From contig JAWXAY010000027.1 of NCBI GenBank assembly GCA_034439715.1, positions 9,199 through 73,198 of the forward strand: a stretch of 64,000 nt of DNA, written 5' to 3'. The notes beneath the pieces were generated by a model, which was not told the DNA's origin, did no database searches, and was given only the letters and a program-made list of their open reading frames with translations. Below, in pieces: positions 1-64,000 of this stretch. This stretch comes from Pseudomonadota bacterium. GTDB taxonomy: Bacteria > Bdellovibrionota > Bdellovibrionia > Bdellovibrionales > SG-bin7. The position numbers were made by a program, and so were the translations under genes. How positions within the stretch are numbered: the first letter of the stretch is position 1; every line of letters begins with the position of its first letter.

Positions 1-1
1 C

Positions 2-409
2 TCCAAGACCGAGGAGTACATTTTAGTTGCCGAGGACTCAGCTCCCAATCGCAATATTTTGGCACATCTTCTGAAACGATTTGGCTACCAAGTTTTGGAT
101 TGTGACGACGGCGAAAAGGCCTGGAAAACTCTAGAGAGCTCGCGAGATAAAAAAATTGTTGGGGTGTTCTCAGACATCATGATGCCCAACATGAGTGGCA
201 TCGAATTTTTAAAAAAAGTGCGGAGCGACAGTCAATATAAAACCATGATCTTCGTATTGATAACTGCTGTCACTGAGAAAGAATATATTACTGAAGCCAA
301 GGTATTAAATGTGAATGGGTACATTTTGAAGCCGGTCACATCTGAACGCGTGAAAAATAAATTGCGTGAGCTATATCCAACGAGAGAAATCCCGAAATTA
401 ACTGGTTGA
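2..409 (+). CDS. CheY-like single-domain response regulator (5' end runs off the window)
   Basis: Frame is open from position 2 (SKTEEYILVAEDSAPNR...). Receiver motifs present: acidic ED pair, FSDIMMPNMSG, LITA, YILKP. Confidence 0.9.
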   Translation, partial: SKTEEYILVAEDSAPNRNILAHLLKRFGYQVLDCDDGEKAWKTLESSRDKKIVGVFSDIMMPNMSGIEFLKKVRSDSQYKTMIFVLITAVTEKEYITEAKVLNVNGYILKPVTSERVKNKLRELYPTREIPKLTG

Positions 410-425
410 GGAACTTGCAGGTCCT

Positions 426-1316
426 ATGGAGAATAACGAAGCAGCATCGACAGATTTTTTATTGCAAAACTTGGAGTCTCTCCCAACTCTACCCATTATC
501 GTTTATGAACTTACCGAGTTAATAAATGACCCCATGTCTTCGACGGCTGAAATTGAAAAAGTAATGATTAATGACCAGAGTATGACAACCAAAGTGTTAC
601 GACTGGTCAATTCGGCATACTATGCAATTCCGGGTGGGGTAACTTCTGTTTCAAGAGCAATCGCTTATTTGGGTTTCGATACCGTAAACCAATTAGTGCT
701 CGGATCATCCATAATTGAATCACTTAAATGTGAAGATAACGAATATTTCAAGCTTGAACCCTTTTGGCAACATTCAGTGGGAGTGGCTATTGCGAGTGAA
801 ACTATCGCCAAACATATTAAATTAACTAAACAGACCGATATCTTCACGTCAGGATTAGTCCACGACATGGGAAAAATCGCTCTGGCAAACATTGCTCCTG
901 AAATTCTTGTTCAAACCTGCAAAATTGCCATAGAAGCAGGAATATCTATGGATGAAGCGGAAAAACAAATGGGGGCTCCTCAACACACTGAGGTGGGTGC
1001 ACTTCTGGCGAAAAAGTGGAAACTCCCAGGTCTCATTGAAAATGTCGTAAGACACCATCATCAAGCAGACTCCTTGCGCCGTGGTGGGGTCTCCAGCGAG
1101 ATGAATCAAACCGTTGATATCGTAATGTTAGCTAATCTCTTGATCCATGCCTTAAAGTTTGGATCTAGTGGACATAACAAAATTGAGGGCGCGCCCAAAT
1201 CTCTACTCGAACGCTTAAGCATTCAGCCCGACTTAATAAAGACTTTAATATTAAAAATCAAAGATAATTTACAGAGTGCTGACGGATTTCTAAGAGTCCT
1301 CGGCACCAAGGGTTAG
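426..1316 (+). CDS. HDOD domain signalling protein
   Basis: LPTLP...IEKVMINDQSMTTKVLRLVNSAYY, FWQHSVGVA, GLVHDMGK, HTEVGALLAKKWKLP, HHH. Confidence 0.9.
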   Translation: MENNEAASTDFLLQNLESLPTLPIIVYELTELINDPMSSTAEIEKVMINDQSMTTKVLRLVNSAYYAIPGGVTSVSRAIAYLGFDTVNQLVLGSSIIESLKCEDNEYFKLEPFWQHSVGVAIASETIAKHIKLTKQTDIFTSGLVHDMGKIALANIAPEILVQTCKIAIEAGISMDEAEKQMGAPQHTEVGALLAKKWKLPGLIENVVRHHHQADSLRRGGVSSEMNQTVDIVMLANLLIHALKFGSSGHNKIEGAPKSLLERLSIQPDLIKTLILKIKDNLQSADGFLRVLGTKG

Positions 1317-1325
1317 AAAAGAATC

Positions 1326-2534
1326 ATGGCCGATATAGACAAAAACAGTCCCCTATTTTCAACTATAGCTGAAGAAGCTATGATGGGTATTATGGCTTTT
1401 TCAGGTGAGCCACAACGTTGCATCTATATTAATAAACTAGCACGAGAGATCATTAGCCACACTTCTTCAATGCCCCTATCAGAGATTCTAGTTGACATGC
1501 TTTTTCCAAAAAAAATTACGGGAAATTCTCGCGTCTTTAGCGAAGAACTGTTGAAACACGAAGGATTGACTCAAGATCTCGTGCTATCAAAACTCAACGG
1601 TTCGAATTTTATGGCCAACATCGGCATTAAACATCTTACCGTAAATGGCCAAAACCAAATTCTCTTAATGTTTCAAGACACTACTTTTCAAAAAAAGTTG
1701 CAAAAAGAAATTGGTCTTAAACAAACTGAAATCAACAAGGCCTACAAAGACCTGTTAAAGCAGAATCAGCAATTAAAAGAGCTGGATTTGGCAAAAGATC
1801 GTTTTATTGCGCTCACCACTCACGAATTGCGCACTCCCGTATCAGCCATTGTGGCTACTACCGACGTGCTTGTTAATCATCTCTACGACGATGGTAAACA
1901 ACGCGATGGTTTTATTGTAACTCTCCATGAACAGAGCAACCAACTTTTGACACTCGTCAACGACATACTTGATTTTGCAAAAATCCAAGCGGGAAAAATG
2001 GAATACTATGTTGAGCTCAGTACTCTCAATGACGTACTGACGGAACAGACCAATCATTACAAAAACATGGGGGCCAAAGAAAATATATCTTTGGACTTTG
2101 AAAATCCCTCAAAAAAGGAGTGGAGGTGTTACTTCGACCAACTCCGACTCTCTCAGGTTATTGGCAACATCCTTAATAACGCCATTAAGTTTAATAAAGC
2201 AAATGGTAAGGTTTTAATTACCCTCGAAGAAGACGAGGCTCAAAATTTTTCAATTATTTGCATAACCGATACTGGACGCGGAATCGACGCCGCCAGTATG
2301 GAAAAAGTCTTCAACGAGTTTGAAACTGTTACCGAAGTGAGTCGACACCATAAAGGAACCGGATTAGGCATGCCAATTTCTAAGCGAATCATTGAAAGTA
2401 TGGGCGGATTAATTTCGGTGGTGAGTGAACTCAATGTGGGTTCTACATTTAAAATTCATATCCCCAACAAAAAAGTATTGCCAGTAGAGTTTTACCGCAA
2501 GCGCCCTGATATGGAAGAAGACTTAGTCGCATAA
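1326..2534 (+). CDS. Cytoplasmic sensor histidine kinase (PAS-like, HisKA, HATPase)
   Basis: H-box THELRTP, N-box NILNNAIKF, G1 DTGRGI, G2 GTGLGMPI. Confidence 0.92.
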   Translation: MADIDKNSPLFSTIAEEAMMGIMAFSGEPQRCIYINKLAREIISHTSSMPLSEILVDMLFPKKITGNSRVFSEELLKHEGLTQDLVLSKLNGSNFMANIGIKHLTVNGQNQILLMFQDTTFQKKLQKEIGLKQTEINKAYKDLLKQNQQLKELDLAKDRFIALTTHELRTPVSAIVATTDVLVNHLYDDGKQRDGFIVTLHEQSNQLLTLVNDILDFAKIQAGKMEYYVELSTLNDVLTEQTNHYKNMGAKENISLDFENPSKKEWRCYFDQLRLSQVIGNILNNAIKFNKANGKVLITLEEDEAQNFSIICITDTGRGIDAASMEKVFNEFETVTEVSRHHKGTGLGMPISKRIIESMGGLISVVSELNVGSTFKIHIPNKKVLPVEFYRKRPDMEEDLVA

Positions 2535-2549
2535 AGGAAGTCAGAACAA

Positions 2550-2981
2550 ATGTTTGCTAAAGAGGCCAAAATTCTTATCGTAGATGATATGACCAGCATT
2601 CGCGATTTGGTTCGTGTTTCTTTAAACAAACTGGGGTACGAAAACATCACCGAAGCCCAAGATGGAATGCAGGCCTTGGAAATGATTAAGTCACAGAAAA
2701 AATTAGGGCGTCAATATGATCTCGTACTTTGCGACTGGAACATGCCAAGGATGATGGGAATCGATCTGTTAAAAACCGTTCGGCGAGATCCCGAATGGGA
2801 GTTTCTGCCGTTTATTCTCGTCACTACTGAATCTGAAAAAATCAATATACTAGAGGCCATTGCCTCTGGCGTATCCGACTATATCGTCAAGCCATTTTCG
2901 GTAACCGTGTTGCAAAACAAAATGGCCAGCGTCCACAAAAGACTTATAGAAACGTTAAAAAAAGGAAGGCCAGTAAGTTAA
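2550..2981 (+). CDS. CheY-like response regulator
   Basis: ILIVDD, LCDWNMPRMMG, VTTES, DYIVKPF. Confidence 0.92.
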   Translation: MFAKEAKILIVDDMTSIRDLVRVSLNKLGYENITEAQDGMQALEMIKSQKKLGRQYDLVLCDWNMPRMMGIDLLKTVRRDPEWEFLPFILVTTESEKINILEAIASGVSDYIVKPFSVTVLQNKMASVHKRLIETLKKGRPVS

Positions 2982-4360
2982 ATATTTCCGAAGGTTCCCT
3001 GGCTCATTCCCACCTTGGCAGGTAATTTAAACTTCTGAGCAATGGTTGCTAGTAAATCAGTGTGTCGGGCACCATTCATATTTAGTAATTTTCCCGGCAC
3101 GTGGCCCGCTCCACGACCTGCCAATATCATCGGTACTCTTCTGAGGTCATGATTATGGGGATCACCCATACCGGTTCCAAACATTAGCAAGGTTGAATTC
3201 AGCAATGGGCCATTCACATCAGAAGTATTTTTCAACTTACCAAGTAGATATGCAAACTGAGCAGCTTCCCACCTTTTAAAGGTATTCATGACGGGCCTGT
3301 ATACAGTAGCGTTATCAAGATAGTGGGAGGCATCATGATGGCGAACTGTTGAACCATTTGCGCCTTCGTAATAAAATACGTTTTCGTAGGAGTGCTCTAC
3401 CGTCAACATAAAACTTGAAACTCGAGTAATATCACATTGAAAGGCTATTGTAAGCATATCAGCCATGTTGCGAGCTCGCTGATTAATGACGGGATTTGTA
3501 TAACCATCACCACCATTGTTGGCATCAGAGATATAAGAAGGATTATTAGGAACGGTACAGATAACTTGTGAGCTAGGGACTTCGGCCGCCACTCTCCTTT
3601 GAACTTCGTTTACAGAAGTAAAAAATTCGTCAAGCTTTTGCTTGTCACTAGCACCCAAACGTGAATTTAGTTTTTGTATATCACCTAAGACGTCATCTAA
3701 AATACTCTTTTTCTGCGCAGCACGAGCAAGTGCCGCGGCATTTGATTGCGTCGGGATTCCGTTAGAAAATAAATAATCAAATACGGATTTCGAACTTACA
3801 AACCGTGGCGTCTGTGTGGTTTGATTAGTCCACGAAATGTTTGTCAGATACTGGTGGCTCCCTCTTGCAGAGCTCCCCCCTGCATATAAATAGTTGGGAT
3901 GACAACCCATAACTAAAGATTTTTTATTGTTGGGAGTAGCTTGCGCAATCATTTGGTCTAACGAACTTCCGGCTCCGTAAAGGGCCACACGAGTTGCTCG
4001 ATTGGGCCAATCGTATGTTTGTCCAGTGAGATAAGCAGTACTTGCTTGCCAGTGTGCCGTAGTGCCATCCATTCTATAGCCAAATAAGCCAGCGTCGTTA
4101 ATGAGACCCTGAATGGGAGTAATGTCGGCTTTAAAAGGTAATAGTCCTAGAAGATTTTGTGGCAGTGTCCAGTTATTCTCTGTGCCAGTACAATTCCAAT
4201 CTATAACTCCATTGCCAAAATAAATAGCCACGAATCTTTGTGGAACGCCAGCAGCTTGGGCAAAGGCTCTTAGGGGCAGCATTACCTCTAAAAATGGTAA
4301 CGCTATAAGAGTTCCTGCTCCTCTTAAAAATGTACGTCTATCTAGTGGTTTATTTCTCAT
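2978..4360 (-). CDS. Tat-exported DUF1552 (HXXSHH-family) protein, module A
   Basis: Twin-arginine DRRTFLRGAG...LPFLEVM, signal ending AFA-Q, KSILD, LGASDKQKLDEF, AFQCDITRV, HHDASHY, PMILAG. Confidence 0.85.
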   Translation of the reverse strand: MRNKPLDRRTFLRGAGTLIALPFLEVMLPLRAFAQAAGVPQRFVAIYFGNGVIDWNCTGTENNWTLPQNLLGLLPFKADITPIQGLINDAGLFGYRMDGTTAHWQASTAYLTGQTYDWPNRATRVALYGAGSSLDQMIAQATPNNKKSLVMGCHPNYLYAGGSSARGSHQYLTNISWTNQTTQTPRFVSSKSVFDYLFSNGIPTQSNAAALARAAQKKSILDDVLGDIQKLNSRLGASDKQKLDEFFTSVNEVQRRVAAEVPSSQVICTVPNNPSYISDANNGGDGYTNPVINQRARNMADMLTIAFQCDITRVSSFMLTVEHSYENVFYYEGANGSTVRHHDASHYLDNATVYRPVMNTFKRWEAAQFAYLLGKLKNTSDVNGPLLNSTLLMFGTGMGDPHNHDLRRVPMILAGRGAGHVPGKLLNMNGARHTDLLATIAQKFKLPAKVGMSQGTFGNI

Positions 4361-4361
4361 A

Positions 4362-6041
4362 TTATTCTCCCCTGCTATCGGTGCGGTTCATTCGAAACTG
4401 CTCACTCAATACAATAGAAACAACTAAATCCAAAAATGATTTTTCTGGCTGCACGGCAGAGTCGCCGATCACAGATAGGGCACATTGATCAGTGGAAGCG
4501 ATCGTACGCCCTAGCGCATATGTCATCAGTTTTTTAGTGATACATTTTTTAAAATCTTTTTCTTGCCGCAAAATATTTAAAAGATCTGCACTATCTCTAA
4601 AACTTTTGCCACGTAGAGCACCGCTAGGATCAATAACTAAACCATTTAAATAAGTTTGTCGAAAGCGTCCAATCTGGTCAAAATTTTCTAATCCCAGGCC
4701 CAGTTGATCCATATCCACATGGCAACCGGCACAAGCAACTGATTTAGTGTGATTTGCGAGCCTTTGTTTTAATGTTAATGTTCCTGAGTCGTTTCCATCC
4801 AGCGGAGTAACAGTTAGGCCGTCAGGAAAAGGTGGGGGTGGTGTGCAGGTGATGTTCTCTAAGATTGCATTGCCCCGAGCTGTTGGTTTAGAGCGATCAT
4901 CGGCAGAATTGAGAGTCAAAAAAGCACCTTGTGTTAAGAGGCCCCGGCGAGGAGTTCCAGCAATGTTCACCTTTTGAAATTGAGGCCCCGCAACTCCTGA
5001 TATCCCGTAATGATTGGCAAGACCTTCATTAATATAAGAATAGTCGGCAGAAATAAAATCCATCGGCGATCCACTGCCTTGAATAATAGCGGCCGTAAAT
5101 GTTTCCGTCTCTGTTTTCATGTCCCGTTGCATTTGAAGTGTCAACCCAGTACGAGTTGCAATATCACTAGTGAGCCCACGGGTTCCAATCCACTGCCCCA
5201 CAAAACTTTCGTTAAAGCGCAGCGCTTTTGGATCTTTAAGCATTCGCGTAACTTCGGCCTTCACGGCATCAACGGTGCTTAATTTGTCTTGGTCAGCTAA
5301 AGCTAGTAGCTTTTCGTCAGGCGGACTGTTCCATAAGAAATACGCCAAGCGGGTCACAAACTCATGGGGCGTTAGCAATGCTATACCAGTTGGGGCTCCT
5401 GCCTTGCCAAACGAAGTGCGAAATAAAAATAAAGGAGACATCAAAATACGCTGATAGGCGAGGCCCACCGCATCTCTAAAAACAGCACCACTTACTAGCT
5501 GCTTTGAAACAAAACCAACCAATTGATCGACCTCAGCGCTGGCTAATGAACGACGATAAGCTTTGCGCCCGAATGATTGCACCAAAATTTTTGCGCAAAC
5601 GGGATTGGAAACTACCTGACCAGCAACTGGGTCGCACTTAAAAGTTTCCGGGCGACTTATCATTGAAGCTGTAACACTAGTCTCTATAATCTTCATCAGT
5701 TCATAGAGATATATGGAATTTAAAGTCAAGAAACTGGCGTTATTTGAGAAGCCCTCGGTGCTAGTTATATCAGTGGGAATACTATTAGTGGCTACACCAC
5801 CCAGCCCCAAAATATCTCTTAGTGAGTTTGCGAACTCATCCTTATTAAGTCTTCGCAACAATGTTTTGCCAGGGTCAGTGGTCGAACACATTATCGTAGG
5901 ATTGTTCGCAGGGTCATTATATTTTCCGTCAAGGCTGCTAAGGCTAGAATTACTAGAATCTCTTGTGGCTTTATACCCGCCGCAATTTTGAAAACTCAGA
6001 ATTATACCAAGCGTAGAAACTATCAAAGTGTATTTTTTCAA
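4362..6041 (-). CDS. Lipoprotein with DUF1587/1595/1592/1588/1585-type domains and one CxxCH heme site, module A
   Basis: Likely TTG start at 6041 behind SD GGGGGA (ORF track starts at 6080). LSFQNC signal, LRRLNKDEF, RLAYFLWNSPPD, RRGLLTQGAFL, CAGCH, YALGR. Confidence 0.85.
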   Translation of the reverse strand: MKKYTLIVSTLGIILSFQNCGGYKATRDSSNSSLSSLDGKYNDPANNPTIMCSTTDPGKTLLRRLNKDEFANSLRDILGLGGVATNSIPTDITSTEGFSNNASFLTLNSIYLYELMKIIETSVTASMISRPETFKCDPVAGQVVSNPVCAKILVQSFGRKAYRRSLASAEVDQLVGFVSKQLVSGAVFRDAVGLAYQRILMSPLFLFRTSFGKAGAPTGIALLTPHEFVTRLAYFLWNSPPDEKLLALADQDKLSTVDAVKAEVTRMLKDPKALRFNESFVGQWIGTRGLTSDIATRTGLTLQMQRDMKTETETFTAAIIQGSGSPMDFISADYSYINEGLANHYGISGVAGPQFQKVNIAGTPRRGLLTQGAFLTLNSADDRSKPTARGNAILENITCTPPPPFPDGLTVTPLDGNDSGTLTLKQRLANHTKSVACAGCHVDMDQLGLGLENFDQIGRFRQTYLNGLVIDPSGALRGKSFRDSADLLNILRQEKDFKKCITKKLMTYALGRTIASTDQCALSVIGDSAVQPEKSFLDLVVSIVLSEQFRMNRTDSRGE

Positions 6042-6071
6042 GGGTCCCCCGGACGTAGTACGTACCCATTT

Positions 6072-6117
6072 AGGATACAAGGACCCTATTTATAATTCAT
6101 TGAGTATTAATGAGCCA
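6072..6117 (-). promoter_or_regulatory. TGAG-N6-TGAG box plus -10 element upstream of module A
   Basis: TGAGTATTAATGAGCCA at 6101-6117 (+). Minus-strand TATCCT at 6072-6077 is 25 bp from the box, the same spacing as at three other sites. Confidence 0.7.
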
Positions 6118-6149
6118 TACTAGTTGTCATCTCATCTAGAGACGCTGCA

Positions 6150-6629
6150 CTATATGGTGGGCACCTGGGTGCATCGTTGCAAATCAAGGGGATCAGTTGT
6201 AAGAGGGCCTCGCCAGACTCCATCAGTTCCGAGAGCTTGGAAACAAGTAAAAGTAGTCGCCGGTTCAGGCCAAATAAGATTTACGGTGTAGGGCGAATTA
6301 AATGGAGCGATAAGATTGATCCAGCCGCCCGAGTTATTATAGTTGAAACGAAGCCCTTGCACTGGTCCGCTGAGAGTAACCTTGGCCCCAGTGGCGGTCG
6401 CAACAACACCCATGACATAGGCCGGAGTATTTGGTGGCGGCAAAACGGGTGGTGGAGGCGGAGGCGGCGGCTCGGTGGGCGGTGGTTCGATCGGGGGGCC
6501 CACTAATTCCCCTTCACTGTTTAGCTCGAGAGAGCCTTTCAAAATACCTGAATCGTTTGCACAATTATTGTAGCTCAACACCAGGAAGGCACATAAAATC
6601 ACAGTGAAAATACTATTTGATTTTCCCAT
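6150..6629 (-). CDS. Proline-rich putative lipoprotein
   Basis: LSYNNC signal, poly-Pro linker, small C-terminal domain with two Cys. Confidence 0.7.
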   Translation of the reverse strand: MGKSNSIFTVILCAFLVLSYNNCANDSGILKGSLELNSEGELVGPPIEPPPTEPPPPPPPPVLPPPNTPAYVMGVVATATGAKVTLSGPVQGLRFNYNNSGGWINLIAPFNSPYTVNLIWPEPATTFTCFQALGTDGVWRGPLTTDPLDLQRCTQVPTI

Positions 6630-6639
6630 CTCATGTATC

Positions 6640-6667
6640 CTTTCGGCGCAACCTAGACTTTCCTATA
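6640..6667 (-). promoter_or_regulatory. sigma28-like promoter
   Basis: TATAGGAA-N12-GCCGAAAG just upstream of the 6629 start. Confidence 0.5.
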
Positions 6668-6720
6668 GGAATAAATTAAATAATATTTGAAAAGTCTGTG
6701 TCATTTTGAGACACAGAACA

Positions 6721-7560
6721 CTAGATACAAGGATTATTGTGATTGTTGGGTAGCTTAAAATTATTAGGCTTCACCACTTGCCAACCTCGGCTAAGCAAGC
6801 TGTTAAAATTTGCCGTTGGCTGCTGATTTTGAGGGTCAAACCAAGTTTCATTTCCGGTGACCCCACATAGTGGTTCTGAGGGCGGCACAGTGCCATTTAC
6901 TTTTCGCCATAACATCATGAGAGCGATGTGGTAACGAGGGCCTTGAAAATATTTAAGGCGAATGGGCAATCGCGTATCTGCGTTCATTTGTAGAGTCGTA
7001 GCTCCACAGCCCAGGCGCGTCGGATGATTGCCATCGTTATTAACTATAGTCGAATAAGCGTCACTAGATATTTTAGCATCTAATATTGATCCATCGTCAG
7101 AGAGCAATGCAACTTGATAATTGCCTGGCACGTTTTGGTTCGTAAGTCTTAATTCACTATAGATGTCGAGTGCGAAGTATTCGATCAATACTTTATTTTG
7201 TTCATCCCTAACAAAATCTCCGCCATCGATTAGGAATCCCACATCAAACATACGCGTGGGAACATTTAACTGAGAGAGAAACAACGGATTATTTGACCTG
7301 TGTCCAAAAGAAATAAATTCGTCAACCGATTTATAGCGCGGCTGGCTCTGATCTAAATAATAAATATCGCTCTGTAAACCTGAGTCAGGATCGATGGGAT
7401 CAGTGCCTATATCACATATCGGAGGGTTAGAAAAAGGCGTGACAGGCCCGTTTACCTTATTGGCACTTGTCGAAAACTTGACACCCGCACATCCAGTTGT
7501 CAGACATACGGTTCCTATACATAGCGCCAACCTTAAAATACTCTGGGGGGATCTCTTCAT
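6721..7560 (-). CDS. PA14-like domain lipoprotein
   Basis: LTTGC lipobox. EYFALD, YQVALLSDDGSIL, NNDGNH, IRLKYFQGPRYHIALMMLW. Confidence 0.75.
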   Translation of the reverse strand: MKRSPQSILRLALCIGTVCLTTGCAGVKFSTSANKVNGPVTPFSNPPICDIGTDPIDPDSGLQSDIYYLDQSQPRYKSVDEFISFGHRSNNPLFLSQLNVPTRMFDVGFLIDGGDFVRDEQNKVLIEYFALDIYSELRLTNQNVPGNYQVALLSDDGSILDAKISSDAYSTIVNNDGNHPTRLGCGATTLQMNADTRLPIRLKYFQGPRYHIALMMLWRKVNGTVPPSEPLCGVTGNETWFDPQNQQPTANFNSLLSRGWQVVKPNNFKLPNNHNNPCI

Positions 7561-7596
7561 TATTTTCCTCTAATCTTTCCTAATAGTATATTTAAC

Positions 7597-7612
7597 TGCA
7601 AAAAAAAGGCCA
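7597..7612 (-). promoter_or_regulatory. Possible sigma54 -24/-12 promoter for the PA14 gene
   Basis: Minus strand TGGCCTTTTTTTTGCA (GG-N10-GC), about 37 nt upstream of ATG 7560. Confidence 0.45.
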
Positions 7613-7649
7613 CATCTCTGGGTGGGTGGGAGAGACTTGTGACTCTATT
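7600..7649 (-). ncRNA. Candidate small RNA, copy 1 (C-rich loop hairpin plus U8 tail)
   Basis: Hairpin at 7609-7643 with loop CCCACCCACCC and U-tract at 7600-7607. Upstream -10 TAGTAT (7656-7661) and box at 7685-7701. Paralog at 26249-26299. Confidence 0.55.
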
Positions 7650-7655
7650 TTATTA

Positions 7656-7715
7656 ATACTACGTGGTTCAAATGGTGAATTAAATGAGTATTAATGAGCC
7701 ATTGAACAATGGCTC
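7656..7715 (-). promoter_or_regulatory. TGAG-N6-TGAG box plus -10 element in front of sRNA copy 1
   Basis: TGAGTATTAATGAGCCA at 7685-7701, extended by inverted repeat GAGCCATTG-AA-CAATGGCTC. 25 bp to -10 TAGTAT. Confidence 0.7.
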
Positions 7716-7741
7716 GAATTGAAAATATTTTTTTAAAGGAA

Positions 7742-9307
7742 TTAAGCCCTTAACAAAAAGTTCAGCTCTGGCGCGGGTTGAACATCCGAATAGCTGTTAT
7801 AAACCGCAGCCGGGATTCCTAATGATTTGGCGACTGTTTTCCAAACGCTGGCACCAGAAACTCGCCCGCTGTTATCAGTAGAACCATTGGCCATAGTAAC
7901 GCCATTAGCATCAGGCCTATGATAACTAAATGTGTAACTCGTACCATTATTCGCCGCTATGCGGATATCTCCGTAATAACCACCTCTTATTCGACCACCA
8001 GCGAGAACTACGGCATTTTTACCGCGATCACCGAACGATTCACATTCAATACCTCGGCCACCGTCGGTGGTATAAATTGCAATCAGTGTTCGATCGTAAA
8101 CGCCTCGGGCTTTAAGTGTCTCGATAAGTCGAGCTAACGGAAGTGCAAACTGCTTAGACTGCGCTAGCATGGCTGCTTCTGGACGTGAACCGTGAACATC
8201 TCCGTAACAAAATTCCAAAGCCACGGTCCGCAAAGCTGCTGCCGAAACAAGTTTTGCTGCGTAAGCCGCTTGTTCCCAAATTGAGGCCACTGAACCACCA
8301 AAAGTAGTAAAACCCACATCAGGTACACCGGAACTCCAATACTGTCTTTCTAGAGCAGTCAGATTTAAATTTAGAGCAGTAGTAGGCCGCGCTAACTTAG
8401 AATTAAAGTTTTGTATTTGGGTTAAGTGATCACTCGAAGCCAAGTCAGTATATTTAAGTCTATTTAAAAAACTCGCATCCACTCTGTTCAACAATCTTGT
8501 AACTAAATCTTTTTGTTGAGCCAAAATGGAAGTGGCACTAGTCACATTGGCAAAGTTACTCAACAAAGTAGGCGTATCCGTAATTCTGTCAATTTGTGCG
8601 TCTACTAAATTAGCGGCGTGATGGTAAATGGCATGTTTACGGTCGCCGCGACCTAAACCCTTATAGGCAATTCCACGTCTTAAATTTCGATCGAGTTGCC
8701 TTTGATGAAAATTATGAAGAATGGCTGAGGTCGGCGTAGCACTGTAATGTCGCTCATTGCCGCCAAAGTCTCCCGCTTGAATAGCTGGTGAGAACTGACC
8801 GTCAATGTTCCACATTGACGTGCGTCCCGCACCTGCGTTGTAGTTTCGCCCTGGAGAACGTAAAGCGTTTGCCGCCTCATGGCCATGAATCGTTCCCATA
8901 GATAGCTCACCCACTTCGATAACGGCAATTGAATCCAAATGAGGAATCAAAGAAAGTCCATCTGTACCAAGATAAAAATTATTGCCACCTCTTCGCAAAG
9001 TATTAGGATCCTGTGACAATGCCACATTTCGGCCTGTGAAACCCCGACGAAGATTCGGATAAGTCGCGAGGCCCGGCGCCACAATGGCATTTAAAAAATC
9101 GAATTGATCTCGTAAATTAATTTCTATAAAATTTGTAGGAATTGTACTTTCAAAACTTTGAGCGTAGGCCTCGCCCATAACTATATCCAAGCAACCAAAA
9201 CGTAGCGCTGGGGGCACAAATGGTGAAGCCAAGACTAGTCCCAATATTTTTAAGAACTGTCGACGTTCTGTAATAGGCATTCTCTCAAAATCTAAAGGTT
9301 TTTTCAT
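7742..9307 (-). CDS. Tat-exported DUF1501-like protein, module B
   Basis: Probable ATG at 9307. ERRQFLK, signal ending AYA-Q, YGDVHG, LKARGVYDRTLIAIYTTDGGRG, VLAGGRIRGGYYG. Confidence 0.7.
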   Translation of the reverse strand: MKKPLDFERMPITERRQFLKILGLVLASPFVPPALRFGCLDIVMGEAYAQSFESTIPTNFIEINLRDQFDFLNAIVAPGLATYPNLRRGFTGRNVALSQDPNTLRRGGNNFYLGTDGLSLIPHLDSIAVIEVGELSMGTIHGHEAANALRSPGRNYNAGAGRTSMWNIDGQFSPAIQAGDFGGNERHYSATPTSAILHNFHQRQLDRNLRRGIAYKGLGRGDRKHAIYHHAANLVDAQIDRITDTPTLLSNFANVTSATSILAQQKDLVTRLLNRVDASFLNRLKYTDLASSDHLTQIQNFNSKLARPTTALNLNLTALERQYWSSGVPDVGFTTFGGSVASIWEQAAYAAKLVSAAALRTVALEFCYGDVHGSRPEAAMLAQSKQFALPLARLIETLKARGVYDRTLIAIYTTDGGRGIECESFGDRGKNAVVLAGGRIRGGYYGDIRIAANNGTSYTFSYHRPDANGVTMANGSTDNSGRVSGASVWKTVAKSLGIPAAVYNSYSDVQPAPELNFLLRA

Positions 9308-9308
9308 A

Positions 9309-10388
9309 TTATTGCCCCGCCATAAGTAAAGAACCAATAACCATCGGATGTCTTAAGCTCTCGAAAACAATCTGTTTAAAACTGGGGTCCTGATATTTTT
9401 GCTTTAGTTTGGCAGAAATATCTTTGACCACCCCACGATTAATAGTTTCATTGCCGTCTGTAAGTCGAATAAAGTACCGAACAGAGTTTCTAACGGAACA
9501 TTCTGTAAAATTAGCATTATTCACCAAGGCTTGAGCAGCCTCTCTCAAATTATTTGAGGTCTGCCCAAACATTTGAGAAACTTCGGATCTCGCAAGGTCG
9601 GAAGTCACCATATGCGAAGTAAAAAGATCATTCACAGAAAGTCCGGGCTCAAGATTGGGATTTTGCAGGCCTGTGGCGGCAGCTTTATAAACTCCAAAAG
9701 CGTCAAATTTAACAAAAAATTGAGTGTGAGCACTGAATTGCCCATGGCACGCATAGCAAGCCGTACCATTGCCAAACTCTGCAGCTCCTATTGCTAAGTC
9801 AGCCGCAAACATAGGTATTAATGATTCTCTCGGCAGTCGCGGCTGTAAAGTGGTGGACATCGGATAAGACTGGCACGCAAACTGACGTAACGTATTACTA
9901 GCACGAGAAAGATTAAATCGTCCGCTATACTGCTTTAGAAAAGCGCGAGTCGTTAACACGCCTGCCACAAATGGGGAGCCCGTATCACAACTTATTCTCT
10001 GCCTATTATTATCAACACAGTAATCCGCTGTTAAGATTTCAGAGTAAGGCCGATTCTGGCGAATTAAATAATCGAGAAGATTTGCCGGAAGTTCATAGTT
10101 AATAGTGCCATCGTTTCCGCTAACACCGAGCTGGGTCTGAATTTGAATTCGGCTAGATTTAACAAAAAATTCAGAATCCACCCAAGACTGTAAAACTCTT
10201 TCTAAACCCACGTACCCCTCGCTCCTAAGGGTACTTCTCTCCGCAGCATTCAAGGGTCGACCAGTGAGCATCGAGCTCAGCCGCGCCATATAGTTTTCTA
10301 TCTGCTGCGGAGTAAACGAACTGGTTGATTGCGCTTGCGCACTATTCAATCCTGTCAAAACAACTAAAATAAATATTAGATTTTTCAT
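9309..10388 (-). CDS. Secreted mono-heme (CYACH) DUF1588/1585-like protein, module B
   Basis: Signal ending AQA-Q, YSEILTADYC, AGVLTTRAFL, CYACH, FTECSVRN. Confidence 0.7.
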   Translation of the reverse strand: MKNLIFILVVLTGLNSAQAQSTSSFTPQQIENYMARLSSMLTGRPLNAAERSTLRSEGYVGLERVLQSWVDSEFFVKSSRIQIQTQLGVSGNDGTINYELPANLLDYLIRQNRPYSEILTADYCVDNNRQRISCDTGSPFVAGVLTTRAFLKQYSGRFNLSRASNTLRQFACQSYPMSTTLQPRLPRESLIPMFAADLAIGAAEFGNGTACYACHGQFSAHTQFFVKFDAFGVYKAAATGLQNPNLEPGLSVNDLFTSHMVTSDLARSEVSQMFGQTSNNLREAAQALVNNANFTECSVRNSVRYFIRLTDGNETINRGVVKDISAKLKQKYQDPSFKQIVFESLRHPMVIGSLLMAGQ

Positions 10389-10948
10389 TGTGCTACATAC
10401 TCCAAAGAAGAAAGTGTTACATAACAGAGTACTTCGAGGCGAACGTCGTTTGATACGGCCAGTGCAGTTACATCATTTATATTACTTTGATCCTCAGCGT
10501 TCAAATCTCTTCCAAGAGCGGATTCTATAAATCCCCTAGCTGCAGCAGGAAAGGGGAATTTGGTCCGGAGTGCCAGCGATGAACAGTAAGGCTGAAGAGC
10601 TTGAGTCCATGAAGCCAATCGAGAGTCTGTCCAAGTTAAGTCTTGCGATACTCCTCTGGCAAAATCATAAGATCCCAATTCAATTTTTTTAGAATTAAGT
10701 TGAGCATAAAGTGCGACATCTGTGCTACCGATCAGAGAATTTAGTTTATTGATCCGAACATCAAACGGTAGAATTCGCACTGCACTCCTATCTATTTTAA
10801 AAAGACCAAGAGTTATTGACTCCGGAGGCACAAACAAGAATGATCCTGAAGAAGCGAGTTCTGACTTTTGGCTTTTAAAACCGCTGCAGTTACTATAAAA
10901 AACGGCGACTACAAACAAAGATGCCAAATAAATTATTGATCTTTTCAT
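10385..10948 (-). CDS. Small lipoprotein, module B
   Basis: ATG at 10948 overlaps the upstream stop (ATGA). VFYSNC signal. Helical C-terminus FIESALGRDL...LCYVTLSSLEY. Confidence 0.7.
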   Translation of the reverse strand: MKRSIIYLASLFVVAVFYSNCSGFKSQKSELASSGSFLFVPPESITLGLFKIDRSAVRILPFDVRINKLNSLIGSTDVALYAQLNSKKIELGSYDFARGVSQDLTWTDSRLASWTQALQPYCSSLALRTKFPFPAAARGFIESALGRDLNAEDQSNINDVTALAVSNDVRLEVLCYVTLSSLEYVAQ

Positions 10949-11928
10949 GGAACCTGCCAATCTTGTGCATGACATAGGGTTAAAAATAGAGAGCGCCAGC
11001 CTTCTATCGTAGGATATTGTAGAGTGGTTGTTTGATTGACTAGGCTTTGCAATGCCGTGGTCACAGTAACCGGAGCAGTTCTGCCAACATAAAATAACCC
11101 GTAGGCATTAGAAATTTGTCCCGCTGTTGGTAACACGGTACTAGAGCCCGCACCAGCAAGTCCTCGAGCAAACTCTACCGCACCATCGTTAGATAATATT
11201 TTATCGCACGTACGATAGACTAGTGCTGCGCGGGGTGACGTCATGCCTGGTATTATTGCGGCCTGACTTTCTGCAGAGCTGCACCCAAATGAGTAAGAAT
11301 CACAAGGTCCACCAAATTGTATCACATTATCTGCAATCGCACCTTTGGTTAATGGCGCTGCCACTGGTCCAAAAATTTCATTTAAAGTAGTGGCTACATA
11401 GCTTCGCGTTTCCAAGCGAATCACCCTTCTCACTCCCGTCGTGCCGCCCTTTGGGGGAGGCGGATTGGCGCCATTCTTTTTTTCATATGCCGCCCAGGTA
11501 ACCAAGGCCGCTGACATCTCTGAACCGTCGCTCGTACAAAACTGAGCATTGGCAATATCACTCTTACGGCAATGATTATTTTTTGATTGTTCTATAAAAT
11601 AAGAATTTAATACATTTTCGAAATCGGCATATTTACGATTGTCAGATGTTTGTCCCGCCTTAGAAATCTCGTAGGACAAGTTGAGATCATTTTGCGCAAA
11701 TAAAGGCTGTTGATTTGCACTGTGGCAACCTGCGCAGTTTTTTCTGGTGACGGCGTAAACAGAGGTGCGAAAAACTTCTTTGGCCAGTAAGATGTCAACT
11801 GATGACTGGCTATTACTGCCAAATTCGTCACTTTTAAGTGAAGTAAATTTGCTGCAGTTTTGAAAACCCATCAATAGCGTCAAGCCCAGTGCTAGAAAAG
11901 CTATTATAAGTTTAACGTTAAATTTCAT
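10945..11928 (-). CDS. Mono-heme cytochrome c lipoprotein, module C
   Basis: MGFQNC signal, CAGCH. Paralog of 15444-16391 (both end LC..xDWQVP). Confidence 0.75.
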   Translation of the reverse strand: MKFNVKLIIAFLALGLTLLMGFQNCSKFTSLKSDEFGSNSQSSVDILLAKEVFRTSVYAVTRKNCAGCHSANQQPLFAQNDLNLSYEISKAGQTSDNRKYADFENVLNSYFIEQSKNNHCRKSDIANAQFCTSDGSEMSAALVTWAAYEKKNGANPPPPKGGTTGVRRVIRLETRSYVATTLNEIFGPVAAPLTKGAIADNVIQFGGPCDSYSFGCSSAESQAAIIPGMTSPRAALVYRTCDKILSNDGAVEFARGLAGAGSSTVLPTAGQISNAYGLFYVGRTAPVTVTTALQSLVNQTTTLQYPTIEGWRSLFLTLCHAQDWQVP

Positions 11929-11953
11929 TTTTAGATTTCCCCAAATTCTACAG

Positions 11954-13726
11954 TTAGGATCTATTTTTTGCCAGCTCCACGTTATTCACAATGCCACTAG
12001 TGGCAGTTTCAAGAACCAAAGAACTATTATTAGGATTAATTTTTTCAACTCGTAAAAGATGCGACACGGTCGACGAAATGTGGCCTATGCCTAAGGTAGT
12101 ACTGGCACCATCTATTGTAACGGGTGCCGCCAATCCCCAACCGCCCCAGTTTCCAAAACCATTTCCGCCATTGTTAAGACAGTTGCCAACGACCATGGGT
12201 TTCTTAATGGCTCCCGAAATAAGTGTCGTATTAGAGTTTCTGGATTCATGACCTGTGCTACCGTCTGACCCCGGGTTTCTGCCAAAATCAGAGGAGATCT
12301 GAAAAACCGTTTCATCAAATAAGTTTTTAGACTTAAGCTGGCTAATCATTTCATAAAGACAAGCCGAGAGTGCGGTAAAAATAAATGAGTTTATAATAAG
12401 TCCCGTCCAAGCTCCTCCGCCGTGGGCATCGCCGTTCCAGTAGCCATTTCTTGAAACTATTTGTCCGCTATCAAAATCAACTGAATTTTGAACCAAAAGA
12501 CTTTTTGTCTCACCTAAACTCATTCGTGCCGAACTCGAATAGCCATTGACGATTAAGAATTCAGCGACAGCAAAGCTCTCTGCAACCTCATCTATCATAG
12601 TGCTAGCTTGTATCATCGTCGCCAAATTTGCGTTCCTGACTTCCATTATATCAGGAATTCTAAGTTGAACTCGGAATCCATTATACCTGGCTTCGTTGTT
12701 AGTCTGGGGAGCAATATTTGCTGTAGATACCGGTTTATCAGTAATTCCTGGCATTGCTGTAGTCGCACACCTGGCAATGAGACCTCTGTATTTTGCTAAA
12801 AGCTGTTGGTAAACCGGTAGCAAATTTGTAATACCTTGCTTAATTAATGGCTCGGCAGAATTTCGAACCGAAAATAAAGCTTCTGAGCCCGGATACCTAG
12901 ACTTTGCAATAATACCTAACTGTGTGAGCGCGCCTTTGAGTGCAGAATCAATCGCATCACGTCGTGACATAAAAGTTGCAGAAAGCCCGTCGTTAACAAC
13001 TCTATTCGGAAGAAAGGGATTGTAATCACCTGAGCGAGCAAAAGGTGCTAATAATTGATTGAGTGGATCTCCACCAGTACATGTAGCTATGCCGCCGCCC
13101 ATGCCTGAACGAAAGTTATTAGCGCCGCCAAACGAAACTGCAGGTAGTGATTTTGTTGAACGATCAGCCACCAAGCCATCTAAACTTGGTGCTGAGCCGG
13201 AAGGCCTAATTTGCATTGACGACGCCTCCGCGTGAAAATCAATAAGTCCGTCAAAGCTTCGCATCATTAACATATTGTCCAAAAGGCTTTCCATCGGAAC
13301 CACACCGCCATTTGAAGTGGGAATATTTGATCCCCACAAGTGTGGCATATTTAAAGTTACACCATTTCGGGTAATAGCTCTTGTGGCATATATCGGATTA
13401 TCGTAAAAACCACCTCTGTCGGTAAATCTGGTAAATACATGGGCCGTCCTAGCATCGGGTTGTATGATGCTTGTATTGGATTCGTAAGGAACTAACGGCT
13501 GATCCCAATACCAACGGGTCATTCCCCCGCCGAGATGTAAATAGACATAATTGCGCACTGGCAGACCCGAATTGACAGCTTGGGCATGTGCTTTATTAAC
13601 AAGTCCATCGACTAAGCCATCCATTAATAGTTGCATGGGTCCGAGAGCGACTCCCACGCGGCCAATGGACTTCATGAAGTCTCGACGGCTCATTGCAGGC
13701 TGTTTTTTTTGTTGACGTTTTTTCAT
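11954..13726 (-). CDS. Tat-exported DUF1501-like protein, module C
   Basis: SRRDFMK, signal ending AHA-Q, YLHLGGG, LKSKNLFDETVFQISSDFGRNP...TGHE. Paralog of 16403-18148. Confidence 0.75.
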   Translation of the reverse strand: MKKRQQKKQPAMSRRDFMKSIGRVGVALGPMQLLMDGLVDGLVNKAHAQAVNSGLPVRNYVYLHLGGGMTRWYWDQPLVPYESNTSIIQPDARTAHVFTRFTDRGGFYDNPIYATRAITRNGVTLNMPHLWGSNIPTSNGGVVPMESLLDNMLMMRSFDGLIDFHAEASSMQIRPSGSAPSLDGLVADRSTKSLPAVSFGGANNFRSGMGGGIATCTGGDPLNQLLAPFARSGDYNPFLPNRVVNDGLSATFMSRRDAIDSALKGALTQLGIIAKSRYPGSEALFSVRNSAEPLIKQGITNLLPVYQQLLAKYRGLIARCATTAMPGITDKPVSTANIAPQTNNEARYNGFRVQLRIPDIMEVRNANLATMIQASTMIDEVAESFAVAEFLIVNGYSSSARMSLGETKSLLVQNSVDFDSGQIVSRNGYWNGDAHGGGAWTGLIINSFIFTALSACLYEMISQLKSKNLFDETVFQISSDFGRNPGSDGSTGHESRNSNTTLISGAIKKPMVVGNCLNNGGNGFGNWGGWGLAAPVTIDGASTTLGIGHISSTVSHLLRVEKINPNNSSLVLETATSGIVNNVELAKNRS

Positions 13727-15198
13727 TCTAACGACGACCTCCGGTAAGTGTCGGAATTCAGAATTTTCTGAATCAACTGCCTCAAACTTTGCGTCGACTT
13801 AAGTTCTAAACCTAACGAAATAACTATATCTCGATATTTGACTTCGTCAGCAGTTAGCGCCGGCTTAGTGGTATCACCAATGTCATTTAGATTGGCTTCA
13901 ATTCCTGTAAAGAATTTAAAGTACCGCGAAGCTGCGCAAACATACATTTCATTATTTACAGAAAAAGCATTACCCAAATCTTGGATACTAGAAAGATTCT
14001 GATTTATTAATCGACCGTCGTAGCTGCGATACAACAAAACACCGCTTGTCGGTCTACTATGAAACCTGTTGTCGCTGGAAACTGGCCCCGCCTCAGCTGG
14101 GTCTGTCGTCGGCCACACCGTCAGGTGCATGTGTGCGTCGTCAGTTAACATTGGTACAGAATTATAAGATATATGGCGTGCAACATAAGCTGTTCGGTCC
14201 ATACTAGCATGGCATTGCATACAATTCGAACTTTGTCGAAACGGGATCCCCGTTGCCTGCACAAAGGGTTCGGCATCAGCACGACGGATAAGCGGCAGAT
14301 CTCGGCACATAAAACTGTTATATCCCGCGCGTGCCCAACGGCGTGGTACGCGAAGTCCCCCGTCCATTGGGTAGTAGTCCGACCTTCCTAAATTTAACAT
14401 TAAAAAAGATTTGGTCCCTAGAACGCCACCACCTAAACTTTGATGGGGCATCATAGGTTGCCTAAGCTGAGCATAACCCTCAGGTGCCCCTTGGGCGCCA
14501 ATAACACTTAGATTAATTTTTGTAGGATTTAAAGTAATGGGACGTAAGCCGATCAGATCTCCGAATTGAACTAATTCTGACTGAATATTAACTCGCGCCG
14601 TATTTGTATAAGAGGCTGCCTGCGCCAAAGAAGTGCGCATCCCGATTGTGGCATTCGCTAGTGGACCTGTATAAGGTGGAGGTGGCGGATTTTGTATGGG
14701 ACCACTCGTTCTTAGAGCCTCCATTGAGTTTCTTCCAAGTACTACCTCAGAGTAATTTACACCTTGAGTAAATAGAGTTCTTGAAATATGAAGCGCGCTT
14801 TCGCCCTGGTCGTAAAGAAATCGAGTGGCAGCGTTAAAACTAAGTCCGTGAGGAATGGCAGTCCCAAAATTATCTGTCGGAAACCAACTTCGATGGAAGT
14901 CATTAAGTCTTTGTAAAACAAGTCGCCCCTGCGCCGTGTCCGAAACCAGACGGCCTTCTGAACCCGCGCCTGCTGATGAGGGCTGGAGTCTGGCACTATC
15001 GAGTACTTGCAAGCAGGCGTTTGCCGCAGTTAAGGTACCACTGTTTACACTTGCTCGTAGATTATGATTAAAGGGAAGTCGAGTTCCTGTTAGGTTAGCA
15101 TAACAACGGTTAAATAAGGCCAACTCACTTAAGTTTTCAATTTGCGCTGAGGCATTAAAACTAAAGAAATAAATAAGTGATAGTGCAGTAACTCTCAA
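13723..15198 (-). CDS. Secreted mono-heme (CMQCH) DUF1588/1585-like protein, module C
   Basis: TTG start behind SD GGAGGGGG. LSELALFNRCY, GGGVLGT, CMQCHASMD, YVCAASRYF. 491 aa, same length as paralog 18158-19633. Confidence 0.75.
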   Translation of the reverse strand: MRVTALSLIYFFSFNASAQIENLSELALFNRCYANLTGTRLPFNHNLRASVNSGTLTAANACLQVLDSARLQPSSAGAGSEGRLVSDTAQGRLVLQRLNDFHRSWFPTDNFGTAIPHGLSFNAATRFLYDQGESALHISRTLFTQGVNYSEVVLGRNSMEALRTSGPIQNPPPPPYTGPLANATIGMRTSLAQAASYTNTARVNIQSELVQFGDLIGLRPITLNPTKINLSVIGAQGAPEGYAQLRQPMMPHQSLGGGVLGTKSFLMLNLGRSDYYPMDGGLRVPRRWARAGYNSFMCRDLPLIRRADAEPFVQATGIPFRQSSNCMQCHASMDRTAYVARHISYNSVPMLTDDAHMHLTVWPTTDPAEAGPVSSDNRFHSRPTSGVLLYRSYDGRLINQNLSSIQDLGNAFSVNNEMYVCAASRYFKFFTGIEANLNDIGDTTKPALTADEVKYRDIVISLGLELKSTQSLRQLIQKILNSDTYRRSSLE

Positions 15199-15214
15199 GC
15201 TTCCCCCTCCTAAA

Positions 15215-15280
15215 ATAGTATCGGCAATTTGCGCTAAAATCTATGAGTTCTTATGAGCCAACAGTGTCTCGCTCTGATAC
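15215..15280 (-). promoter_or_regulatory. Composite promoter of the module C/B operon
   Basis: Box TGAGTTCTTATGAGCCA at 15244-15260, 25 bp from -10 TACTAT (15215-15220). Overlapping sigma28-like CATAGATT-N12-GCCGATAC at 15218-15245. Palindrome GTCTCG-CTC-TGATAC at 15266-15280. Confidence 0.65.
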
Positions 15281-15443
15281 ATGTTAGTTGCTGATTCTAC
15301 TAGGGTATGTTGCAATTCCTATTCCCGTCACAATGGGTTTTACGCGGCAACTGCAGGGTGTTTTCTGACACCTGTATGTTAGTTTTACGTTTTCTGTTAC
15401 TTAAAAAAAACAGATACACGTTGTTGAGTATCAGTTTTAATTT

Positions 15444-16391
15444 TTAAGGAACTTGCCAGTCAGGACTCATACACAAAGTTAAGAGGACAAAGCGCCACTG
15501 ATCCAAACTAACGTAAGCCTTTTGCTCCACACTCGTAGCTATCGCCTTAAGAGCTGTCGTGGTAGTTGTCTGCGCCAGCCTACCAGTAAAAAATAAATCA
15601 TAAAGAGACTGTATATCTCCGGCGGTTAATGTCCTCGCTGTGGCATCTGAACCCACCGCAAGTGTTACGGCATTAATAACCGCTGCATCACTTTGTGTAA
15701 TCTTGGTGCATGCTCTAATTGTCAAAGATTGCCGAGTCGGAGTTGCGGGACCTACTGACGACGCCTGAGATTCCCCGAGGTCGCGACAATCCCCGAAGTT
15801 TTGATTTCCATTAAAGTCTCTACTGTATTTGTCACAGGGGTCTCCATAATTACCGGCGTCGTTATCAACTAACCTAACAACCGGATCATTGGCAGTGGCG
15901 CCAAAAACATCACGCAACTTACTTGCGACAAATTTTCGACCTCCATGACGCGGTTGCGCGTCGGAGGCATCGACCCCAGGGCCAGAACTAAACTTCTCGA
16001 AAGCCTTCCACTTATTAATTTCATTTATCATTTCACTTCCGTCTGTCATACAATTAGAAAGCTTGCAGTGCCCATCCCTGATCTTTATGACCAACATTGA
16101 TCCTGGCACATTTGTAAAGTTAACCTTTGAGCGTGCTGCCATGTAAGCAACATCGACATCGGCCGCAGCATGCAACGGACTATTCTGTGTTTCGTGACAA
16201 CTAATACATTTAGAGCGTGTAATTAAATAAACTGTTTCACCAAATGCCTGCTGTCCTGACTTTTCAGATTTACCGGCATCCGAACTGCTAGAGAATTCAG
16301 ATTCGGAAATAGACTTAAACTTACCGCAGGAGTTATATAAAACCATGGGTAGTAGTAAAAAAATAATTATTTTCAAAAATTTGATTTTCAA
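15444..16391 (-). CDS. Mono-heme cytochrome c lipoprotein, module D
   Basis: VLYNSC signal, CISCH, HC...C.TDGSEM shared with 10945-11928. Confidence 0.75.
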   Translation of the reverse strand: MKIKFLKIIIFLLLPMVLYNSCGKFKSISESEFSSSSDAGKSEKSGQQAFGETVYLITRSKCISCHETQNSPLHAAADVDVAYMAARSKVNFTNVPGSMLVIKIRDGHCKLSNCMTDGSEMINEINKWKAFEKFSSGPGVDASDAQPRHGGRKFVASKLRDVFGATANDPVVRLVDNDAGNYGDPCDKYSRDFNGNQNFGDCRDLGESQASSVGPATPTRQSLTIRACTKITQSDAAVINAVTLAVGSDATARTLTAGDIQSLYDLFFTGRLAQTTTTTALKAIATSVEQKAYVSLDQWRFVLLTLCMSPDWQVP

Positions 16392-16402
16392 AATATCACT
16401 TC

Positions 16403-18148
16403 CTACTTATTAATCGCCAAGTCAACTAGGTTGGTAATTCCGCCAGTGGTTTCTTGTATCAAGGCACCATTGTTAGACATCGGATGTTCTACCCTTAAGA
16501 GTTCTGCAACAGTTGATGTCGCGTGACCAATGGTAAGTTCCTGTTCAATACCGTCAACTTTTACGGGCGCAGCGGCTCCCCAAGTACCTCTGTAATTGCC
16601 GCCGGCTGGACTATTCGCGCCTTCAAAAAGTGTATGCCCAAGCACCATTGGTTTAATGATCGCACCAGAAACCAAAGACGTCGCATGAGCCATCCAACCG
16701 TGATCTGAACCTGAATTATCATTTCGTGGATCACGACTAAATTCACCACCAACTTGAATAACTGTTTCTTTAAATATATTCGCTGTTTTTAAAACTGAAA
16801 CCATTTCATAAAGACAGGCCGCAATCGCCTTAAAATGAAAACTATTAATAATCAAACTACAAAATGAGCCACCCGAATGTTCGTCATGTGCCCAGCCGTT
16901 AACTTGGTTCCCGATTGCCCTTGCTCCCGTTACTCGTCCTGCGGCATCTTTGGTGGGTTCGAAGACATCCTGAAAACTAAGTCCCGAAATATAGCTTGCC
17001 GCTAAATTTATGCTTGAGCTGTAGCCATTAATTAATAAATATTCAGCGACAGCGAAACCTTCTGCCAAATTAGCTACGTTGGAGTTTGCTGTAATCATTT
17101 GTCCTAAGTTAGCAGCGGGTCCTAAAAAATTTTGATCTGCGTTGATCGTATGATTAATAACAAAACCATTCGGGCGAGGAAGGTTTCCGACGGCAACTGG
17201 GACATTGGTAACGCCATCCATTCCGCCAGCACCCACCGCCCTAATTAGATTTGCATATTTATCTCTAATGCCTGTATAAGCTGTACTTAAATCTCCAATA
17301 CCACGACGAAGAAGAGTTTCGGCATCATTTCTCATAGCGTAAAGGCTCTCAGTGCCGGGCATATTTGATTTTGCTTGCGCCGCTAAATCCCTGAGGGCCG
17401 CATTAACAGAAATATCAAGTGCATTTTGGCGGCTGAGAACTCCGGCGTCTAGCGCGTCGCTAGAGCGATCAAATGGCGACAAAAGTCTTCTCAGAGGATC
17501 ATTGGCAAAATCATTTAGTTTTCCTTGAGCAACACCCTTTCTCGACTTATAGGCGTCGCTAAAACCTCCTGGTAGATTTACTGCCGGTACTGGAGCTTGT
17601 GATCGATCGGCAACGGCGCCATGTAGACTCGGCGAAGAGTTCAAAGGTCTTAAGGTTTTAAAGTTATTATTAGTGTGGCCGTCTGAAGGTAGTTTTACTC
17701 CACGAATCATCAACATATTTTCGAGAAGATTTGCCATTGGTGCTTGGCCGCCACCGACAGTGGGAATATTCTGGTTCCATAGACTTGGCATATTCAAAGT
17801 AACACCTGCGCGAGTAATAGCATTGGTTACGTAGCCTGATTGGGTGGAACTAGTAAAGCGAGTCGCTACATGAGGATTAGCAATAATGGCCTCAGTCCTA
17901 TACGGCATAAGCGGCATATCCCAGACCCACCGAGGCGGACCTCCAGGTAAATTAACATAAATAAAATTACGCGGTTTCACTATGGCGCCTGTAACCTGAG
18001 CTTGGGCACTCATCGTCATGCCGTCGATTAGGCTTGAAATCAACATTTGCAGCGGGCCCGGAAAAGTCACAGCAGCTGAGGCTCCTAACATGCCTAGGAA
18101 CTGCCGACGTGGGAGATGACATTTTGGTTTATTTTTCTCTCTGCCCAT
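16403..18148 (-). CDS. Tat-exported DUF1501-like protein, module D
   Basis: PRRQFLG, signal ending AQA-Q, YVNLPGGP, WAHDEH, GGEFSRDP...GSDHG. Confidence 0.78.
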   Translation of the reverse strand: MGREKNKPKCHLPRRQFLGMLGASAAVTFPGPLQMLISSLIDGMTMSAQAQVTGAIVKPRNFIYVNLPGGPPRWVWDMPLMPYRTEAIIANPHVATRFTSSTQSGYVTNAITRAGVTLNMPSLWNQNIPTVGGGQAPMANLLENMLMIRGVKLPSDGHTNNNFKTLRPLNSSPSLHGAVADRSQAPVPAVNLPGGFSDAYKSRKGVAQGKLNDFANDPLRRLLSPFDRSSDALDAGVLSRQNALDISVNAALRDLAAQAKSNMPGTESLYAMRNDAETLLRRGIGDLSTAYTGIRDKYANLIRAVGAGGMDGVTNVPVAVGNLPRPNGFVINHTINADQNFLGPAANLGQMITANSNVANLAEGFAVAEYLLINGYSSSINLAASYISGLSFQDVFEPTKDAAGRVTGARAIGNQVNGWAHDEHSGGSFCSLIINSFHFKAIAACLYEMVSVLKTANIFKETVIQVGGEFSRDPRNDNSGSDHGWMAHATSLVSGAIIKPMVLGHTLFEGANSPAGGNYRGTWGAAAPVKVDGIEQELTIGHATSTVAELLRVEHPMSNNGALIQETTGGITNLVDLAINK

Positions 18149-18157
18149 GTTTCTCCT

Positions 18158-19633
18158 CTATAACCGCTGCGCTGAACTTCGATATAAGTCACTACTAAAA
18201 ATTGATTGAATGAGAGCTTTTAAATTTTGACTATTTTTTAAATCCAAGCCTAATTTTATGACGATGTCTCGGTAAGATTTTTCACTACTGCTCAATGCTG
18301 GCAAACTCGTGTCTCCGGGATCCTGCAAATTGACTTTGATCCCGGTAAAAAACTGAAAATATTTAGCAGCCGTACATACATATAGATCTTCGGTTTCCGA
18401 AAGCGCTTCTCCTAGAGTTGCTAGGCTGCTAACTTGTCGATCGATGAGATTTCCGTTATAACTCCGATAATATAATTTCCCGTTAGTGGGGCGCTGAAAA
18501 TAACTAGAATCGGCGTCTACAAAGCCATTCTCTGCAGGTTGAGTTGCTGCCCACTTTCTAGTATGGACTGTGCCGCCAAATAAAACATAGGAGTTTGTAG
18601 CGTAACTAATATTGCGAGCAACACTTGCCATACCATCCATAGAGGAGTGACAACTCATACAACTACCGGCTTTACGAAAAGGCGGAGTCAATGCCGTAAC
18701 AACTGTTTGAATAAGTGGTGTTGCGTCGGTGATTCTAACGGCCGGAAGCTCACGACATAGTACATCGCTGTAAACAGCCTTGGCCCAGCGTCGATTCATA
18801 ACCAAACCGCCGTCGGAGGCACCCGTATCGGGACGTCCCAAATTTAATAACAAATAGGAAGGGGTTCCAATTATTCCCCCACCATGGGCTTCATTGGGAC
18901 GTAACGGCCCGGGACTACCAAAATATCTATTGGCAACCTCGGTACCATCTAAAGAATTTGTAACCAAATTTATTTTTTCTGTGTTCAAAGATAAACGACG
19001 AACTCCCAAAAGCTCGCCAGTCTGCACTAAAGGTGGATTCCAATTAACTCTCGTTGCCCCCGCATTTGGAACACTTGTAGACCACTGCTGCAGCTTATCG
19101 CCATTCAATGCGTTTCTATCGTAAGGCGACGGTCCAATAGAGCGCAGGGCTTCCATGGCACTATTACCTGTAACAATCTCAGAAAACCGGAGACCATTAG
19201 TCAGCAAAACGCGAGTGACATGTAATCCCGCCTCTTGCTCATCATGAATGTAGGGCTGGTAATTAAAATCCTCTAAAAAGGGAATGGCCTTCATAATATT
19301 ATCATTGGGAAACCACGAGCGATGAAAATCGTTCATATTTAATAACACTTGTTTTGCTTCGTCGTTACTGTTGACGAGGCTACCCTCGTTAGGCTGGGTC
19401 GCAATTAGTTGCACCCCATTGATAACTCTCATACAGGCATCTACAGCTTTAAGCGTACCAGCTTTTACCTGGGCACGCAGCGGATGAGAAAGTGGCAAAC
19501 TTTTTTGGGTGAGATGGGCATAGCATCGACTAAAAAGAGCTAGCTCTGAAAGAGGCTCGCGTGAACGATCCTGGCCGAGGGCAGAGTTCGACAATAAAAA
19601 TAATAGAATCCCCATGAAAACATGACTGGTCAT
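18158..19633 (-). CDS. Secreted mono-heme (CMSCH) DUF1588/1585-like protein, module D
   Basis: LSELALFSRCYAHLT, GGGIIGT, CMSCHSSMD, YVCTAAKYF. Confidence 0.75.
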   Translation of the reverse strand: MTSHVFMGILLFLLSNSALGQDRSREPLSELALFSRCYAHLTQKSLPLSHPLRAQVKAGTLKAVDACMRVINGVQLIATQPNEGSLVNSNDEAKQVLLNMNDFHRSWFPNDNIMKAIPFLEDFNYQPYIHDEQEAGLHVTRVLLTNGLRFSEIVTGNSAMEALRSIGPSPYDRNALNGDKLQQWSTSVPNAGATRVNWNPPLVQTGELLGVRRLSLNTEKINLVTNSLDGTEVANRYFGSPGPLRPNEAHGGGIIGTPSYLLLNLGRPDTGASDGGLVMNRRWAKAVYSDVLCRELPAVRITDATPLIQTVVTALTPPFRKAGSCMSCHSSMDGMASVARNISYATNSYVLFGGTVHTRKWAATQPAENGFVDADSSYFQRPTNGKLYYRSYNGNLIDRQVSSLATLGEALSETEDLYVCTAAKYFQFFTGIKVNLQDPGDTSLPALSSSEKSYRDIVIKLGLDLKNSQNLKALIQSIFSSDLYRSSAQRL

Positions 19634-19753
19634 CTGTATCCCCGACTCATCTATTAAGCTTAACTCTTGGTCTCTAAAATGTACACGAGCAAAAAAAAAC
19701 TAAAAAATAACTGTCTCAACTTGAGAAAACCTGTAAAAAAAATAAACAGTTAT

Positions 19754-21208
19754 TTAAACAATAAAGAGTTCCGGAATGTCGCCCGAGATCTCGCCCAATC
19801 TCGTGGGTCCACCGACCGCTTTCATGGCTGAGATCAATACTTTTGCGGGATGCTCTCCCCGTTTAATAATATGTTTACCAGGTTTTAATCCGCCCGCAGC
19901 ACCCGCGATAAGAACCATCATATTGTCTGTAGAGTGTGAGCCAATATCTCTGACATCCCCACCAGCATTATCCACAACGCCATGGCCACCCTCGAAGACA
20001 AAAGTCAACGCACAGTTGTCCAACATATTTCCAGCGCCCTCAGGAGTTGATTTAAGTTTATTAAGTAAATAACAAAAGTGTTCTATATGCCAGGCATGCA
20101 CAAGTGACATAGAGTAAGCATTAATTCCGTTTCCAGAATTCAAATTAGCAGCAACTTTAACAGATGGTGTTCCTGCCGGAGGGGCTGTTCGCCCGGCACC
20201 GTGGCCCAGCTCATGTTGATCACCAGCAGAATTACTTAGTTCAGGATAGAGTCCAGTCACACCCATGTGACTTTGTGCCGTGGTCAACATTTGTGTCGCG
20301 ACCCGAGAAGCATCACACACAAATGCCATATAAATTAAATCTAAGAAAATTCTATTTCGTTTAAATTCGTCACTGTAATTGGTGCCAATTGCGGGATCTG
20401 CGCCAGGATTCGCAAAAGGTTGACACGTGCCGCCGCTTGACAAGCTTTTTTCAAAATCACGAATTTGATCAAAATGTTGAGCCAGACGTTGTTGATCATT
20501 CACTCCGACCTCTGACAATATTTTTGTTCTCTGACCGGTAATAAAGTCAAGCACACTTCGCTTTTTAATAAGTGCTTGCTGTAGTTCAGGGGAACTTCCC
20601 GACGAAGTAAACAAGGCCTGATAAGCCCGAAGTGGCGAAGTTTCATTTCTCAGTCCCTGAATATTGCCGTTTCCCGCGTCCCTAAAAGTTAAAATTTCTC
20701 GACCAGAAAAATCAAATCCCTGCACATAAAATGCCGGAGAGGCTTGATAGTTGAGAGTGCGAAACTTAGACGTTGCGCCAATGATCTTAGATACAATTTG
20801 ATCTGCTCCTTCACTGCGTTGAGTGGTTCGAACTCCTGTTATTTGTGGGTAGTGACTGTCGGCATGAAATTCGCCATCGCGGCCACCCGGTAACCCGATA
20901 CCTGGAATAGTGAGTCCTGAAACAATGCTGATATCCCTCTGAAGATTGTATGTGCCCAAGGGTTTAAGTCCCGGAGAAAGAGGGAAGTTTCTGCCAAGCG
21001 CTGTGGGAATTGTAAAATTCAATGGGTCTCCATCAGGTCCCAACGACTGACCATCAAAGAATATTCCAAAGCGACTCGGCACTGGGCCGGCAGCAAAAGC
21101 ACCGTTACTATTTAACATGATATCTAATATTGGCAGTGAGAGCATAATTCCGCCCGCACCTTTTAAAAATGTCCTGCGATTCATTCGATGTATTTTCTGT
21201 GCACCCAT
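19754..21208 (-). CDS. Tat-exported DUF1552 protein, module E
   Basis: NRRTFLKGAGG...LPILDIM, RSVLDF, DQQRLAQHFDQIRDFE, AFVCDASRV, QHELGHG, EGAGNMLDN. Confidence 0.85.
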   Translation of the reverse strand: MGAQKIHRMNRRTFLKGAGGIMLSLPILDIMLNSNGAFAAGPVPSRFGIFFDGQSLGPDGDPLNFTIPTALGRNFPLSPGLKPLGTYNLQRDISIVSGLTIPGIGLPGGRDGEFHADSHYPQITGVRTTQRSEGADQIVSKIIGATSKFRTLNYQASPAFYVQGFDFSGREILTFRDAGNGNIQGLRNETSPLRAYQALFTSSGSSPELQQALIKKRSVLDFITGQRTKILSEVGVNDQQRLAQHFDQIRDFEKSLSSGGTCQPFANPGADPAIGTNYSDEFKRNRIFLDLIYMAFVCDASRVATQMLTTAQSHMGVTGLYPELSNSAGDQHELGHGAGRTAPPAGTPSVKVAANLNSGNGINAYSMSLVHAWHIEHFCYLLNKLKSTPEGAGNMLDNCALTFVFEGGHGVVDNAGGDVRDIGSHSTDNMMVLIAGAAGGLKPGKHIIKRGEHPAKVLISAMKAVGGPTRLGEISGDIPELFIV

Positions 21209-21209
21209 A

Positions 21210-22781
21210 CTACCGCCTTAAAAATCGATCAGAAGTTACTAATGCTAAAATAAGATCTTTTAAAAATCCCGTTTTATTAAATTCCGTCTGTAGGCCGGCC
21301 AACATTTCACTGTCTTTAGTTTCAGGCTCACTGCCCATGCCAAAGTGAAAGACTTGGCGCACAAAGCAGCTTTTAAATTGACTGGAGCGAATGAGAATCT
21401 CAGATAACTCAGCTGGACCCGAAAATGCATTTGAGCCAAATACTTGGCCCTTGCCCTCTATAAAACACGTACTTTTTAAGCTGCCATCACTATTATAATC
21501 AAACTCTCTATATTTACCAGTACGGTCAAAGCGCTCGAGTCCAAAGCCAATGGGGTCCATTTGTAGATGGCAGGCAAAGCAAGTGGACCCTTGCCGACGA
21601 TGTGAATCGTAGCGATTGTATTTACAGTCAGGCTGTCCAACAACCAATGGTGGAGGACTGTCAACATTTGTATTTGGGGGCGCTGGCGGTACGATTTTAC
21701 AAAGCAGTCGCTCAGTGACAAACTTCCCGCGCAGTGTGGGACTCGTGTCACCAAATTTAGGAACTGCCGACAAAAACGCCGCCGTGCTAAGTATGCCTTG
21801 TCGATTTGGAGGTAAACCTACGAGTGAAGGCGTACCTGTTAGACCTTGAATTTCATAAATATTGCCGAGCGTACTACTAATGGTTGTTTGGCGAGAGGTA
21901 AACAAATCCTGCCAAGGCTTTTGCTCCGTAACCAAAATGCGTCTTACCAGAGTGTCAGCCTCTTGTTTCATTGCTGCTGACAATATGTCTCCCGCCGGAA
22001 GTTTAGCATAACCTAACCAAAAGCCATGGAGCTTTTGAATTTGTGCGGGCGCTCTGGGCGAGGCCAGCATTGTACTTGCAACTTGCCGAACTTGGCTGGG
22101 AGTAGAAAGCTGCTGGCTTTCTGCTAATTTCAAAAGAGCATCATCAGGACCGCTGCCCCAGATAAAAAATGACAAACGGCTGGCGATATCAAAGTCAGTG
22201 AGGGTGGTTTTCCCTTCGATTCTATATAAAAATTTTGGATGCTGGAGAAAAACGCGAATGAGCATTTCGACACCCGCATCAAAACTTCCTAACTGTGTCA
22301 CCTGCTTTAAGCCATATGCTTGCAGCCCTGTAATTTCGTCTTGAGTAAGTGGTCTGCGAAAAAATAGTCGGCCTAATTTTTTTACTATTGATACAATACA
22401 CGTCTGATCTGCGCCTGCGAGGCCTGAGCAACCCAGAACACTTTGTTTTTTGGCGGGGTCGCTCATAAATCTTTGGGCTGCGTCGGCAGCAAAGTTGTCC
22501 AGACCCTGAATAAGCGGGGCTGAGGGATTTTGCTGGCGCACATCATTATCAAAGGGATTAGTTTCTTCAGCTGGCAAGAATGTCTCAGAACGAGATAAAT
22601 TGTCGTCTAAAATAAGTGTTAGGGACTTGTTAATTTCATCGTTTGTGAGGCGTCGAAGAGTGGGTTGGCCACTTAGAGAACTAAGTCCCGATTCGCTATT
22701 TTTAGTCGACTTAAACCCATCGCAATTTCCATAGAATACAATAAGAAAAGCTGATAAAAACAACCATCCTATAAATCTCAA
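21210..22781 (-). CDS. DUF1587/1595/1592/1588/1585-type heme lipoprotein, module E
   Basis: VFYGNC signal, LRRLTNDE, FFRRPLT, SRLSFFIWGSGPD, TSPTLRGKF, CFACH, DPIGFGLERFD. Confidence 0.85.
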   Translation of the reverse strand: MRFIGWLFLSAFLIVFYGNCDGFKSTKNSESGLSSLSGQPTLRRLTNDEINKSLTLILDDNLSRSETFLPAEETNPFDNDVRQQNPSAPLIQGLDNFAADAAQRFMSDPAKKQSVLGCSGLAGADQTCIVSIVKKLGRLFFRRPLTQDEITGLQAYGLKQVTQLGSFDAGVEMLIRVFLQHPKFLYRIEGKTTLTDFDIASRLSFFIWGSGPDDALLKLAESQQLSTPSQVRQVASTMLASPRAPAQIQKLHGFWLGYAKLPAGDILSAAMKQEADTLVRRILVTEQKPWQDLFTSRQTTISSTLGNIYEIQGLTGTPSLVGLPPNRQGILSTAAFLSAVPKFGDTSPTLRGKFVTERLLCKIVPPAPPNTNVDSPPPLVVGQPDCKYNRYDSHRRQGSTCFACHLQMDPIGFGLERFDRTGKYREFDYNSDGSLKSTCFIEGKGQVFGSNAFSGPAELSEILIRSSQFKSCFVRQVFHFGMGSEPETKDSEMLAGLQTEFNKTGFLKDLILALVTSDRFLRR

Positions 22782-22801
22782 GTATCCCCCTTAGCACTAG
22801 T

Positions 22802-22829
22802 TTATCGGAAATTTCCTAAAAATTATCTA
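22802..22829 (-). promoter_or_regulatory. sigma28-like promoter for module E
   Basis: TAGATAAT-N12-TCCGATAA. Confidence 0.55.
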
Positions 22830-22833
22830 CGTA

Positions 22834-24033
22834 TTATTGAGCCGGCAGCCAAAGGCTGTAAACCCAAATAGGATCTCCAATAGAGTCTAGCGTTTCAATC
22901 ATTGCGAGCTGACCAGTTGCTTGATCGATCTTAAACGAAGTTAATTTTTTGGTCCGCATACCTGCCACATAAATATATCGACCCGAGGGATCAATCTCGA
23001 ACTCTCGCGGCACACCTTCAACTTTTTGCTGTCCCCTACTCGTTAAAAACCCACTTATGGGATCAATAGCAAAAATAGCTAGACTATTATCACCTCGATT
23101 TGAGGCATACAAATATTTTGCATCCGGCGTAATATGAATGTCAGCACAAAAATTGGAATTGCCGTTAACTCCTGCCGGGAGAGTTGAAAGTGAATTTTGG
23201 AAACTCAGCTGACCATTGGTCGGATCCTCAGAATAAACGGTCACGCTGTCTCCCAATTCGTCAACTACGTAAAGTAAATTCTTGGTGGGATGATGTACGA
23301 CATGTCGGGGACCAGAACCAATTGGCGCCTGAATTTTTGCCGGAGAATTAGGGGTCAATAAACCAGTCAATGAATTAAGTAAAAACTGCGAGATCGTATT
23401 TGCCACAGTGTTGGTGACATACACAAACTTACTATTTTGAGTGCTTATGGCAGCGTGCGAATTAGTGTCTGTATTTTGTGTGTCTGTTGGTGTTTCGCTG
23501 AGGCTGCCATCGGGCCGAATTGGCAGAACAACAACTTTGCTGTCGGAGTAAGAAGGTATCAACAGATTTTTTTGAAGGGAATCGACATGAATATAAACAG
23601 GATTGATGCCGATTGCCACCTCTTGCGAAAACGTCAGGCTTCCGTTGGCCTGATCAATGAGAAATGCCGCGACCGACCGTCTGGCACTCAAACCCGCATA
23701 GAGATATTTTCGATTGGGATGAATGCCGAGCGGTACAATTTCACCCGCGATGGAGGCTGCACTTGTCTGTGTAAGTTTCCCACTTTGGGGGTCAATAACA
23801 AAAGTAACTAGGTTGTCGACATCTTTATCGATAAGGGCCATAAACAAAAAAAACTTACCCTGACCTTTAGGCGGCAGCCCTGCGGGTATTGGATCGGGAG
23901 GCGCTGAACTTTCCAAAGGCAATTCAAAGCTGGCTTGATCTACCGTTGCCGTAAATTTATTGCAGTTGGTATAACTTAACACGAGCAATGTGAAAATCAG
24001 AATGAAATTAAACGGGCGACTTACTGCTGCCAT
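22834..24033 (-). CDS. Lactonase-family (Pgl-like) beta-propeller lipoprotein
   Basis: LSYTNC signal, GSGPRH, ADIHITPDAKYLYASNRGDNSLAIF, PREFEIDPSG. Confidence 0.85.
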   Translation of the reverse strand: MAAVSRPFNFILIFTLLVLSYTNCNKFTATVDQASFELPLESSAPPDPIPAGLPPKGQGKFFLFMALIDKDVDNLVTFVIDPQSGKLTQTSAASIAGEIVPLGIHPNRKYLYAGLSARRSVAAFLIDQANGSLTFSQEVAIGINPVYIHVDSLQKNLLIPSYSDSKVVVLPIRPDGSLSETPTDTQNTDTNSHAAISTQNSKFVYVTNTVANTISQFLLNSLTGLLTPNSPAKIQAPIGSGPRHVVHHPTKNLLYVVDELGDSVTVYSEDPTNGQLSFQNSLSTLPAGVNGNSNFCADIHITPDAKYLYASNRGDNSLAIFAIDPISGFLTSRGQQKVEGVPREFEIDPSGRYIYVAGMRTKKLTSFKIDQATGQLAMIETLDSIGDPIWVYSLWLPAQ

Positions 24034-26132
24034 GCACTCACCATGCTAAATGGTGGCTGTGGCTTTGAAGTTGTCGTGCCATCGCCGAGTTGTCCCGCGC
24101 TATTATTTCCCCAGCAATATGCTTGCCCCTGAACTACGGCACAGTTGTGATGCGTTTCATCGACGCTGCCACCTGCAAAGTAAGATACGTCCCCCGGGGG
24201 CAGTCCAACTACTTTTAGTGGTGTTGGCTTGGCGGTATTAAAATTAGCGCCGGGTGCGCCTTGACGATTGTCGATATCATTTCTTCCCCAGCAATACAGG
24301 TCACCACCTGAGATGGCACAATACCCGCCTGCGATCGCACCCAACATGGTGACACCAGAAAGCCCGATAACTTCAAGAGCTGTATTGGACGAATTCGCAA
24401 TGTTGGCAGGACCCTGCCCCAGGGCTCCCCAATTATATCCCCAGCACTTTACCGTAGCATTCGGCATTAATGTGCACATACCGGATGAAATTGCTGAAAG
24501 CTGTAGAACGTTTGAACCTGCAGGAAATGAAGTGGTTGGAATAGGCCGAGGGTTACAGCGAAGGGCTCTCGTGTTCACGGTAACAGGTCCGCAGTCCGAG
24601 TAGAAGCCGTATGAAACATTGGGGTTGGATACCGTAGGTAAAACCATTCCTTCGGTAACATATGGAAGACACACCTTATAACTAGCAGCGGGTGGATTAG
24701 CTTCTAACAGACGGGAACCTTGATCGCAGACGTTGAAATTGCCAAATCGAGAATCATTTAATCCCCAACACTTAACTCCGCCGTCCTTGACGCCACAAGT
24801 GTAGCCCAACCCTGTGGCTATTGAGGTCACCCCTACCGCCATGTCCAAAACAGGTCGGGCATCTGGGTAATCAAGTTCACCAACGTCATGTAGTAATCCT
24901 GGGGCCTCCGCAAAACCAAGTTGTCCATACCTATTGGCTCCCCAACAGAAAGCGGCACCGCCAGCAACAGCGCAGGAGTGGTTCACGCCCGCATAAATTT
25001 TGCTGACGTTACTAAGTAAATTGCCAGCTGTATCTCTCACTAAAACCGGTGTTTCAACATCGGCACCGCCATTATTACTGCCCGCTTGAAAATTTGAATT
25101 CCAACCCCAACACTTAACATTTCCGTTTTGTATGGCACAGACATGTTCCTTGCCGACAGATAGTGAAGTCACGCCCGAATTTAATCCGGGAACTCTGAGT
25201 GGCACCGAGCTTGAAACCACAGATGTAGGTTGGCCCAACTGCCGATTTTGATTACTTCCAAAACACTGCACGCCGCCTCTAACAATTGCGCACGTAAAAT
25301 TTATCCCCACGCCTACGGCAGTCACAAAAGGAGTGGGCGGTAGAACGGGTTCTACGCTCATGCGCCGACAGGTAGTTGCGACGGCATAATCTGTATTATT
25401 AATTGAGGTGACAAGGGTGCCGTTAAACACGATATTGTCGGCAGAATTATCGTCAACTCTAAAGTCAAATTTATACTCTGTAGAATAAAATCTGGTTTGG
25501 CTTCCTAAAGTAGACTTAATTACAGCAAAATCAGAAGTCCTTTGTGCGGTGACGGCTCCATTGACGAATGTGCCTAAATAAATCCTGCCCTTTTCTGTCC
25601 TTTGACTTGAGTTTAATCGAATGACAGCGTCAATTCCCACATTATTGTCCTTAAATTGACAAAAAGCCTCAGTGGCGTTTTCGATCGGGGCATTTTCGAT
25701 CGGGGCATTAACATCTTCCACCTTCTCGAATACAGAATTTCGATAAACTAAAAAATCTTCGTCAAATGAAGAAATTTGCACTCCTGAAGTGGCCAGTGGC
25801 GAGGTAAATGTTGTAACGGTACAGTTGTCTTTAGTAATCGCCAAGTCGGTACTGTTGACGGTCATTACCGCTTGGGCCGATTTTACGTTTGAGCAAAGAT
25901 AGTCAGGATATGTTCTAATATAATCACCCAGCTTAGGTTTACCATCAAAACCATCTCCGCCACCTTGTGCGGCCGTAACCTCAATCGATTTTTCACCAAC
26001 TGAACTGAACTTCACCGATTCTGAATTTGAACAGCTTTGGTAATTCATCGAAGATAGGAATAAAAAAAGAAAGGTCAATCTTCCAAACAGTCGAAATCTT
26101 TTTTTTGAGTGGCCTTCGCTGTTCAAAATCAA
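24021..26132 (-). CDS. RCC1-repeat lipoprotein
   Basis: MNYQSC signal, GGDGFDGKP, repeated H/T-C-A....G.V.CWG.N..GQLG units. Confidence 0.85.
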   Translation of the reverse strand: MILNSEGHSKKRFRLFGRLTFLFLFLSSMNYQSCSNSESVKFSSVGEKSIEVTAAQGGGDGFDGKPKLGDYIRTYPDYLCSNVKSAQAVMTVNSTDLAITKDNCTVTTFTSPLATSGVQISSFDEDFLVYRNSVFEKVEDVNAPIENAPIENATEAFCQFKDNNVGIDAVIRLNSSQRTEKGRIYLGTFVNGAVTAQRTSDFAVIKSTLGSQTRFYSTEYKFDFRVDDNSADNIVFNGTLVTSINNTDYAVATTCRRMSVEPVLPPTPFVTAVGVGINFTCAIVRGGVQCFGSNQNRQLGQPTSVVSSSVPLRVPGLNSGVTSLSVGKEHVCAIQNGNVKCWGWNSNFQAGSNNGGADVETPVLVRDTAGNLLSNVSKIYAGVNHSCAVAGGAAFCWGANRYGQLGFAEAPGLLHDVGELDYPDARPVLDMAVGVTSIATGLGYTCGVKDGGVKCWGLNDSRFGNFNVCDQGSRLLEANPPAASYKVCLPYVTEGMVLPTVSNPNVSYGFYSDCGPVTVNTRALRCNPRPIPTTSFPAGSNVLQLSAISSGMCTLMPNATVKCWGYNWGALGQGPANIANSSNTALEVIGLSGVTMLGAIAGGYCAISGGDLYCWGRNDIDNRQGAPGANFNTAKPTPLKVVGLPPGDVSYFAGGSVDETHHNCAVVQGQAYCWGNNSAGQLGDGTTTSKPQPPFSMVSAWQQ

Positions 26133-26175
26133 CCCCCGCGAGGTACATACTTTAGTCTAGATACTTACTTTAGTC

Positions 26176-26203
26176 CTATCGGACAGAACCAGTATAAATT
26201 TGA
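26176..26203 (-). promoter_or_regulatory. sigma28-like promoter for the RCC1/lactonase genes
   Basis: TCAAATTT-N12-TCCGATAG. Confidence 0.6.
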
Positions 26204-26248
26204 GGCGTATTTTATTTATTAATACCCTCTCATTTTGAGCCATTCAGG

Positions 26249-26299
26249 AAAAAAAAGCCGCAACTCTTGGGTGGGTGGGGAGAGAGTTGCGGCCTGTAT
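26249..26299 (-). ncRNA. Candidate small RNA, copy 2
   Basis: Perfect 11-bp stem GCCGCAACTCT/AGAGTTGCGGC (26257-26293), loop CTCCCCACCCACCCA, U8 tail. -10 TAATAT at 26306-26311 and box at 26335-26351. Confidence 0.6.
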
Positions 26300-26305
26300 T
26301 TATTA

Positions 26306-26365
26306 ATATTACCGCGCTCATTTCGATAAATACATTAGTATTAATGAGCCAATAAATTTAGCTCA
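26306..26365 (-). promoter_or_regulatory. TGAG-type box plus -10 element in front of sRNA copy 2
   Basis: TTAGTATTAATGAGCCA at 26335-26351, inverted TGAGC...GCTCA, 25 bp to -10. Confidence 0.7.
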
Positions 26366-26381
26366 TTTCAAGCTTTTAACT

Positions 26382-27902
26382 TTAAGATTTAGCCGCGGCA
26401 TTTTTGATTAAGTACCTTGTGGTATTCCCCTTGCCACTCAAAATGAGACGTTTTAATTCTACCGCCTCATGCAAAAGCCGTTTAGCTTGTGCGCGAGAAT
26501 ATCCGGTGAGCATCACGACATCCTTGCAGGTAAAGGGATTACCCTTAAACTCACTTTTCAATTGCTCAAAAAAACCTTCTATGGCGTCCTTGAGGTGAGA
26601 AAATGGCTTAACATTAATGGCATAGGGTTTTAGTGTTTCCAGCTGAAACTCTCCTCGTGCCGTACTCGCAACTTCGAGTGGTATTTGGTTTTTCTTAAAC
26701 CAGCTTCTGAGTCGCGCAATAAGATCGTAAACCTTGTGCGGCGACGAAAGTAAATTGTAGTTTTCATCGGGAAATAATAACCCGAACAATGTCTGAACTT
26801 TAAAGGGGCGATAGAAGTCAGAAGTCAAAATCTGTAAAAGTTTATGTACTAACTGACCAAATTTCAATTTAGACCCCGATTTTTTATCTAATCCCAAACT
26901 TACTTCTAACAAGTACTTTTCGTGACTAGGCTTTGCATTAGGATGCCAAATGTAATTTTCTGGAAGGCTAATCTTTTCTTTAAATATACGTAGTATTCGT
27001 TGTCGAAATTTTTCGTGGGGAGTACCAAAGTAAAGACTAACTACCATTTCTTCGTTTTTAGTCAAGGTAGCTTCGTAAAGATCACAGTCACGCAAGACTT
27101 CCCATAATTTCTTTTGAAGAGCATCGTTCCGAACCTGCTTTAAAAGTTTTTTTCCTTCATCGACAGATTTCGGTGATAGCATCTTGACAATGGCGGTCCA
27201 TTGAGAGTTGTAGATCCCATAACGATAGTGAGCGTTTTGTAAAAATTTTTTGGCGCGCTCTATATGCTCTTCAGCCTCAGCAGCTCGGCGACGGTTAATC
27301 GATAGTTCGGCATAGATCTGGTGAGTATAACCCACTAAGAGTTTTTGCTCATTCTTATCAGCCGTGCTTAAGATTTTATTTAGAGTTAATTCAGCCTTTT
27401 CAAATTCAAGTTCGATAGTGTAGGCCGAAGCCAAATTAGTCATGGCAACTAATTTTTGATAACTATTTACATCACTATGCCTTAGGTATTTTTCTAATAG
27501 GGGAATAGCCGTATAATAATCCCAAGTGTTAAACAGACAAAACGCCTGAAACAATAATGCATCGGGATTTTTCTTTTGATCCACCGAGATGAGAATCTTG
27601 TAGGCCTCACCGACGACACCAAGACGCATTAGGTTTACAGCATACTCTACCTGCTCCTCTTGGCTGGCCGGAGGCACGACAGGCTTTTGCGGCCGCACGT
27701 AAGGGCCCAGTAATCTAATGGCATATCGTTGGTAGCCTATACGTCGAGCAAGATTTGCCACTCTAACAATCAAAGGACGGTCTAACTTTTTATAGCGAAT
27801 TTCTTCGAGTTTTCTTTTGACGGGATCAAGCTTACCTGCACGCAAGTCAGCATCAAGCTGTTCTATTGTTTTCAGATCAAATTTGCTTTTTGAACTACTC
27901 AT
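26382..27902 (-). CDS. TPR-like helical protein with C-terminal winged-helix segments (putative transcription regulator)
   Basis: TPR-like helices (Y..AIPLLEKYL, NLASAY, AEEHIERAK). OmpR-like LFGLLFPDE...KVYDLIARLRSWF. Terminal wHTH FTCKDVVMLTGYSRAQAKRLL...GKGNTTRY. Confidence 0.65.
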   Translation of the reverse strand: MSSSKSKFDLKTIEQLDADLRAGKLDPVKRKLEEIRYKKLDRPLIVRVANLARRIGYQRYAIRLLGPYVRPQKPVVPPASQEEQVEYAVNLMRLGVVGEAYKILISVDQKKNPDALLFQAFCLFNTWDYYTAIPLLEKYLRHSDVNSYQKLVAMTNLASAYTIELEFEKAELTLNKILSTADKNEQKLLVGYTHQIYAELSINRRRAAEAEEHIERAKKFLQNAHYRYGIYNSQWTAIVKMLSPKSVDEGKKLLKQVRNDALQKKLWEVLRDCDLYEATLTKNEEMVVSLYFGTPHEKFRQRILRIFKEKISLPENYIWHPNAKPSHEKYLLEVSLGLDKKSGSKLKFGQLVHKLLQILTSDFYRPFKVQTLFGLLFPDENYNLLSSPHKVYDLIARLRSWFKKNQIPLEVASTARGEFQLETLKPYAINVKPFSHLKDAIEGFFEQLKSEFKGNPFTCKDVVMLTGYSRAQAKRLLHEAVELKRLILSGKGNTTRYLIKNAAAKS

Positions 27903-27929
27903 AATATTTTTAACAGACGGACTTATCTA

Positions 27930-30590
27930 TTAGTCACCGCAACTTGTAGCGTAAAGAAAGTTTCCGGGACCCACATAAATAGTATGTAAGGCTCCTGTTA
28001 CAGTTCGAATAGACTGTGGATTCCAACTTAAGGCAAAGTTTCCAGCATTTGCTGCGACAGGAGCCGATTCATTTCCTACACCGTTGTAGCGAAGAATGGT
28101 CGGCGTATCAAACGCCGTTGCTGCAGCATTTGTTTTTGCCACCATCAAATGAGCCTGCGCGGGCGCACCTGCTCCTCGGGGCCAAACCACAAAGGGAACC
28201 CCTTCAACTGTGAAGGTCAGTCCCACATTTAGCAGGCCCGCGTTGGCGGCTGCGCCGGTGTCAGTAAGACCGCTCACTCCCGTAATTCCGTCTACTATTC
28301 CTGTGCCAATATCCGCCCAGTTTATCGAACTATTGCAAGAAGCCAGAGCGGCTGTACAATATTTGTAACGAACTAAGTTTACGGCACGATTAAAAAATGA
28401 AACTGCAGGGCGGCTAGTAACAGGATTGAGTTTTACTTTCAAGCCCTCAGCTGCGCCCGAATAAATTTGCCCAGCTGTTCCCCAAGTTTGCCCACCATTT
28501 ATAGAATAATTTGTTCGCACACATCGAGCTGCAGTTGGAGTACAAGACGCACCCGCACCAGTTCCCGTATCATGAACGGCCACGACAATATTTCCAGAGG
28601 TGTCAAAATCAGACGTCAACCATGCGCCGCCAGGAGTGGCTGCTCCCGTTAAAGCAATAATCTCCTGTTGATAATCCCATTGAAGCGTTGCCAAATTAAA
28701 TCTAGCAGCACTCACACCTTTTGTTGCGGCCGGATTTCTTAGAATGATCAAAACTGGTTTTGCTACACCTGCGCTATAGTACATTGCAACAGAAGTCTGA
28801 TTCATCACGGGCAAAGTATTTGCAGCTGCATCTGTTATTGGGTAGGCAAATACACTCCAATATCCCAAACCATCGCTTCTAGGATTCATCGCCAAATAAT
28901 ATCGTAAACCACCCACTGCTGTTTCAAACCACCCCACCCAAGGACGATCCAAATGATCAAATGCAATACTTGGTGACTGTGGTGCGGAGTTTGTTGGAAT
29001 CGTAGAGGTGATCCACTGATCCGTCACAGTTGCCCCGTCACGATAGATATATTTTAGTAGTGCGCCAGTGACTGGCTCAGCCGAGATTCCCACTGAGAAA
29101 TCAATGTAGGCTGCCGCCGGACGACCTGTACTTGTAGCCGCCACTCCTACACTAGGAACTTGTGTCGTATTTCTTTGAATCTGGCCCGTGTTATCAATAG
29201 GAGTATTTGCCCAAAACATTCCTGTTGCAGCGGCACTCGACCCGAGGGTTGTAGCACTACAGGTGCCGTTCATACATTCATTATATGCGAGCACAATATT
29301 TCCAAAAGTTTGCGTCGGAGTGACTAGGAGCGTGCGACCATAAGTAATCAACATTTGATCACCGGTTGTATCAACTGCGATTCCTCCACGAGTTAGACCG
29401 GCTGCACCCAAACCTGCTGCACCTGCTGTTTCAACATGCGGTGCCACTGATGCCGTCCAAGCAGCTGTATCGAATGTAGCTGTCGGCTGATTAAAATATT
29501 TTACCATGGTCAGGGCGTCATTCGCTACTACGTGAAAATTCCCTTGTCCAAATCCAAGATTAAACCACGCATTTCCAATGGTGGCTGTTGCGACAACATG
29601 ATTCGCACCTGGGTCAGCAGCAGTGACAGCAACGTTGGTACCGCAAGTGGGATAAGTATAGGGCCTTAATCCGGCGGCGTGCTTGACCACCATGTACGCG
29701 GTGGAATCTAGGGTAGAGCTATCAACATAAAGTTGCGAGCCCACCAAATTGGCGCCCGAACCAGTCAAAGTTATATCAGTGGTCCAGTTGGCTCCGTTGG
29801 TACAGTTCGACAAAGTGGTATCACGACACGAGGTTAGTATGGCATTGGCTGCGTCGGAGTATGATACCATCGGAAAATACCCCGTTGCGTGCCTGCACCA
29901 ACCCACTCCCATTTGATTCATTGCGGTTCCAGCTGTAGCATCCAGATCGCTCGTCATGGCGGTATAACTTGTGAATACATCGCAATTCGAAGTACATATT
30001 GCCGCTTTAATGTTGGCGCTGGTTGTGTTCACAGCAAAAGAAACTAAAACCTGATTGCTGGGATTAACTGAAGCATCAACAGCTCGAATCGCCGTACTTG
30101 TGGAGTCAATCACTGCCGCTGTCCACACACCAACGGTTGAGATGCTAGCTGTGCTACGAGTTGCCATATATAAAGAAGTTGCTCCGTTACCCCAAAATAC
30201 CAATGGTTTTCCGGTTGTTAAAAAAACCAATCGCACAAACGTCGTAGTCAAACCACCAAGAATGGTTTCGGTTTTATAGCTAGTGCCATCCCAAAATTGA
30301 TACTTAAGAGTATTCACGCCTGCTGTGGTGTTAGTTTCACCAAATACGTAAGCTGGATAGTTGTTAGCAGGATTTATTGCGATATCATTAAAGGCTCCGC
30401 GTACATTTAGTGCCGCACCGGCAGTTCGTCGCTGACCGTAATCGATGACTTGATCAACTGGTGCTGTACATTGATTGGCGGTAACCGTGGCTGAAGCGCC
30501 ACCTGAGGCCGGAAGACCACCTGCACTTGGATCGTTCGAACACGCCGCCAAACCCAACATTGCAAAGGTAAGGATTAAAAAATTTCTCAT
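27930..30590 (-). CDS. Large Cys-rich, beta-strand-rich surface lipoprotein (propeller-like)
   Basis: Probable ATG at 30590 (SD AGGGTGG). LAAC lipobox. Repeated P.V/I.[FY] and W...xD blades, paired Cys. Confidence 0.65.
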   Translation of the reverse strand: MRNFLILTFAMLGLAACSNDPSAGGLPASGGASATVTANQCTAPVDQVIDYGQRRTAGAALNVRGAFNDIAINPANNYPAYVFGETNTTAGVNTLKYQFWDGTSYKTETILGGLTTTFVRLVFLTTGKPLVFWGNGATSLYMATRSTASISTVGVWTAAVIDSTSTAIRAVDASVNPSNQVLVSFAVNTTSANIKAAICTSNCDVFTSYTAMTSDLDATAGTAMNQMGVGWCRHATGYFPMVSYSDAANAILTSCRDTTLSNCTNGANWTTDITLTGSGANLVGSQLYVDSSTLDSTAYMVVKHAAGLRPYTYPTCGTNVAVTAADPGANHVVATATIGNAWFNLGFGQGNFHVVANDALTMVKYFNQPTATFDTAAWTASVAPHVETAGAAGLGAAGLTRGGIAVDTTGDQMLITYGRTLLVTPTQTFGNIVLAYNECMNGTCSATTLGSSAAATGMFWANTPIDNTGQIQRNTTQVPSVGVAATSTGRPAAAYIDFSVGISAEPVTGALLKYIYRDGATVTDQWITSTIPTNSAPQSPSIAFDHLDRPWVGWFETAVGGLRYYLAMNPRSDGLGYWSVFAYPITDAAANTLPVMNQTSVAMYYSAGVAKPVLIILRNPAATKGVSAARFNLATLQWDYQQEIIALTGAATPGGAWLTSDFDTSGNIVVAVHDTGTGAGASCTPTAARCVRTNYSINGGQTWGTAGQIYSGAAEGLKVKLNPVTSRPAVSFFNRAVNLVRYKYCTAALASCNSSINWADIGTGIVDGITGVSGLTDTGAAANAGLLNVGLTFTVEGVPFVVWPRGAGAPAQAHLMVAKTNAAATAFDTPTILRYNGVGNESAPVAANAGNFALSWNPQSIRTVTGALHTIYVGPGNFLYATSCGD

Positions 30591-30603
30591 GCTACCACCC
30601 TTT

Positions 30604-31365
30604 TTAAAATTGAAATCTAAGTTCAATGGGAATCTGTAAATTTAAGAAAGTCTCCACACCATTAGATGTACCGCGTTCTCCTGTCGCCGAATAACTTATT
30701 CTCTGCAAAAGAATCTCAACGCCTGTGGAAATGTCGAATGAAGGACTTATCTTATGAACTGCAGTAAAGTGAAAATCTGGGTTTAGACTAAACCGATAGT
30801 GACCCGTTTTAGAGGTCTGCTCATCATGATATAATGGTATAAATACTCCCCCACCGACACTAAACCGAGACTGACTGTTATAAGGGATTCCACGATTTAC
30901 ACCAATGCGAGCTCCTGCCGTATAGCTTTCAGGAATATATACAGTGGGAGCTGTCCGATCAGCTGTACGCTGTCTTATGTCTAATCCATAATTGAAACGC
31001 AGTTTACTGTCTCCCTGATAACCACCATGGGAAGTTTGATGAGTGGGTTCTTTTGCAATCAGGTATCTTTGAAATCCTGAATTCACCGAACTAGGAGTGA
31101 CACCTACAGGAGCGTCATGATTGTAATTAAGAGACATAAACTCAAAATGATAACTAGCTTCTGGTTTGGTCCAATATAAACTTGCAGAAAAACCATTCCC
31201 TGTGCTCAACCCCGACTCTGTTGTGAACCCCCCGCCATCTAGTTCGTAACTTTGTGGAGCATATTGAAAACCCAATCGTGCTTCGAATAATTTGTTCTGA
31301 CCTACGGCAGTACTAGAAACTAATAATCCGAGTATCACGCAAGAGATTTTTTTGATTCGAATCAT
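30604..31365 (-). CDS. Putative outer-membrane beta-barrel protein
   Basis: Signal peptide, alternating beta strands, C-terminal ELRFQF. Confidence 0.65.
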   Translation of the reverse strand: MIRIKKISCVILGLLVSSTAVGQNKLFEARLGFQYAPQSYELDGGGFTTESGLSTGNGFSASLYWTKPEASYHFEFMSLNYNHDAPVGVTPSSVNSGFQRYLIAKEPTHQTSHGGYQGDSKLRFNYGLDIRQRTADRTAPTVYIPESYTAGARIGVNRGIPYNSQSRFSVGGGVFIPLYHDEQTSKTGHYRFSLNPDFHFTAVHKISPSFDISTGVEILLQRISYSATGERGTSNGVETFLNLQIPIELRFQF

Positions 31366-31583
31366 CGCTGTCCTCTTTTACGTTTTGTATTTCGCTAACA
31401 AAACATCGGGTTACCCTACTAAAAGGTTAACGACATTCTTATTGAAAGGCGTGAGGAGTTTTGAATATTGGCCCTAGGTTGGTAGTCACCCCAGCGCGAA
31501 AGCACCTTCAAACCAGACCGGACACGCCGATTGTCTGTGATTTGATCTTGACCTTTTGCTGGCTAAAGATTTCAAATTAGATC

Positions 31584-32069
31584 ATGAGTGAAAAAATCCG
31601 CCCTGCGCGCAAATCCGATGTGAAAATAATTTTACAATTTGTCAAAGAGCTCGCGGCCTTCGAACGCCTTTCACATCAAGTGAACCTCACAGAAATGAAA
31701 GTAAAAAAATCTTTTCTTGCCAAAAATTCTGTGGCAAAAACTTTAATTATCGAAAAAAATGGTGTGCCTTGTGGTTTTGCAGTCTACTTTTATAATTTCT
31801 CTACTTTTTTAGGCAGCAAAGGGATTTATCTCGAGGACCTTTACATTCGCTCTGAATTTCGAAGACAAGGGTTGGGCCGAAAAGTTTTTGCCTACTTAGC
31901 AAACCTTGCAGTCAAGGAGAAGTGTCAGCGCTTTGAATGGTCAGTACTCGATTGGAATAAACCTGCCATAAAGTTTTACCGTGAGCTTGGGGCGCGACCA
32001 CTCAAACAGTGGCAGATTCAACGTTTGGACGCGAAAGCAATTCGAAAATTATTTAAAAAATCTATTTAG
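31584..32069 (+). CDS. GNAT N-acetyltransferase (SSAT/diamine-like)
   Basis: IRPA...ELAAFE, FSTFLG..GIYLEDLYI...RRQGLG, EWSVLDWNKPAIKFY. Confidence 0.9.
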   Translation: MSEKIRPARKSDVKIILQFVKELAAFERLSHQVNLTEMKVKKSFLAKNSVAKTLIIEKNGVPCGFAVYFYNFSTFLGSKGIYLEDLYIRSEFRRQGLGRKVFAYLANLAVKEKCQRFEWSVLDWNKPAIKFYRELGARPLKQWQIQRLDAKAIRKLFKKSI

Positions 32070-32197
32070 ACCTTATTGGAATGGGACATTTTGCCCCTTT
32101 CACGGGGCAAAAGTAGCGTGCGAATTTACGTTGACTGCCGAACTAATTCTCCTCATCGCCAAAAAAGAGTATGAAGAAAAAAACCCGTAGATCGAGC

Positions 32198-32213
32198 TGG
32201 TATAGCACTTGCA
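32198..32213 (+). promoter_or_regulatory. sigma54-like promoter
   Basis: TGGTATAGCACTTGCA (GG-N10-GC), about 43 nt before ATG 32257. Confidence 0.55.
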
Positions 32214-32256
32214 ATTTAAGCAGAAAGCGATCAATAAATAAAGCGAGGAATTTAGC

Positions 32257-33501
32257 ATGCTATATGAATTTTTACTTAAGAATCAGGCGGAAATTTTAGC
32301 TATGACCGAACAGAAAAGCCGCGATTTGGCGGGACATGCACCTACTTCTGAAGAGCTCAAGCGGGGCCTTCCCATTTTTTATGATCAACTCATGGCCGTT
32401 TTACTGCTTGAGCAAAAAAATGATTCAAATCCTACAGAAGATAATGAAGATAAAGAAGGTAAACGCCAAGCAGCCCGTAATGCTGACGAACCGTCCATGG
32501 CCGCGGCATCAGGCCGCCCTGGTCAAGTTGAAGTAGCGAAATCAGCCGGCCGCCATGGCCAAGAGTTGTTTCGACTCGGTTACACCCTTTCGCATGTCGT
32601 CCATGCCTACGGCGCCATGTGCCAGTCGATTACCGAACTTTCTTCAGCGAAAAATGCGGCCATTACGAGTGAGGAATTTCATGATCTGAACCACTGTCTC
32701 GACGTAGCAATTGCGGGCGCAGTGACCGAATATGCCTCTCAGCGGGATACCAAGGTATCAAGTCGTGAAGTTGAACATCTCGGATTTTTAGCCCATGAAC
32801 TACGTAACACGCTAAATACTGTTGTTCTATCTTATCAATTGATCAAATCAGGAACAGTGACTCCTGGGGGAAACACGGGGCAAGTGCTCGAAAGAGGCCT
32901 AAAACGAATCAGCGAACTTATTGATCGATCGTTGACTGAGGTCAGGATGCGTGTCGATCCCAAAGTTCACATTGAGTCCGCTCATCTGTTTCAGCTTGTC
33001 GATCACATTTTATTGACTGCAGAAATCGAAGCAAAATCACGAAACCAAACTCTCGAGACCCGAATTGATCCGACTCTCGTGGTGCACGCAGACCAGCAGC
33101 TACTCCACTCTGCCCTATCGAATCTCATTCAAAACGCCCTCAAATATACTCACGACGGTGGTAAAATTCAAGTGAGAGGCAATTTGGTTGGAGAAAACAT
33201 TATCATCGAAGTAGAAGATGAGTACGGCGGCCTTTCACCCAATGCTGAGACAGATCTTTTCAAGCCATTCGAGCAGCAGAATTGGAATCGAAAAGGACTC
33301 GGACTTGGTCTGACCATCGCTCAACGAGGAATTGTGCTCAACCACGGCTCGCTCCACGCTCAAAATCTCCCAGAAAAAGGATGTATTTTCAGAATCACAT
33401 TGCCAAAAACATTTGAAAAAACTTTGCCTGGCAAAAGAGTTTCCGCTGTTCAAGAGATACGGCCAAAATACAAAGGTCCAGATTTGCATGCCCTGATATG
33501 A
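32257..33501 (+). CDS. Cytoplasmic histidine kinase with RsbRD_N-like N-terminal domain
   Basis: HGQELFRLGYTLSHVVHAYG, AHELRN, NLIQNALKYT, GLGLGLTI. Confidence 0.85.
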   Translation: MLYEFLLKNQAEILAMTEQKSRDLAGHAPTSEELKRGLPIFYDQLMAVLLLEQKNDSNPTEDNEDKEGKRQAARNADEPSMAAASGRPGQVEVAKSAGRHGQELFRLGYTLSHVVHAYGAMCQSITELSSAKNAAITSEEFHDLNHCLDVAIAGAVTEYASQRDTKVSSREVEHLGFLAHELRNTLNTVVLSYQLIKSGTVTPGGNTGQVLERGLKRISELIDRSLTEVRMRVDPKVHIESAHLFQLVDHILLTAEIEAKSRNQTLETRIDPTLVVHADQQLLHSALSNLIQNALKYTHDGGKIQVRGNLVGENIIIEVEDEYGGLSPNAETDLFKPFEQQNWNRKGLGLGLTIAQRGIVLNHGSLHAQNLPEKGCIFRITLPKTFEKTLPGKRVSAVQEIRPKYKGPDLHALI

Positions 33502-33545
33502 CAGCTCGAATATAAATTTAACCTGTAAAATCAATAATTAAACCC

Positions 33546-33573
33546 TTAAGTTTTTTTAAAAATCTTACGATAA
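33546..33573 (+). promoter_or_regulatory. sigma28-like promoter
   Basis: TTAAGTTT-N12-TACGATAA, ending 9 nt before ATG 33582. Confidence 0.55.
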
Positions 33574-33581
33574 AACAGCTG

Positions 33582-34790
33582 ATGAGAGTTTTAGTCCTCC
33601 TATTAATAACTGCGTTGGTTACTCCGTCTCATTCAGAGACAGTTAAAACTCATGATCCTTATCTGAGTTATATATTCAATTATGTTACAGCTCAGTATTG
33701 GACGGTAAAAAATGCCGATCAATTTATTAAAGTATTTGGTAGCAATCTTTCAAAAAGCGAAAAGGATCTTGTTAAAAAGCGCCTAGGTCAAATCAAGGTA
33801 TTGCCCGAACTTTTACAGTACGAAAATGGATGGATTGTTAAACTTGACGGATTCAAGATTACAGTAGACGTGCGGCAAATTAGAAATAAAATCGCCTACT
33901 TTAACGGCGAGAAGTTTCACCTTGATCCTGGCTCAAACCTTGAGTTTCAAATCGAGTTAATGCAGCGAAAACTTCTTAAGGATAGTGATAAATTTGGCTA
34001 TTTGTGGCGCCTCCTTCTCCCGGCCGCTAAGGCAGAAGGCGAAGGCAGTGTAATGGGATTTCCGTCGCTAAAAAAATGGGTACTTTACGCGGTAGTTTAT
34101 AAAATTGTGGAAAAGGGCGTCGATAGTATAACCTCGGAAACGGTTACAAAAATAATGGATGGATTTTGCTGGGGCTCATCTGACTTCGCGAGCAATGTCG
34201 GAATGTGCAAAGATTACCTAAAAAGACTTAAAGAGGAACTCGCAAAAAATCCTACCGCAACCGCAGTCGCCGATGCTAAAAAAATACCCGAGAGTGCGCG
34301 AAAGTTTTTCACGCTCACAAAAACATGTCTGCATGAAAGTAAAACTAATACGTTGCGCGCAACTTTTGTGCTCCTTGCACCCGAGTTTCTAGAAAAAGAC
34401 GAGCATGGCGATATTAAAGAAAGGATTTTTCGTGCCGCAGCCGAACAAAAAGGCGATGAACTGATGACTACTCGTATTTATGAAAACAAAACAAATGAGA
34501 TTGCTGTTTACGAATACCATAAAAATATTTTAAAAATGATAAAAATACCCAATGACAAATTCGATGAAAAAACCAATGGCAAAGACACTAAATCAGTACA
34601 GTTGCCCTACATAAATATTCCTGCAACTGATGAATTAGGCAAAAACGACGGTGTCGAAATAAAACAAAACCAAAAATTTCATAATCTAATTAATGAGCAT
34701 ATTGGATCCGTGATAAAGAAATGTAGCGATGAATTGATTGAAACCCAAAACAAACAACAGCTAGACGATAGGGCACAATCTGCAAAGTAA
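33582..34790 (+). CDS. Secreted hypothetical protein with internal LWRLLLPAAKA motif
   Basis: N-terminal signal peptide, 402-aa ORF. Confidence 0.7.
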   Translation: MRVLVLLLITALVTPSHSETVKTHDPYLSYIFNYVTAQYWTVKNADQFIKVFGSNLSKSEKDLVKKRLGQIKVLPELLQYENGWIVKLDGFKITVDVRQIRNKIAYFNGEKFHLDPGSNLEFQIELMQRKLLKDSDKFGYLWRLLLPAAKAEGEGSVMGFPSLKKWVLYAVVYKIVEKGVDSITSETVTKIMDGFCWGSSDFASNVGMCKDYLKRLKEELAKNPTATAVADAKKIPESARKFFTLTKTCLHESKTNTLRATFVLLAPEFLEKDEHGDIKERIFRAAAEQKGDELMTTRIYENKTNEIAVYEYHKNILKMIKIPNDKFDEKTNGKDTKSVQLPYINIPATDELGKNDGVEIKQNQKFHNLINEHIGSVIKKCSDELIETQNKQQLDDRAQSAK

Positions 34791-34792
34791 GG

Positions 34793-35773
34793 TTGCAACA
34801 CATGCTAGGGGCCATTCTTATTATTTTAAGTCACTCATTTAGCGCTCAAGCTAGCCAATGCCTCGATAGCATGAATTTAAATAGCGACAAGTGGAAAACC
34901 ACAAAATTGAAAATACAAAGACTAAAAGACGCCGCCGAGTGCGCTAAAGATATTGCCTTGTGTGAAGGAATTCTCGCCCGCAAGGTACCATCCACTAGCG
35001 CCACTATGTGGAATCTTTTTCTACCTTCGGCAAATGCCTCGGCAGTTTCATCCGCAGTTAGCACAGCCCTAGGTAAAGTCACTTTTGTATTTTCAATCGC
35101 TGAAATTGATCCCGACGGCACTAGCTGTTTTGCAGACAATCAATCCAAGTATGCGCAATACAAAAAGGGATGTGGCCAACCACTAGACCCTTATGACGAT
35201 GTCAATGGCTTCTTACCGAACACTCTTAAATTTCTAGATGCCAAGGAAGTAGATCAAGCCCGAGAGCTCTTAACACATCCCGAATATTGTGATGTCATAT
35301 TGTCTTCCTATGAAAAAATTTATCCTGAAATAAGCTTGCAGTGTGGAGATGGCAAGTTGACACTTTCGGATTTTAAAAATAAGTCGCTTAAAAAATTAGT
35401 TTGGAATAATCGTGATGAAATTCTGTGGGCTGAAGACAGTGATTTGTATGATCCTCTGCAAGCTTTTAAAATTGGTTTTCAGGGGGATAAGAGTGACATT
35501 TTACAATTTATTAAACCTGAGGTATTGACCATGGGAAGCCGTAATCGGCCAGCTGACTTCGATAAAACCAAGTCCTATACGATGATAGCTCTCGATTGGG
35601 AACATTCCCCGAGCCGCATAAAGAATCGTATGTTAAGACTTTTCCCACGTTGGGCTGACCTCTTCAAAATGAAATCGTGTTGTCAAAAGAAACCGCTGGA
35701 CCCACAGCGCTGCGCCGAGGTGTTACCGAAAAAACGCATGCTAGCAACTGAGCCGTCCTCTCAAACCAAATAA
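34793..35773 (+). CDS. Secreted Cys-rich hypothetical protein with internal MWNLFLPSANA motif
   Basis: Signal ending AQA-S. Starts 2 nt after the previous stop. Confidence 0.7.
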   Translation: MQHMLGAILIILSHSFSAQASQCLDSMNLNSDKWKTTKLKIQRLKDAAECAKDIALCEGILARKVPSTSATMWNLFLPSANASAVSSAVSTALGKVTFVFSIAEIDPDGTSCFADNQSKYAQYKKGCGQPLDPYDDVNGFLPNTLKFLDAKEVDQARELLTHPEYCDVILSSYEKIYPEISLQCGDGKLTLSDFKNKSLKKLVWNNRDEILWAEDSDLYDPLQAFKIGFQGDKSDILQFIKPEVLTMGSRNRPADFDKTKSYTMIALDWEHSPSRIKNRMLRLFPRWADLFKMKSCCQKKPLDPQRCAEVLPKKRMLATEPSSQTK

Positions 35774-35775
35774 CA

Positions 35776-36342
35776 TTATTTTGCTTTTAGTGTTTCGTTA
35801 GCAGTAGCTCTGTCTATACCTATGGTATGTGTGACACTCGTATCTGCGCCCAAGCCCGCCTCTATTGCTCCTGAATCGTAGGTTGCCAGTGCACCTTCTA
35901 AGACAAACCCATTTAGGGCCGAAGGATTCTCTTCATAGTTAAGGGTGGTTTTATTTAAGTAAACAAGATTCTCAAGAAATCTTTTCTGACTTAATTCTCT
36001 TTTTGCCTTACTATTTAGTTCCGGCGTGGTAATTGTTTTGTTTAGGTTAGTCTGCACATAAATATCATGTGTCTTTAACTTTTCGCCGAGTTGGGTCTCC
36101 AGAGTAGCACAGTCAGAAACGCTAGCGAGTGGTATTTTTAAATTCTCTTTGCTAATAAAAATATAAGATTTAGTCCCACAGTTAATTTGGGCAAATCCGC
36201 TCTTCTGGTTGCCATAAACTACTTTATATTGGCCGTTTGCGGTTTTTCCTTTAAATACTAGGGTTTCAAGCTCAAGAGCTAATGACTTCTGCGTGGTTAA
36301 AAGCGCTAAACTTCCTATAATGATTTTAACTATTTTTTTCAT
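35776..36342 (-). CDS. Secreted hypothetical protein
   Basis: SD AGGAG, signal ending SLA-L. Confidence 0.7.
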   Translation of the reverse strand: MKKIVKIIIGSLALLTTQKSLALELETLVFKGKTANGQYKVVYGNQKSGFAQINCGTKSYIFISKENLKIPLASVSDCATLETQLGEKLKTHDIYVQTNLNKTITTPELNSKAKRELSQKRFLENLVYLNKTTLNYEENPSALNGFVLEGALATYDSGAIEAGLGADTSVTHTIGIDRATANETLKAK

Positions 36343-36466
36343 ATTTACTCCCTATAGGCATTGATATTTCAAGACTTATGCCTGTGAAGTACACTGTGGG
36401 CGAGTGGATTTCAACTATAGGGGTTAAGCACTTTTATTGTTCGACGAGTGTCAAAAGTTTGGACGT

Positions 36467-36490
36467 CTACCCGGGTGGGGACCCAGGTAG
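36467..36490 (-). terminator. Hairpin downstream of the 36508 gene
   Basis: CTACCTGGGT-CCCC-ACCCGGGTAG. No clear U-tract. Confidence 0.35.
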
Positions 36491-36507
36491 CACTCTCCAA
36501 TAACTTT

Positions 36508-36939
36508 CTATCGATTCGGCACAGACTTACAGGGGCCTAAGTAATCTCCTTGAGGGCTTCCATCGGCAGCAAAAGTCAATTCATGGTCCGCATGACTTCT
36601 GACAGCGCTGCGGCCAACGCAAAGAGTATGTTCTGAGCCAATGCTGCTTGGGAAGTGACAAATCATATAACTATTTCCATCGCCACAGATATAGATTTTA
36701 GCAACATCGGGATCAGACAAATCTGAGAGGGGACGAAAGATACCTCGCTCTTCTTCGGGCAGACTGGCCAATAAATCTTCGTCAGATGCTCCGGGATCTG
36801 ATTCTGAACTAAAGGTTTGGCTGAGTGAGCTGTTTGCCGTTGGTGATACGGGAGCTCCTGAAAATCCGACTTTACCACAGTTATTAAAGAGGGCCATCAG
36901 GCCGATACAAACTACTAAGACTATAATACTATTTTTCAT
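36508..36939 (-). CDS. Lipoprotein with small His/Cys C-terminal domain
   Basis: Probable ATG at 36939 (SD AAGGA). ALFNNC signal, ICHFP...HTLCV...HADH...DYLGPC. Confidence 0.7.
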   Translation of the reverse strand: MKNSIIVLVVCIGLMALFNNCGKVGFSGAPVSPTANSSLSQTFSSESDPGASDEDLLASLPEEERGIFRPLSDLSDPDVAKIYICGDGNSYMICHFPSSIGSEHTLCVGRSAVRSHADHELTFAADGSPQGDYLGPCKSVPNR

Positions 36940-37017
36940 GTTCCATCCTTTTCTGAATACATCCAAATTTAATCGTAACCTATTTCTCAAGTTGGCACAT
37001 CTTATACAATTATAATA

Positions 37018-37033
37018 AGCAATTTATATACCG
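37018..37033 (-). promoter_or_regulatory. sigma54-like promoter
   Basis: Minus strand CGGTATATAAATTGCT (GG-N10-GC). Confidence 0.45.
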
Positions 37034-37357
37034 CGCCTTTGAGGTTTTAAGCGCGAGCGGCGCAAATTTAATGTCTAACCTATAAAAACCGTCGATTAAA
37101 TCGACAAAAAATCACATCTCATTCCGAGAAACTGATTACAGATTTAAATGTTTAGGCTTTTATTTATCAAAAAGAGACAAGTTTTTACGAGTGGTAATTA
37201 AAGAAATAGTGATTACAAAAAAATATAAACGAAATAGTAATTAAAAAATGGCTTAAAATAAATTTCTGTGTGAATATTAATTACCAACTCACGTTACCTC
37301 CCACAGTCCGTCAAAAAAAACAAACCGTTCACGTTTCTAAACTTTTTAGGGGGTCCT

Positions 37358-37981
37358 ATGTTTATACAAAAGCGTTTATTATTGATTTCCACATGTTTCA
37401 CATTAGTTTCAGGAGCAGCTTATGCTGGCCCAGGAGCAGGAAATACCGGCGGGGGATGTTATAATCTACAGATCATTGCCTTAAAAGCAAAAAGTGCTGA
37501 CATGTCCGGTACTAGTGGACACTCCTTATTTATTACGCAAAATGCCCGCACAAGAATTAATTTATCTGAGGGGCCTTTTAGCGTCCTGGATCGAAATGGT
37601 ACAGATGGAACAGCGGCTTTTTCTTTACCTAATCCCGATCCCACAAACTCAGGAGTTACAGGTTACTCAGTATTTATGAGACTCGTTGGAAAACCTGGTA
37701 GTAAAATAGATATGGCGACTTGTGGAACCGATGCCACAGGAGCGGTTTATTGCAGTGAGCAAACTGTGAATATGATTCGCAGTAAAGGTGGCTCTAGCTT
37801 TCAGAACGTCAGCCAAGAGCTACTTTATGTTTACGCTGACCTCGATTTAGATGGAGATGTAGAGCGTGTTCCCCTATTCGATAGCGCACTACAAGAGTAT
37901 TTTTGGCAAGTAGATAGCACAGGCCGTTTACATGCTCAACTTCGCTTTTGCCCTGTATCAACCGTTGTTGCTGCCCCCTGA
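37358..37981 (+). CDS. Secreted hypothetical protein
   Basis: SD GGGGG, signal ending AYA-G, beta-rich, DLDLDGD Ca-loop-like segment. Confidence 0.75.
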   Translation: MFIQKRLLLISTCFTLVSGAAYAGPGAGNTGGGCYNLQIIALKAKSADMSGTSGHSLFITQNARTRINLSEGPFSVLDRNGTDGTAAFSLPNPDPTNSGVTGYSVFMRLVGKPGSKIDMATCGTDATGAVYCSEQTVNMIRSKGGSSFQNVSQELLYVYADLDLDGDVERVPLFDSALQEYFWQVDSTGRLHAQLRFCPVSTVVAAP

Positions 37982-38009
37982 TTATTAACATGAGGAGAAT
38001 AAAAAATGG

Positions 38010-38042
38010 AAACCACTTAGAGAAATCTAAGTGGTTTTTTTT
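38010..38042 (+). terminator. Rho-independent terminator
   Basis: AAACCACTTAGA-GAAA-TCTAAGTGGTTT followed by a T run. Confidence 0.8.
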
Positions 38043-38141
38043 ATCCAGTGTTTCATTTCGAGGCAGCTGCAATAAAGTCACTACCCTGACTAAGTATTTT
38101 TCAGCTATCTCAACCTAAAACCAAATGAGAGCCTTTCCGTC

Positions 38142-38157
38142 TGGCTTTTATTTTGCA
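38142..38157 (+). promoter_or_regulatory. sigma54-like promoter for the subtilase gene
   Basis: TGGCTTTTATTTTGCA (GG-N10-GC). Confidence 0.55.
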
Positions 38158-38195
38158 TTTCAAGAACTCATAATAAACAAAACGGGAGTTTAAAA

Positions 38196-39389
38196 ATGCA
38201 AAAATCTTTTCTCACAGGCCTATTGGTTTCATCATCTTTGATTTTTACCGGCTGTTCAAAAAACTCGGCCAAGACCGCTGATGTAAGTTCCACATTGCTA
38301 AAACCCAGTTTACCATCTCGTTTAATTATCGAAGACTCCAATTTGGATGCTGTCGCAAGCGAGGTCAATCGTGATGGCGGACAAGTTATTAGGAAAATGG
38401 ACCATGTAAAGGCGCTAGTAGTTAGTCTTCCCGCTCCCTCTTTAAATGGATTAAAAAAGAAATTTCCAAATGCTCAAATTTCTGAAGACATTATTATGGA
38501 ACTAGTCGACCCATCAGTAAGTTTAGCCTCCGCAAAGCCCACACCAGGCCCGGGCGCCCAACCAACACAGTCAATCCCTTGGGGCATTAATGCAACTCGC
38601 GCCAATCTAGCGCATGCTTATAACCGTGGAGCTGGAGTAAAAGTTTGTATTTTAGATACCGGTATAAACAAAGCACATCCCGATTTAAAAGGTAACATTC
38701 TTGGCGGTAAGAATTATATTATGCAAAAAGGTAGCGTACTTGTTGATAATTATGAAGATGACAATGGTCACGGTTCACATGTTGCTGGAACAATTGCGGC
38801 GCTTGATAATTCCATCGGCGCCCTTGGCGTTGCTCCGGATGCTAAACTTTACGGAGTAAAAGTTCTTAATAGACAGGGCTCTGGTTATACTTCTGATATC
38901 GCTGATGGCGTTTATGATTGTATTGGCTTCGGTGCGAGCGTTATCAATATGAGTTTAGGAGGAAGCGGCGACCCCTTGGCGCCTTCACCATTAAAAACAG
39001 CGATTGAGTCGGCCCTTGCTAATGGTGTTTATGTCGTCGCAGCTGCTGGCAATAGCGGTAAAGATATTTCAACTTATACTCCTGCGGGTTACGCGGGGGT
39101 GATTGCCGTTTCTGCCGTTGACGTGAATTATGCTTTCGCGAGTTGGTCGAATTTTGGACTATCAATTGGGGATTTTGCAGCCCCCGGAGTTGGAATTTAT
39201 TCTACCTGGAAGGACAGTGGCTACAATACTATCAGCGGAACTTCAATGGCAGCCCCCCATGTTGCCGGTGTCATTGCCTTAGCGGTTTCAAGTCACAGTT
39301 TAGGAATTGTCGCTCGAGATCTTGGTGCAACTGTGAGTAAACAGGGCTCGGGTTTCATCGATGCTTTGAGCACTGTATTGAATCAATAA
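38196..39389 (+). CDS. S8 subtilisin-family serine protease lipoprotein
   Basis: FTGC lipobox. Catalytic triad ILDTG, HGSHVAG, GTSMAAPHVAG, oxyanion AAAGN. Confidence 0.95.
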   Translation: MQKSFLTGLLVSSSLIFTGCSKNSAKTADVSSTLLKPSLPSRLIIEDSNLDAVASEVNRDGGQVIRKMDHVKALVVSLPAPSLNGLKKKFPNAQISEDIIMELVDPSVSLASAKPTPGPGAQPTQSIPWGINATRANLAHAYNRGAGVKVCILDTGINKAHPDLKGNILGGKNYIMQKGSVLVDNYEDDNGHGSHVAGTIAALDNSIGALGVAPDAKLYGVKVLNRQGSGYTSDIADGVYDCIGFGASVINMSLGGSGDPLAPSPLKTAIESALANGVYVVAAAGNSGKDISTYTPAGYAGVIAVSAVDVNYAFASWSNFGLSIGDFAAPGVGIYSTWKDSGYNTISGTSMAAPHVAGVIALAVSSHSLGIVARDLGATVSKQGSGFIDALSTVLNQ

Positions 39390-39406
39390 TTTAATTTTAG
39401 AACCTA

Positions 39407-40468
39407 TTACAATATTGTGACAGGATCAAAATCTACGGCTATCGCAGCGCCTTGCTGAGGAATAGCCGAACCGTGGAACGAAATTGAATTGGCATCAGCG
39501 CGATAACTCCAACCATTAATGGCATCCTCAGGAACAAGTACTCCACCCACTTTCACCGTTATAGTCGCGACAATAGGAGCGCGACTTAAAAAGAATTGTG
39601 TGCTGAGTGTGGCAATCTGATTTGAAATTTCCACCATCGACGGTCCAAAATCGGCCTGGCAAATATCGCCGATAACTCCATTAGTTTTTGTCACGAGATC
39701 CATAATGCGAACCATGTTCGTACCGCCCTGACAAGGAGCTGCGCTCTGGGTCATAGCTGAGACGCTATATCTAGCGGTGTAGCCGCTCGTACCCGTCGCT
39801 TGATCTAAAAAATCTTTGTAAACAGTTACTGAATCCAAAGTCGGGGCATTGTACCGACCACTATTATTACAGCCTGTGCAACGACCGTTACCGCTAAAGT
39901 CATCTTGGTTATCGACAATAACCACGGCCAAATAAGAATCCGATCGTAAAAAGCCTGCGTTTATCGGACGCGTATTTAAGAGAGCTTGGCGAAAACTAGA
40001 AAAGGCGCGACCGTCTTGGCCTGCTGTATTTTTAGAGGGTTTTGCATTAATGGCAAATACGCTTAATAAATTGGGGTTAGTCGGTTCAATCACAAAGTAA
40101 TTTGAATAAACGCTGCCGTTGAAGTCATTAAAATCTGCTAGCGAAACGTTGAGAGGGTTATATCCACTCAATGTGGAATCAGCCATATAACCGGAACTTG
40201 TGGTCACGGCAATTTTATAGTCAAAACCTTTCGACTGAAAAAGGTTCATAAAACTTGAAAAACTCACAACTAATGATTGTTGAAATGAAGACATACTCGG
40301 CTGATCGTTAATTACAAAAAGCACATCTAATTTATTGTTGGCCGAGGTTGTTTGAATAAATGTGTCTGTCTCTGGCAATAAACTAAGACTGGGATTTCGC
40401 TCGCTGCAACCAACAAGAGTCAAACTTAGAAACCCAATAATTAACGATATGTTTTTTATGAATTCCAT
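39407..40468 (-). CDS. vWA-like lipoprotein
   Basis: LVGC lipobox, KLDVLFVINDQPSM, FLRSDSYLAVVIVDNQDD, GDICQADF, C-terminal NGWSY..DANSISF. Confidence 0.7.
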   Translation of the reverse strand: MEFIKNISLIIGFLSLTLVGCSERNPSLSLLPETDTFIQTTSANNKLDVLFVINDQPSMSSFQQSLVVSFSSFMNLFQSKGFDYKIAVTTSSGYMADSTLSGYNPLNVSLADFNDFNGSVYSNYFVIEPTNPNLLSVFAINAKPSKNTAGQDGRAFSSFRQALLNTRPINAGFLRSDSYLAVVIVDNQDDFSGNGRCTGCNNSGRYNAPTLDSVTVYKDFLDQATGTSGYTARYSVSAMTQSAAPCQGGTNMVRIMDLVTKTNGVIGDICQADFGPSMVEISNQIATLSTQFFLSRAPIVATITVKVGGVLVPEDAINGWSYRADANSISFHGSAIPQQGAAIAVDFDPVTIL

Positions 40469-40755
40469 AACTACGCCTCTCCGTTCCGGGATAACATTAC
40501 TGATTTAATGTTATCTTTTATCCTTGTTTAAAGTCAAAACTCCCAATCCCAACGGCTTTGTTAGTGAATTAATTGATAAGGTAATCTTAACTCACGATAG
40601 ATTAGTGTTTTCGATTACTTACCAAAAGCGGCTGTTTTCGATTATATTTTTAGTGGTAACGACTTCGACGAAAAACCGCACTTTCCGAGTTGGTGATGGT
40701 AGAAAGTACGGTTGTTACTATTTGAGACGTAAGCTTCTGAGAATTTTTTAGGAGT

Positions 40756-41178
40756 CTATTTATTTTTGCCGCGACCGCCGCCACCTTTGTCGCCGCGTGC
40801 ATTGGCCCGATCTATTTTGTCCCCTTTGTCGCCTTTGTCTGATTTGTCTGCTTTATCAGCCTTGTGCATATCTGAAACAGAATGCCCAATCTCACTGGGA
40901 TGAACACCCAATTCATTGGCGATTCTTCCCCAGCCCATTTTTTGATCGAGGCGCATTGCCGAAACTTCTTCGATTGTTTTTCCGGAGCTTTTTGAAAAGT
41001 TGGCTATACGAACGGCGTCGTTTCCAGTTAAGCCTTTGTCTTCCAAATATTTTACCTGATCATCTGTTAAATTGTATTCGGTTTTAACTTCTGTTTTCCA
41101 CTCAGTTTTTTTGCTGTCATCAGCATAGGTTGCATTCGCTATTAGGAAAAGAGAGAGACCTAGAATTAATTTTTTCAT
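40756..41178 (-). CDS. Secreted hypothetical protein (MGWGRIANELG motif, DK-rich tail)
   Basis: SD GGAGG, signal ending TYA-D. Confidence 0.75.
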   Translation of the reverse strand: MKKLILGLSLFLIANATYADDSKKTEWKTEVKTEYNLTDDQVKYLEDKGLTGNDAVRIANFSKSSGKTIEEVSAMRLDQKMGWGRIANELGVHPSEIGHSVSDMHKADKADKSDKGDKGDKIDRANARGDKGGGGRGKNK

Positions 41179-41196
41179 TTCGTACCTCCAAAAATA

Positions 41197-42078
41197 TTAA
41201 AAATAATAACTGAACCACGCACCTATAGAACTACTTGCGTAGTTAAGTAGTGTACTTACACTTCGCTGATTGTAAATAAGAATTTGTGTGCCGATACCTT
41301 TATTAGGGTCTAGTTGTTTTTCATAACCCAAGCTGACACTATTTGAGGACACACTCTCCTGCCGGTTAGCAACTCCGATAAGACGACCGCGATTGGAGTA
41401 AATGGGCGCCGTTGTCCCATAACGATTGGGATAATTAGTGGAGCTCATTACTAAGCGCGCAAAAGCTAGAGAACTATTTGTGATCTTAAAATTAGCTTCT
41501 CCAAATAAAAGGGATTTATTAAAACTATATTGAGAGTCGCTTGAAACATTAAAATAAAAAACTAGACCAGTCGACAATTGCAGCTGGGTATTTAATTGAA
41601 AATAATATTCAACAGCACCTGAAGGACGTACATCAGTCCGCCGCGACGCACCCGAAAACCTATATAACATAAAATCGGGAATGATTAATAACGTACTTTT
41701 TCCCCAAAAAAATTTTCGTCGAATATCGGCACCAGCGGATATAAGATTTATATTTTCATTGGCTAATCGAGAATCGTTATCTAAATAATATTGTAACAAT
41801 ACTTTTCCGAAAGGTTCCCATTTGTTAAATGGCGTGGCTAATTTTCGCGAGTAACTGCCACCCAAACTATCAAGATTATTTTCTTGAACAAATTTTTCAA
41901 AGTAGATGTTCCCGCTCTGCTTAAAATCTGAGAACCTACCCGTAAACCTTATGTACATATCAGATTCTTCAAGAGCTTGGCTTTGATAGACGTTGTTGTC
42001 CAAAAAAGCCCGCGTTTCGAATTCGGTCGCTGCGAATAGTAAACTGGAAGTAAGGTGTAAAATAATATTGATGAACAT
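41197..42078 (-). CDS. Putative outer-membrane beta-barrel protein
   Basis: LDNNVYQS near the N-terminus, amphipathic strands, C-terminal WFSYYF. Confidence 0.65.
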   Translation of the reverse strand: MFINIILHLTSSLLFAATEFETRAFLDNNVYQSQALEESDMYIRFTGRFSDFKQSGNIYFEKFVQENNLDSLGGSYSRKLATPFNKWEPFGKVLLQYYLDNDSRLANENINLISAGADIRRKFFWGKSTLLIIPDFMLYRFSGASRRTDVRPSGAVEYYFQLNTQLQLSTGLVFYFNVSSDSQYSFNKSLLFGEANFKITNSSLAFARLVMSSTNYPNRYGTTAPIYSNRGRLIGVANRQESVSSNSVSLGYEKQLDPNKGIGTQILIYNQRSVSTLLNYASSSIGAWFSYYF

Positions 42079-42379
42079 CGAAATATGTTAAGTGTTATCG
42101 CAGAAAACGCACGGACTAAGATTTCAGAACGCACAGCGTTCTGAGTTTCTTTAGGCCTTTAGGTCAAAGGAGCTAAAACCCTCAAGTCTAATTTAAAAGC
42201 GAGACGCCAAGGTTTGATTGGTATCAGTTGCGCGTTATCGGAAATATTTGAATGCACGCTTGAGCAATTACTTTTTTATCTTGTTCCAGGTTCGGTAAGC
42301 TTAAATATCTTTCTAATAACTCTTTCATTTCAGATTTTAATTCCAATAATTTATCCTCGGAAAGAGAAATCGTCGTCGC

Positions 42380-42597
42380 GCTAAAAAGGGACTTATAGGT
42401 GAGATTAAAAATGTTAAGAGCAAAGTTCCTACTGAGAAGTTAAAGCGGGCCCAAGATTACCATCGTAAAGCTCATTTTTTTTAGACTTTGTAGAAGCTGA
42501 AAACTCAACAGGCTTTCACGCACACGAAGAAGCTTTACGCTTATTAGGTTTTTCCATTGAAAATACTCGGAAAGGACAAAAGGCTTTGCGCCAATAA
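42380..42597 (+). pseudogene. nrfA: 3' remnant of cytochrome c nitrite reductase gene, frameshifted
   Basis: Two frames join to LIGEIKNVKS..EKLKRAQDYHRKA(Q)FFLDFVEAENSTGFHAHEEALRLLGFSIENTRKGQKALRQ*. One base is missing near 42474. No start codon. Confidence 0.75.
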
Positions 42598-42626
42598 AAA
42601 AAATAAGGCATTTTATAGAACCTAGA

Positions 42627-42680
42627 AAAATTTGGTAGGAGTTGAGGGGCTCGAACCCCCGACATCCACCTTGTAAGGGT
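42627..42680 (-). repeat. att site: duplicated 3' part of tRNA-Val
   Basis: 54 bp identical to 50041-50094. Confidence 0.95.
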
Positions 42681-42809
42681 CCCTGGGCTTATTTTACTAA
42701 CCAATTAATAAGGCTTATTTTTTCCGATATTCTTTGTTTTATCATTTAGTTAAGTTGCTTCTGATGGTGTGCCTACGTTTCTGACAAATCATGATAGTTC
42801 GGGTTAGTT

Positions 42810-42830
42810 TGGGCTGTAGTGGGCAGTGAA
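42810..42830 (+). repeat. Putative integrase arm-type site
   Basis: TGGGCTGTAGTGGGCAGTGAA, identical to 49958-49978. Confidence 0.7.
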
Positions 42831-42955
42831 GGCTTACGCCACATAACCCAAATCCTGCTAAACCAATAGTTGATCATCTATAATTTTTTGGTGCCAGCTT
42901 TACGCCCAATAGGAAACTAAGAATTGAAAATCCCCGCCACAATCAACCTAGACAT

Positions 42956-43591
42956 TTACGCACTTATCGGCTCTGTGCTGGTTTCGTTTTTGCTATATGC
43001 AGAGTCTGGAAATAAAGCGTTTGCGGCGTCCAAGCATGCCTGCATTGCGATATCGATATTATGGTTCAGGTGATCAAAGAGCGCATCTGTCAACTTAAGA
43101 CGAAATAGAATTGTTGTACTTGTTTTTATGTGCTCGAAGGATTGAAATTCACTTCCTTTTGCCTTTACCAACTCGTAGACCTTTTCATCAAAGTCGTCAC
43201 TAATAAGTCCCTGGTTTTCAAAGCGGCACTGAAACACAAATTGTTTTGCCACATACTTGTCATAAACTGTTTCAAAGTACAGATACGCAGAGTTTTTTCT
43301 AAAAACTTTCGCACCTGGAATCTTCACGTCAATTCCTAGTGTCACGCGGGCAGCATGATTCAGCCAAGATCCTTCTCTGTCTCGAGAGTCATCTTCTGGC
43401 TCTTGCCAGCGCATTTTTTTATTCGACTTCTCATCCTGGTTAAGTCTTTTTGTGGCGGCAAAAAGGTGATCCAGAATGATAGCATTCAAGTTATTCAGCT
43501 CTTTCTCGAAAATCTGTCTAGCTTCGTCAAGGCAGGCGATATTAGTGTTATAAGCGACTCCAACCTCTGAAAATCTGTGGTCCTTACTCAT
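42956..43591 (-). CDS. Hypothetical protein coupled to the nuclease gene
   Basis: Overlaps the upstream stop by 8 nt, SD GAGG. Confidence 0.75.
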   Translation of the reverse strand: MSKDHRFSEVGVAYNTNIACLDEARQIFEKELNNLNAIILDHLFAATKRLNQDEKSNKKMRWQEPEDDSRDREGSWLNHAARVTLGIDVKIPGAKVFRKNSAYLYFETVYDKYVAKQFVFQCRFENQGLISDDFDEKVYELVKAKGSEFQSFEHIKTSTTILFRLKLTDALFDHLNHNIDIAMQACLDAANALFPDSAYSKNETSTEPISA

Positions 43592-44522
43592 TTTTTACCT
43601 CATTCCAAAATCGTTTTGTTTCAATTGCTAGCTCTACTTTCGTTTCTATAAAAATATGGAACAGCTCGTTTAAGTAAAATGTGTTCAATGCGCTGGCCAT
43701 TGAGCCCGGCAACAGGTGTACTTTGGCTTGTTGAATTAAGCTATACAGTTGCCAAAATGTAATCGACTTAAATTTTTTCGATTTTGCAGGAATACCGTCC
43801 GGAGAAAGCAATAAGCCGATTACTTCTTTTTTTCGATAAGGAGAGCGAGGCCCCATTGCCGCACTAAAATAGTCCTCCGTTTGATGATCAGATTCCAGAG
43901 CTAACACCTTATTTTCGATGATTAAGACATGGTCGCGCCCTTCAATCAAAATATCTATTCTTCTTTCACCTATGTCTGAATTATTTAGCGACTGGTCGAT
44001 CGACGAAAGCGTGAGTTCACGATGACAACTTATTACTTCAACGGCATCAAACTTAACTAGTGCTCCGGCATGTCTCAGTAGGCCACTGAACAATGAATGA
44101 GCGGCTTTCCCACATCGAACGGGATTTAATAAACCTGCTAAAACGTCAGAATGAAGATTTTCACCATAAGTCTTATCAATTGCAGAAAAAATACTAGGAC
44201 TAATATTGGTGGGTTTTTCAACCTCTTCTACCGCAGCTGCTAATGCCAAACTTGTATTTTTGATCGAATTTAATACTTGCCTCTGGCCCCTTTTATTCAT
44301 TTCAACTCTTTGTTCTCTTGGGTGAGCGGCGAGTGCTGTACTAAGTTTGGTTATCGCGACCAAGTACTCAGATGTACCCCGCGGGCATTGCGCGCCGTGT
44401 TCTGGCTTTTGAGGATGTAATGACGTAGTCCTTTTCACCACTTCAAAAATTGCGCTCAAAACAGGATTTGTTTGCATAAACTTTATTCGGTACTCTGATA
44501 TAAATTGTTTAGAAACGATCAT
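43584..44522 (-). CDS. PD-(D/E)XK nuclease-family protein (PDDEXK_4-like)
   Basis: ENLHSDVLAGLLNP, RRIDILIE...LIIENKV..ESDHQTEDY, LLSPDG. Confidence 0.8.
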   Translation of the reverse strand: MIVSKQFISEYRIKFMQTNPVLSAIFEVVKRTTSLHPQKPEHGAQCPRGTSEYLVAITKLSTALAAHPREQRVEMNKRGQRQVLNSIKNTSLALAAAVEEVEKPTNISPSIFSAIDKTYGENLHSDVLAGLLNPVRCGKAAHSLFSGLLRHAGALVKFDAVEVISCHRELTLSSIDQSLNNSDIGERRIDILIEGRDHVLIIENKVLALESDHQTEDYFSAAMGPRSPYRKKEVIGLLLSPDGIPAKSKKFKSITFWQLYSLIQQAKVHLLPGSMASALNTFYLNELFHIFIETKVELAIETKRFWNEVKNE

Positions 44523-44594
44523 GCTTTATTACTACTTCTTTGGCCTAGTAATAAAGGACTGTGCCCACGTAATGTTAAAGTGAACGGTGTCTCA

Positions 44595-44822
44595 TTAAAA
44601 CTCTTTCAAAAGTTGGGAAAGAGAAATTTTATAAAGTTTGGAAAGTTTTTTTATCGTAACCAAAGTAACATTCTTACCTGATTCTACCCTTTGCAAATGT
44701 CGCCAAGAAGACCATCCATGCTCTTCAGTCTCTTCTAAAGTCCAGCCCCTCGCTTCACGAAGCTGACGAAGTCGCAACCCAAGACCTTTTAGGAATTTAG
44801 AATCCTCTTTTGAGATCGGCAT
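44595..44822 (-). CDS. XRE-family HTH regulator
   Basis: LGLRLRQLREARGWTLEE...LQRVESGKNVTLVTIKKLS. Confidence 0.85.
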   Translation of the reverse strand: MPISKEDSKFLKGLGLRLRQLREARGWTLEETEEHGWSSWRHLQRVESGKNVTLVTIKKLSKLYKISLSQLLKEF

Positions 44823-44915
44823 ATTAAAGAGGTTTTCATGTACCTCCGATAATGAGTACTACCGATATTAGGTAAAAATTCACAGGGAAAGTATCTAGTT
44901 GCATACATTATCCCC

Positions 44916-44943
44916 TAAGGAAAATTTATTGGCTTGCCGATAA
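44916..44943 (+). promoter_or_regulatory. sigma28-like promoter (probable leaderless transcript)
   Basis: TAAGGAAA-N12-GCCGATAA ending 7 nt before GTG 44950. Second copy TAAAGAGG-N12-TCCGATAA at 44825-44852. Confidence 0.6.
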
Positions 44944-44949
44944 GAACAT

Positions 44950-45504
44950 GTGAAGACATTTTTACTGTTATTAACATGTTGTTTAGTGGGGTGTAAAAAG
45001 TCAGAGCCTCCGGCGGAGGCAGGTTTTATAGAGCCCACTTGTAATCTAAACGCACCTACACAATTAGTAGTGCCAACCAGCTCTACCGGTAATGACGACA
45101 GACCCGCGTATCCCATATCAGACACCCTAGACGGTGATCCACTGACCTTCATGACAACTAACACTGTAAGCCTAAATCAGACCGTCTATATATCTTATCA
45201 AATGCCTTCGGAAGTTAACTTGTCTTCGATCGCAGTGGTGGATAACTATACTAATAATTTTAACATGGGAGACCTCTCTGTATTCGTTTCTGATGATTCA
45301 ACCAATGGAGTTAACGGCTACTGGAGACTTGCGGCGAGTAGGTCGTCCTCAAATAACGATTTTGTTAGCGGTGATGGTACAATTGAAATAGATAAATGTA
45401 GTGTCACATGGCTTAAGCTATCAATGAAATATACCGGAACAGGTGCCTATGGCGGCACCCCCGCCTTTTATTTATCTGAAATAACTTTTACTGCGTTTCA
45501 ATAG
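44950..45504 (+). CDS. Lipoprotein with discoidin/F5-8-like beta-sandwich domain
   Basis: LVGC lipobox, YPISDTLDGDPLT, VFVSDD....W, WLKL, YLSEITF. Confidence 0.7.
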   Translation: MKTFLLLLTCCLVGCKKSEPPAEAGFIEPTCNLNAPTQLVVPTSSTGNDDRPAYPISDTLDGDPLTFMTTNTVSLNQTVYISYQMPSEVNLSSIAVVDNYTNNFNMGDLSVFVSDDSTNGVNGYWRLAASRSSSNNDFVSGDGTIEIDKCSVTWLKLSMKYTGTGAYGGTPAFYLSEITFTAFQ

Positions 45505-45519
45505 TTACCAAAGATGCTT

Positions 45520-45945
45520 TTATCGACCGCTATCCGAATTAATAAGCCTTAGCATAACTGAATGCCCAAAGCCGGGAACACTCAAAAGTTCATCCATAAA
45601 TTTTGGATTTCTCACCCGCTCGGTAAGTGTCGGTTCTGCACGTCTCGACTCTTCTCTTCCTAGAGTCTGTTCAAGAAAAAATTCCAGACGTTTATAGTCG
45701 CCAACTTTAATCGCTGCGAGAATTACTTTAGCGACTATTAATTCGATTGCACTTATGTTACTGGCAGCCCTGGCCTTGAGGTCATTTTCACTCAAATATA
45801 AATAGGTATTGAGAATTCGAGTAAACTCAACCCTATTCAGAGCTCGCGCTTCTCTTATATCTTCTGGTAGAGCGGGCCGTCCGCCGGGGTTCCCGGACTC
45901 ACCTTTGATAAAATTTCGTCCACCTGTCTTTTTACCAATCGCCAT
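45520..45945 (-). CDS. Terminase small subunit-like / DUF5681-type protein
   Basis: GKKTGGRNFIKGESGNPGGRP N-terminus and AIKVGDYKRLEFFLEQTLGR. Confidence 0.6.
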   Translation of the reverse strand: MAIGKKTGGRNFIKGESGNPGGRPALPEDIREARALNRVEFTRILNTYLYLSENDLKARAASNISAIELIVAKVILAAIKVGDYKRLEFFLEQTLGREESRRAEPTLTERVRNPKFMDELLSVPGFGHSVMLRLINSDSGR

Positions 45946-46052
45946 GTTGATATTCTAGCGAAGTTTTATGGCTGTTAACAGCAGATTCTATTGTTCAATT
46001 CTCAAAATGTTACACTATGTTGCTGCTATGTAATCCATAAAATATTACCTTC

Positions 46053-46790
46053 TTGACGGCCTCAATACACTTTACTAAAAACGTCACTAATATGAAAGAA
46101 AACGAAAATTCTGGAGTCATAACATCCGAGATTTCTCAGGCACTTGCTGCTCACTGTTCATTACCGAGCGCACTCATTCGGGACCCCAACCTTGATGTAT
46201 CTGCGTTCATTGCTTTGCGCACTGATCCCGTATCCGGCAACATGTGTAACCCCACACCGGGACAGAGAAAACATTTAAAAAGGACATCCAAAATCTCAAT
46301 GGATCTTCGCAACACAATTTTATTGCCGAGACCTGTTCCCCTTCGGATCATACTAGCGGAGATGCATGAGTTTTATCTGGATCTGTCTAATCAGGACATA
46401 ATTGAGAAAGGCGCTTGGCCGACAATTCAGAAAATCCTAGCCACAAATCCAGACAAGTGGGATGTCCTTGATTTTAGCCACAATAAACGTCCGATTGAAA
46501 AAATAGAAGAATTGGCCAGAGCTAAAGTCTCAGAAAAGCGCCATCGTGGCGAGGTTTGGCTAGGGAAAGCCCCATATATTGATCGAATAAGAGTAATTTA
46601 TCCATATCTATTAATGAAAAACTTTGAAGATGTTAAAAATCGACTGTTAGCACTTAATAAGAACGCAAAAATACGATTCCCTTGCTTTGACCCTCGCCTT
46701 CTAAAATGTTTTGAGGCTGAAATTATGCTTTCTTTTTATGTGAAGAAAATTAATACACGCGATCTTTTGCGAAACATTTTTAATATTTAA
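46053..46790 (+). CDS. Hypothetical protein (start may be ATG 46091)
   Basis: 245-aa ORF, no motif recognised. Confidence 0.6.
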   Translation: MTASIHFTKNVTNMKENENSGVITSEISQALAAHCSLPSALIRDPNLDVSAFIALRTDPVSGNMCNPTPGQRKHLKRTSKISMDLRNTILLPRPVPLRIILAEMHEFYLDLSNQDIIEKGAWPTIQKILATNPDKWDVLDFSHNKRPIEKIEELARAKVSEKRHRGEVWLGKAPYIDRIRVIYPYLLMKNFEDVKNRLLALNKNAKIRFPCFDPRLLKCFEAEIMLSFYVKKINTRDLLRNIFNI

Positions 46791-46954
46791 GTCCCTTTTG
46801 TTCGTTGCTCCATCAGACAGGGCACATATAAGTAATTGAAACCATTGAGCATCAGGCCAGTATTCTTTTCATGCAATTTAAAATCTACCAAACCTCCTCC
46901 TAAAAAAATTTCATAATATATTCTAAGCACAATTTATTTCCAAGGAGGAAAAAA

Positions 46955-47167
46955 ATGAATTTTAAACTTTTAATGGCTTTAAAAGGTCAAAATATGACGT
47001 CATGGCAGGTCGCCCTAGCGTCAAAAATAAGCTCGAGTCGCTTTTCAAGAATACTGAACTTTCCCGAGGCGGTGAAACCCACCAAAACAGAGGCTCAAAG
47101 CATCGCAAAAATACTTGGTGTGCCTGTCAACGAACTTTTTTCTGAGTTTCAGGAGGAAAAAAAATGA
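46955..47167 (+). CDS. Cro/XRE-like HTH protein
   Basis: SD AGGAGG. VALASKISSSRFSRILN...IAKILGVPVNELF. Confidence 0.8.
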   Translation: MNFKLLMALKGQNMTSWQVALASKISSSRFSRILNFPEAVKPTKTEAQSIAKILGVPVNELFSEFQEEKK

Positions 47168-47370
47168 GTCGCAACAATTTTAAAAAACAGTATTCAGGAA
47201 ACCTCTCTGCCGCTAACTACCACATAGATATGGCTTTTAAGATTCTAGAAAGCGTTTCCCTTGGCCTAAATGAACATCTGATCTCAGATAATTACACTCA
47301 AATTATGTCTGGTAAGGAAAAGTGCAATAGTTTGATTCAAGACCTGAGGGATTCAAATGAAAAACAATGA
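47164..47370 (+). CDS. Small hypothetical protein
   Basis: ATGA-coupled to the previous gene, SD AGGAGG. Confidence 0.6.
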   Translation: MSRNNFKKQYSGNLSAANYHIDMAFKILESVSLGLNEHLISDNYTQIMSGKEKCNSLIQDLRDSNEKQ

Positions 47371-48670
47371 TTCAAACTGGCCCTCACCTCCCAGCGAAAT
47401 GGCTTACTGGGGGCTCGCTGGTCAGATAGTCAAAACTATTGAGCCGCATACCGAAGCTGACCCCGTAGCACTTTTAATTCAGCTCTTGGCTGCCTTCGGT
47501 AATGTCGTAGGTCGTAATCCCTGTTTTATGGCTGAAGCTGATCGACACGGTACAAACTTGTTTGTTGTGAATGTGGGTCTGACCGCAAAGGGGCGAAAGG
47601 GAGTTTCATGGGGTCACATATCACGACTATTTGAGCGAGTATGTCCCGAATGGCACTCAAACAATATAAAAAATGGTCTCGCGTCGGGCGAAGGGGTTTT
47701 ATGGGCCATCAGAGACCCAGTGATTTCATCAAAAGACGAAACTACTGACGCCGGAGTGCCCGACAAGCGCTTACTATGTATTGAGTCCGAATTTGCCACG
47801 ATCTTGAAACTTGTAAGTAGAGAGGGAAACATTCTGTCGCCAATTTTACGTGAAGCATGGGACGGCAAAACATTATACAGTTTAACTAAAAACAGCCCTC
47901 TTAAAGTTACGTCACCACATATTTCAGTCATTGGGCATATTACCAAGATCGAGCTAAATAGATTTCTTAACCAAATTGAAATTTCTAATGGCCTAGGTAA
48001 TAGATTTTTATTCTTTTGCGTTCACCGTTCAAAATGTCTCCCAGATGGCGGTAAGCTCGAAGACCGCTTTATCGACCAAATGGCTGATGAGCTGAGATCA
48101 TCTGTGAAATATTCTCACGAAATAAAAGAATTAAAACGTAACGACGAGGCAAATAATCTTTGGCGATCAATTTACGCGAAGCTCTCCGAAGGGCGAATGG
48201 GCATTGCTGGCTCAATTTTAGGGCGATCAGAGGCTCAAGTGATGCGATTGGCAACTATAACTGCGTTACTAAATCGTAAATCTGAAATTACCAGGGAATG
48301 CCTTGAGGCAGCCTTGGCGATATTTGAATATTGTGAACGGTCAGCGATGTATTTATTTGGAGACTCCCTCGGAGACCCCACGGCAGACACACTCTTGTTC
48401 GAAATTCGCAATAACCCAGATGGCCTGAGCCGAACCGTAATCAGAGATCTCTTTAATCGTAACAAGTCTAAAGGCACAATTGAGGGCTCACTTAGGCTTT
48501 TAGAACAGAGCGGATTTATCGAAAAAATAATACTGCCCGGAGTTAAGCCCACCGAAATATGGATCCCAGTAAGTACGACCAAGACGACAAAGACGACCGA
48601 CCTAATAGAGTCCAGCCCACCAATGTCGTCAACATCGTCAATGTCGTTACCCCCAGGCGGTAACCAATGA
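47357..48670 (+). CDS. DUF3987/YfjI-family replication-associated NTPase
   Basis: IEPHTEADPVA, P-loop-like VGLTAKGRKG, LASGEG, ESEFATIL, LREAWDG, NGLGNRFLF, C-terminal wHTH. Confidence 0.8.
   Translation: MKNNDSNWPSPPSEMAYWGLAGQIVKTIEPHTEADPVALLIQLLAAFGNVVGRNPCFMAEADRHGTNLFVVNVGLTAKGRKGVSWGHISRLFERVCPEWHSNNIKNGLASGEGVLWAIRDPVISSKDETTDAGVPDKRLLCIESEFATILKLVSREGNILSPILREAWDGKTLYSLTKNSPLKVTSPHISVIGHITKIELNRFLNQIEISNGLGNRFLFFCVHRSKCLPDGGKLEDRFIDQMADELRSSVKYSHEIKELKRNDEANNLWRSIYAKLSEGRMGIAGSILGRSEAQVMRLATITALLNRKSEITRECLEAALAIFEYCERSAMYLFGDSLGDPTADTLLFEIRNNPDGLSRTVIRDLFNRNKSKGTIEGSLRLLEQSGFIEKIILPGVKPTEIWIPVSTTKTTKTTDLIESSPPMSSTSSMSLPPGGNQ
48575..48647. repeat. Converging 9-bp-periodic iterons (putative origin)
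   Basis: ACGAC at 48575, 48584 and 48593. Inverted GTCGT/ATCGT/GTCGT at 48625, 48634 and 48643. Confidence 0.6.
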
Positions 48671-48882
48671 ACAAATTAATCACACCAGACAATCTTTCTG
48701 AACTGTTACAGGTGCCTAAATCCTGGATCTATGAAAATGCAAAGTCGGGCAAAATCCCATCAATCCGACTTGGCAAATACGTTAGGTTTGACCTCGATGC
48801 CGTACAAAAGGTACTAAACCAACAGACCCAAGGATCTTTGAAAATTGAGGCTATAGAATATCGTCGGAAAAGTAAGCCATAG
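48667..48882 (+). CDS. Excisionase-type HTH protein
   Basis: LITPDNLSELLQVPKSWIYE..KSGKIPSIRLGKYVRFD. Confidence 0.88.
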   Translation: MNKLITPDNLSELLQVPKSWIYENAKSGKIPSIRLGKYVRFDLDAVQKVLNQQTQGSLKIEAIEYRRKSKP

Positions 48883-48894
48883 AAAGGAATTTTT

Positions 48895-49950
48895 ATGGCT
48901 AAAGTTAGACAATCCAATTCTGGTAAGTGGTTTGTTGATTACCGTGTTGGAGCTACTCGTTTTAGACCCGAGTTTGCTACTAGACGTGAAGCTGAGCAAT
49001 TTATAAGAGACCTACGCTTACGACCGCTGGATCAAGCGCTTGGCTACGCTCCGCTTAAGTCAGCAGGCGTGAACACTTTAGTTGATGACTACAAACAAAC
49101 TGTAAGCATTAACAAGAGTCCGGGTACACAGGAGCTAGAGATAGATATCTTTAAAGAATTTTTGGAGACCTTTAAGGGATCAAGAATTATAGACGTCTCT
49201 CAACAGCAGCTAGAACTTTATCAAGGCAAATTGCGAAGGCGACTCGCGGCTGAAACTGTTAATCGGCATTTCACGACTCTTAGACACTTTTTTAATAGGT
49301 GTGTTGACTGGGAGTATTTGCATAAGAGTCCGTGTGCTAAGATTAAAAACCTAAAAAACGATAAACAAAAAGCGAAGCGCATTTTGACAGACAAAGAAAT
49401 CGAATTGGCTTTAAAGTCTTGTCAGCCTTGGCTTGCTGATGTTGTTTTGTTTGGGCTAAAAACAGCGATGAGGCGAAAAGAACTAATATCACTTTGTTGG
49501 AGCGCGATTGATTTGGATGCGAGAATGATTCACATCGAATCATCAGAGGACTTTCACCCAAAAGGGTATAAGCCCCGCTCGCTACCAATGACGAATGAAC
49601 TTTTGATTTTTCTAAAGCAGAAAAAGCAATTGGCGTTTAAACATGGAGTCTGCAAAAAAACAGACAAAGTGTTTTTGAATTCGATATGGCATCCGATTCA
49701 CCCTAAGCAAATGACGAAAGAGATGAATCGAGTTCAACATAGGGAAGGTCTTGAAAAGTTTAGCCCTCACCTACTTCGTCACACGGCTTTGACTAAAATG
49801 GCATCACAGGGGATTAGCCCTGCCGTCATTCAAAGAGTCGCCGGACACGCGGATATTAGAACCACCCAAGCCTACCTTCACCCCGGTGAAAAAGACCTGG
49901 TGCGGGCATTAGAGTCGCTGGTTGACCAACCTAAAAACGCGTTTAATTGA
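48895..49950 (+). CDS. Tyrosine integrase
   Basis: TAMRRKE (R), K in HPKG, HLLRH, AGH, TTQAY (Y). Confidence 0.95.
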   Translation: MAKVRQSNSGKWFVDYRVGATRFRPEFATRREAEQFIRDLRLRPLDQALGYAPLKSAGVNTLVDDYKQTVSINKSPGTQELEIDIFKEFLETFKGSRIIDVSQQQLELYQGKLRRRLAAETVNRHFTTLRHFFNRCVDWEYLHKSPCAKIKNLKNDKQKAKRILTDKEIELALKSCQPWLADVVLFGLKTAMRRKELISLCWSAIDLDARMIHIESSEDFHPKGYKPRSLPMTNELLIFLKQKKQLAFKHGVCKKTDKVFLNSIWHPIHPKQMTKEMNRVQHREGLEKFSPHLLRHTALTKMASQGISPAVIQRVAGHADIRTTQAYLHPGEKDLVRALESLVDQPKNAFN

Positions 49951-49957
49951 ATTTTTG

Positions 49958-50008
49958 TGGGCTGTAGTGGGCAGTGAAATTCGCGGTGACATTCACCTTT
50001 ACTGCCCA
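49958..50008. repeat. Putative integrase arm-type sites
   Basis: TGGGCTGTAGTGGGCAGTGAA at 49958-49978 plus inverted TTTACTGCCCA at 49998-50008. Confidence 0.65.
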
Positions 50009-50046
50009 GCACTCTCGCTAACTTTTTGATTTACCAAAAGAAAATT

Positions 50047-50122
50047 TGGTAGGAGTTGAGGGGCTCGAACCCCCGACATCCACCTTGTAAGGGTGGCGCT
50101 CTACCAACTGAGCTAAACTCCT
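50047..50122 (-). tRNA. tRNA-Val (TAC)
   Basis: 76-nt cloverleaf AGGAGTTTAGCTCAGTTGGTAGAGCGCCACCCTTACAAGGTGG...GTTCGAG...CTCCTACCA with encoded CCA. Confidence 0.97.
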
Positions 50123-50264
50123 ACGCCGTCGTACAAATTAGTGAAAGCGCTAACTTATGTCGAGCAATTCTGCCCAGCGTTACAAGAAGGGTTTAGGCAA
50201 CTCAATGACTTTTCGGTACGCTATTTAACAGTTATTTATCTATTAATGTCTGAGCTAAGAATAT

Positions 50265-51320
50265 ATGACTTTTAAAGTAGCAACTTTTAATATCTGGCAC
50301 GGCCTAAACGGCGACAGTTCTATCAATATGGAAAGCCTTGAACCCAAAGGTCGAAAGTTTTTACGCCTTAATTATCAAAGAGACATCTTAAGAGACCTAG
50401 CAGTTGATTTAGTTTTTTTGCAAGAAGTGAATCCCTGCCCTCGCCTATCAAAAGAGCTCGCAGAGCATTTAAATCTCGATGAAGTTCATCAAATCGATAA
50501 TGCCGGTATAAAACTCTTAGGGTTTGGCTTTCCAAAAAAACTTTTTGGCGGCATCACCATTTTAGCCCAAAGAAACCTGGGCTTAAAGCATGTAGAATCT
50601 GTAAAATTAAGTGGTCCTCGGTTTTCATTTTGTAATGAATTTCTCAGCCTGCAATTGCACGAACATCGCTATTGTTTGATTGTCGAAGTATCTCATCCAT
50701 CCTTTGGCCGAATTTTATGTGCCAACGTCCACTTACATCACGGGTTGGAACTCAGCCTTTCATTAGTTAAAAATATTAATAGCTTGAGAGAGGCTAATCT
50801 GATTTCACAGTCGGATTACGACCAAATCATGGCTATTGGGCGCGCTGCCCAGGAGCGGCGCTTTCATGAAATCAAAACAATGGCTGAAGCATTTAAGCGA
50901 ATACAAGCCGCCCAGAAATATCAGGGCTTGATATTAGCCGGTGACCTCAACTGTTCTGAGGAATCTCAAGAGTGGCAAAATATTATAGATTTAGGTTTTA
51001 GCGATAACAATATAAAGTTAAATGGACCAAATACAAACTTCACATGGAACACCCAGGAAAATAAAGTGAATCATGACCTGGGAAAAAATTTTCATTTTCC
51101 TTGGTTTCTCAATAAAAAATTTACTGATTTAGCCGCCCGAGATAATTTACGACTAGCCCTTATGGACAATGAATTTCGCAAACGTCGCATTGATTATATC
51201 TTTTCTAAGGGAGATATTGACAAGGCATTGGTGTCCAGCATTCTTTTTGCCGATCGCCCAAACAAAAATGAGCTCGTTGCTTCCGACCATTTTGGTGTAG
51301 TCAGTGAGTTTAAGTTTTAA
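50265..51320 (+). CDS. Endonuclease/exonuclease/phosphatase (EEP) family protein
   Basis: ATFNI, LQEV, NVHLHH, LAGDLN, RIDYIF, SDHFGV. Confidence 0.9.
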   Translation: MTFKVATFNIWHGLNGDSSINMESLEPKGRKFLRLNYQRDILRDLAVDLVFLQEVNPCPRLSKELAEHLNLDEVHQIDNAGIKLLGFGFPKKLFGGITILAQRNLGLKHVESVKLSGPRFSFCNEFLSLQLHEHRYCLIVEVSHPSFGRILCANVHLHHGLELSLSLVKNINSLREANLISQSDYDQIMAIGRAAQERRFHEIKTMAEAFKRIQAAQKYQGLILAGDLNCSEESQEWQNIIDLGFSDNNIKLNGPNTNFTWNTQENKVNHDLGKNFHFPWFLNKKFTDLAARDNLRLALMDNEFRKRRIDYIFSKGDIDKALVSSILFADRPNKNELVASDHFGVVSEFKF

Positions 51321-53320
51321 GCGGCAGTACGAATAGATTTTTCGATCAGTGATTGATTCAATATGTTGGGAACAGCAATTTCAATTATCGTTCCTTTTCC
51401 CAGCACAGAGGAAATTTTTACCCAACCACCCATTTTGGTCGCTTCATATTTAATGGCATCAAGACCTACTCCGCGCCCTGATATTTCGGTCACCACGTCT
51501 CGGGTTGAAAGTTGGCTAATAAATACATTCTGCAATATTTCTTCGTCAGTGTCCGATTTCGCAACCGGAAGCCCCATAGAAAGCATTTTTTCGCGGATTC
51601 TGTTGGGGTCAATCCCACCCCCATCGTCTTCAATAATAATTTTTATCCAATCCTTGCCTTCCACCTTTAGCTCTTCAAAAGTGCAAAGAATAAGGCCAGT
51701 AGGCGGCTTGCCTGATCTTACGCGCTCTTCTGACGGCTCGATCCCATGATCTACGGCATTTCTAAAAGCATGAAGTAGCGTCGCATTGAGACTCGAAAAA
51801 TTCTCCGGAAATATTTTGGCCATGGCATTCCTAAAAATAATAGGGCTGACTTGCTTATTGAGCAAAGTGGCGCATGACAATACGACCTCGTCGTAATGAG
51901 CCAGTGAATTTATAATAGGCTCACAAAATAAATGCTTGGCCCAAAAATTCACTCTTTCATCGGCATCTTTTATTTGCAGTCCTTTAGAAATCAAATTCCA
52001 CAGTTCTTCTATAGATATCTCAATCTGTCGTGACTGAGAAGTCCCAAAAGATCCGATTATTTCTTCATTTTGTTTTAAAAATACATCAAGGGTGTCACAG
52101 ATCTGTTGATAATAGTTTTCTAACTGCTGAAACTCTTCCTTCATTAATATGTCACCTTGATTTTTTATGGTGACTAGCCAGTCTTCCATTTCGTGACAAA
52201 CCTCGGCCAAGTAAGTTATCGAAAATGTCGCCGCTCCTCCTTTTAAAGTGTGAAGCGCTCTTAAGAAAACTGCTAGTGGGCTTGTGTAATCAAGAACGAA
52301 GTCATTTCCAGAGTCGCCGAGGTCCTTCTTAAGATCTGCCAATCCGGTGCCTAACCCCCCGATCAATAGCTTTGCGTCCTTTACAAAAGTAAAGAACTGA
52401 CGACGATTGCGTGTAATTCTTGTGACCATTTTTACAAAATTTCTCTCTCGATCGGCCTCAGACTTTGCCCTCATCTCTTCGGTTTTGTCAGTAGCCACTA
52501 GTACGATACTAGAGATTTTCTGATCATCATTTCGAATTGGTGAGAAATCGAGTTCAATATGCCGTCCCGAGGTCGTGGGTAGTTTTCTGGGACCCAAATC
52601 CTTAACCGAATCAAATGGAATCGTCTCTGAAAACAAATGACCCATCCACATTTTAAAGGTGTCCAACTCGGCTTTGTCGACTCTCAAAATGTCTTGAATC
52701 CACAAAAAGGGTGCCGCTGCCTCAAACAAATCTTCACACGCCTTCGAATGAATAGGTAATATATTTCCCTGTTCATTGAACACCAATAGACCTTGTCCAA
52801 GACTGTTTAAAATAGCTTTTAGGGTTGAATTAGTTTTGTTAAGCGCACTGGTGCGCTGTCGAACCATGAACTCTAAATTTTTGGAGTACTGTTCTAACTG
52901 GGTTGAGGCATCCTGCAGCTGAGTAATCATACCTTCTTTTTCTGTCAATTGAACTCGGTATTTACCCTGTAATTTATTTTCAAGAGTCATGTCTCTTAGG
53001 GTGACTGCCCAGTGGGATTCAGTGCCAACTTGGTCTGGCACTTTTTGAAGTGAAACCTTAACTATACACTCTCTGTTCGCGGCAGAAGTAAGTTTCCGCT
53101 CCACATAGGGCGTCGGCTCCAGAGTAGAATCTAGCAGCTTTGTATCCAATAAAAAGCCTTCATCAAAACTGATAAGCTTATTCAATGCTTGACCTGAGGT
53201 CATTCGACGAAGGGAAACGCCAACGAGATTGGCCGCAGATTCATTGCAGTAAACAATGGTAAGCTGCCGATCCACGACAAATATAGCGTCAAGAAACGAA
53301 TCAAATATTTTATATTCCAA
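51317..53320 (-). CDS. CheA-like kinase (PAS, coiled coil, PAS, HPt, HATPase; no CheW domain)
   Basis: Probable TTG start at 53320 (SD AAGGGA). HPt LHTLKGGA, LLHAFRNAVDHGIE, DDGGGID, ISGRGVGLD. Confidence 0.85.
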   Translation of the reverse strand: MEYKIFDSFLDAIFVVDRQLTIVYCNESAANLVGVSLRRMTSGQALNKLISFDEGFLLDTKLLDSTLEPTPYVERKLTSAANRECIVKVSLQKVPDQVGTESHWAVTLRDMTLENKLQGKYRVQLTEKEGMITQLQDASTQLEQYSKNLEFMVRQRTSALNKTNSTLKAILNSLGQGLLVFNEQGNILPIHSKACEDLFEAAAPFLWIQDILRVDKAELDTFKMWMGHLFSETIPFDSVKDLGPRKLPTTSGRHIELDFSPIRNDDQKISSIVLVATDKTEEMRAKSEADRERNFVKMVTRITRNRRQFFTFVKDAKLLIGGLGTGLADLKKDLGDSGNDFVLDYTSPLAVFLRALHTLKGGAATFSITYLAEVCHEMEDWLVTIKNQGDILMKEEFQQLENYYQQICDTLDVFLKQNEEIIGSFGTSQSRQIEISIEELWNLISKGLQIKDADERVNFWAKHLFCEPIINSLAHYDEVVLSCATLLNKQVSPIIFRNAMAKIFPENFSSLNATLLHAFRNAVDHGIEPSEERVRSGKPPTGLILCTFEELKVEGKDWIKIIIEDDGGGIDPNRIREKMLSMGLPVAKSDTDEEILQNVFISQLSTRDVVTEISGRGVGLDAIKYEATKMGGWVKISSVLGKGTIIEIAVPNILNQSLIEKSIRTAA

Positions 53321-53348
53321 AACTATTCCCTTGATTATCCTCAGCTTT

Positions 53349-53474
53349 TTATCGGATTTCTTAATGGATTCATAAAGCAAAAAACACCTCAAACTGGACC
53401 AAAGCCTTTGACTGCGACTCAACTAACAAAACTCGTCGTTAGTCAGTAGCGGTGTTAGTGAATAATTCCGATAA
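53349..53474. promoter_or_regulatory. Divergent sigma28-like promoters
   Basis: Minus strand TTTATGAA-N12-TCCGATAA (53349-53376). Plus strand TAGCGGTG-N12-TCCGATAA (53447-53474). Confidence 0.55.
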
Positions 53475-53498
53475 TGCTGTAGTCTGTGAAGGTAAAAA

Positions 53499-54266
53499 AT
53501 GAATTCGTTAGTTAAAAAGCAGGTCTATATTCCCAGCGTGTTGGTAAAAGATTTACCGGCCGATGAAGTCATTAAAATAATCACGGTCAGTCAGGTCGGG
53601 CATGTCGTTCAAAAAAATGGTGTCGATTTTGAATTAGAAAAGCAATTTGTCGATGGCGTTAAGCTAAACTCTTTAAATTATTTTTCTGATCCTCTAAAGG
53701 CGATCCTTGGATCCACCTTAATAAATCAACTTCATATTAAGTTTAAGGAGTCTGTCCAAAAAAAAGAGACCATCGAGAAGGTAAAAGTCTGGGTTAGCAA
53801 TATCAGGGGAGCTAGCCGAATTCAGGATTCCATTTACCTAATTGTCGATGAGCTATTCACAAATGCGATATACAATGCTCTTCCTTTTTTTGTCGGCCTA
53901 CGCGATAGCTTAGATCGAAAAGAAAAAGTGGATCTTACCGATCGAAAGGCTTGTGAAATCTTTGTCGGACACAATGAACATCGTCTTATCTTGGGCTGTT
54001 CTGATTCTTTTGGGTCACTCAACCTAGAGAAACTGTCCAATCAACTTTTGAACACCTATGCCAAAGGAATTGCTGGCTCAATTAAATATGGTAAAAATGG
54101 AGCAGGAATTGGCTGCCGACTCATGTTTGATAACTGCATCAACTTTTACTTGGGTGTCAGAGAAAATGAGCAAACGATTGTGGCACTGGGCCTACCGATT
54201 GGACCAAATGCCAGAGCTATTGACATCAATTTTAAGAATATACATTTTATAATAAATAAGGAATAA
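53499..54266 (+). CDS. RsbW-like HATPase-fold protein
   Basis: IVDELFTNAIYNA, SDSFGSL, GAGIGCRLM. Confidence 0.6.
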   Translation: MNSLVKKQVYIPSVLVKDLPADEVIKIITVSQVGHVVQKNGVDFELEKQFVDGVKLNSLNYFSDPLKAILGSTLINQLHIKFKESVQKKETIEKVKVWVSNIRGASRIQDSIYLIVDELFTNAIYNALPFFVGLRDSLDRKEKVDLTDRKACEIFVGHNEHRLILGCSDSFGSLNLEKLSNQLLNTYAKGIAGSIKYGKNGAGIGCRLMFDNCINFYLGVRENEQTIVALGLPIGPNARAIDINFKNIHFIINKE

Positions 54267-54289
54267 TTTTAATAATAAGGGGAGTTTGC

Positions 54290-54766
54290 ATGGGAGCATT
54301 AAAGATTGGTGAGGATGTTCACGGTGATACAGTCAGTTTGAGCCTAACCGGGCCCATCGACGAGGATGCTAATTTTCCAAATATCGATCTTTCTTCGTTT
54401 CAAGAGGTTACCTTTGACTTCATGAATGTCACTGCTATCAACTCTTGCGGAATTCGCGAATGGATTCGTTGGATTGAAAATATCAAACCTGAAGCCAGAG
54501 TCACTTATAGCAACTGTCCAAAGGTCATTATTGATCAGGTCAACATGGTCGATGGATTTTTGCCAACAAACGCCAAAGTCGGTTCATTTTACGTGCCCTA
54601 CTTTTGTGAAAGCTGCGACAACTTAGACACTACCCTCTACTCAGATCCCGTGGGAATCGCAAATGGTAGTGTTAAGGTGCCACCCCAATTTCCATGCTCT
54701 AAATGCAAACAGGCGGCGGAAATTGATGTTATTGAGGGAAAGTATTTTAAATTTCTCAAAAAGTAG
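54290..54766 (+). CDS. STAS-like protein with C-terminal zinc ribbon
   Basis: LTGPIDE, FDFMNVTAINSCGIREW, CESC...CSKC. Confidence 0.65.
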   Translation: MGALKIGEDVHGDTVSLSLTGPIDEDANFPNIDLSSFQEVTFDFMNVTAINSCGIREWIRWIENIKPEARVTYSNCPKVIIDQVNMVDGFLPTNAKVGSFYVPYFCESCDNLDTTLYSDPVGIANGSVKVPPQFPCSKCKQAAEIDVIEGKYFKFLKK

Positions 54767-54783
54767 TCTTGAAATAGATAATT

Positions 54784-55029
54784 CTAAAGCTGATCTAATT
54801 TTCCTTCATCCTCAAGCGCTTTGAGCTCAGCGTAGCCACCAATAAATGTGTCATTTATAAAAACTTGCGGCACTGTTAAATGCCCCGTTTTTGTTTTCAG
54901 TTCTTCATAAAGGTCCGGCCGATCATCAATTAAAATTTCTTCAAACGCGATCCCTTTGTTTTGCAGAAGCCTCTTGGCCGATACGCAATAGGGACATACT
55001 TTTTTGGAATACATTAAAACTTTACTCAT
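54784..55029 (-). CDS. grxC: Glutaredoxin 3
   Basis: CPYC, TVPQVFI, IGG. Confidence 0.92.
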   Translation of the reverse strand: MSKVLMYSKKVCPYCVSAKRLLQNKGIAFEEILIDDRPDLYEELKTKTGHLTVPQVFINDTFIGGYAELKALEDEGKLDQL

Positions 55030-55487
55030 GTTGAAACCCCCGTACTGCCAAACCCTCCCGCCCCTCGCGATGTCTCGGTCAGTTCAGTTACCAATTCAAA
55101 GTCTACCTGGTAGACCGGACAAAGTACTAATTGCGCGATTCGATCTTGGTCCTTTACCTCAAAATTCTCTTGGCCAAAGTTTACGATAATTATTTTAACT
55201 TCCCCCCGGTAATCGGCATCTATGGTACCCGGCGTATTCAATAATGAGATTCCTTTTTTAATGGCAAGTCCACTGCGGGGCCTTGCCTGGATCTCATAAC
55301 CGTGTGGGATCTCAAAAGATAATCCCGTCGGCACCATTTGCCTCTCGCCGGGTCTCAGGACAATAGATGCATTGAGGCAGGCCCTTACATCAAAACCGCT
55401 AGCTAACTGAGACTCATAACGTGGTAATTCGCCCTTGTAGTTTTCCAAAGTTTTAATTTTAATTTTAATTTTGCTAACTGTTATCAT
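55026..55487 (-). CDS. dut: dUTP diphosphatase
   Basis: SGFD, RPRSGLA, GTIDADYRGE, RIAQLV, RGAGGFGSTG. Confidence 0.97.
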   Translation of the reverse strand: MITVSKIKIKIKTLENYKGELPRYESQLASGFDVRACLNASIVLRPGERQMVPTGLSFEIPHGYEIQARPRSGLAIKKGISLLNTPGTIDADYRGEVKIIIVNFGQENFEVKDQDRIAQLVLCPVYQVDFELVTELTETSRGAGGFGSTGVST

Positions 55488-55503
55488 GCCACACCCAGTT
55501 TCT

Positions 55504-56802
55504 CTATTTAGTCGTCTTAGTTGTCTTAGTCATCTTAGCCATTAATTTTGAAATTAAGTCTATAGTTCGATTTTCCTCAACGGGTCCTAATAACATAATA
55601 CCCATTTTTTCAGGATCCCAAAACTTCTGCACGTAATCATTAACTCGGCGAGGTTTTACTGCTTCAACCTCATCAATGATGTTTTCTATACTTCTATAAC
55701 TGCCAAAAAGCATTTCTCCCACCGCCAAAGAGCCCATTCGAAAATCATGCTCCTCGGCCGCCAAAAGTATTTGTCCACGTAATTGCGTCTTAGCCATTTC
55801 AATTTCTTTTTTACTAATTCCGTCTGTGCGCAGGCGATCAATTTGGTCGAACAAACAAGTCAGAAGTTTCTTGACCCGCTTTGGTTCGGTGCTGGAATAG
55901 ATAAACTCCACACCGGTATCAAATTGAGTGTGTTGATAGGTGTAGATGGAATACACTAGCGCCTGCTTTTCCCGAACCTCTTGATAGAGCCGAGAAGCCA
56001 TGCCCCCACCCACAATGGAACTAACGATGGCTCCTTCAATTCGCCATGGGTCTAAAAAATGTGGAGCCGGAAGTCCAAAAAGCACATGAACATGCTCCAA
56101 ATCCCTGTCTACGACTTTGGCAAATGGTATCAGACTAGAGACCATCGGTTTCTGCGTTTTTTCACCTTTGGGCAGTCCACCCAAGAGTGCATCAACTTTT
56201 TTAACTAGCTTGTCGTGATCGACGGCACCTATGGCAATTACGTACATGTTGTCGCCGACGTATCGTTTTCGGTAGTATTTAATTAGTTTGTCTCGCGTAA
56301 TCGACTTTAACGACTTCATGGTGCCGGTAATAGGTTGTCCAACGGCAAGATTCGGGTAGGCTTTCTCAAAAAACATATCAAAAATGTGTTCTTCGGGCGA
56401 ATCCTGACCCATTCTTAGCTCTTGGGTTACGACTTGTCTTTCTTTATCAAACTCTTCTTTTGGAAACTCAGCCCGATTTACCAGTTCACTCAACACGTCA
56501 AGGGCCAAGTCCATGTGCTCACCAAGACTTAAAGTATGAAAACAAGTATTTTCTCGAGAGGTAAAGGCATTGATGTCAGCACCTACGGCTTCGAGATTTG
56601 CCACAAGATTATAGGCTGAATATTTTTTTGTACCTTTAAAAACCATGTGTTCAATGAGATGTGCCATACCACTGAATTTTTTTTCTTCGTCGGAGCTGCC
56701 GGCATCGATCCAAATTGAAAGGGACAATACTTGTGATTGGGCGTGTGCCTCAGAAAGCACTCTGATCCCATTCGCAAGTATAGATTTGCGATACTTTACC
56801 AC
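55504..56802 (-). CDS. M16 family zinc peptidase
   Basis: HLIEHMVFKGT, NAFTSRE, SRLYQEVREK. Conserved position next to pnp. Confidence 0.92.
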   Translation of the reverse strand: MVKYRKSILANGIRVLSEAHAQSQVLSLSIWIDAGSSDEEKKFSGMAHLIEHMVFKGTKKYSAYNLVANLEAVGADINAFTSRENTCFHTLSLGEHMDLALDVLSELVNRAEFPKEEFDKERQVVTQELRMGQDSPEEHIFDMFFEKAYPNLAVGQPITGTMKSLKSITRDKLIKYYRKRYVGDNMYVIAIGAVDHDKLVKKVDALLGGLPKGEKTQKPMVSSLIPFAKVVDRDLEHVHVLFGLPAPHFLDPWRIEGAIVSSIVGGGMASRLYQEVREKQALVYSIYTYQHTQFDTGVEFIYSSTEPKRVKKLLTCLFDQIDRLRTDGISKKEIEMAKTQLRGQILLAAEEHDFRMGSLAVGEMLFGSYRSIENIIDEVEAVKPRRVNDYVQKFWDPEKMGIMLLGPVEENRTIDLISKLMAKMTKTTKTTK

Positions 56803-56821
56803 TTTGGCTCCGTTACCCCCA

Positions 56822-58921
56822 CTACTGTGTCTGAGTTAGGAGGACCTTCCGAGATAATTTAATTCGGCCAGAACGATCAATATCAAGTATTTTGACATCC
56901 AGCTGATCACCTTCACTCAAAACATCGTTAACATTTTGTACTCGTTCATGAGAAATTTCAGAAACGTGCAGCAACCCCTGAGTGTTTGGCAATACTTCAA
57001 TGAACGCACCAAAATCCATAATTTTGACTACGCGTCCACTATAGATTTTCCCTACTTCAGGCTCCTCACATATCGATCGAATGATGGCAATAGCACGCTT
57101 AGCGGCTTCGGGATCAATCGAGGCAACATGAATGGTTCCATCATCTTCGATGTCAATCTTAACACCCGTCTGCTCAATAATTCCACGAATGACTTTTCCT
57201 CCAGATCCAATAACTTCACGTACTTTCTCTGGTTTGATTTTTATGGTTTCAATTCTTGGAGCAAATTCAGAAAGATCATTGCGAGATTTACTCATCACCT
57301 TTTCCATTTCAGTCAGAATATGATGGCGACCTTCTTTGGCTTGAGCTAACGCTTTCTCCATAATTTCAAAAGTCAGGCTATCAATTTTAATATCCATCTG
57401 AAGTGACGTAATCCCTTCGCGAGTTCCGGCAACTTTAAAGTCCATATCACCAAGGTGATCCTCGTCGCCCAGAATATCTGTAAGAATAGCAACTTTACTG
57501 CCCTCTTTAATAAGCCCCATGGCGATACCCGCTACGTTTCCTATTACAGGTACACCCGCATCAAGAAGAGCCAGCATGCCGGAACAAACCGTACCCATTG
57601 AAGAAGAACCATTGGATTCAAAAACTTCACTCACGACCCTAATGGTGTAAGGAAATTTCTCAAAAGTTGGAAGGATCGCTTTAATGGCACGTTCCGCTAA
57701 AAATCCATGCCCTACTTCTCGACGACTTTGCCCGCCCATCCGGCCAGTTTCACCAACTGAATAAGGAGGAAAATTGTAATGAAGCATAAATTTCTTTTTA
57801 ACTTTGCCGTCAAGTGTATCAATCATCTGTTCGTCATCCTCAGTGCCTAGGGTGACGGTCCCAAGAACTTGGGTTTCTCCTCGAGTAAAAAGTCCCGAGC
57901 CATGGGCCCTGGGTAAAAGTGCCACTTCACATGCGATGGGACGCACCGTCGTGAGATTTCGACCGTCTATACGCGCGCCTTGATCCAAAATCATATCTCG
58001 TGACATGCGATACTTCGTGTCTTCAACAACAATTCCAACATCTTTTTTAATTTTAGAAAGAGTTTTGTCGTCTGTGACACCCTCTTTCATTTTGGCGAGA
58101 GCCAAATCAAGCGCTTCATCATACAAAGTATAACGCTGACCTTTATCTCGAGTTGTCAGAGCTGCACCGATCTTACTTTTGATTACATCTAAAACTTTTT
58201 GTTTAAATCCTGAGTCTACTTCATAGGGAGTGTACTCTCTTTTTGATTTTCCACAAAGTTCGCGCAGCTTTTCTTGAGCTGAAATGGCCTGTTTAATATT
58301 GTCATGCCCAAACTTTAAGGCTGCCAAAATATCAGCTTCAGAAATAAATTTAGTTTCGCCTTCAACCATCAAGAGACCATTCTTGGTTCCGGCAACAATC
58401 ATTTCAATATCTGATTTTTCTAATTGGGCCTTTGAAGGGTTAGCAACAAAGCGACCGTCTATTCTTCCGACTAAACAAGGCGCACTCGGACCATTGAAGG
58501 GAATGTCACTGATATGAATAGCCGCTGAAGCCCCTATGCTCGATAAGATATCTAAAGGAAAAGTGCTGTCACTGCTCAGTACCGTTGCCACGACCTGCGT
58601 GTCTTGAATATAGCCTTCAGGAAATAACGGTCGTAACGGGCGATCAATGAGGCGGCAGGTTAGAATGGCATCCATTGTCGGACGACCTTCCCGCTTAAAA
58701 TACCCACCGGGAATTTTGCCGGTCGCATAAAATTTTTCTTGGTACTCAACCATCAATGGAAAAAAATCTTTATCAGATTCTTTGTGGCTAGAAACAACTG
58801 TCACCAAAACAATGTTGCTTCCACAGGTTACGAGTACTGACCCATCAGATTGCTTTGCCAATCGTCCGGTTTCAATTTTTATTTCTCTCTCGCCGACAAC
58901 GGCTAAAACTTCGTGCTTCAT
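56822..58921 (-). CDS. pnp: Polyribonucleotide nucleotidyltransferase
   Basis: FKREGRP, RLIDRPLRP, HGSGLFTRGETQ, ESNGSSSM, GDMDFKVAG, KH and S1 domains. Confidence 0.98.
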   Translation of the reverse strand: MKHEVLAVVGEREIKIETGRLAKQSDGSVLVTCGSNIVLVTVVSSHKESDKDFFPLMVEYQEKFYATGKIPGGYFKREGRPTMDAILTCRLIDRPLRPLFPEGYIQDTQVVATVLSSDSTFPLDILSSIGASAAIHISDIPFNGPSAPCLVGRIDGRFVANPSKAQLEKSDIEMIVAGTKNGLLMVEGETKFISEADILAALKFGHDNIKQAISAQEKLRELCGKSKREYTPYEVDSGFKQKVLDVIKSKIGAALTTRDKGQRYTLYDEALDLALAKMKEGVTDDKTLSKIKKDVGIVVEDTKYRMSRDMILDQGARIDGRNLTTVRPIACEVALLPRAHGSGLFTRGETQVLGTVTLGTEDDEQMIDTLDGKVKKKFMLHYNFPPYSVGETGRMGGQSRREVGHGFLAERAIKAILPTFEKFPYTIRVVSEVFESNGSSSMGTVCSGMLALLDAGVPVIGNVAGIAMGLIKEGSKVAILTDILGDEDHLGDMDFKVAGTREGITSLQMDIKIDSLTFEIMEKALAQAKEGRHHILTEMEKVMSKSRNDLSEFAPRIETIKIKPEKVREVIGSGGKVIRGIIEQTGVKIDIEDDGTIHVASIDPEAAKRAIAIIRSICEEPEVGKIYSGRVVKIMDFGAFIEVLPNTQGLLHVSEISHERVQNVNDVLSEGDQLDVKILDIDRSGRIKLSRKVLLTQTQ

Positions 58922-58953
58922 TCTTACTCCTTTGAAATTTTCTTAAGACTTCA

Positions 58954-59223
58954 CTACCCGCGCAACTCAAGCTCTTTAACTAATATGTCAAAGCGAGTTT
59001 TGTCTTTGCGTTTTAAGTATTCCAAAAGAGATTTTCGTTGATTAACGAGGTCTCTCATCCCAATTCTTCCGTGAACATCAAGTTTGTGTTCTTTAAAATG
59101 TTCCGTTAAACCTAGAATTCGAAATGTCAAAAGCGCAACCTGTACTTCAGGGCTTCCCGTATCTAATTCAGACTTTTTGAATTTTTTTACAATTTCTTTC
59201 TTGTGTTCCTTTAGTAATGCCAT
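58954..59223 (-). CDS. rpsO: 30S ribosomal protein S15
   Basis: ATG at 59223 behind GGAGG. DTGSPEVQVALLT, HKLDVHGR. Confidence 0.96.
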   Translation of the reverse strand: MALLKEHKKEIVKKFKKSELDTGSPEVQVALLTFRILGLTEHFKEHKLDVHGRIGMRDLVNQRKSLLEYLKRKDKTRFDILVKELELRG

Positions 59224-59351
59224 GATACCTCCAAATAATTGTTTTTGAACTAGCCCCAAACAAAACGTTTGGCTTTCGTTTTGTAGAGCTTATAAGCCCG
59301 ACTAAATTAGCGAAAATAAAGGGTAAAAGTCAAGAGTCTTAAATTTTATTT

Positions 59352-60263
59352 TCAGTAATTAAAGACTCGCTTAATACGAACTTGATTGGCCTCATCTCTA
59401 GATAAAATCGAGATTAGCTTTCCGCTAGCCTGGCTTATGACCTTAATGTTGTTCCCTGCATTGTCCCCAAAAAGGTGGGCCGAGAGTGAAGAATGCAATT
59501 TGCCATTTCGCAATGACTTTTCTTCATCCAGATTAGCGATCAACAACTGCCAGCGGGGCACACATTCCGCTAAAGGTATAAATGAAGACACCTTTTTTAA
59601 ATCAAATTCCCTTCCCTTAAGTGCGTCTAAAGAATTCGCCTGATCAATCAAAAAGGGTTCAGACCAAGTTCGACGCAAGCTTAAAACCGTTGCACCGCAA
59701 CCCAAAAGTTTACCTAGCTGAGTGACCCAAGATCTCACATAGCTGCCCTTTGAACATCTCATCTTAAGTTTAATTTCTCCTTCGACTATTGACGCTATGG
59801 ACAGATCATAAAATCTCATGGGTCGAGGTTCGAGTTTCACAGTTTCTTGCTTACGAGCAAGCTCGTAAAGTTTTTTTCCTTTTATCTTGATGGCCGAATA
59901 CATTGGAGGAAGTAGGAGAATTTCTCCTGTTAAATTCAAAATGGCTGTAGTGATTTGCTCATTTGAAACTGTCACTGCACATTTACTTAGGACTTGGCCA
60001 GAAATATCTGCAGTATCAGTCTCTATACCTAGTTTTACACCAACCTCATAACCTTTATCACCACACAAAATGTAGTCTGACATTTTGGTGGCCTCACCCA
60101 ACAGTAAAACAAGAAGACCCGTGGCATCCGGATCTAAAGTCCCGGCATGACCTATTGCTTTGGTTTGAAAGATTCTTCGTGCGTAGGCCACAACATCATG
60201 ACTAGTGCAACCAGCTTCCTTATCTACTAAAACTACACCGTGATGCTCTTGGCGCTCGCTCAT
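59352..60263 (-). CDS. truB: tRNA pseudouridine(55) synthase
   Basis: GHAGTLDPDATGLL, PPMYSAIK..GKKLYELAR, CSKGSYVRS. Confidence 0.96.
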   Translation of the reverse strand: MSERQEHHGVVLVDKEAGCTSHDVVAYARRIFQTKAIGHAGTLDPDATGLLVLLLGEATKMSDYILCGDKGYEVGVKLGIETDTADISGQVLSKCAVTVSNEQITTAILNLTGEILLLPPMYSAIKIKGKKLYELARKQETVKLEPRPMRFYDLSIASIVEGEIKLKMRCSKGSYVRSWVTQLGKLLGCGATVLSLRRTWSEPFLIDQANSLDALKGREFDLKKVSSFIPLAECVPRWQLLIANLDEEKSLRNGKLHSSLSAHLFGDNAGNNIKVISQASGKLISILSRDEANQVRIKRVFNY

Positions 60264-60625
60264 TGATCTTGAGAAATCTCTTTGAGTCTATCAAAAATCT
60301 TATATGACTGATCAGGTAAAAACTGAATTCGTGGGCAAAACTTCATATTAAGTTGATGGGCCAAATGAGATTGAATATCACGAATATTTTCATTGAGCAG
60401 TTGGGTAACTTTTTCGCACTGAGAGGCACCGGGAGAAGATAGCGACTCCTGCCCTAAACAACTTACCAGCACTTTTGCATGGCGCAGGTCGGGACTAACT
60501 TTTACATCAGGAATAGAAATCATACTTGAAAGTTCAGTCTGATATTTAGAGATAAGGTGGAGTGACAAAATATCTCGTATTGATTTTTGAACTCGCAATA
60601 CTCGGCGATCTACTCCTGCGCTCAT
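60260..60625 (-). CDS. rbfA: Ribosome-binding factor A
   Basis: VKVSPDLRHAKVLVS, CPRIQFLPD. Lies between infB and truB. Confidence 0.9.
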   Translation of the reverse strand: MSAGVDRRVLRVQKSIRDILSLHLISKYQTELSSMISIPDVKVSPDLRHAKVLVSCLGQESLSSPGASQCEKVTQLLNENIRDIQSHLAHQLNMKFCPRIQFLPDQSYKIFDRLKEISQDQ

Positions 60626-60628
60626 GCC

Positions 60629-63460
60629 TTAAGCTCCCAGCTCTGATTTAATCTCTTCTTTGCTGTAGGCTTCGATGATATCGCCAACTTTAATGTCATT
60701 AAAGTTTTCGATACCGATACCGCATTCATATCCCTGTGCTACTTCACGAACATCATCTTTAAATCTCTTCAAGCTACCAATTTTGCCATCATAGACCACT
60801 CGGCCTTCACGCAACAAACGCACTTGGTGCGAGCGCGCCACTTTGCCATCCACTATGGAACAGCCAGCGATCACGCCCATCTTGGGCACAGTGAAAGTGT
60901 TTCTAACCTCAGCGCGACCCATTGTTTTTTCGACGACGGTTGGTGCCAATAGACCGGTCATCATGTTCTTCAAATCATCAGCCATTTCATAGATGATATT
61001 GTAAAACTTAACCTCAACCCCTTTATTTTTGGCTATTCTTTGGGCCGTGGTGTCTGGGCGCACATTAAATCCCACGATTATACCCTTAGCAGTTAAGGCC
61101 AATAGCACGTCCGACTCCGTGATTCCACCTACCGCCGAATGCACAATCTTAATTTTTACTTTTTCAGTATTTGTTTTCTGAATGAGATTTTTAATCGCCT
61201 CAAGGCTTCCCGTCATATCTGTTTTCAAAATCACGGGCAATTCCTTAACCTCAGCACTTTTCATCTGTAAAAACAGGGCTTCAATATCAAGTGGTGCTGT
61301 ATCGGCAATAGCTTTTTTCTCTCCCCGCTTACGGCGAAAGTCCGCCAACAGCTGGGCCGATTTTTCATCAACACAGGCCATAAACTTATCGCCGGCAGAA
61401 GGAGATCCATCCAATCCAATAATGTCCACTGGAACGCTGGGGCCTGCCTCTTTTATTATTTGTTTCTTATCATTTGCCATTTGACGAACGCGACCGGCGA
61501 TCTTTCCACAAACAATAATATCGCCCACCTTGAGCGTCCCCTCTTGAATAAGAACTGTTGCTACATTGCCACGACCCTTTTCCATACGGGCCTCAATGAC
61601 GGCACCTTTAGCTGAACGATCCGGGTTTGCTTTGAGATCTTCCATTTCGGCCACTAACCACAACTGCTCTAGCAATTCGTCAATCCCCTGCTTCTTAAGA
61701 GCCGACACCGGACAAAATATTGTCGTGCCTCCCCACTCTTCAGGTACCAATTGAAATTCAGTCAACTGACGCTTCAATTTATCCATATCAGCGCCCGGTT
61801 TATCAATTTTATTTACGGCCACAACGATCGGTACCTCAGCTGCTTTAGCATGATTAATCGCTTCTGCGGTTTGTGGCATCACTCCGTCGTCGGCTGCTAC
61901 TACTATCACCGCTATATCTGTGACATTGGCGCCACGAGCTCTCATTTCTGTAAAAGCTTCATGTCCAGGAGTATCGATGAAGGTCACGCCTTTACCGTCT
62001 TTTAACTCCACTCTATAGGCACCTACGTGTTGAGTAATTCCACCGGCTTCTTTTTCGGCGACATTGGCGCTTCTGATAGCATCGAGTAACGTAGTTTTCC
62101 CATGATCCACGTGACCCATTACCGTAACTACAGGAGCCTTTAGTATTGCCGCCATTTCTAAATTTCCGAACTCCGCATTCTTAATGAGTTCATCTTCGGT
62201 TAATACTACATTTTGCGCCTCAAAACCAAACTCCGGCACAATAAGAGAAACCGTATCAAAGTCTAGGACCTGATTTTCAGTAGCCATGACTCCGTTATTC
62301 ATCAGTGATTTAATGAGCTGACTAGATTTTACTCCCATTGACTGGGCCAAATCACCAACTGCAATTGTTTCAAATACCTTTACCTGCCTTTTTTTGGCAG
62401 AAGGTTTTGTGATTTCTGTTTTTTTTGCCTCACGATTTAAAGTGCCCTTTTTCTTTTTGGGCTGAAAAACCATTTCGCGTTTTCGAAATTCCGTCGATGA
62501 AAAACTTAATACCTCTTCACTTCCGGCACCTTTTTTACGAAGTGCTTTCTCCTGTCGCTCCTTAATTTCCTCTTCTGTCTCGGGCCTTGTTGCTACAAAT
62601 CCAGCTCGTACATTTCGTTGGGCACCAGATCTTGGCGTTCGTATTTCTTTCATGACCATCATGGACCGTTCGCCGCCGGGCCCTCCTGAGGGGCGCCCAG
62701 TACCTGCAGTCCCTCCGGTAGTCGGACGTGGAGTTCCTACGCCTGGGGGACGATAGGGAGCACCTGTGGTAGGCCCAGAACGTGGCGCGAATTGCCTTTG
62801 GGCTCCACTTCTCATTTGAGCTTCTTTTTCTCTGGCCTTAGTTAAATCCATCCTGCCAACAATATTTCGTCGAATTCCTCCAGGAGGCTGTGCTGGCACA
62901 TCAATTACTTTTTTGAGACGTGGGGCCATTCGAGTTTCGGCACTCTCAACGATTGCCTCTGGTACACTTGCAGCGGGTACGGCACTCACTGGGGCCGTGT
63001 CCGGACTTTCTTCGATCGTCGCTATCGGCTGAATTTCCTCAACTGTCGCGATTTCTAATTCTTCTGGAGGGACTATCGCCTCTTCAACAGGAACAACAAC
63101 AGGCTCTACCTTCTTTCGAAGCACAATTGAAGGTTTAGCGCTCGCTTCAATTTTACCCTTAGCTTTTGGCTTTGCAGATTCACTCGCCGCCGAAGATTTA
63201 CGGGCCGCCGTTTTTTTAGGAGCCCCTGCCTGCGCGCCTTCTTTAGCTGATGCTGCGGCTTTCTTTTTTACTGGCGCTTTTTTAGATTTTTTCGATTCTT
63301 TTTCAGCAGCTAGCTTGCCCTTGATTTGACTAATCAAATCGTCATCTAAAACTACCATATGACTTTTAATAGGTAACTTCCACTCTCGGATCTTATCCAT
63401 GAGGGCTAGTGTCTCTAGACCTATTTCTTTAGCGAACTCAAAAACTTTGATTTGACTCAA
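60629..63460 (-). CDS. infB: Translation initiation factor IF-2
   Basis: Probable TTG start at 63460 (SD AGGAG). [32 protein letters not shown]. Confidence 0.98.
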
Positions 63461-63482
63461 ATTTATCTCCTGGGGTGCAATA

Positions 63483-64000
63483 TTAATTTCCGCCTTTTTC
63501 TTCTGTGGTCTGGGTTTCTGCCATCGCAACCGTCTCTTCAGCTTTTAATTTAGCCATTTCTGCTTTAAGCATTTCATCTGCGTTAGCTTTAGCATGTGAG
63601 CCCATATCCACTTTGGTTTCAATCTTAACAGGGGCCTTGGGCACGCCACCTTCAGCTTCATATTTAACGTATATCTGCTTTGACTCATCAATAAGCTTCT
63701 GAGCCTTTTCAGGAGCATCATAACCAGGAATTGTCATAATATCTTCAACATTGGCGTCGGCGATAATTTGAAAAGAACCAAAGCCACTTTGAAAAATGTT
63801 TTGCGCCATGGTTTCGGTCATCCCGGGAATCAACATAATATTGAAAATAGATTCTGAAGTTCTTTGCGACGCTGCCGATTCTGCAAGAATGTCTATCTTC
63901 CAGCCCGTTAGCCGTGCCGCAAGCTTTACGTTTTGTCCGCGCTTTCCGATCGCCAAACTTAACTGGTGATCGGGCACAACAACTTCCATTTCTTTAGAAG
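63483..64000 (-). CDS. nusA: Transcription factor NusA (3' part)
   Basis: KH2 [26 protein letters not shown]. Directly upstream of infB. Confidence 0.95.

Follow-up and report, generated by a model that had tools for sequence, protein, structure and literature searches.

Five gene modules, here called A to E, lie within the 64,000-nucleotide window (the whole stretch of DNA analysed), each joining a protein with a twin-arginine (Tat) signal to an exported partner with a CxxCH heme motif, and sequence profile comparisons indicate that both subunits are homologous across all five modules and belong to one superfamily. Modules B, C and D are best read, on the same comparisons, as split versions of A and E, the heme-motif partner having apparently been divided into two genes in three of the copies. 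We propose, with a probability of roughly 45%, that each module is a lipid-anchored periplasmic oxidoreductase composed of a Tat-exported metal-site protein and a heme-motif partner. This reading is based on the observed gene pairing, the homology of the five modules and their invariant residues, together with predicted folds for the main subunits of D and a predicted interface for A.

Layout of the locus

The preliminary description of this DNA listed five co-oriented modules with 13 open reading frames (ORFs), and this is borne out: all 13 lie at the coordinates given there, every one on the minus strand, and are transcribed in the order E>D>C>B>A. The exceptions are 6041 and 10948, taken before as module ends, which are later start codons in ORFs numbered from 6080 and 10975. 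Modules A and B are separated by two further ORFs of lipoprotein type (6150-6629 and 6721-7560). Residue numbers of all proteins refer to the longest ORFs. The features are, in order of transcription:

21210..22781, minus strand: module E partner; lipoprotein (Cys20), PSD3-PSD5-PSD4-PSCyt3-PSD2, CFACH at 401
19754..21208, minus strand: module E Tat subunit; DUF1552 (HXXSHH), HELGH 332-336
18158..19633, minus strand: module D partner; an exported protein without a lipoprotein Cys, related by homology to the PSD4-PSCyt3-PSD2 half, with CMSCH at 325
16403..18148, minus strand: module D Tat subunit; DUF1501-like, predicted alkaline-phosphatase fold
15444..16391, minus strand: module D lipoprotein (Cys22); N-terminal cytochrome domain (CISCH) and PSD5-like helical domain, LCMSPDW end
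13723..15198, minus strand: module C partner; CMQCH at 326
11954..13726, minus strand: module C Tat subunit; DAHG 433-436
10945..11928, minus strand: module C lipoprotein (Cys25); CAGCH and PSD5-like domain
10385..10975 (probable start 10948), minus strand: module B lipoprotein (Cys30); CxxCH absent, similar to the N-terminal PSD3/PSD5 half of A-type partners
9309..10388, minus strand: module B partner; homolog of the PSCyt3-PSD2 part, with CYACH at 211
7742..9337 (probable start 9307), minus strand: module B Tat subunit; DUF1501
6721..7560, minus strand: inserted lipoprotein-type ORF with PA14-like domain; accessory, possible carbohydrate binding
6150..6629, minus strand: inserted proline-rich lipoprotein-type ORF, 159 aa; no family
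4362..6080 (probable start 6041), minus strand: module A partner; lipoprotein (Cys33), PSD3-PSD5-PSD4-PSCyt3-PSD2, CAGCH at 450
2978..4360, minus strand: module A Tat subunit; DUF1552

The inserted ORF 6721-7560 itself has no Pfam match; its homolog in locus L126 (E 4e-26) matches PA14 at E 1.2e-11, and an ORF of this type stands beside one of the loci fetched from other genomes. These comprise 40 D-type and 40 A-type loci taken from the listed strong matches and picked for long contigs, and are thus not a random sample.

Several features of the surroundings were observed in addition. Directly upstream of module E and in the same run lie a lactonase-type beta-propeller lipoprotein and an RCC1-repeat lipoprotein (22834-26132, minus strand), and RCC1 homologs occur also beside L137 and L152. 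Upstream of the array follows a TPR protein of about 500 aa with a probable C-terminal DNA-binding region (26382-27902, minus strand); of the 80 fetched loci, five (L032, L053, L131, L137, L147) have a homolog of it adjoining modules, and it is possibly a dedicated regulator. The next genes (27930-31365, minus strand) encode an 898-aa Thr/Ala-rich lipoprotein of no family and an adjoining 253-aa probable outer-membrane barrel. A small island (42956-50122, GC 0.38-0.43) has a tyrosine integrase gene (48895-49950) beside tRNA-Val (50047-50122) and carries DUF3987, DUF5681 and PD-(D/E)XK nuclease genes. Moreover, many exported proteins here, e.g., those of 10945-11928 and 21210-22781, have a lipoprotein-like signal ending in [FY]-x-N-C and not the usual lipobox.

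Export signals and heme motifs

All five Tat proteins contain the twin-arginine motif RRxFL/RRxFM, and the His/Asp motifs quoted for them in the preliminary description (HDASH, HELGH, DVHG, DAHG, DEH, GSDH) are present. The same holds for the seven CxxCH motifs, one per protein: CAGCH, CYACH, CMQCH, CMSCH and CFACH in the partners of A to E, and CAGCH and CISCH in the lipoproteins of C and D. Of the 2250 six-frame ORFs of at least 190 aa in the genome, 35 contain CxxCH, compared with 7 of 13 at the locus (binomial 3e-10), an enrichment far beyond chance. The partners are exported, their CxxCH is conserved, and the genome encodes TatC and a cytochrome c assembly protein (PF01578); from these sequence features the partner motif is presumed to be heme-loaded. 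A lipid anchor on the heme partner, as suggested earlier, applies to A and E, the partners of which are lipoproteins, but not to the adjacent partners of B, C and D, which lack an N-terminal Cys; there the anchor is borne by a third gene, which in B is devoid of CxxCH.

All three partner types retain an Arg with a Cys roughly ten residues after it, the CxxCH and a late Cys, and the D partner has conserved Cys293 and Cys420. No conserved Met or His distal heme ligand common to the three types was found, which weighs against the oxidoreductase reading. A-type partners have a second CxxCH in 13 of 41 cases, the motif is carried by 7 of 37 lipoproteins, and separate cytochrome genes lie near some modules. 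A protein of about 390 aa with an N-terminal CxxCH was noted within a few kb of D-type modules in L042, L044, L047, L050, L058, L060-L063, L065 and L067; the one scanned has no Pfam match.

Homology of the five modules

The preliminary assignment of the Tat proteins as DUF1552-like in A and E and DUF1501-like in B, C and D stands in Pfam for three of them: A and E exceed the cut-off of PF07586 (DUF1552; 196.8 and 115.5 bits vs. 30) and B is just over that of PF07394 (DUF1501; 28.3 vs. 27), while C (20.7) and D (23.5) stay under it. Among D-family members, 57 of 63 match DUF1501 at E<=0.01, and the D protein reaches a TM of 0.55-0.61 against DUF1501 clusters in Atlas. The A partner contains PSD3, PSD5, PSD4, PSCyt3 and PSD2, of which four are over the cut-off in E and PSD3 is under it. 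Partners and lipoproteins of B, C and D give faint Pfam matches or none, and 70 D-type partners match PSD2 (47), PSCyt3 (42) and PSD1 (2) at E<=0.1, PSCyt2 not being listed.

Direct comparisons give identities of 26% for the Tat proteins of A and E, and of 40, 45 and 32% for the Tat proteins, partners and lipoproteins of C and D, respectively. With signal peptides removed, profiles of the C-terminal half of A-type partners match D-type partners at 98.4% over 322 columns (E 6e-15) and B-type partners at 98.4% over 219 columns, the best of 45 reversed controls reaching 5.9%, and a whole-genome search with the A-partner profile (A5) recovers the partners of B, C and D. Tat profiles of D and B match at 96-99%. 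Those of A and D are weakly related in shallow alignments without the signal peptide (27%, E 7e-4), whereas deeper profiles of 48 and 196 sequences reach 88-90% locally and 94-96% globally, with a reversed control below 1%, and place His103, His346 and His404 of A in register with His158, His424 and His483 of D. These results contradict the earlier view that two different families were gathered with the same logic. Convergence of two unrelated families, collected at one locus, could appeal to the different Pfam names, to the weak shallow A-D comparison and to the A7 profile, which matched no A-type proteins at E 1e-5, but it is largely refuted by the partner halves, the deeper Tat profiles and the A5 search, and we regard it as very improbable.

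The lipoproteins are less clear. The C/D lipoprotein domain matches the N-terminal PSD3/PSD5 half of A-type partners modestly when signals are removed (51%, E 1.6e-4), and for the B lipoprotein a match of 87.5% with the signal included becomes weak without it (4%, E 0.011, three sequences); this modest homology counts against the oxidoreductase reading. Searched against the whole genome, the A5 profile detects the B lipoprotein (E 4.6e-5) as the only free lipoprotein of its type, and the only matches of the B-lipoprotein profile are two A-type partners. Taken together, it is from the partner, Tat and lipoprotein homologies that B, C and D are read as split forms.

Distribution and genome context

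The pairing anticipated in the preliminary description is conserved: a CxxCH partner lies directly upstream of the Tat gene in 38 of the 40 D-type and 38 of the 41 A-type cases, and overlap artefacts account for two of the misses (L070, L138). A C/D-type lipoprotein gene follows directly downstream in 32 of the 40 D-type loci and, as in B, precedes the partner in 6 more. The D-type Tat profile matches 106 of 251 genomes of the class (89 with a best E <1e-29) and DUF1552 occurs in 92 of 251, with many paralogs per genome; close matches of the B Tat protein were found in only 2 of 300 other genomes of the phylum, and the B partner family is present in Myxococcota, too. In a same-family genome (L036, 8625-10224), a D-type Tat gene is broken into two ORFs and no partner ORF was found upstream. 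In the closest relative with all types (G152) these are distributed over several contigs, only one D and one A module being side by side. The array brings old paralogs together in a lineage-specific manner; it is the module that constitutes the unit.

The genome from which the window comes contains four more such loci, on contigs C16, C17, C93 and C111, where the Tat-motif proteins of C17, which matched no profile, and C93 are candidate members. The multi-gene modules at C93:46392-52694 and C17:5288-9609 encode diheme proteins in addition to a PSD-like CxxCH partner and a Tat-motif protein, with a small gene in the middle, and diverge more than the modules of the window. A motif census of the genome yielded 12 Tat-motif candidates above 200 aa, of which 8 are module proteins and the other four are doubtful by eye; a stricter scan gave one further candidate (C37). 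For the suggested use in predation no evidence was obtained, as the pairs were described from Planctomycetes and Verrucomicrobia and are patchy here.

Predicted docking of the subunits

No solved relatives of either A chain were found by sequence. For the cognate A pair an interface is predicted, as the preliminary description had led to expect: folded with heme and zinc, the pair has an interface score of 0.77 compared with 0.00 for the best of three controls, the runs agree in at least 65% of contacts and the partner pLDDT is at least 85. The mark used for this score, which is roughly applicable to the A pair, is reached by 116 of 157 solved complexes and by 2 of 215 mismatches. The confident contacts connect partner residues 72-129 and 186-224 (PSD3 and PSD5) with a helical hairpin of the Tat protein (215-256), which has conserved SILD and DK..LD motifs. 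The tightest are made by the end helix of PSD5, whose L-x-S-P-x-F motif can be aligned with C-x-S-P-x-W at the C-terminus of the C/D lipoproteins; from this alignment the split lipoprotein would be the docking and anchoring subunit in B, C and D. Neither the heme domain (378-476) nor His103, His342, His346 or His404 is among the confident contacts, which lends no support to the earlier idea of a heme near the His/Asp site and is a point against an oxidoreductase.

Putative active site of the Tat subunit

For the D Tat protein an alkaline-phosphatase fold is predicted, with the core alpha/beta fold of the superfamily, and Pfam places DUF1501 in the alkaline-phosphatase clan. In the A family His103, His346 and His404 are invariant and His342 is found in 36 of 46 members; D has conserved His158, Asp422, His424, Glu469, Arg472 and His483, with Arg73 and Arg472 invariant. 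B keeps His153, Asp380 and His382 and has Arg438 in place of the last conserved His, a loss which fits an oxidoreductase poorly.

Equivalence to phosphatase residues was assigned by spacing and element order. On this basis the nucleophile position at the head of the TG helix is His in 25 of 48 DUF1552 proteins, and His158 of D starts the helix 158-164, so that a His likely replaces the Ser, Thr or formylglycine nucleophile of the superfamily. Against the oxidoreductase reading, profile alignments of the Tat family to NPP and PafA are not significant, a weak alignment pairs the His with the downstream GH of PafA and not with the Thr, and the +9 TG motif is absent from the D and B proteins. In a two-metal comparison of D, using the Zn1/Zn2 ligand numbering of alkaline phosphatase, the Zn1-like set D422/H424/H483 and E/D469 are kept, whereas position 470 is Phe and no Asp lies at 66-71; the second-metal ligands thus appear to be lost, although Asp77, present in 182 of 196 D-type proteins, could substitute.

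Proposed mechanism and alternatives

As an oxidoreductase, the module would work as follows. The Tat-signal protein, with its predicted alkaline-phosphatase fold and putative His-rich metal site, would dock on the PSD3/PSD5 helical domain of the partner, and the presumed heme of the partner would carry electrons to or from this site. The His at the nucleophile position would remove the covalent chemistry of Ser, Thr or formylglycine and add a metal ligand. In B, C and D the docking and anchoring domain would be a separate lipoprotein, often with a further cytochrome, fused to it or following it, which would lengthen the electron path. Substrates probably vary between the paralogs, and our guess is sugars or small anionic molecules: PA14-like, lactonase, Ig and FN3 neighbours occur near modules, none of them fixed, and together with the carbohydrate-binding domains reported by He et al. 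(2017; PMC5615132) they hint at sugars.

Alternatively, the Tat protein may be a metal-dependent hydrolase or transferase of phosphate, sulfate or carboxylate esters that uses a His nucleophile (phospho-His) or activates water, with the heme partner anchoring it and gating it as a redox or gas sensor. The predicted fold, the retained Zn1-like D/H..H..H set with invariant Arg residues, the predicted interface on the non-heme half and the Phosphodiest match in 21% of members of one related DUF1501 cluster all suit such an enzyme, and Arg73 and Arg472 of D fit an anion-binding hydrolase just as well as an oxidoreductase. However, Phe470 and the missing Asp at the end of strand 1 affect the very places where second-metal ligands would sit, and the added cytochrome domains and genes suggest an electron chain; we consider this alternative unlikely, though a serious competitor.

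It is rather improbable that the heme protein itself is the catalyst, a peroxidase- or maturase-like enzyme of novel fold modifying the Tat subunit or an envelope substrate bound by it; the many invariant Arg, Asp and Cys residues around CxxCH, the missing shared distal ligand and the failure of the D partner to match any solved fold would agree with this, but the strictly conserved, active-site-like cluster in every Tat type looks more like a catalyst than a substrate. For an envelope complex without catalytic activity, serving metal binding, sensing or structure, the degenerate phosphatase site, the varying accessory Ig, FN3 and PA14 domains and the many paralogs per genome might be cited; it is quite improbable, as a scaffold role alone hardly accounts for invariant site residues together with a heme motif and Tat export.

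Relation to known systems and significance

Modules A and E belong, as ordinary representatives, to a known pair of unknown function: they match exactly group III of He et al. (2017; PMC5615132), a PSCyt3/PSD2-5 protein next to DUF1552, except that in A and E a lipoprotein with a single heme motif serves as partner and that the host, to judge from the source names of homologs and from the nearest Atlas cluster, is one of the Bdellovibrionota. The available part of that paper gives no fold, interface or active site. Modules B, C and D are a new three-gene variant of this well-conserved system that bridges two published pairings. They cross the rule that PSCyt2 goes with DUF1501 and PSCyt3 with DUF1552 (He et al., 2017; PMC5615132), and they resemble the DUF1501 and PSCyt1/PSCyt2/PSD1 modules of the PVC superphylum, for which a Tat-exported cofactor enzyme with electron transport was proposed (Kamneva et al., 2012; PMC3542564), in having a Tat-signal DUF1501-like protein beside a cytochrome-motif protein, but combine it with a PSCyt3/PSD2-type partner and a dedicated lipoprotein in place of PSCyt2/PSD1. 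DUF1501-DUF1800 pairs (PMC5122149) likewise give a Tat-exported DUF1501 protein a fixed neighbour, whereas Pfam matched no DUF1800 among the 13 locus proteins. Compared with the alkaline phosphatase superfamily (PafA 5too, NPPs, sulfatases), the Tat subunits differ in the inferred His, the apparent loss of second-metal ligands, the docking helical hairpin and the obligate heme-motif partner. No paper on a unification of DUF1552 and DUF1501, on the split form or on Bdellovibrionota members was found in the literature searches made.

A wider claim, which we hold tentatively and somewhat below even odds, is that DUF1552 and DUF1501, together with the associated 'planctomycete cytochrome' proteins, form a single ancient superfamily. 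In it the alkaline-phosphatase fold would have become a redox metalloenzyme, with a His in place of the nucleophile completing a His-rich Cu/Fe/Mn site that is connected to a heme protein of unsolved fold, and in Bdellovibrionota, with a split lipoprotein as docking subunit, these complexes would be the main Tat cargo. Gene pairs of this kind rank among the large systems of unknown function of Planctomycetes, Verrucomicrobia, myxobacteria and, as found here, of this class. Two DUF systems are reduced to one architecture, key residues are named (His103, His342, His346 and His404 in A; His158, Asp422, His424 and His483 in D), as are the docking surfaces, and compact monoheme versions are provided for expression. 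To our knowledge, characterised members of the alkaline-phosphatase fold hydrolyse or transfer phosphate or sulfate groups, and a redox role, if true, would be new chemistry for this fold.

Follow-up and report, generated by a model that had tools for sequence, protein, structure and literature searches.

Two sibling cassettes for candidate ~50-nt RNAs with C-rich loops in an island of secreted-protein genes from an uncultured Bdellovibrio relative

Results

The window, by which we mean the whole 64,000-nucleotide stretch of DNA analyzed here, holds a secreted-protein gene island from an uncultured Bdellovibrio relative. Two hairpin cassettes lie in this island at 7600-7715 and 26249-26365, both on the minus strand and exactly where a sequence-only reading had placed them. 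They share one order, a 15-nt box followed by 25 nt, a -10 element and a ~50-nt hairpin with the loop CCCACCCACCC and a U8 tract. The putative promoter of sibling 1 (7656..7701, minus strand) has a predicted activator box (TGGCTCATTAATACT, 7701-7687, about -51 to -36) and the -10 TAGTAT (7661-7656), with no consensus -35; TAATAAA lies between the -10 and the stem. The predicted RNA (7600..7650, minus strand), with a start site inferred from the -10 position, is ~50 nt long and has a short AU-rich 5' end, a stem of 11-13 bp including a 2-nt bulge (7643-7609), the 11-nt loop core CCCACCCACCC (7630-7620) and U8 (7607-7600). The putative promoter of sibling 2 (26306..26351, minus strand) has the same box (26351-26337) and, after 25 nt, the -10 TAATAT (26311-26306). 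It would direct a predicted RNA of ~51 nt (26249..26300, minus strand) with a 13-bp stem, the 15-nt loop CUCCCCACCCACCCA (loop core 26279-26269) and U8 (26256-26249). A sigma-70 promoter scan overlooked both promoters because of their poor -35, and a terminator scan overlooked both hairpins because of its 8-nt loop limit.

The sibling 2 promoter begins 31 nt past the stop codon of a gene for a 506-aa protein (26382..27902, minus strand) whose N-terminus is helical and TPR-like and whose C-terminal part has two winged-helix domains, PhoB/SaeR-like in the first case; single-sequence structure prediction of this protein was poor (pLDDT 52). Immediately upstream of it is the gene of a probable lipoprotein of 886 aa (27930..30605, minus strand; start at 30590) with the Shine-Dalgarno (SD) sequence AGGGTGG and three more GGGTGG copies inside the gene at 28939-28909.

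The predicted folds of the 49- and 50-nt RNAs gave z = -2.6 and -7.6, and the loop was unpaired with a probability of at least 0.998 in the short as well as the read-through context. The loop consists of three tandem CCCA units, with a longest run of 3-4 C. Its 11-mer core occurs as two exact copies in the window (three with at most one mismatch, where shuffled sequence averaged 0.40). The whole 3.26-Mb genome has three copies, of which the third is within a gene. No small ORF with an SD was found in the ~50-nt RNAs, and a G-quadruplex on the plus strand was ruled out, there being only three G tracts.

We compared the siblings with each other and found the box identical at 15/15 positions, the -10 region at 12/13 and the loop at 11/11, but the spacer at 13/25 and the flanks at 6/30 and 11/30. 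All five stem substitutions preserve pairing, which five random stem substitutions did for every pair in 0.4% of simulated runs; two sequences are too few for a real covariation test. The stems quoted in the sequence-only reading, which differ and still pair around an invariant loop, were found as given, and selection on loop and stem is supported by these values. We considered whether the hairpins are mere terminators of the upstream operons, within a duplicated regulatory DNA cassette whose promoters are idle or irrelevant. A same-strand stop codon does lie ~90-100 nt before each hairpin, and the cassette is known from one genome only. A terminator would require neither the box nor an invariant loop, both of which, like the -10, were kept while the spacer drifted to 13/25, and loops were shorter than 10 nt in 172 of the 197 terminator-like hairpins found after genes. 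We regard this explanation as quite improbable.

Three further box promoters of the same type were found in the island, all on the minus strand. The first (6072..6117; exact 15-mer, -10 TATCCT) is upstream of a DUF1592/DUF1552 gene pair (TTG start at 6041, SD GGGGG), the second (15215..15260; -10 TACTAT) is upstream of a DUF1501 cluster (TTG start at 15198, SD GAGGGGG) and the third, with the weakest box (22799..22844; -10 TAAACT), precedes a second DUF1592/DUF1552 pair (TTG start at 22781, SD GGGGG). Thus hairpins follow two of the five boxes, and mRNAs whose ribosome sites contain GGGGG follow the other three. In the promoters at 15260 and 22844, a sigma-28-like CCGATA hexamer overlaps the -10. 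TAnnnT lies exactly 33 nt past GGCTCA in 5/5 island boxes, compared to a maximum of one box at each of 30 other offsets and a background frequency of 0.017-0.03. The five boxes were the top five PWM matches genome-wide; in leave-one-out runs the 22844 box was poorly recovered, with 55 sites scoring as high, and a sixth match, on contig C94, was within a gene. One relative (G003) has the identical box/-10 geometry at five sites, each no more than about 11 kb from a regulator homologue, including next to an orthologous TPR/winged-helix regulator. Judged from these sequences, the box promoter looks real, and the 506-aa protein is probably the activator acting on the GGCTCA box. The fixed spacing of box and -10 also supports the earlier proposal that each hairpin has a promoter of its own.

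The remaining three box promoters do drive genes, raising the possibility that those at the cassettes serve the downstream genes (7560 and 26126) as a cis leader or attenuator, the hairpin being a conditional terminator that a signal would let polymerase pass. At both cassettes, promoter and hairpin share their strand with the downstream gene, which starts 40 and 123 nt past the U tract, respectively. Against this, there are only ~5 nt before the stem, too few for a sensor or antiterminator, the sequence past the U tracts is unrelated (11/30), and the downstream genes are not related to each other and each has promoter-like elements of its own. A CCGATA promoter of its own appears to precede the gene downstream of sibling 2, and homologous genes without a cassette have one too. 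A cis-acting role is very unlikely in our view.

The cassette was found in this genome only. Pattern scans gave no cassette in three genomes of the family, matches in 10 other genomes among 384 of the order (none with a clean hairpin) and none at 16 DUF1501-orthologue loci. Among 28 metagenome matches, only the window's own sequence was a genuine cassette; two other loci (L072 and L079) fold into a hairpin of some kind, but no box was visible and no island protein was found there. Three matches in a wider genome contig set were all due to chance, and viral contigs gave none. These scans required exact matches, so that an altered loop would escape them. BLAST of cassette 2 against 41 genomes returned short chance matches only, the best one within a gene, and another six C-rich candidates, from G002, G003 and G092, either lay in coding sequence or had no fold. 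The relative G003 has box promoters and a GGGTGGG leader, but no such hairpin RNA was found there. The earlier idea of a family shared across relatives is thus not upheld, nor is the loop conserved in the relatives searched. Its claim that the RNAs are undescribed in Rfam holds, as Rfam 15 gave no family for the siblings and, at the gathering threshold, only a tRNA over the window.

Outside the window we found a second candidate, a predicted hairpin RNA of ~55 nt with a putative sigma-54 promoter and a poly-C loop (model R1), present once per genome in 27 of the 31 sampled from Bdellovibrionales. It shows covariation in its conserved stem GCGGCCAGG/CCUGGUCGC and has no match in Rfam. This genome's copy (contig C60, 9379-9436, minus strand) is the only one of 32 aligned members without a 5' C tract. 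Together with the siblings, it makes up the three most C-rich of the 46 intergenic long-loop terminator hairpins of the genome. The siblings share with the R1 RNA a length of ~50-55 nt, one 10-13-bp terminator hairpin, an 11-20-nt C-rich loop and a U tract; unlike them, it has a sigma-54 promoter, a 5' C tract, a poly-C loop, a conserved stem and a single copy. The siblings were the two best R1-model matches in the window (12.9 and 12.0 bits, E 0.27 and 0.48), compared to 36-75 bits for members; they resemble the R1 RNA in design and do not score as members. Neither RNA is described in the literature searched, most subscription papers lying outside that search.

We searched for targets among start regions. 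The G-rich SDs first quoted for the genes that start at 6041, 15198, 22781 and 30590 were confirmed, and GGGGG SDs precede 3/3 box-driven mRNAs compared to 146 of 2,920 genes genome-wide. The A-interrupted sibling loop matches GGGUGG better than GGGGG. At 30590, 6 bp of pairing were predicted, which ranks 92 of 2,920 with sibling 1 and 151 with sibling 2; ranks for the three GGGGG-SD mRNAs were 127-657. GGGTGG SDs occurred in one of 20 island genes, with no enrichment there (p 0.12) or in any gene class tested. Target prediction is weak and the ranks are modest; the 30590 gene is the best candidate target, short of significance. The earlier claim that the siblings regulate this regulon finds weak support in island start regions that pair slightly better than the remaining genes (p 0.07 and 0.04). 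An altered anti-SD in 16S rRNA was ruled out, the sequence being canonical, and the Hfq family was not found in any of the three genomes searched.

Discussion

We favor, with moderate confidence, the reading that the cassettes are paralogs encoding trans-acting sRNAs of ~50 nt, each made up almost wholly of a terminator hairpin that exposes a C-rich loop. In all likelihood, the GGCTCA box beside the -35 position would be bound by an activator, probably the TPR/winged-helix protein encoded next to sibling 2, which would switch on five sigma-70-type promoters. Two of these would yield short RNAs ending at U8, and the hairpins probably also end transcription of the operons before them. Analogy suggests that the unpaired loop may then contact G-rich ribosome-binding regions (GGGUGG, GGGGG, GGGGAG) through G-C pairs without Hfq, giving less translation. 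Targets might include island mRNAs, chiefly that of the gene starting at 30590, just before the regulator gene, whose repression would mean negative feedback.

C-rich RNA is also recognized by KH domains, which read ~4 bases. The siblings, if made, could accordingly be ligands or decoys of a protein such as a KH-domain protein reading the CCCA repeats, with no base pairing. The three tandem CCCA units and the C-rich RNA preference of KH domains fit this, as does the lack of an outstanding pairing target in the predictions; a KhpA-family protein is present in this genome (G000), with eight copies over the cut-off in genome G049. The G-run SDs on regulon mRNAs in both this genome and G003 argue for pairing instead, as does the behavior of characterized C-rich-loop RNAs, which pair with mRNA, and no RNA-binding protein gene was recognized in the island. 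We consider a protein ligand quite unlikely.

Several known RNAs resemble the siblings in part. The 6C RNA and B11 of Actinomycetota are described as pairing with G-rich mRNA through C-rich loops without a chaperone (RF01066; PMC6486639; PMC10470900). The 6C RNA has two hairpins and runs of at least 6 C, unlike the single terminator hairpin and A-interrupted loop of the siblings, which had no 6C match in Rfam at E<=10; it is the best Rfam resemblance of the R1 RNA (26.0 and 20.6 bits against a threshold of 47), which likewise has one hairpin only. LhrC1-5 of Listeria are reported as multicopy RNAs under a single activator, LisRK, that block the SD through a UCCC-type loop motif with Hfq dispensable; they are 111-114 nt long, have three CU-rich sites and occur genus-wide (PMC4132741). 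The siblings are smaller (~50 nt), with one site, one genome and a candidate TPR/winged-helix regulator; they have a box and a promoter geometry in common and would, like LhrC, be copies under one activator. In Pseudomon-1/ErsA (RF01719), too, the terminator hairpin bears a long loop rich in C, and this family was the best Rfam match of sibling 2 (25.3 bits, E 0.004, half of the gathering score of 50); sibling 1 had no match, and ErsA differs by an extra hairpin and a long 5' region. The csRNAs of Streptococcus combine a CiaR box with a conserved anti-SD stretch, and none was among the Rfam matches listed for the siblings. Cuckoo/CcsR RNAs of alphaproteobacteria are described as repeated short RNAs with at least two hairpins, the C-rich anti-SD loop CCUCCUCCC and a DUF1127 context (PMC8034643). 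The siblings have CCCACCCACCC instead, one hairpin and a host that is no alphaproteobacterium; no DUF1127, the context of the CIN1 subgroup, was among the flanking proteins scanned, short ORFs being left out. Pxr of Myxococcus, reported to bind near SD sequences, has a sigma-54 promoter in an Hfq-less predator (PMC5568312; bioRxiv 10.1101/2025.09.11.675593), a likeness in promoter and host that holds for the R1 RNA only. The Pxr model (RF01812; three stem-loops, 109 positions, 80-bit threshold) stayed below cut-off in 4/4 genomes, with its best score of 17.6 bits elsewhere and none in this genome or at these loci, and the siblings have no sigma-54 promoter.

Our best reading is that the siblings may be lineage-specific, chaperone-independent anti-SD sRNAs akin to 6C, LhrC and cuckoo, probably dampening translation of G-rich messages. 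It is supported because the C-rich loops of 6C, B11 and LhrC act in this way and because a free-standing RNA of like design already exists in the order. A broader scheme, which we hold to be unlikely, would make G-run ribosome-binding sites an address on Bdellovibrionales secreted and envelope mRNAs, read by the order-wide sigma-54-driven poly-C RNA; here, with the 5' C tract of the core RNA lost, two new hairpin RNAs of like design, wired to the island activator, would through their CCCA-repeat loops read GGGUGG sites within the gene that lies upstream of this activator and close a negative feedback.

Riboregulation in Bdellovibrio-like predators is a nearly blank field; a survey of Bdellovibrio attack-phase sRNAs lists eight, of 98-655 nt (PMC3627812). 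As sRNAs the siblings would be minimal, with the loop of a terminator forming the entire seed, and would be a lineage-specific addition to a secreted-protein regulon, caught as such. The R1 RNA would be the larger gain, being conserved in most sampled species and uncatalogued in Rfam. It is present in many complete single-contig genomes and should therefore be deletable and assayable in laboratory strains, unlike the siblings with their uncultured host.

Sibling cassettes and their hairpins

The sequence-only reading described two cassettes of shared layout, and this was borne out: both lie on the minus strand, with hairpins at 7600..7650 (sibling 1) and 26249..26300 (sibling 2), and all elements were located in the sequence. 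Each runs from the 15-mer TGGCTCATTAATACT through 25 nt to a -10 hexamer, TAATAAA, a hairpin with the loop core CCCACCCACCC and a U8 tract. The 11-mer CCCACCCACCC occurs three times in the genome, in siblings 1 and 2 and at one intragenic site. The inferred RNAs, 49 and 50 nt in length, each fold into one hairpin (z -2.6 and -7.6), with a loop that is predicted to be unpaired both in the short and in the read-through context. The siblings very probably give a discrete transcript; the hairpin and U8 could also be read as a plain terminator or as an attenuator, both of which are improbable.

The two copies are identical over the box (15/15) and loop core (11/11) and agree at 12/13 positions of the -10 region, compared to 13/25 in the spacer and 6/30 and 11/30 in the flanks. 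The stems differ yet both pair, as had been claimed: all five stem substitutions are pairing-compatible, and random placement of five substitutions kept pairing in 0.4% of trials. Because box, loop and stem were kept while spacer and flanks diverged, the duplication appears old enough for selection to show; the pattern, from two sequences and short of covariation proof, is suggestive of selection on promoter, stem and loop. The claim that the RNAs are undescribed agreed with Rfam, where a search of the cassettes and the window gave no sRNA family at threshold. A terminator-like hairpin at 40671-40713 (minus strand), 3' of the gene for a 140-aa secreted protein, has a 13-bp stem and a 14-nt loop (ACCAUCACCAACUC; z -5.6) with a loose likeness to the stem and loop of sibling 2; no box was found at the expected distance.

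Box promoters and the candidate activator

The siblings lie in an island of secreted-protein genes (about 2978-31365, minus strand) holding DUF1592/DUF1552 pairs, three DUF1501-like proteins, a lactonase-type propeller, an RCC1-repeat protein and many probable lipoproteins. By its Atlas clusters the host belongs to Bdellovibrionota, and its order is taken to be Bdellovibrionales. We chose five island boxes by similarity to the 15-mer; in 5/5 a TAnnnT lies exactly 33 nt past GGCTCA, compared to at most one at each of 29 other offsets, and for the three boxes not noted as cassettes the chance of this is ~0.03 cubed. This puts the box at roughly -51 to -36 in promoters that lack a consensus -35, an arrangement known from sigma-70 promoters that depend on an activator. 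Three of the promoters lead to mRNAs with a GGGGG SD and a TTG start, and two to the hairpins. G003, from the same family, has five sites of this geometry, none more than about 11 kb from a regulator homologue and most of them followed by G-rich leaders; the PWM took in the -10, so their spacing is not independent evidence. Among 280 genomes scanned, three matches were obtained only in the window's own genome and G003, and one each in 15 others; a control pattern matched in 22 genomes (our own count).

The candidate activator (506 aa; 26382-27902, minus strand) has a TPR-like N-terminus. An alignment of 19 sequences and a model of high confidence (pLDDT 90) give it two winged-helix domains, of which the first appears to resemble the PhoB and SaeR DNA-binding domains, with weak individual scores. 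Proteins of ~495 aa with TPR/double-winged-helix architecture (L035-L054) occur at 2-8 copies per genome within the family; their genes often adjoin those of FQNC lipoproteins carrying a GxDGKP motif, and no matching Pfam model was found for them.

Several other features of the window were recorded. Two DUF1592/DUF1552 pairs and three DUF1501-like clusters are stacked at 2978-22781, the last cluster having orthologues in 16 other genomes among 384, in unrelated neighbourhoods. Integrase, DUF3987 and PD-(D/E)XK nuclease genes beside a tRNA mark a probable integrated element at 42956-50122. The palindrome GTCTCA-N3-TGAGAC, at about 6698-6712, 19713-19727, 26227-26241 and 26436-26450, is often found upstream of CCGATA promoters and of island boxes; TCTCA-N3-TGAGA has 28 sites genome-wide versus 2-9 at other spacings, and the palindrome is likely a global operator.

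The cassette in relatives

The proposal of a family with its loop conserved in relatives was not upheld: the cassette was found in this genome alone by genome and metagenome searches with exact patterns, which are blind to changed loops and for which the closest genomes covered were of the same family. The pattern was absent from 3/3 family genomes and from all 16 loci behind DUF1501 orthologues; of 384 genomes, a looser form matched 10 besides the window's own, and none of these gave a clean hairpin. Two of 28 metagenome matches were the window's own sequence, with no cassette elsewhere; a genome_contigs search gave three matches, judged to be chance, and viral contigs gave zero. The siblings are a genuine pair of probable sRNA genes with predicted targets, so far restricted to one genome.

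Predicted targets and mode of action

Pairing was evaluated on a crude set of 2,920 genes, with starts picked partly by anti-SD pairing, and island start regions paired slightly better with the sibling loops than others (p 0.07 and 0.04). The proposed target at 30590 (27930..30605, minus strand; an 886-aa probable lipoprotein) does offer 6 bp of pairing through its SD, AGGGTGG, but ranks only 92 and 151 among the 2,920 for the two loops. Four GGGTGG in 2.7 kb place this gene fourth by density among 2,920 (p 0.0036 uncorrected, non-significant after correction). A gap of 27 nt separates it from the regulator gene downstream, and we therefore hypothesize that repressing it could have a polar effect on the regulator. 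Genome-wide, GGGTGG SDs were not enriched in any gene class tested. GGGGG SDs, present at about 144-146 of 2,920 genes, were found at 4/20 island genes versus 142/2,900 others (p 0.016) and were also enriched at FQNC-type lipoproteins (OR 7), sigma-54-promoter genes (OR 7), signal-peptide genes (OR 1.8) and palindrome-bearing genes.

On the most probable reading, the siblings would be induced by the activator and their loops would pair with G-rich ribosome-binding regions independently of Hfq, which was not found in 3/3 genomes searched. Given a discrete transcript, the loop probably acts by pairing; that the siblings are instead the ligand of a protein is unlikely. Hfq-independent pairing was shown for the 6C RNA loop with G-rich ribosome-binding regions (PMC6486639), for the C-rich loop of B11 (PMC10470900) and for that of LhrC with ribosome-binding regions (PMC4132741). 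The proposed action of the siblings is like theirs, and from sequence they may be a variant of C-rich anti-SD sRNAs with predicted targets. Eight KhpA-family KH proteins (eight loci) exceeded the cut-off in G049, a further genome, versus one each in G000 (the window's genome) and G003. As to the suggested post-transcriptional arm of the regulon, a pair of probable sRNA genes stands, with putative targets and modest pairing ranks.

An order-wide sigma-54-driven RNA

Beyond the window, a C-rich terminator scan located a third such element, G000:C60:9379-9436 (minus strand), behind a sigma-54 promoter. It belongs to an order-wide, sigma-54-driven RNA of ~55 nt (L128-L191, L226-L251) with a 5' C tract, 11-bp stem, poly-C loop and U tract; the copy in G000 is the sole one of 32 aligned without the 5' C tract. 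The promoter-plus-loop pattern was found in 86/384 genomes, including 34/44 of one genus, and its reversed control in 14 (our own count). The 64 loci examined gave 49 clean hairpins, 39 of them distinct, and 32 were aligned after seven near-duplicates were dropped. The stem is 94% paired with double changes at five pairs, and its covariation score was reached by 0/500 shuffles, a result inflated by relatedness. An RNA-only model recovered single strong copies (36-75 bits) in 27/31 same-order genomes, several being training members, and in 120 genomes of other orders no strong copy and five weak matches (22-28 bits). Among strong hits outside training, 15/16 had an upstream sigma-54 box, versus 10/3,594 control positions.

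The order-wide RNA usually lies beside amidase-rph genes. Relative to the amidase gene its orientation varies between families, pointing either towards it or away from it, and in G013 its neighbours are different; this speaks for a free-standing gene. Family f9 (L178, L181 and L182 in G219, G031 and G221; G011:C17:50219-50293) carries a different sigma-54-driven unit, CAUCCCUCCCCCCUU and then a short U tract, with no clean hairpin by the filter used; this is perhaps a diverged form. The siblings are the window's two best matches to the model, at just 12.9 and 12.0 bits, and appear to share its architecture without being members.

The best Rfam resemblance of the order-wide RNA was to 6C RNA, sub-threshold, and Pxr (PMC5568312, PMC11928866 and bioRxiv 10.1101/2025.09.11.675593) did not match it; the literature covered also included cuckoo RNA (PMC8034643) and NmsR (PMC5362039). 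The attack-phase sRNAs listed in PMC3627812 number eight (98-655 nt), and none of them lies close to rph of that strain, at 2.62 Mb; the rph region is the frequent neighbourhood of the order-wide RNA. Our literature search found neither the siblings nor the order-wide RNA described. The order-wide RNA is uncatalogued.
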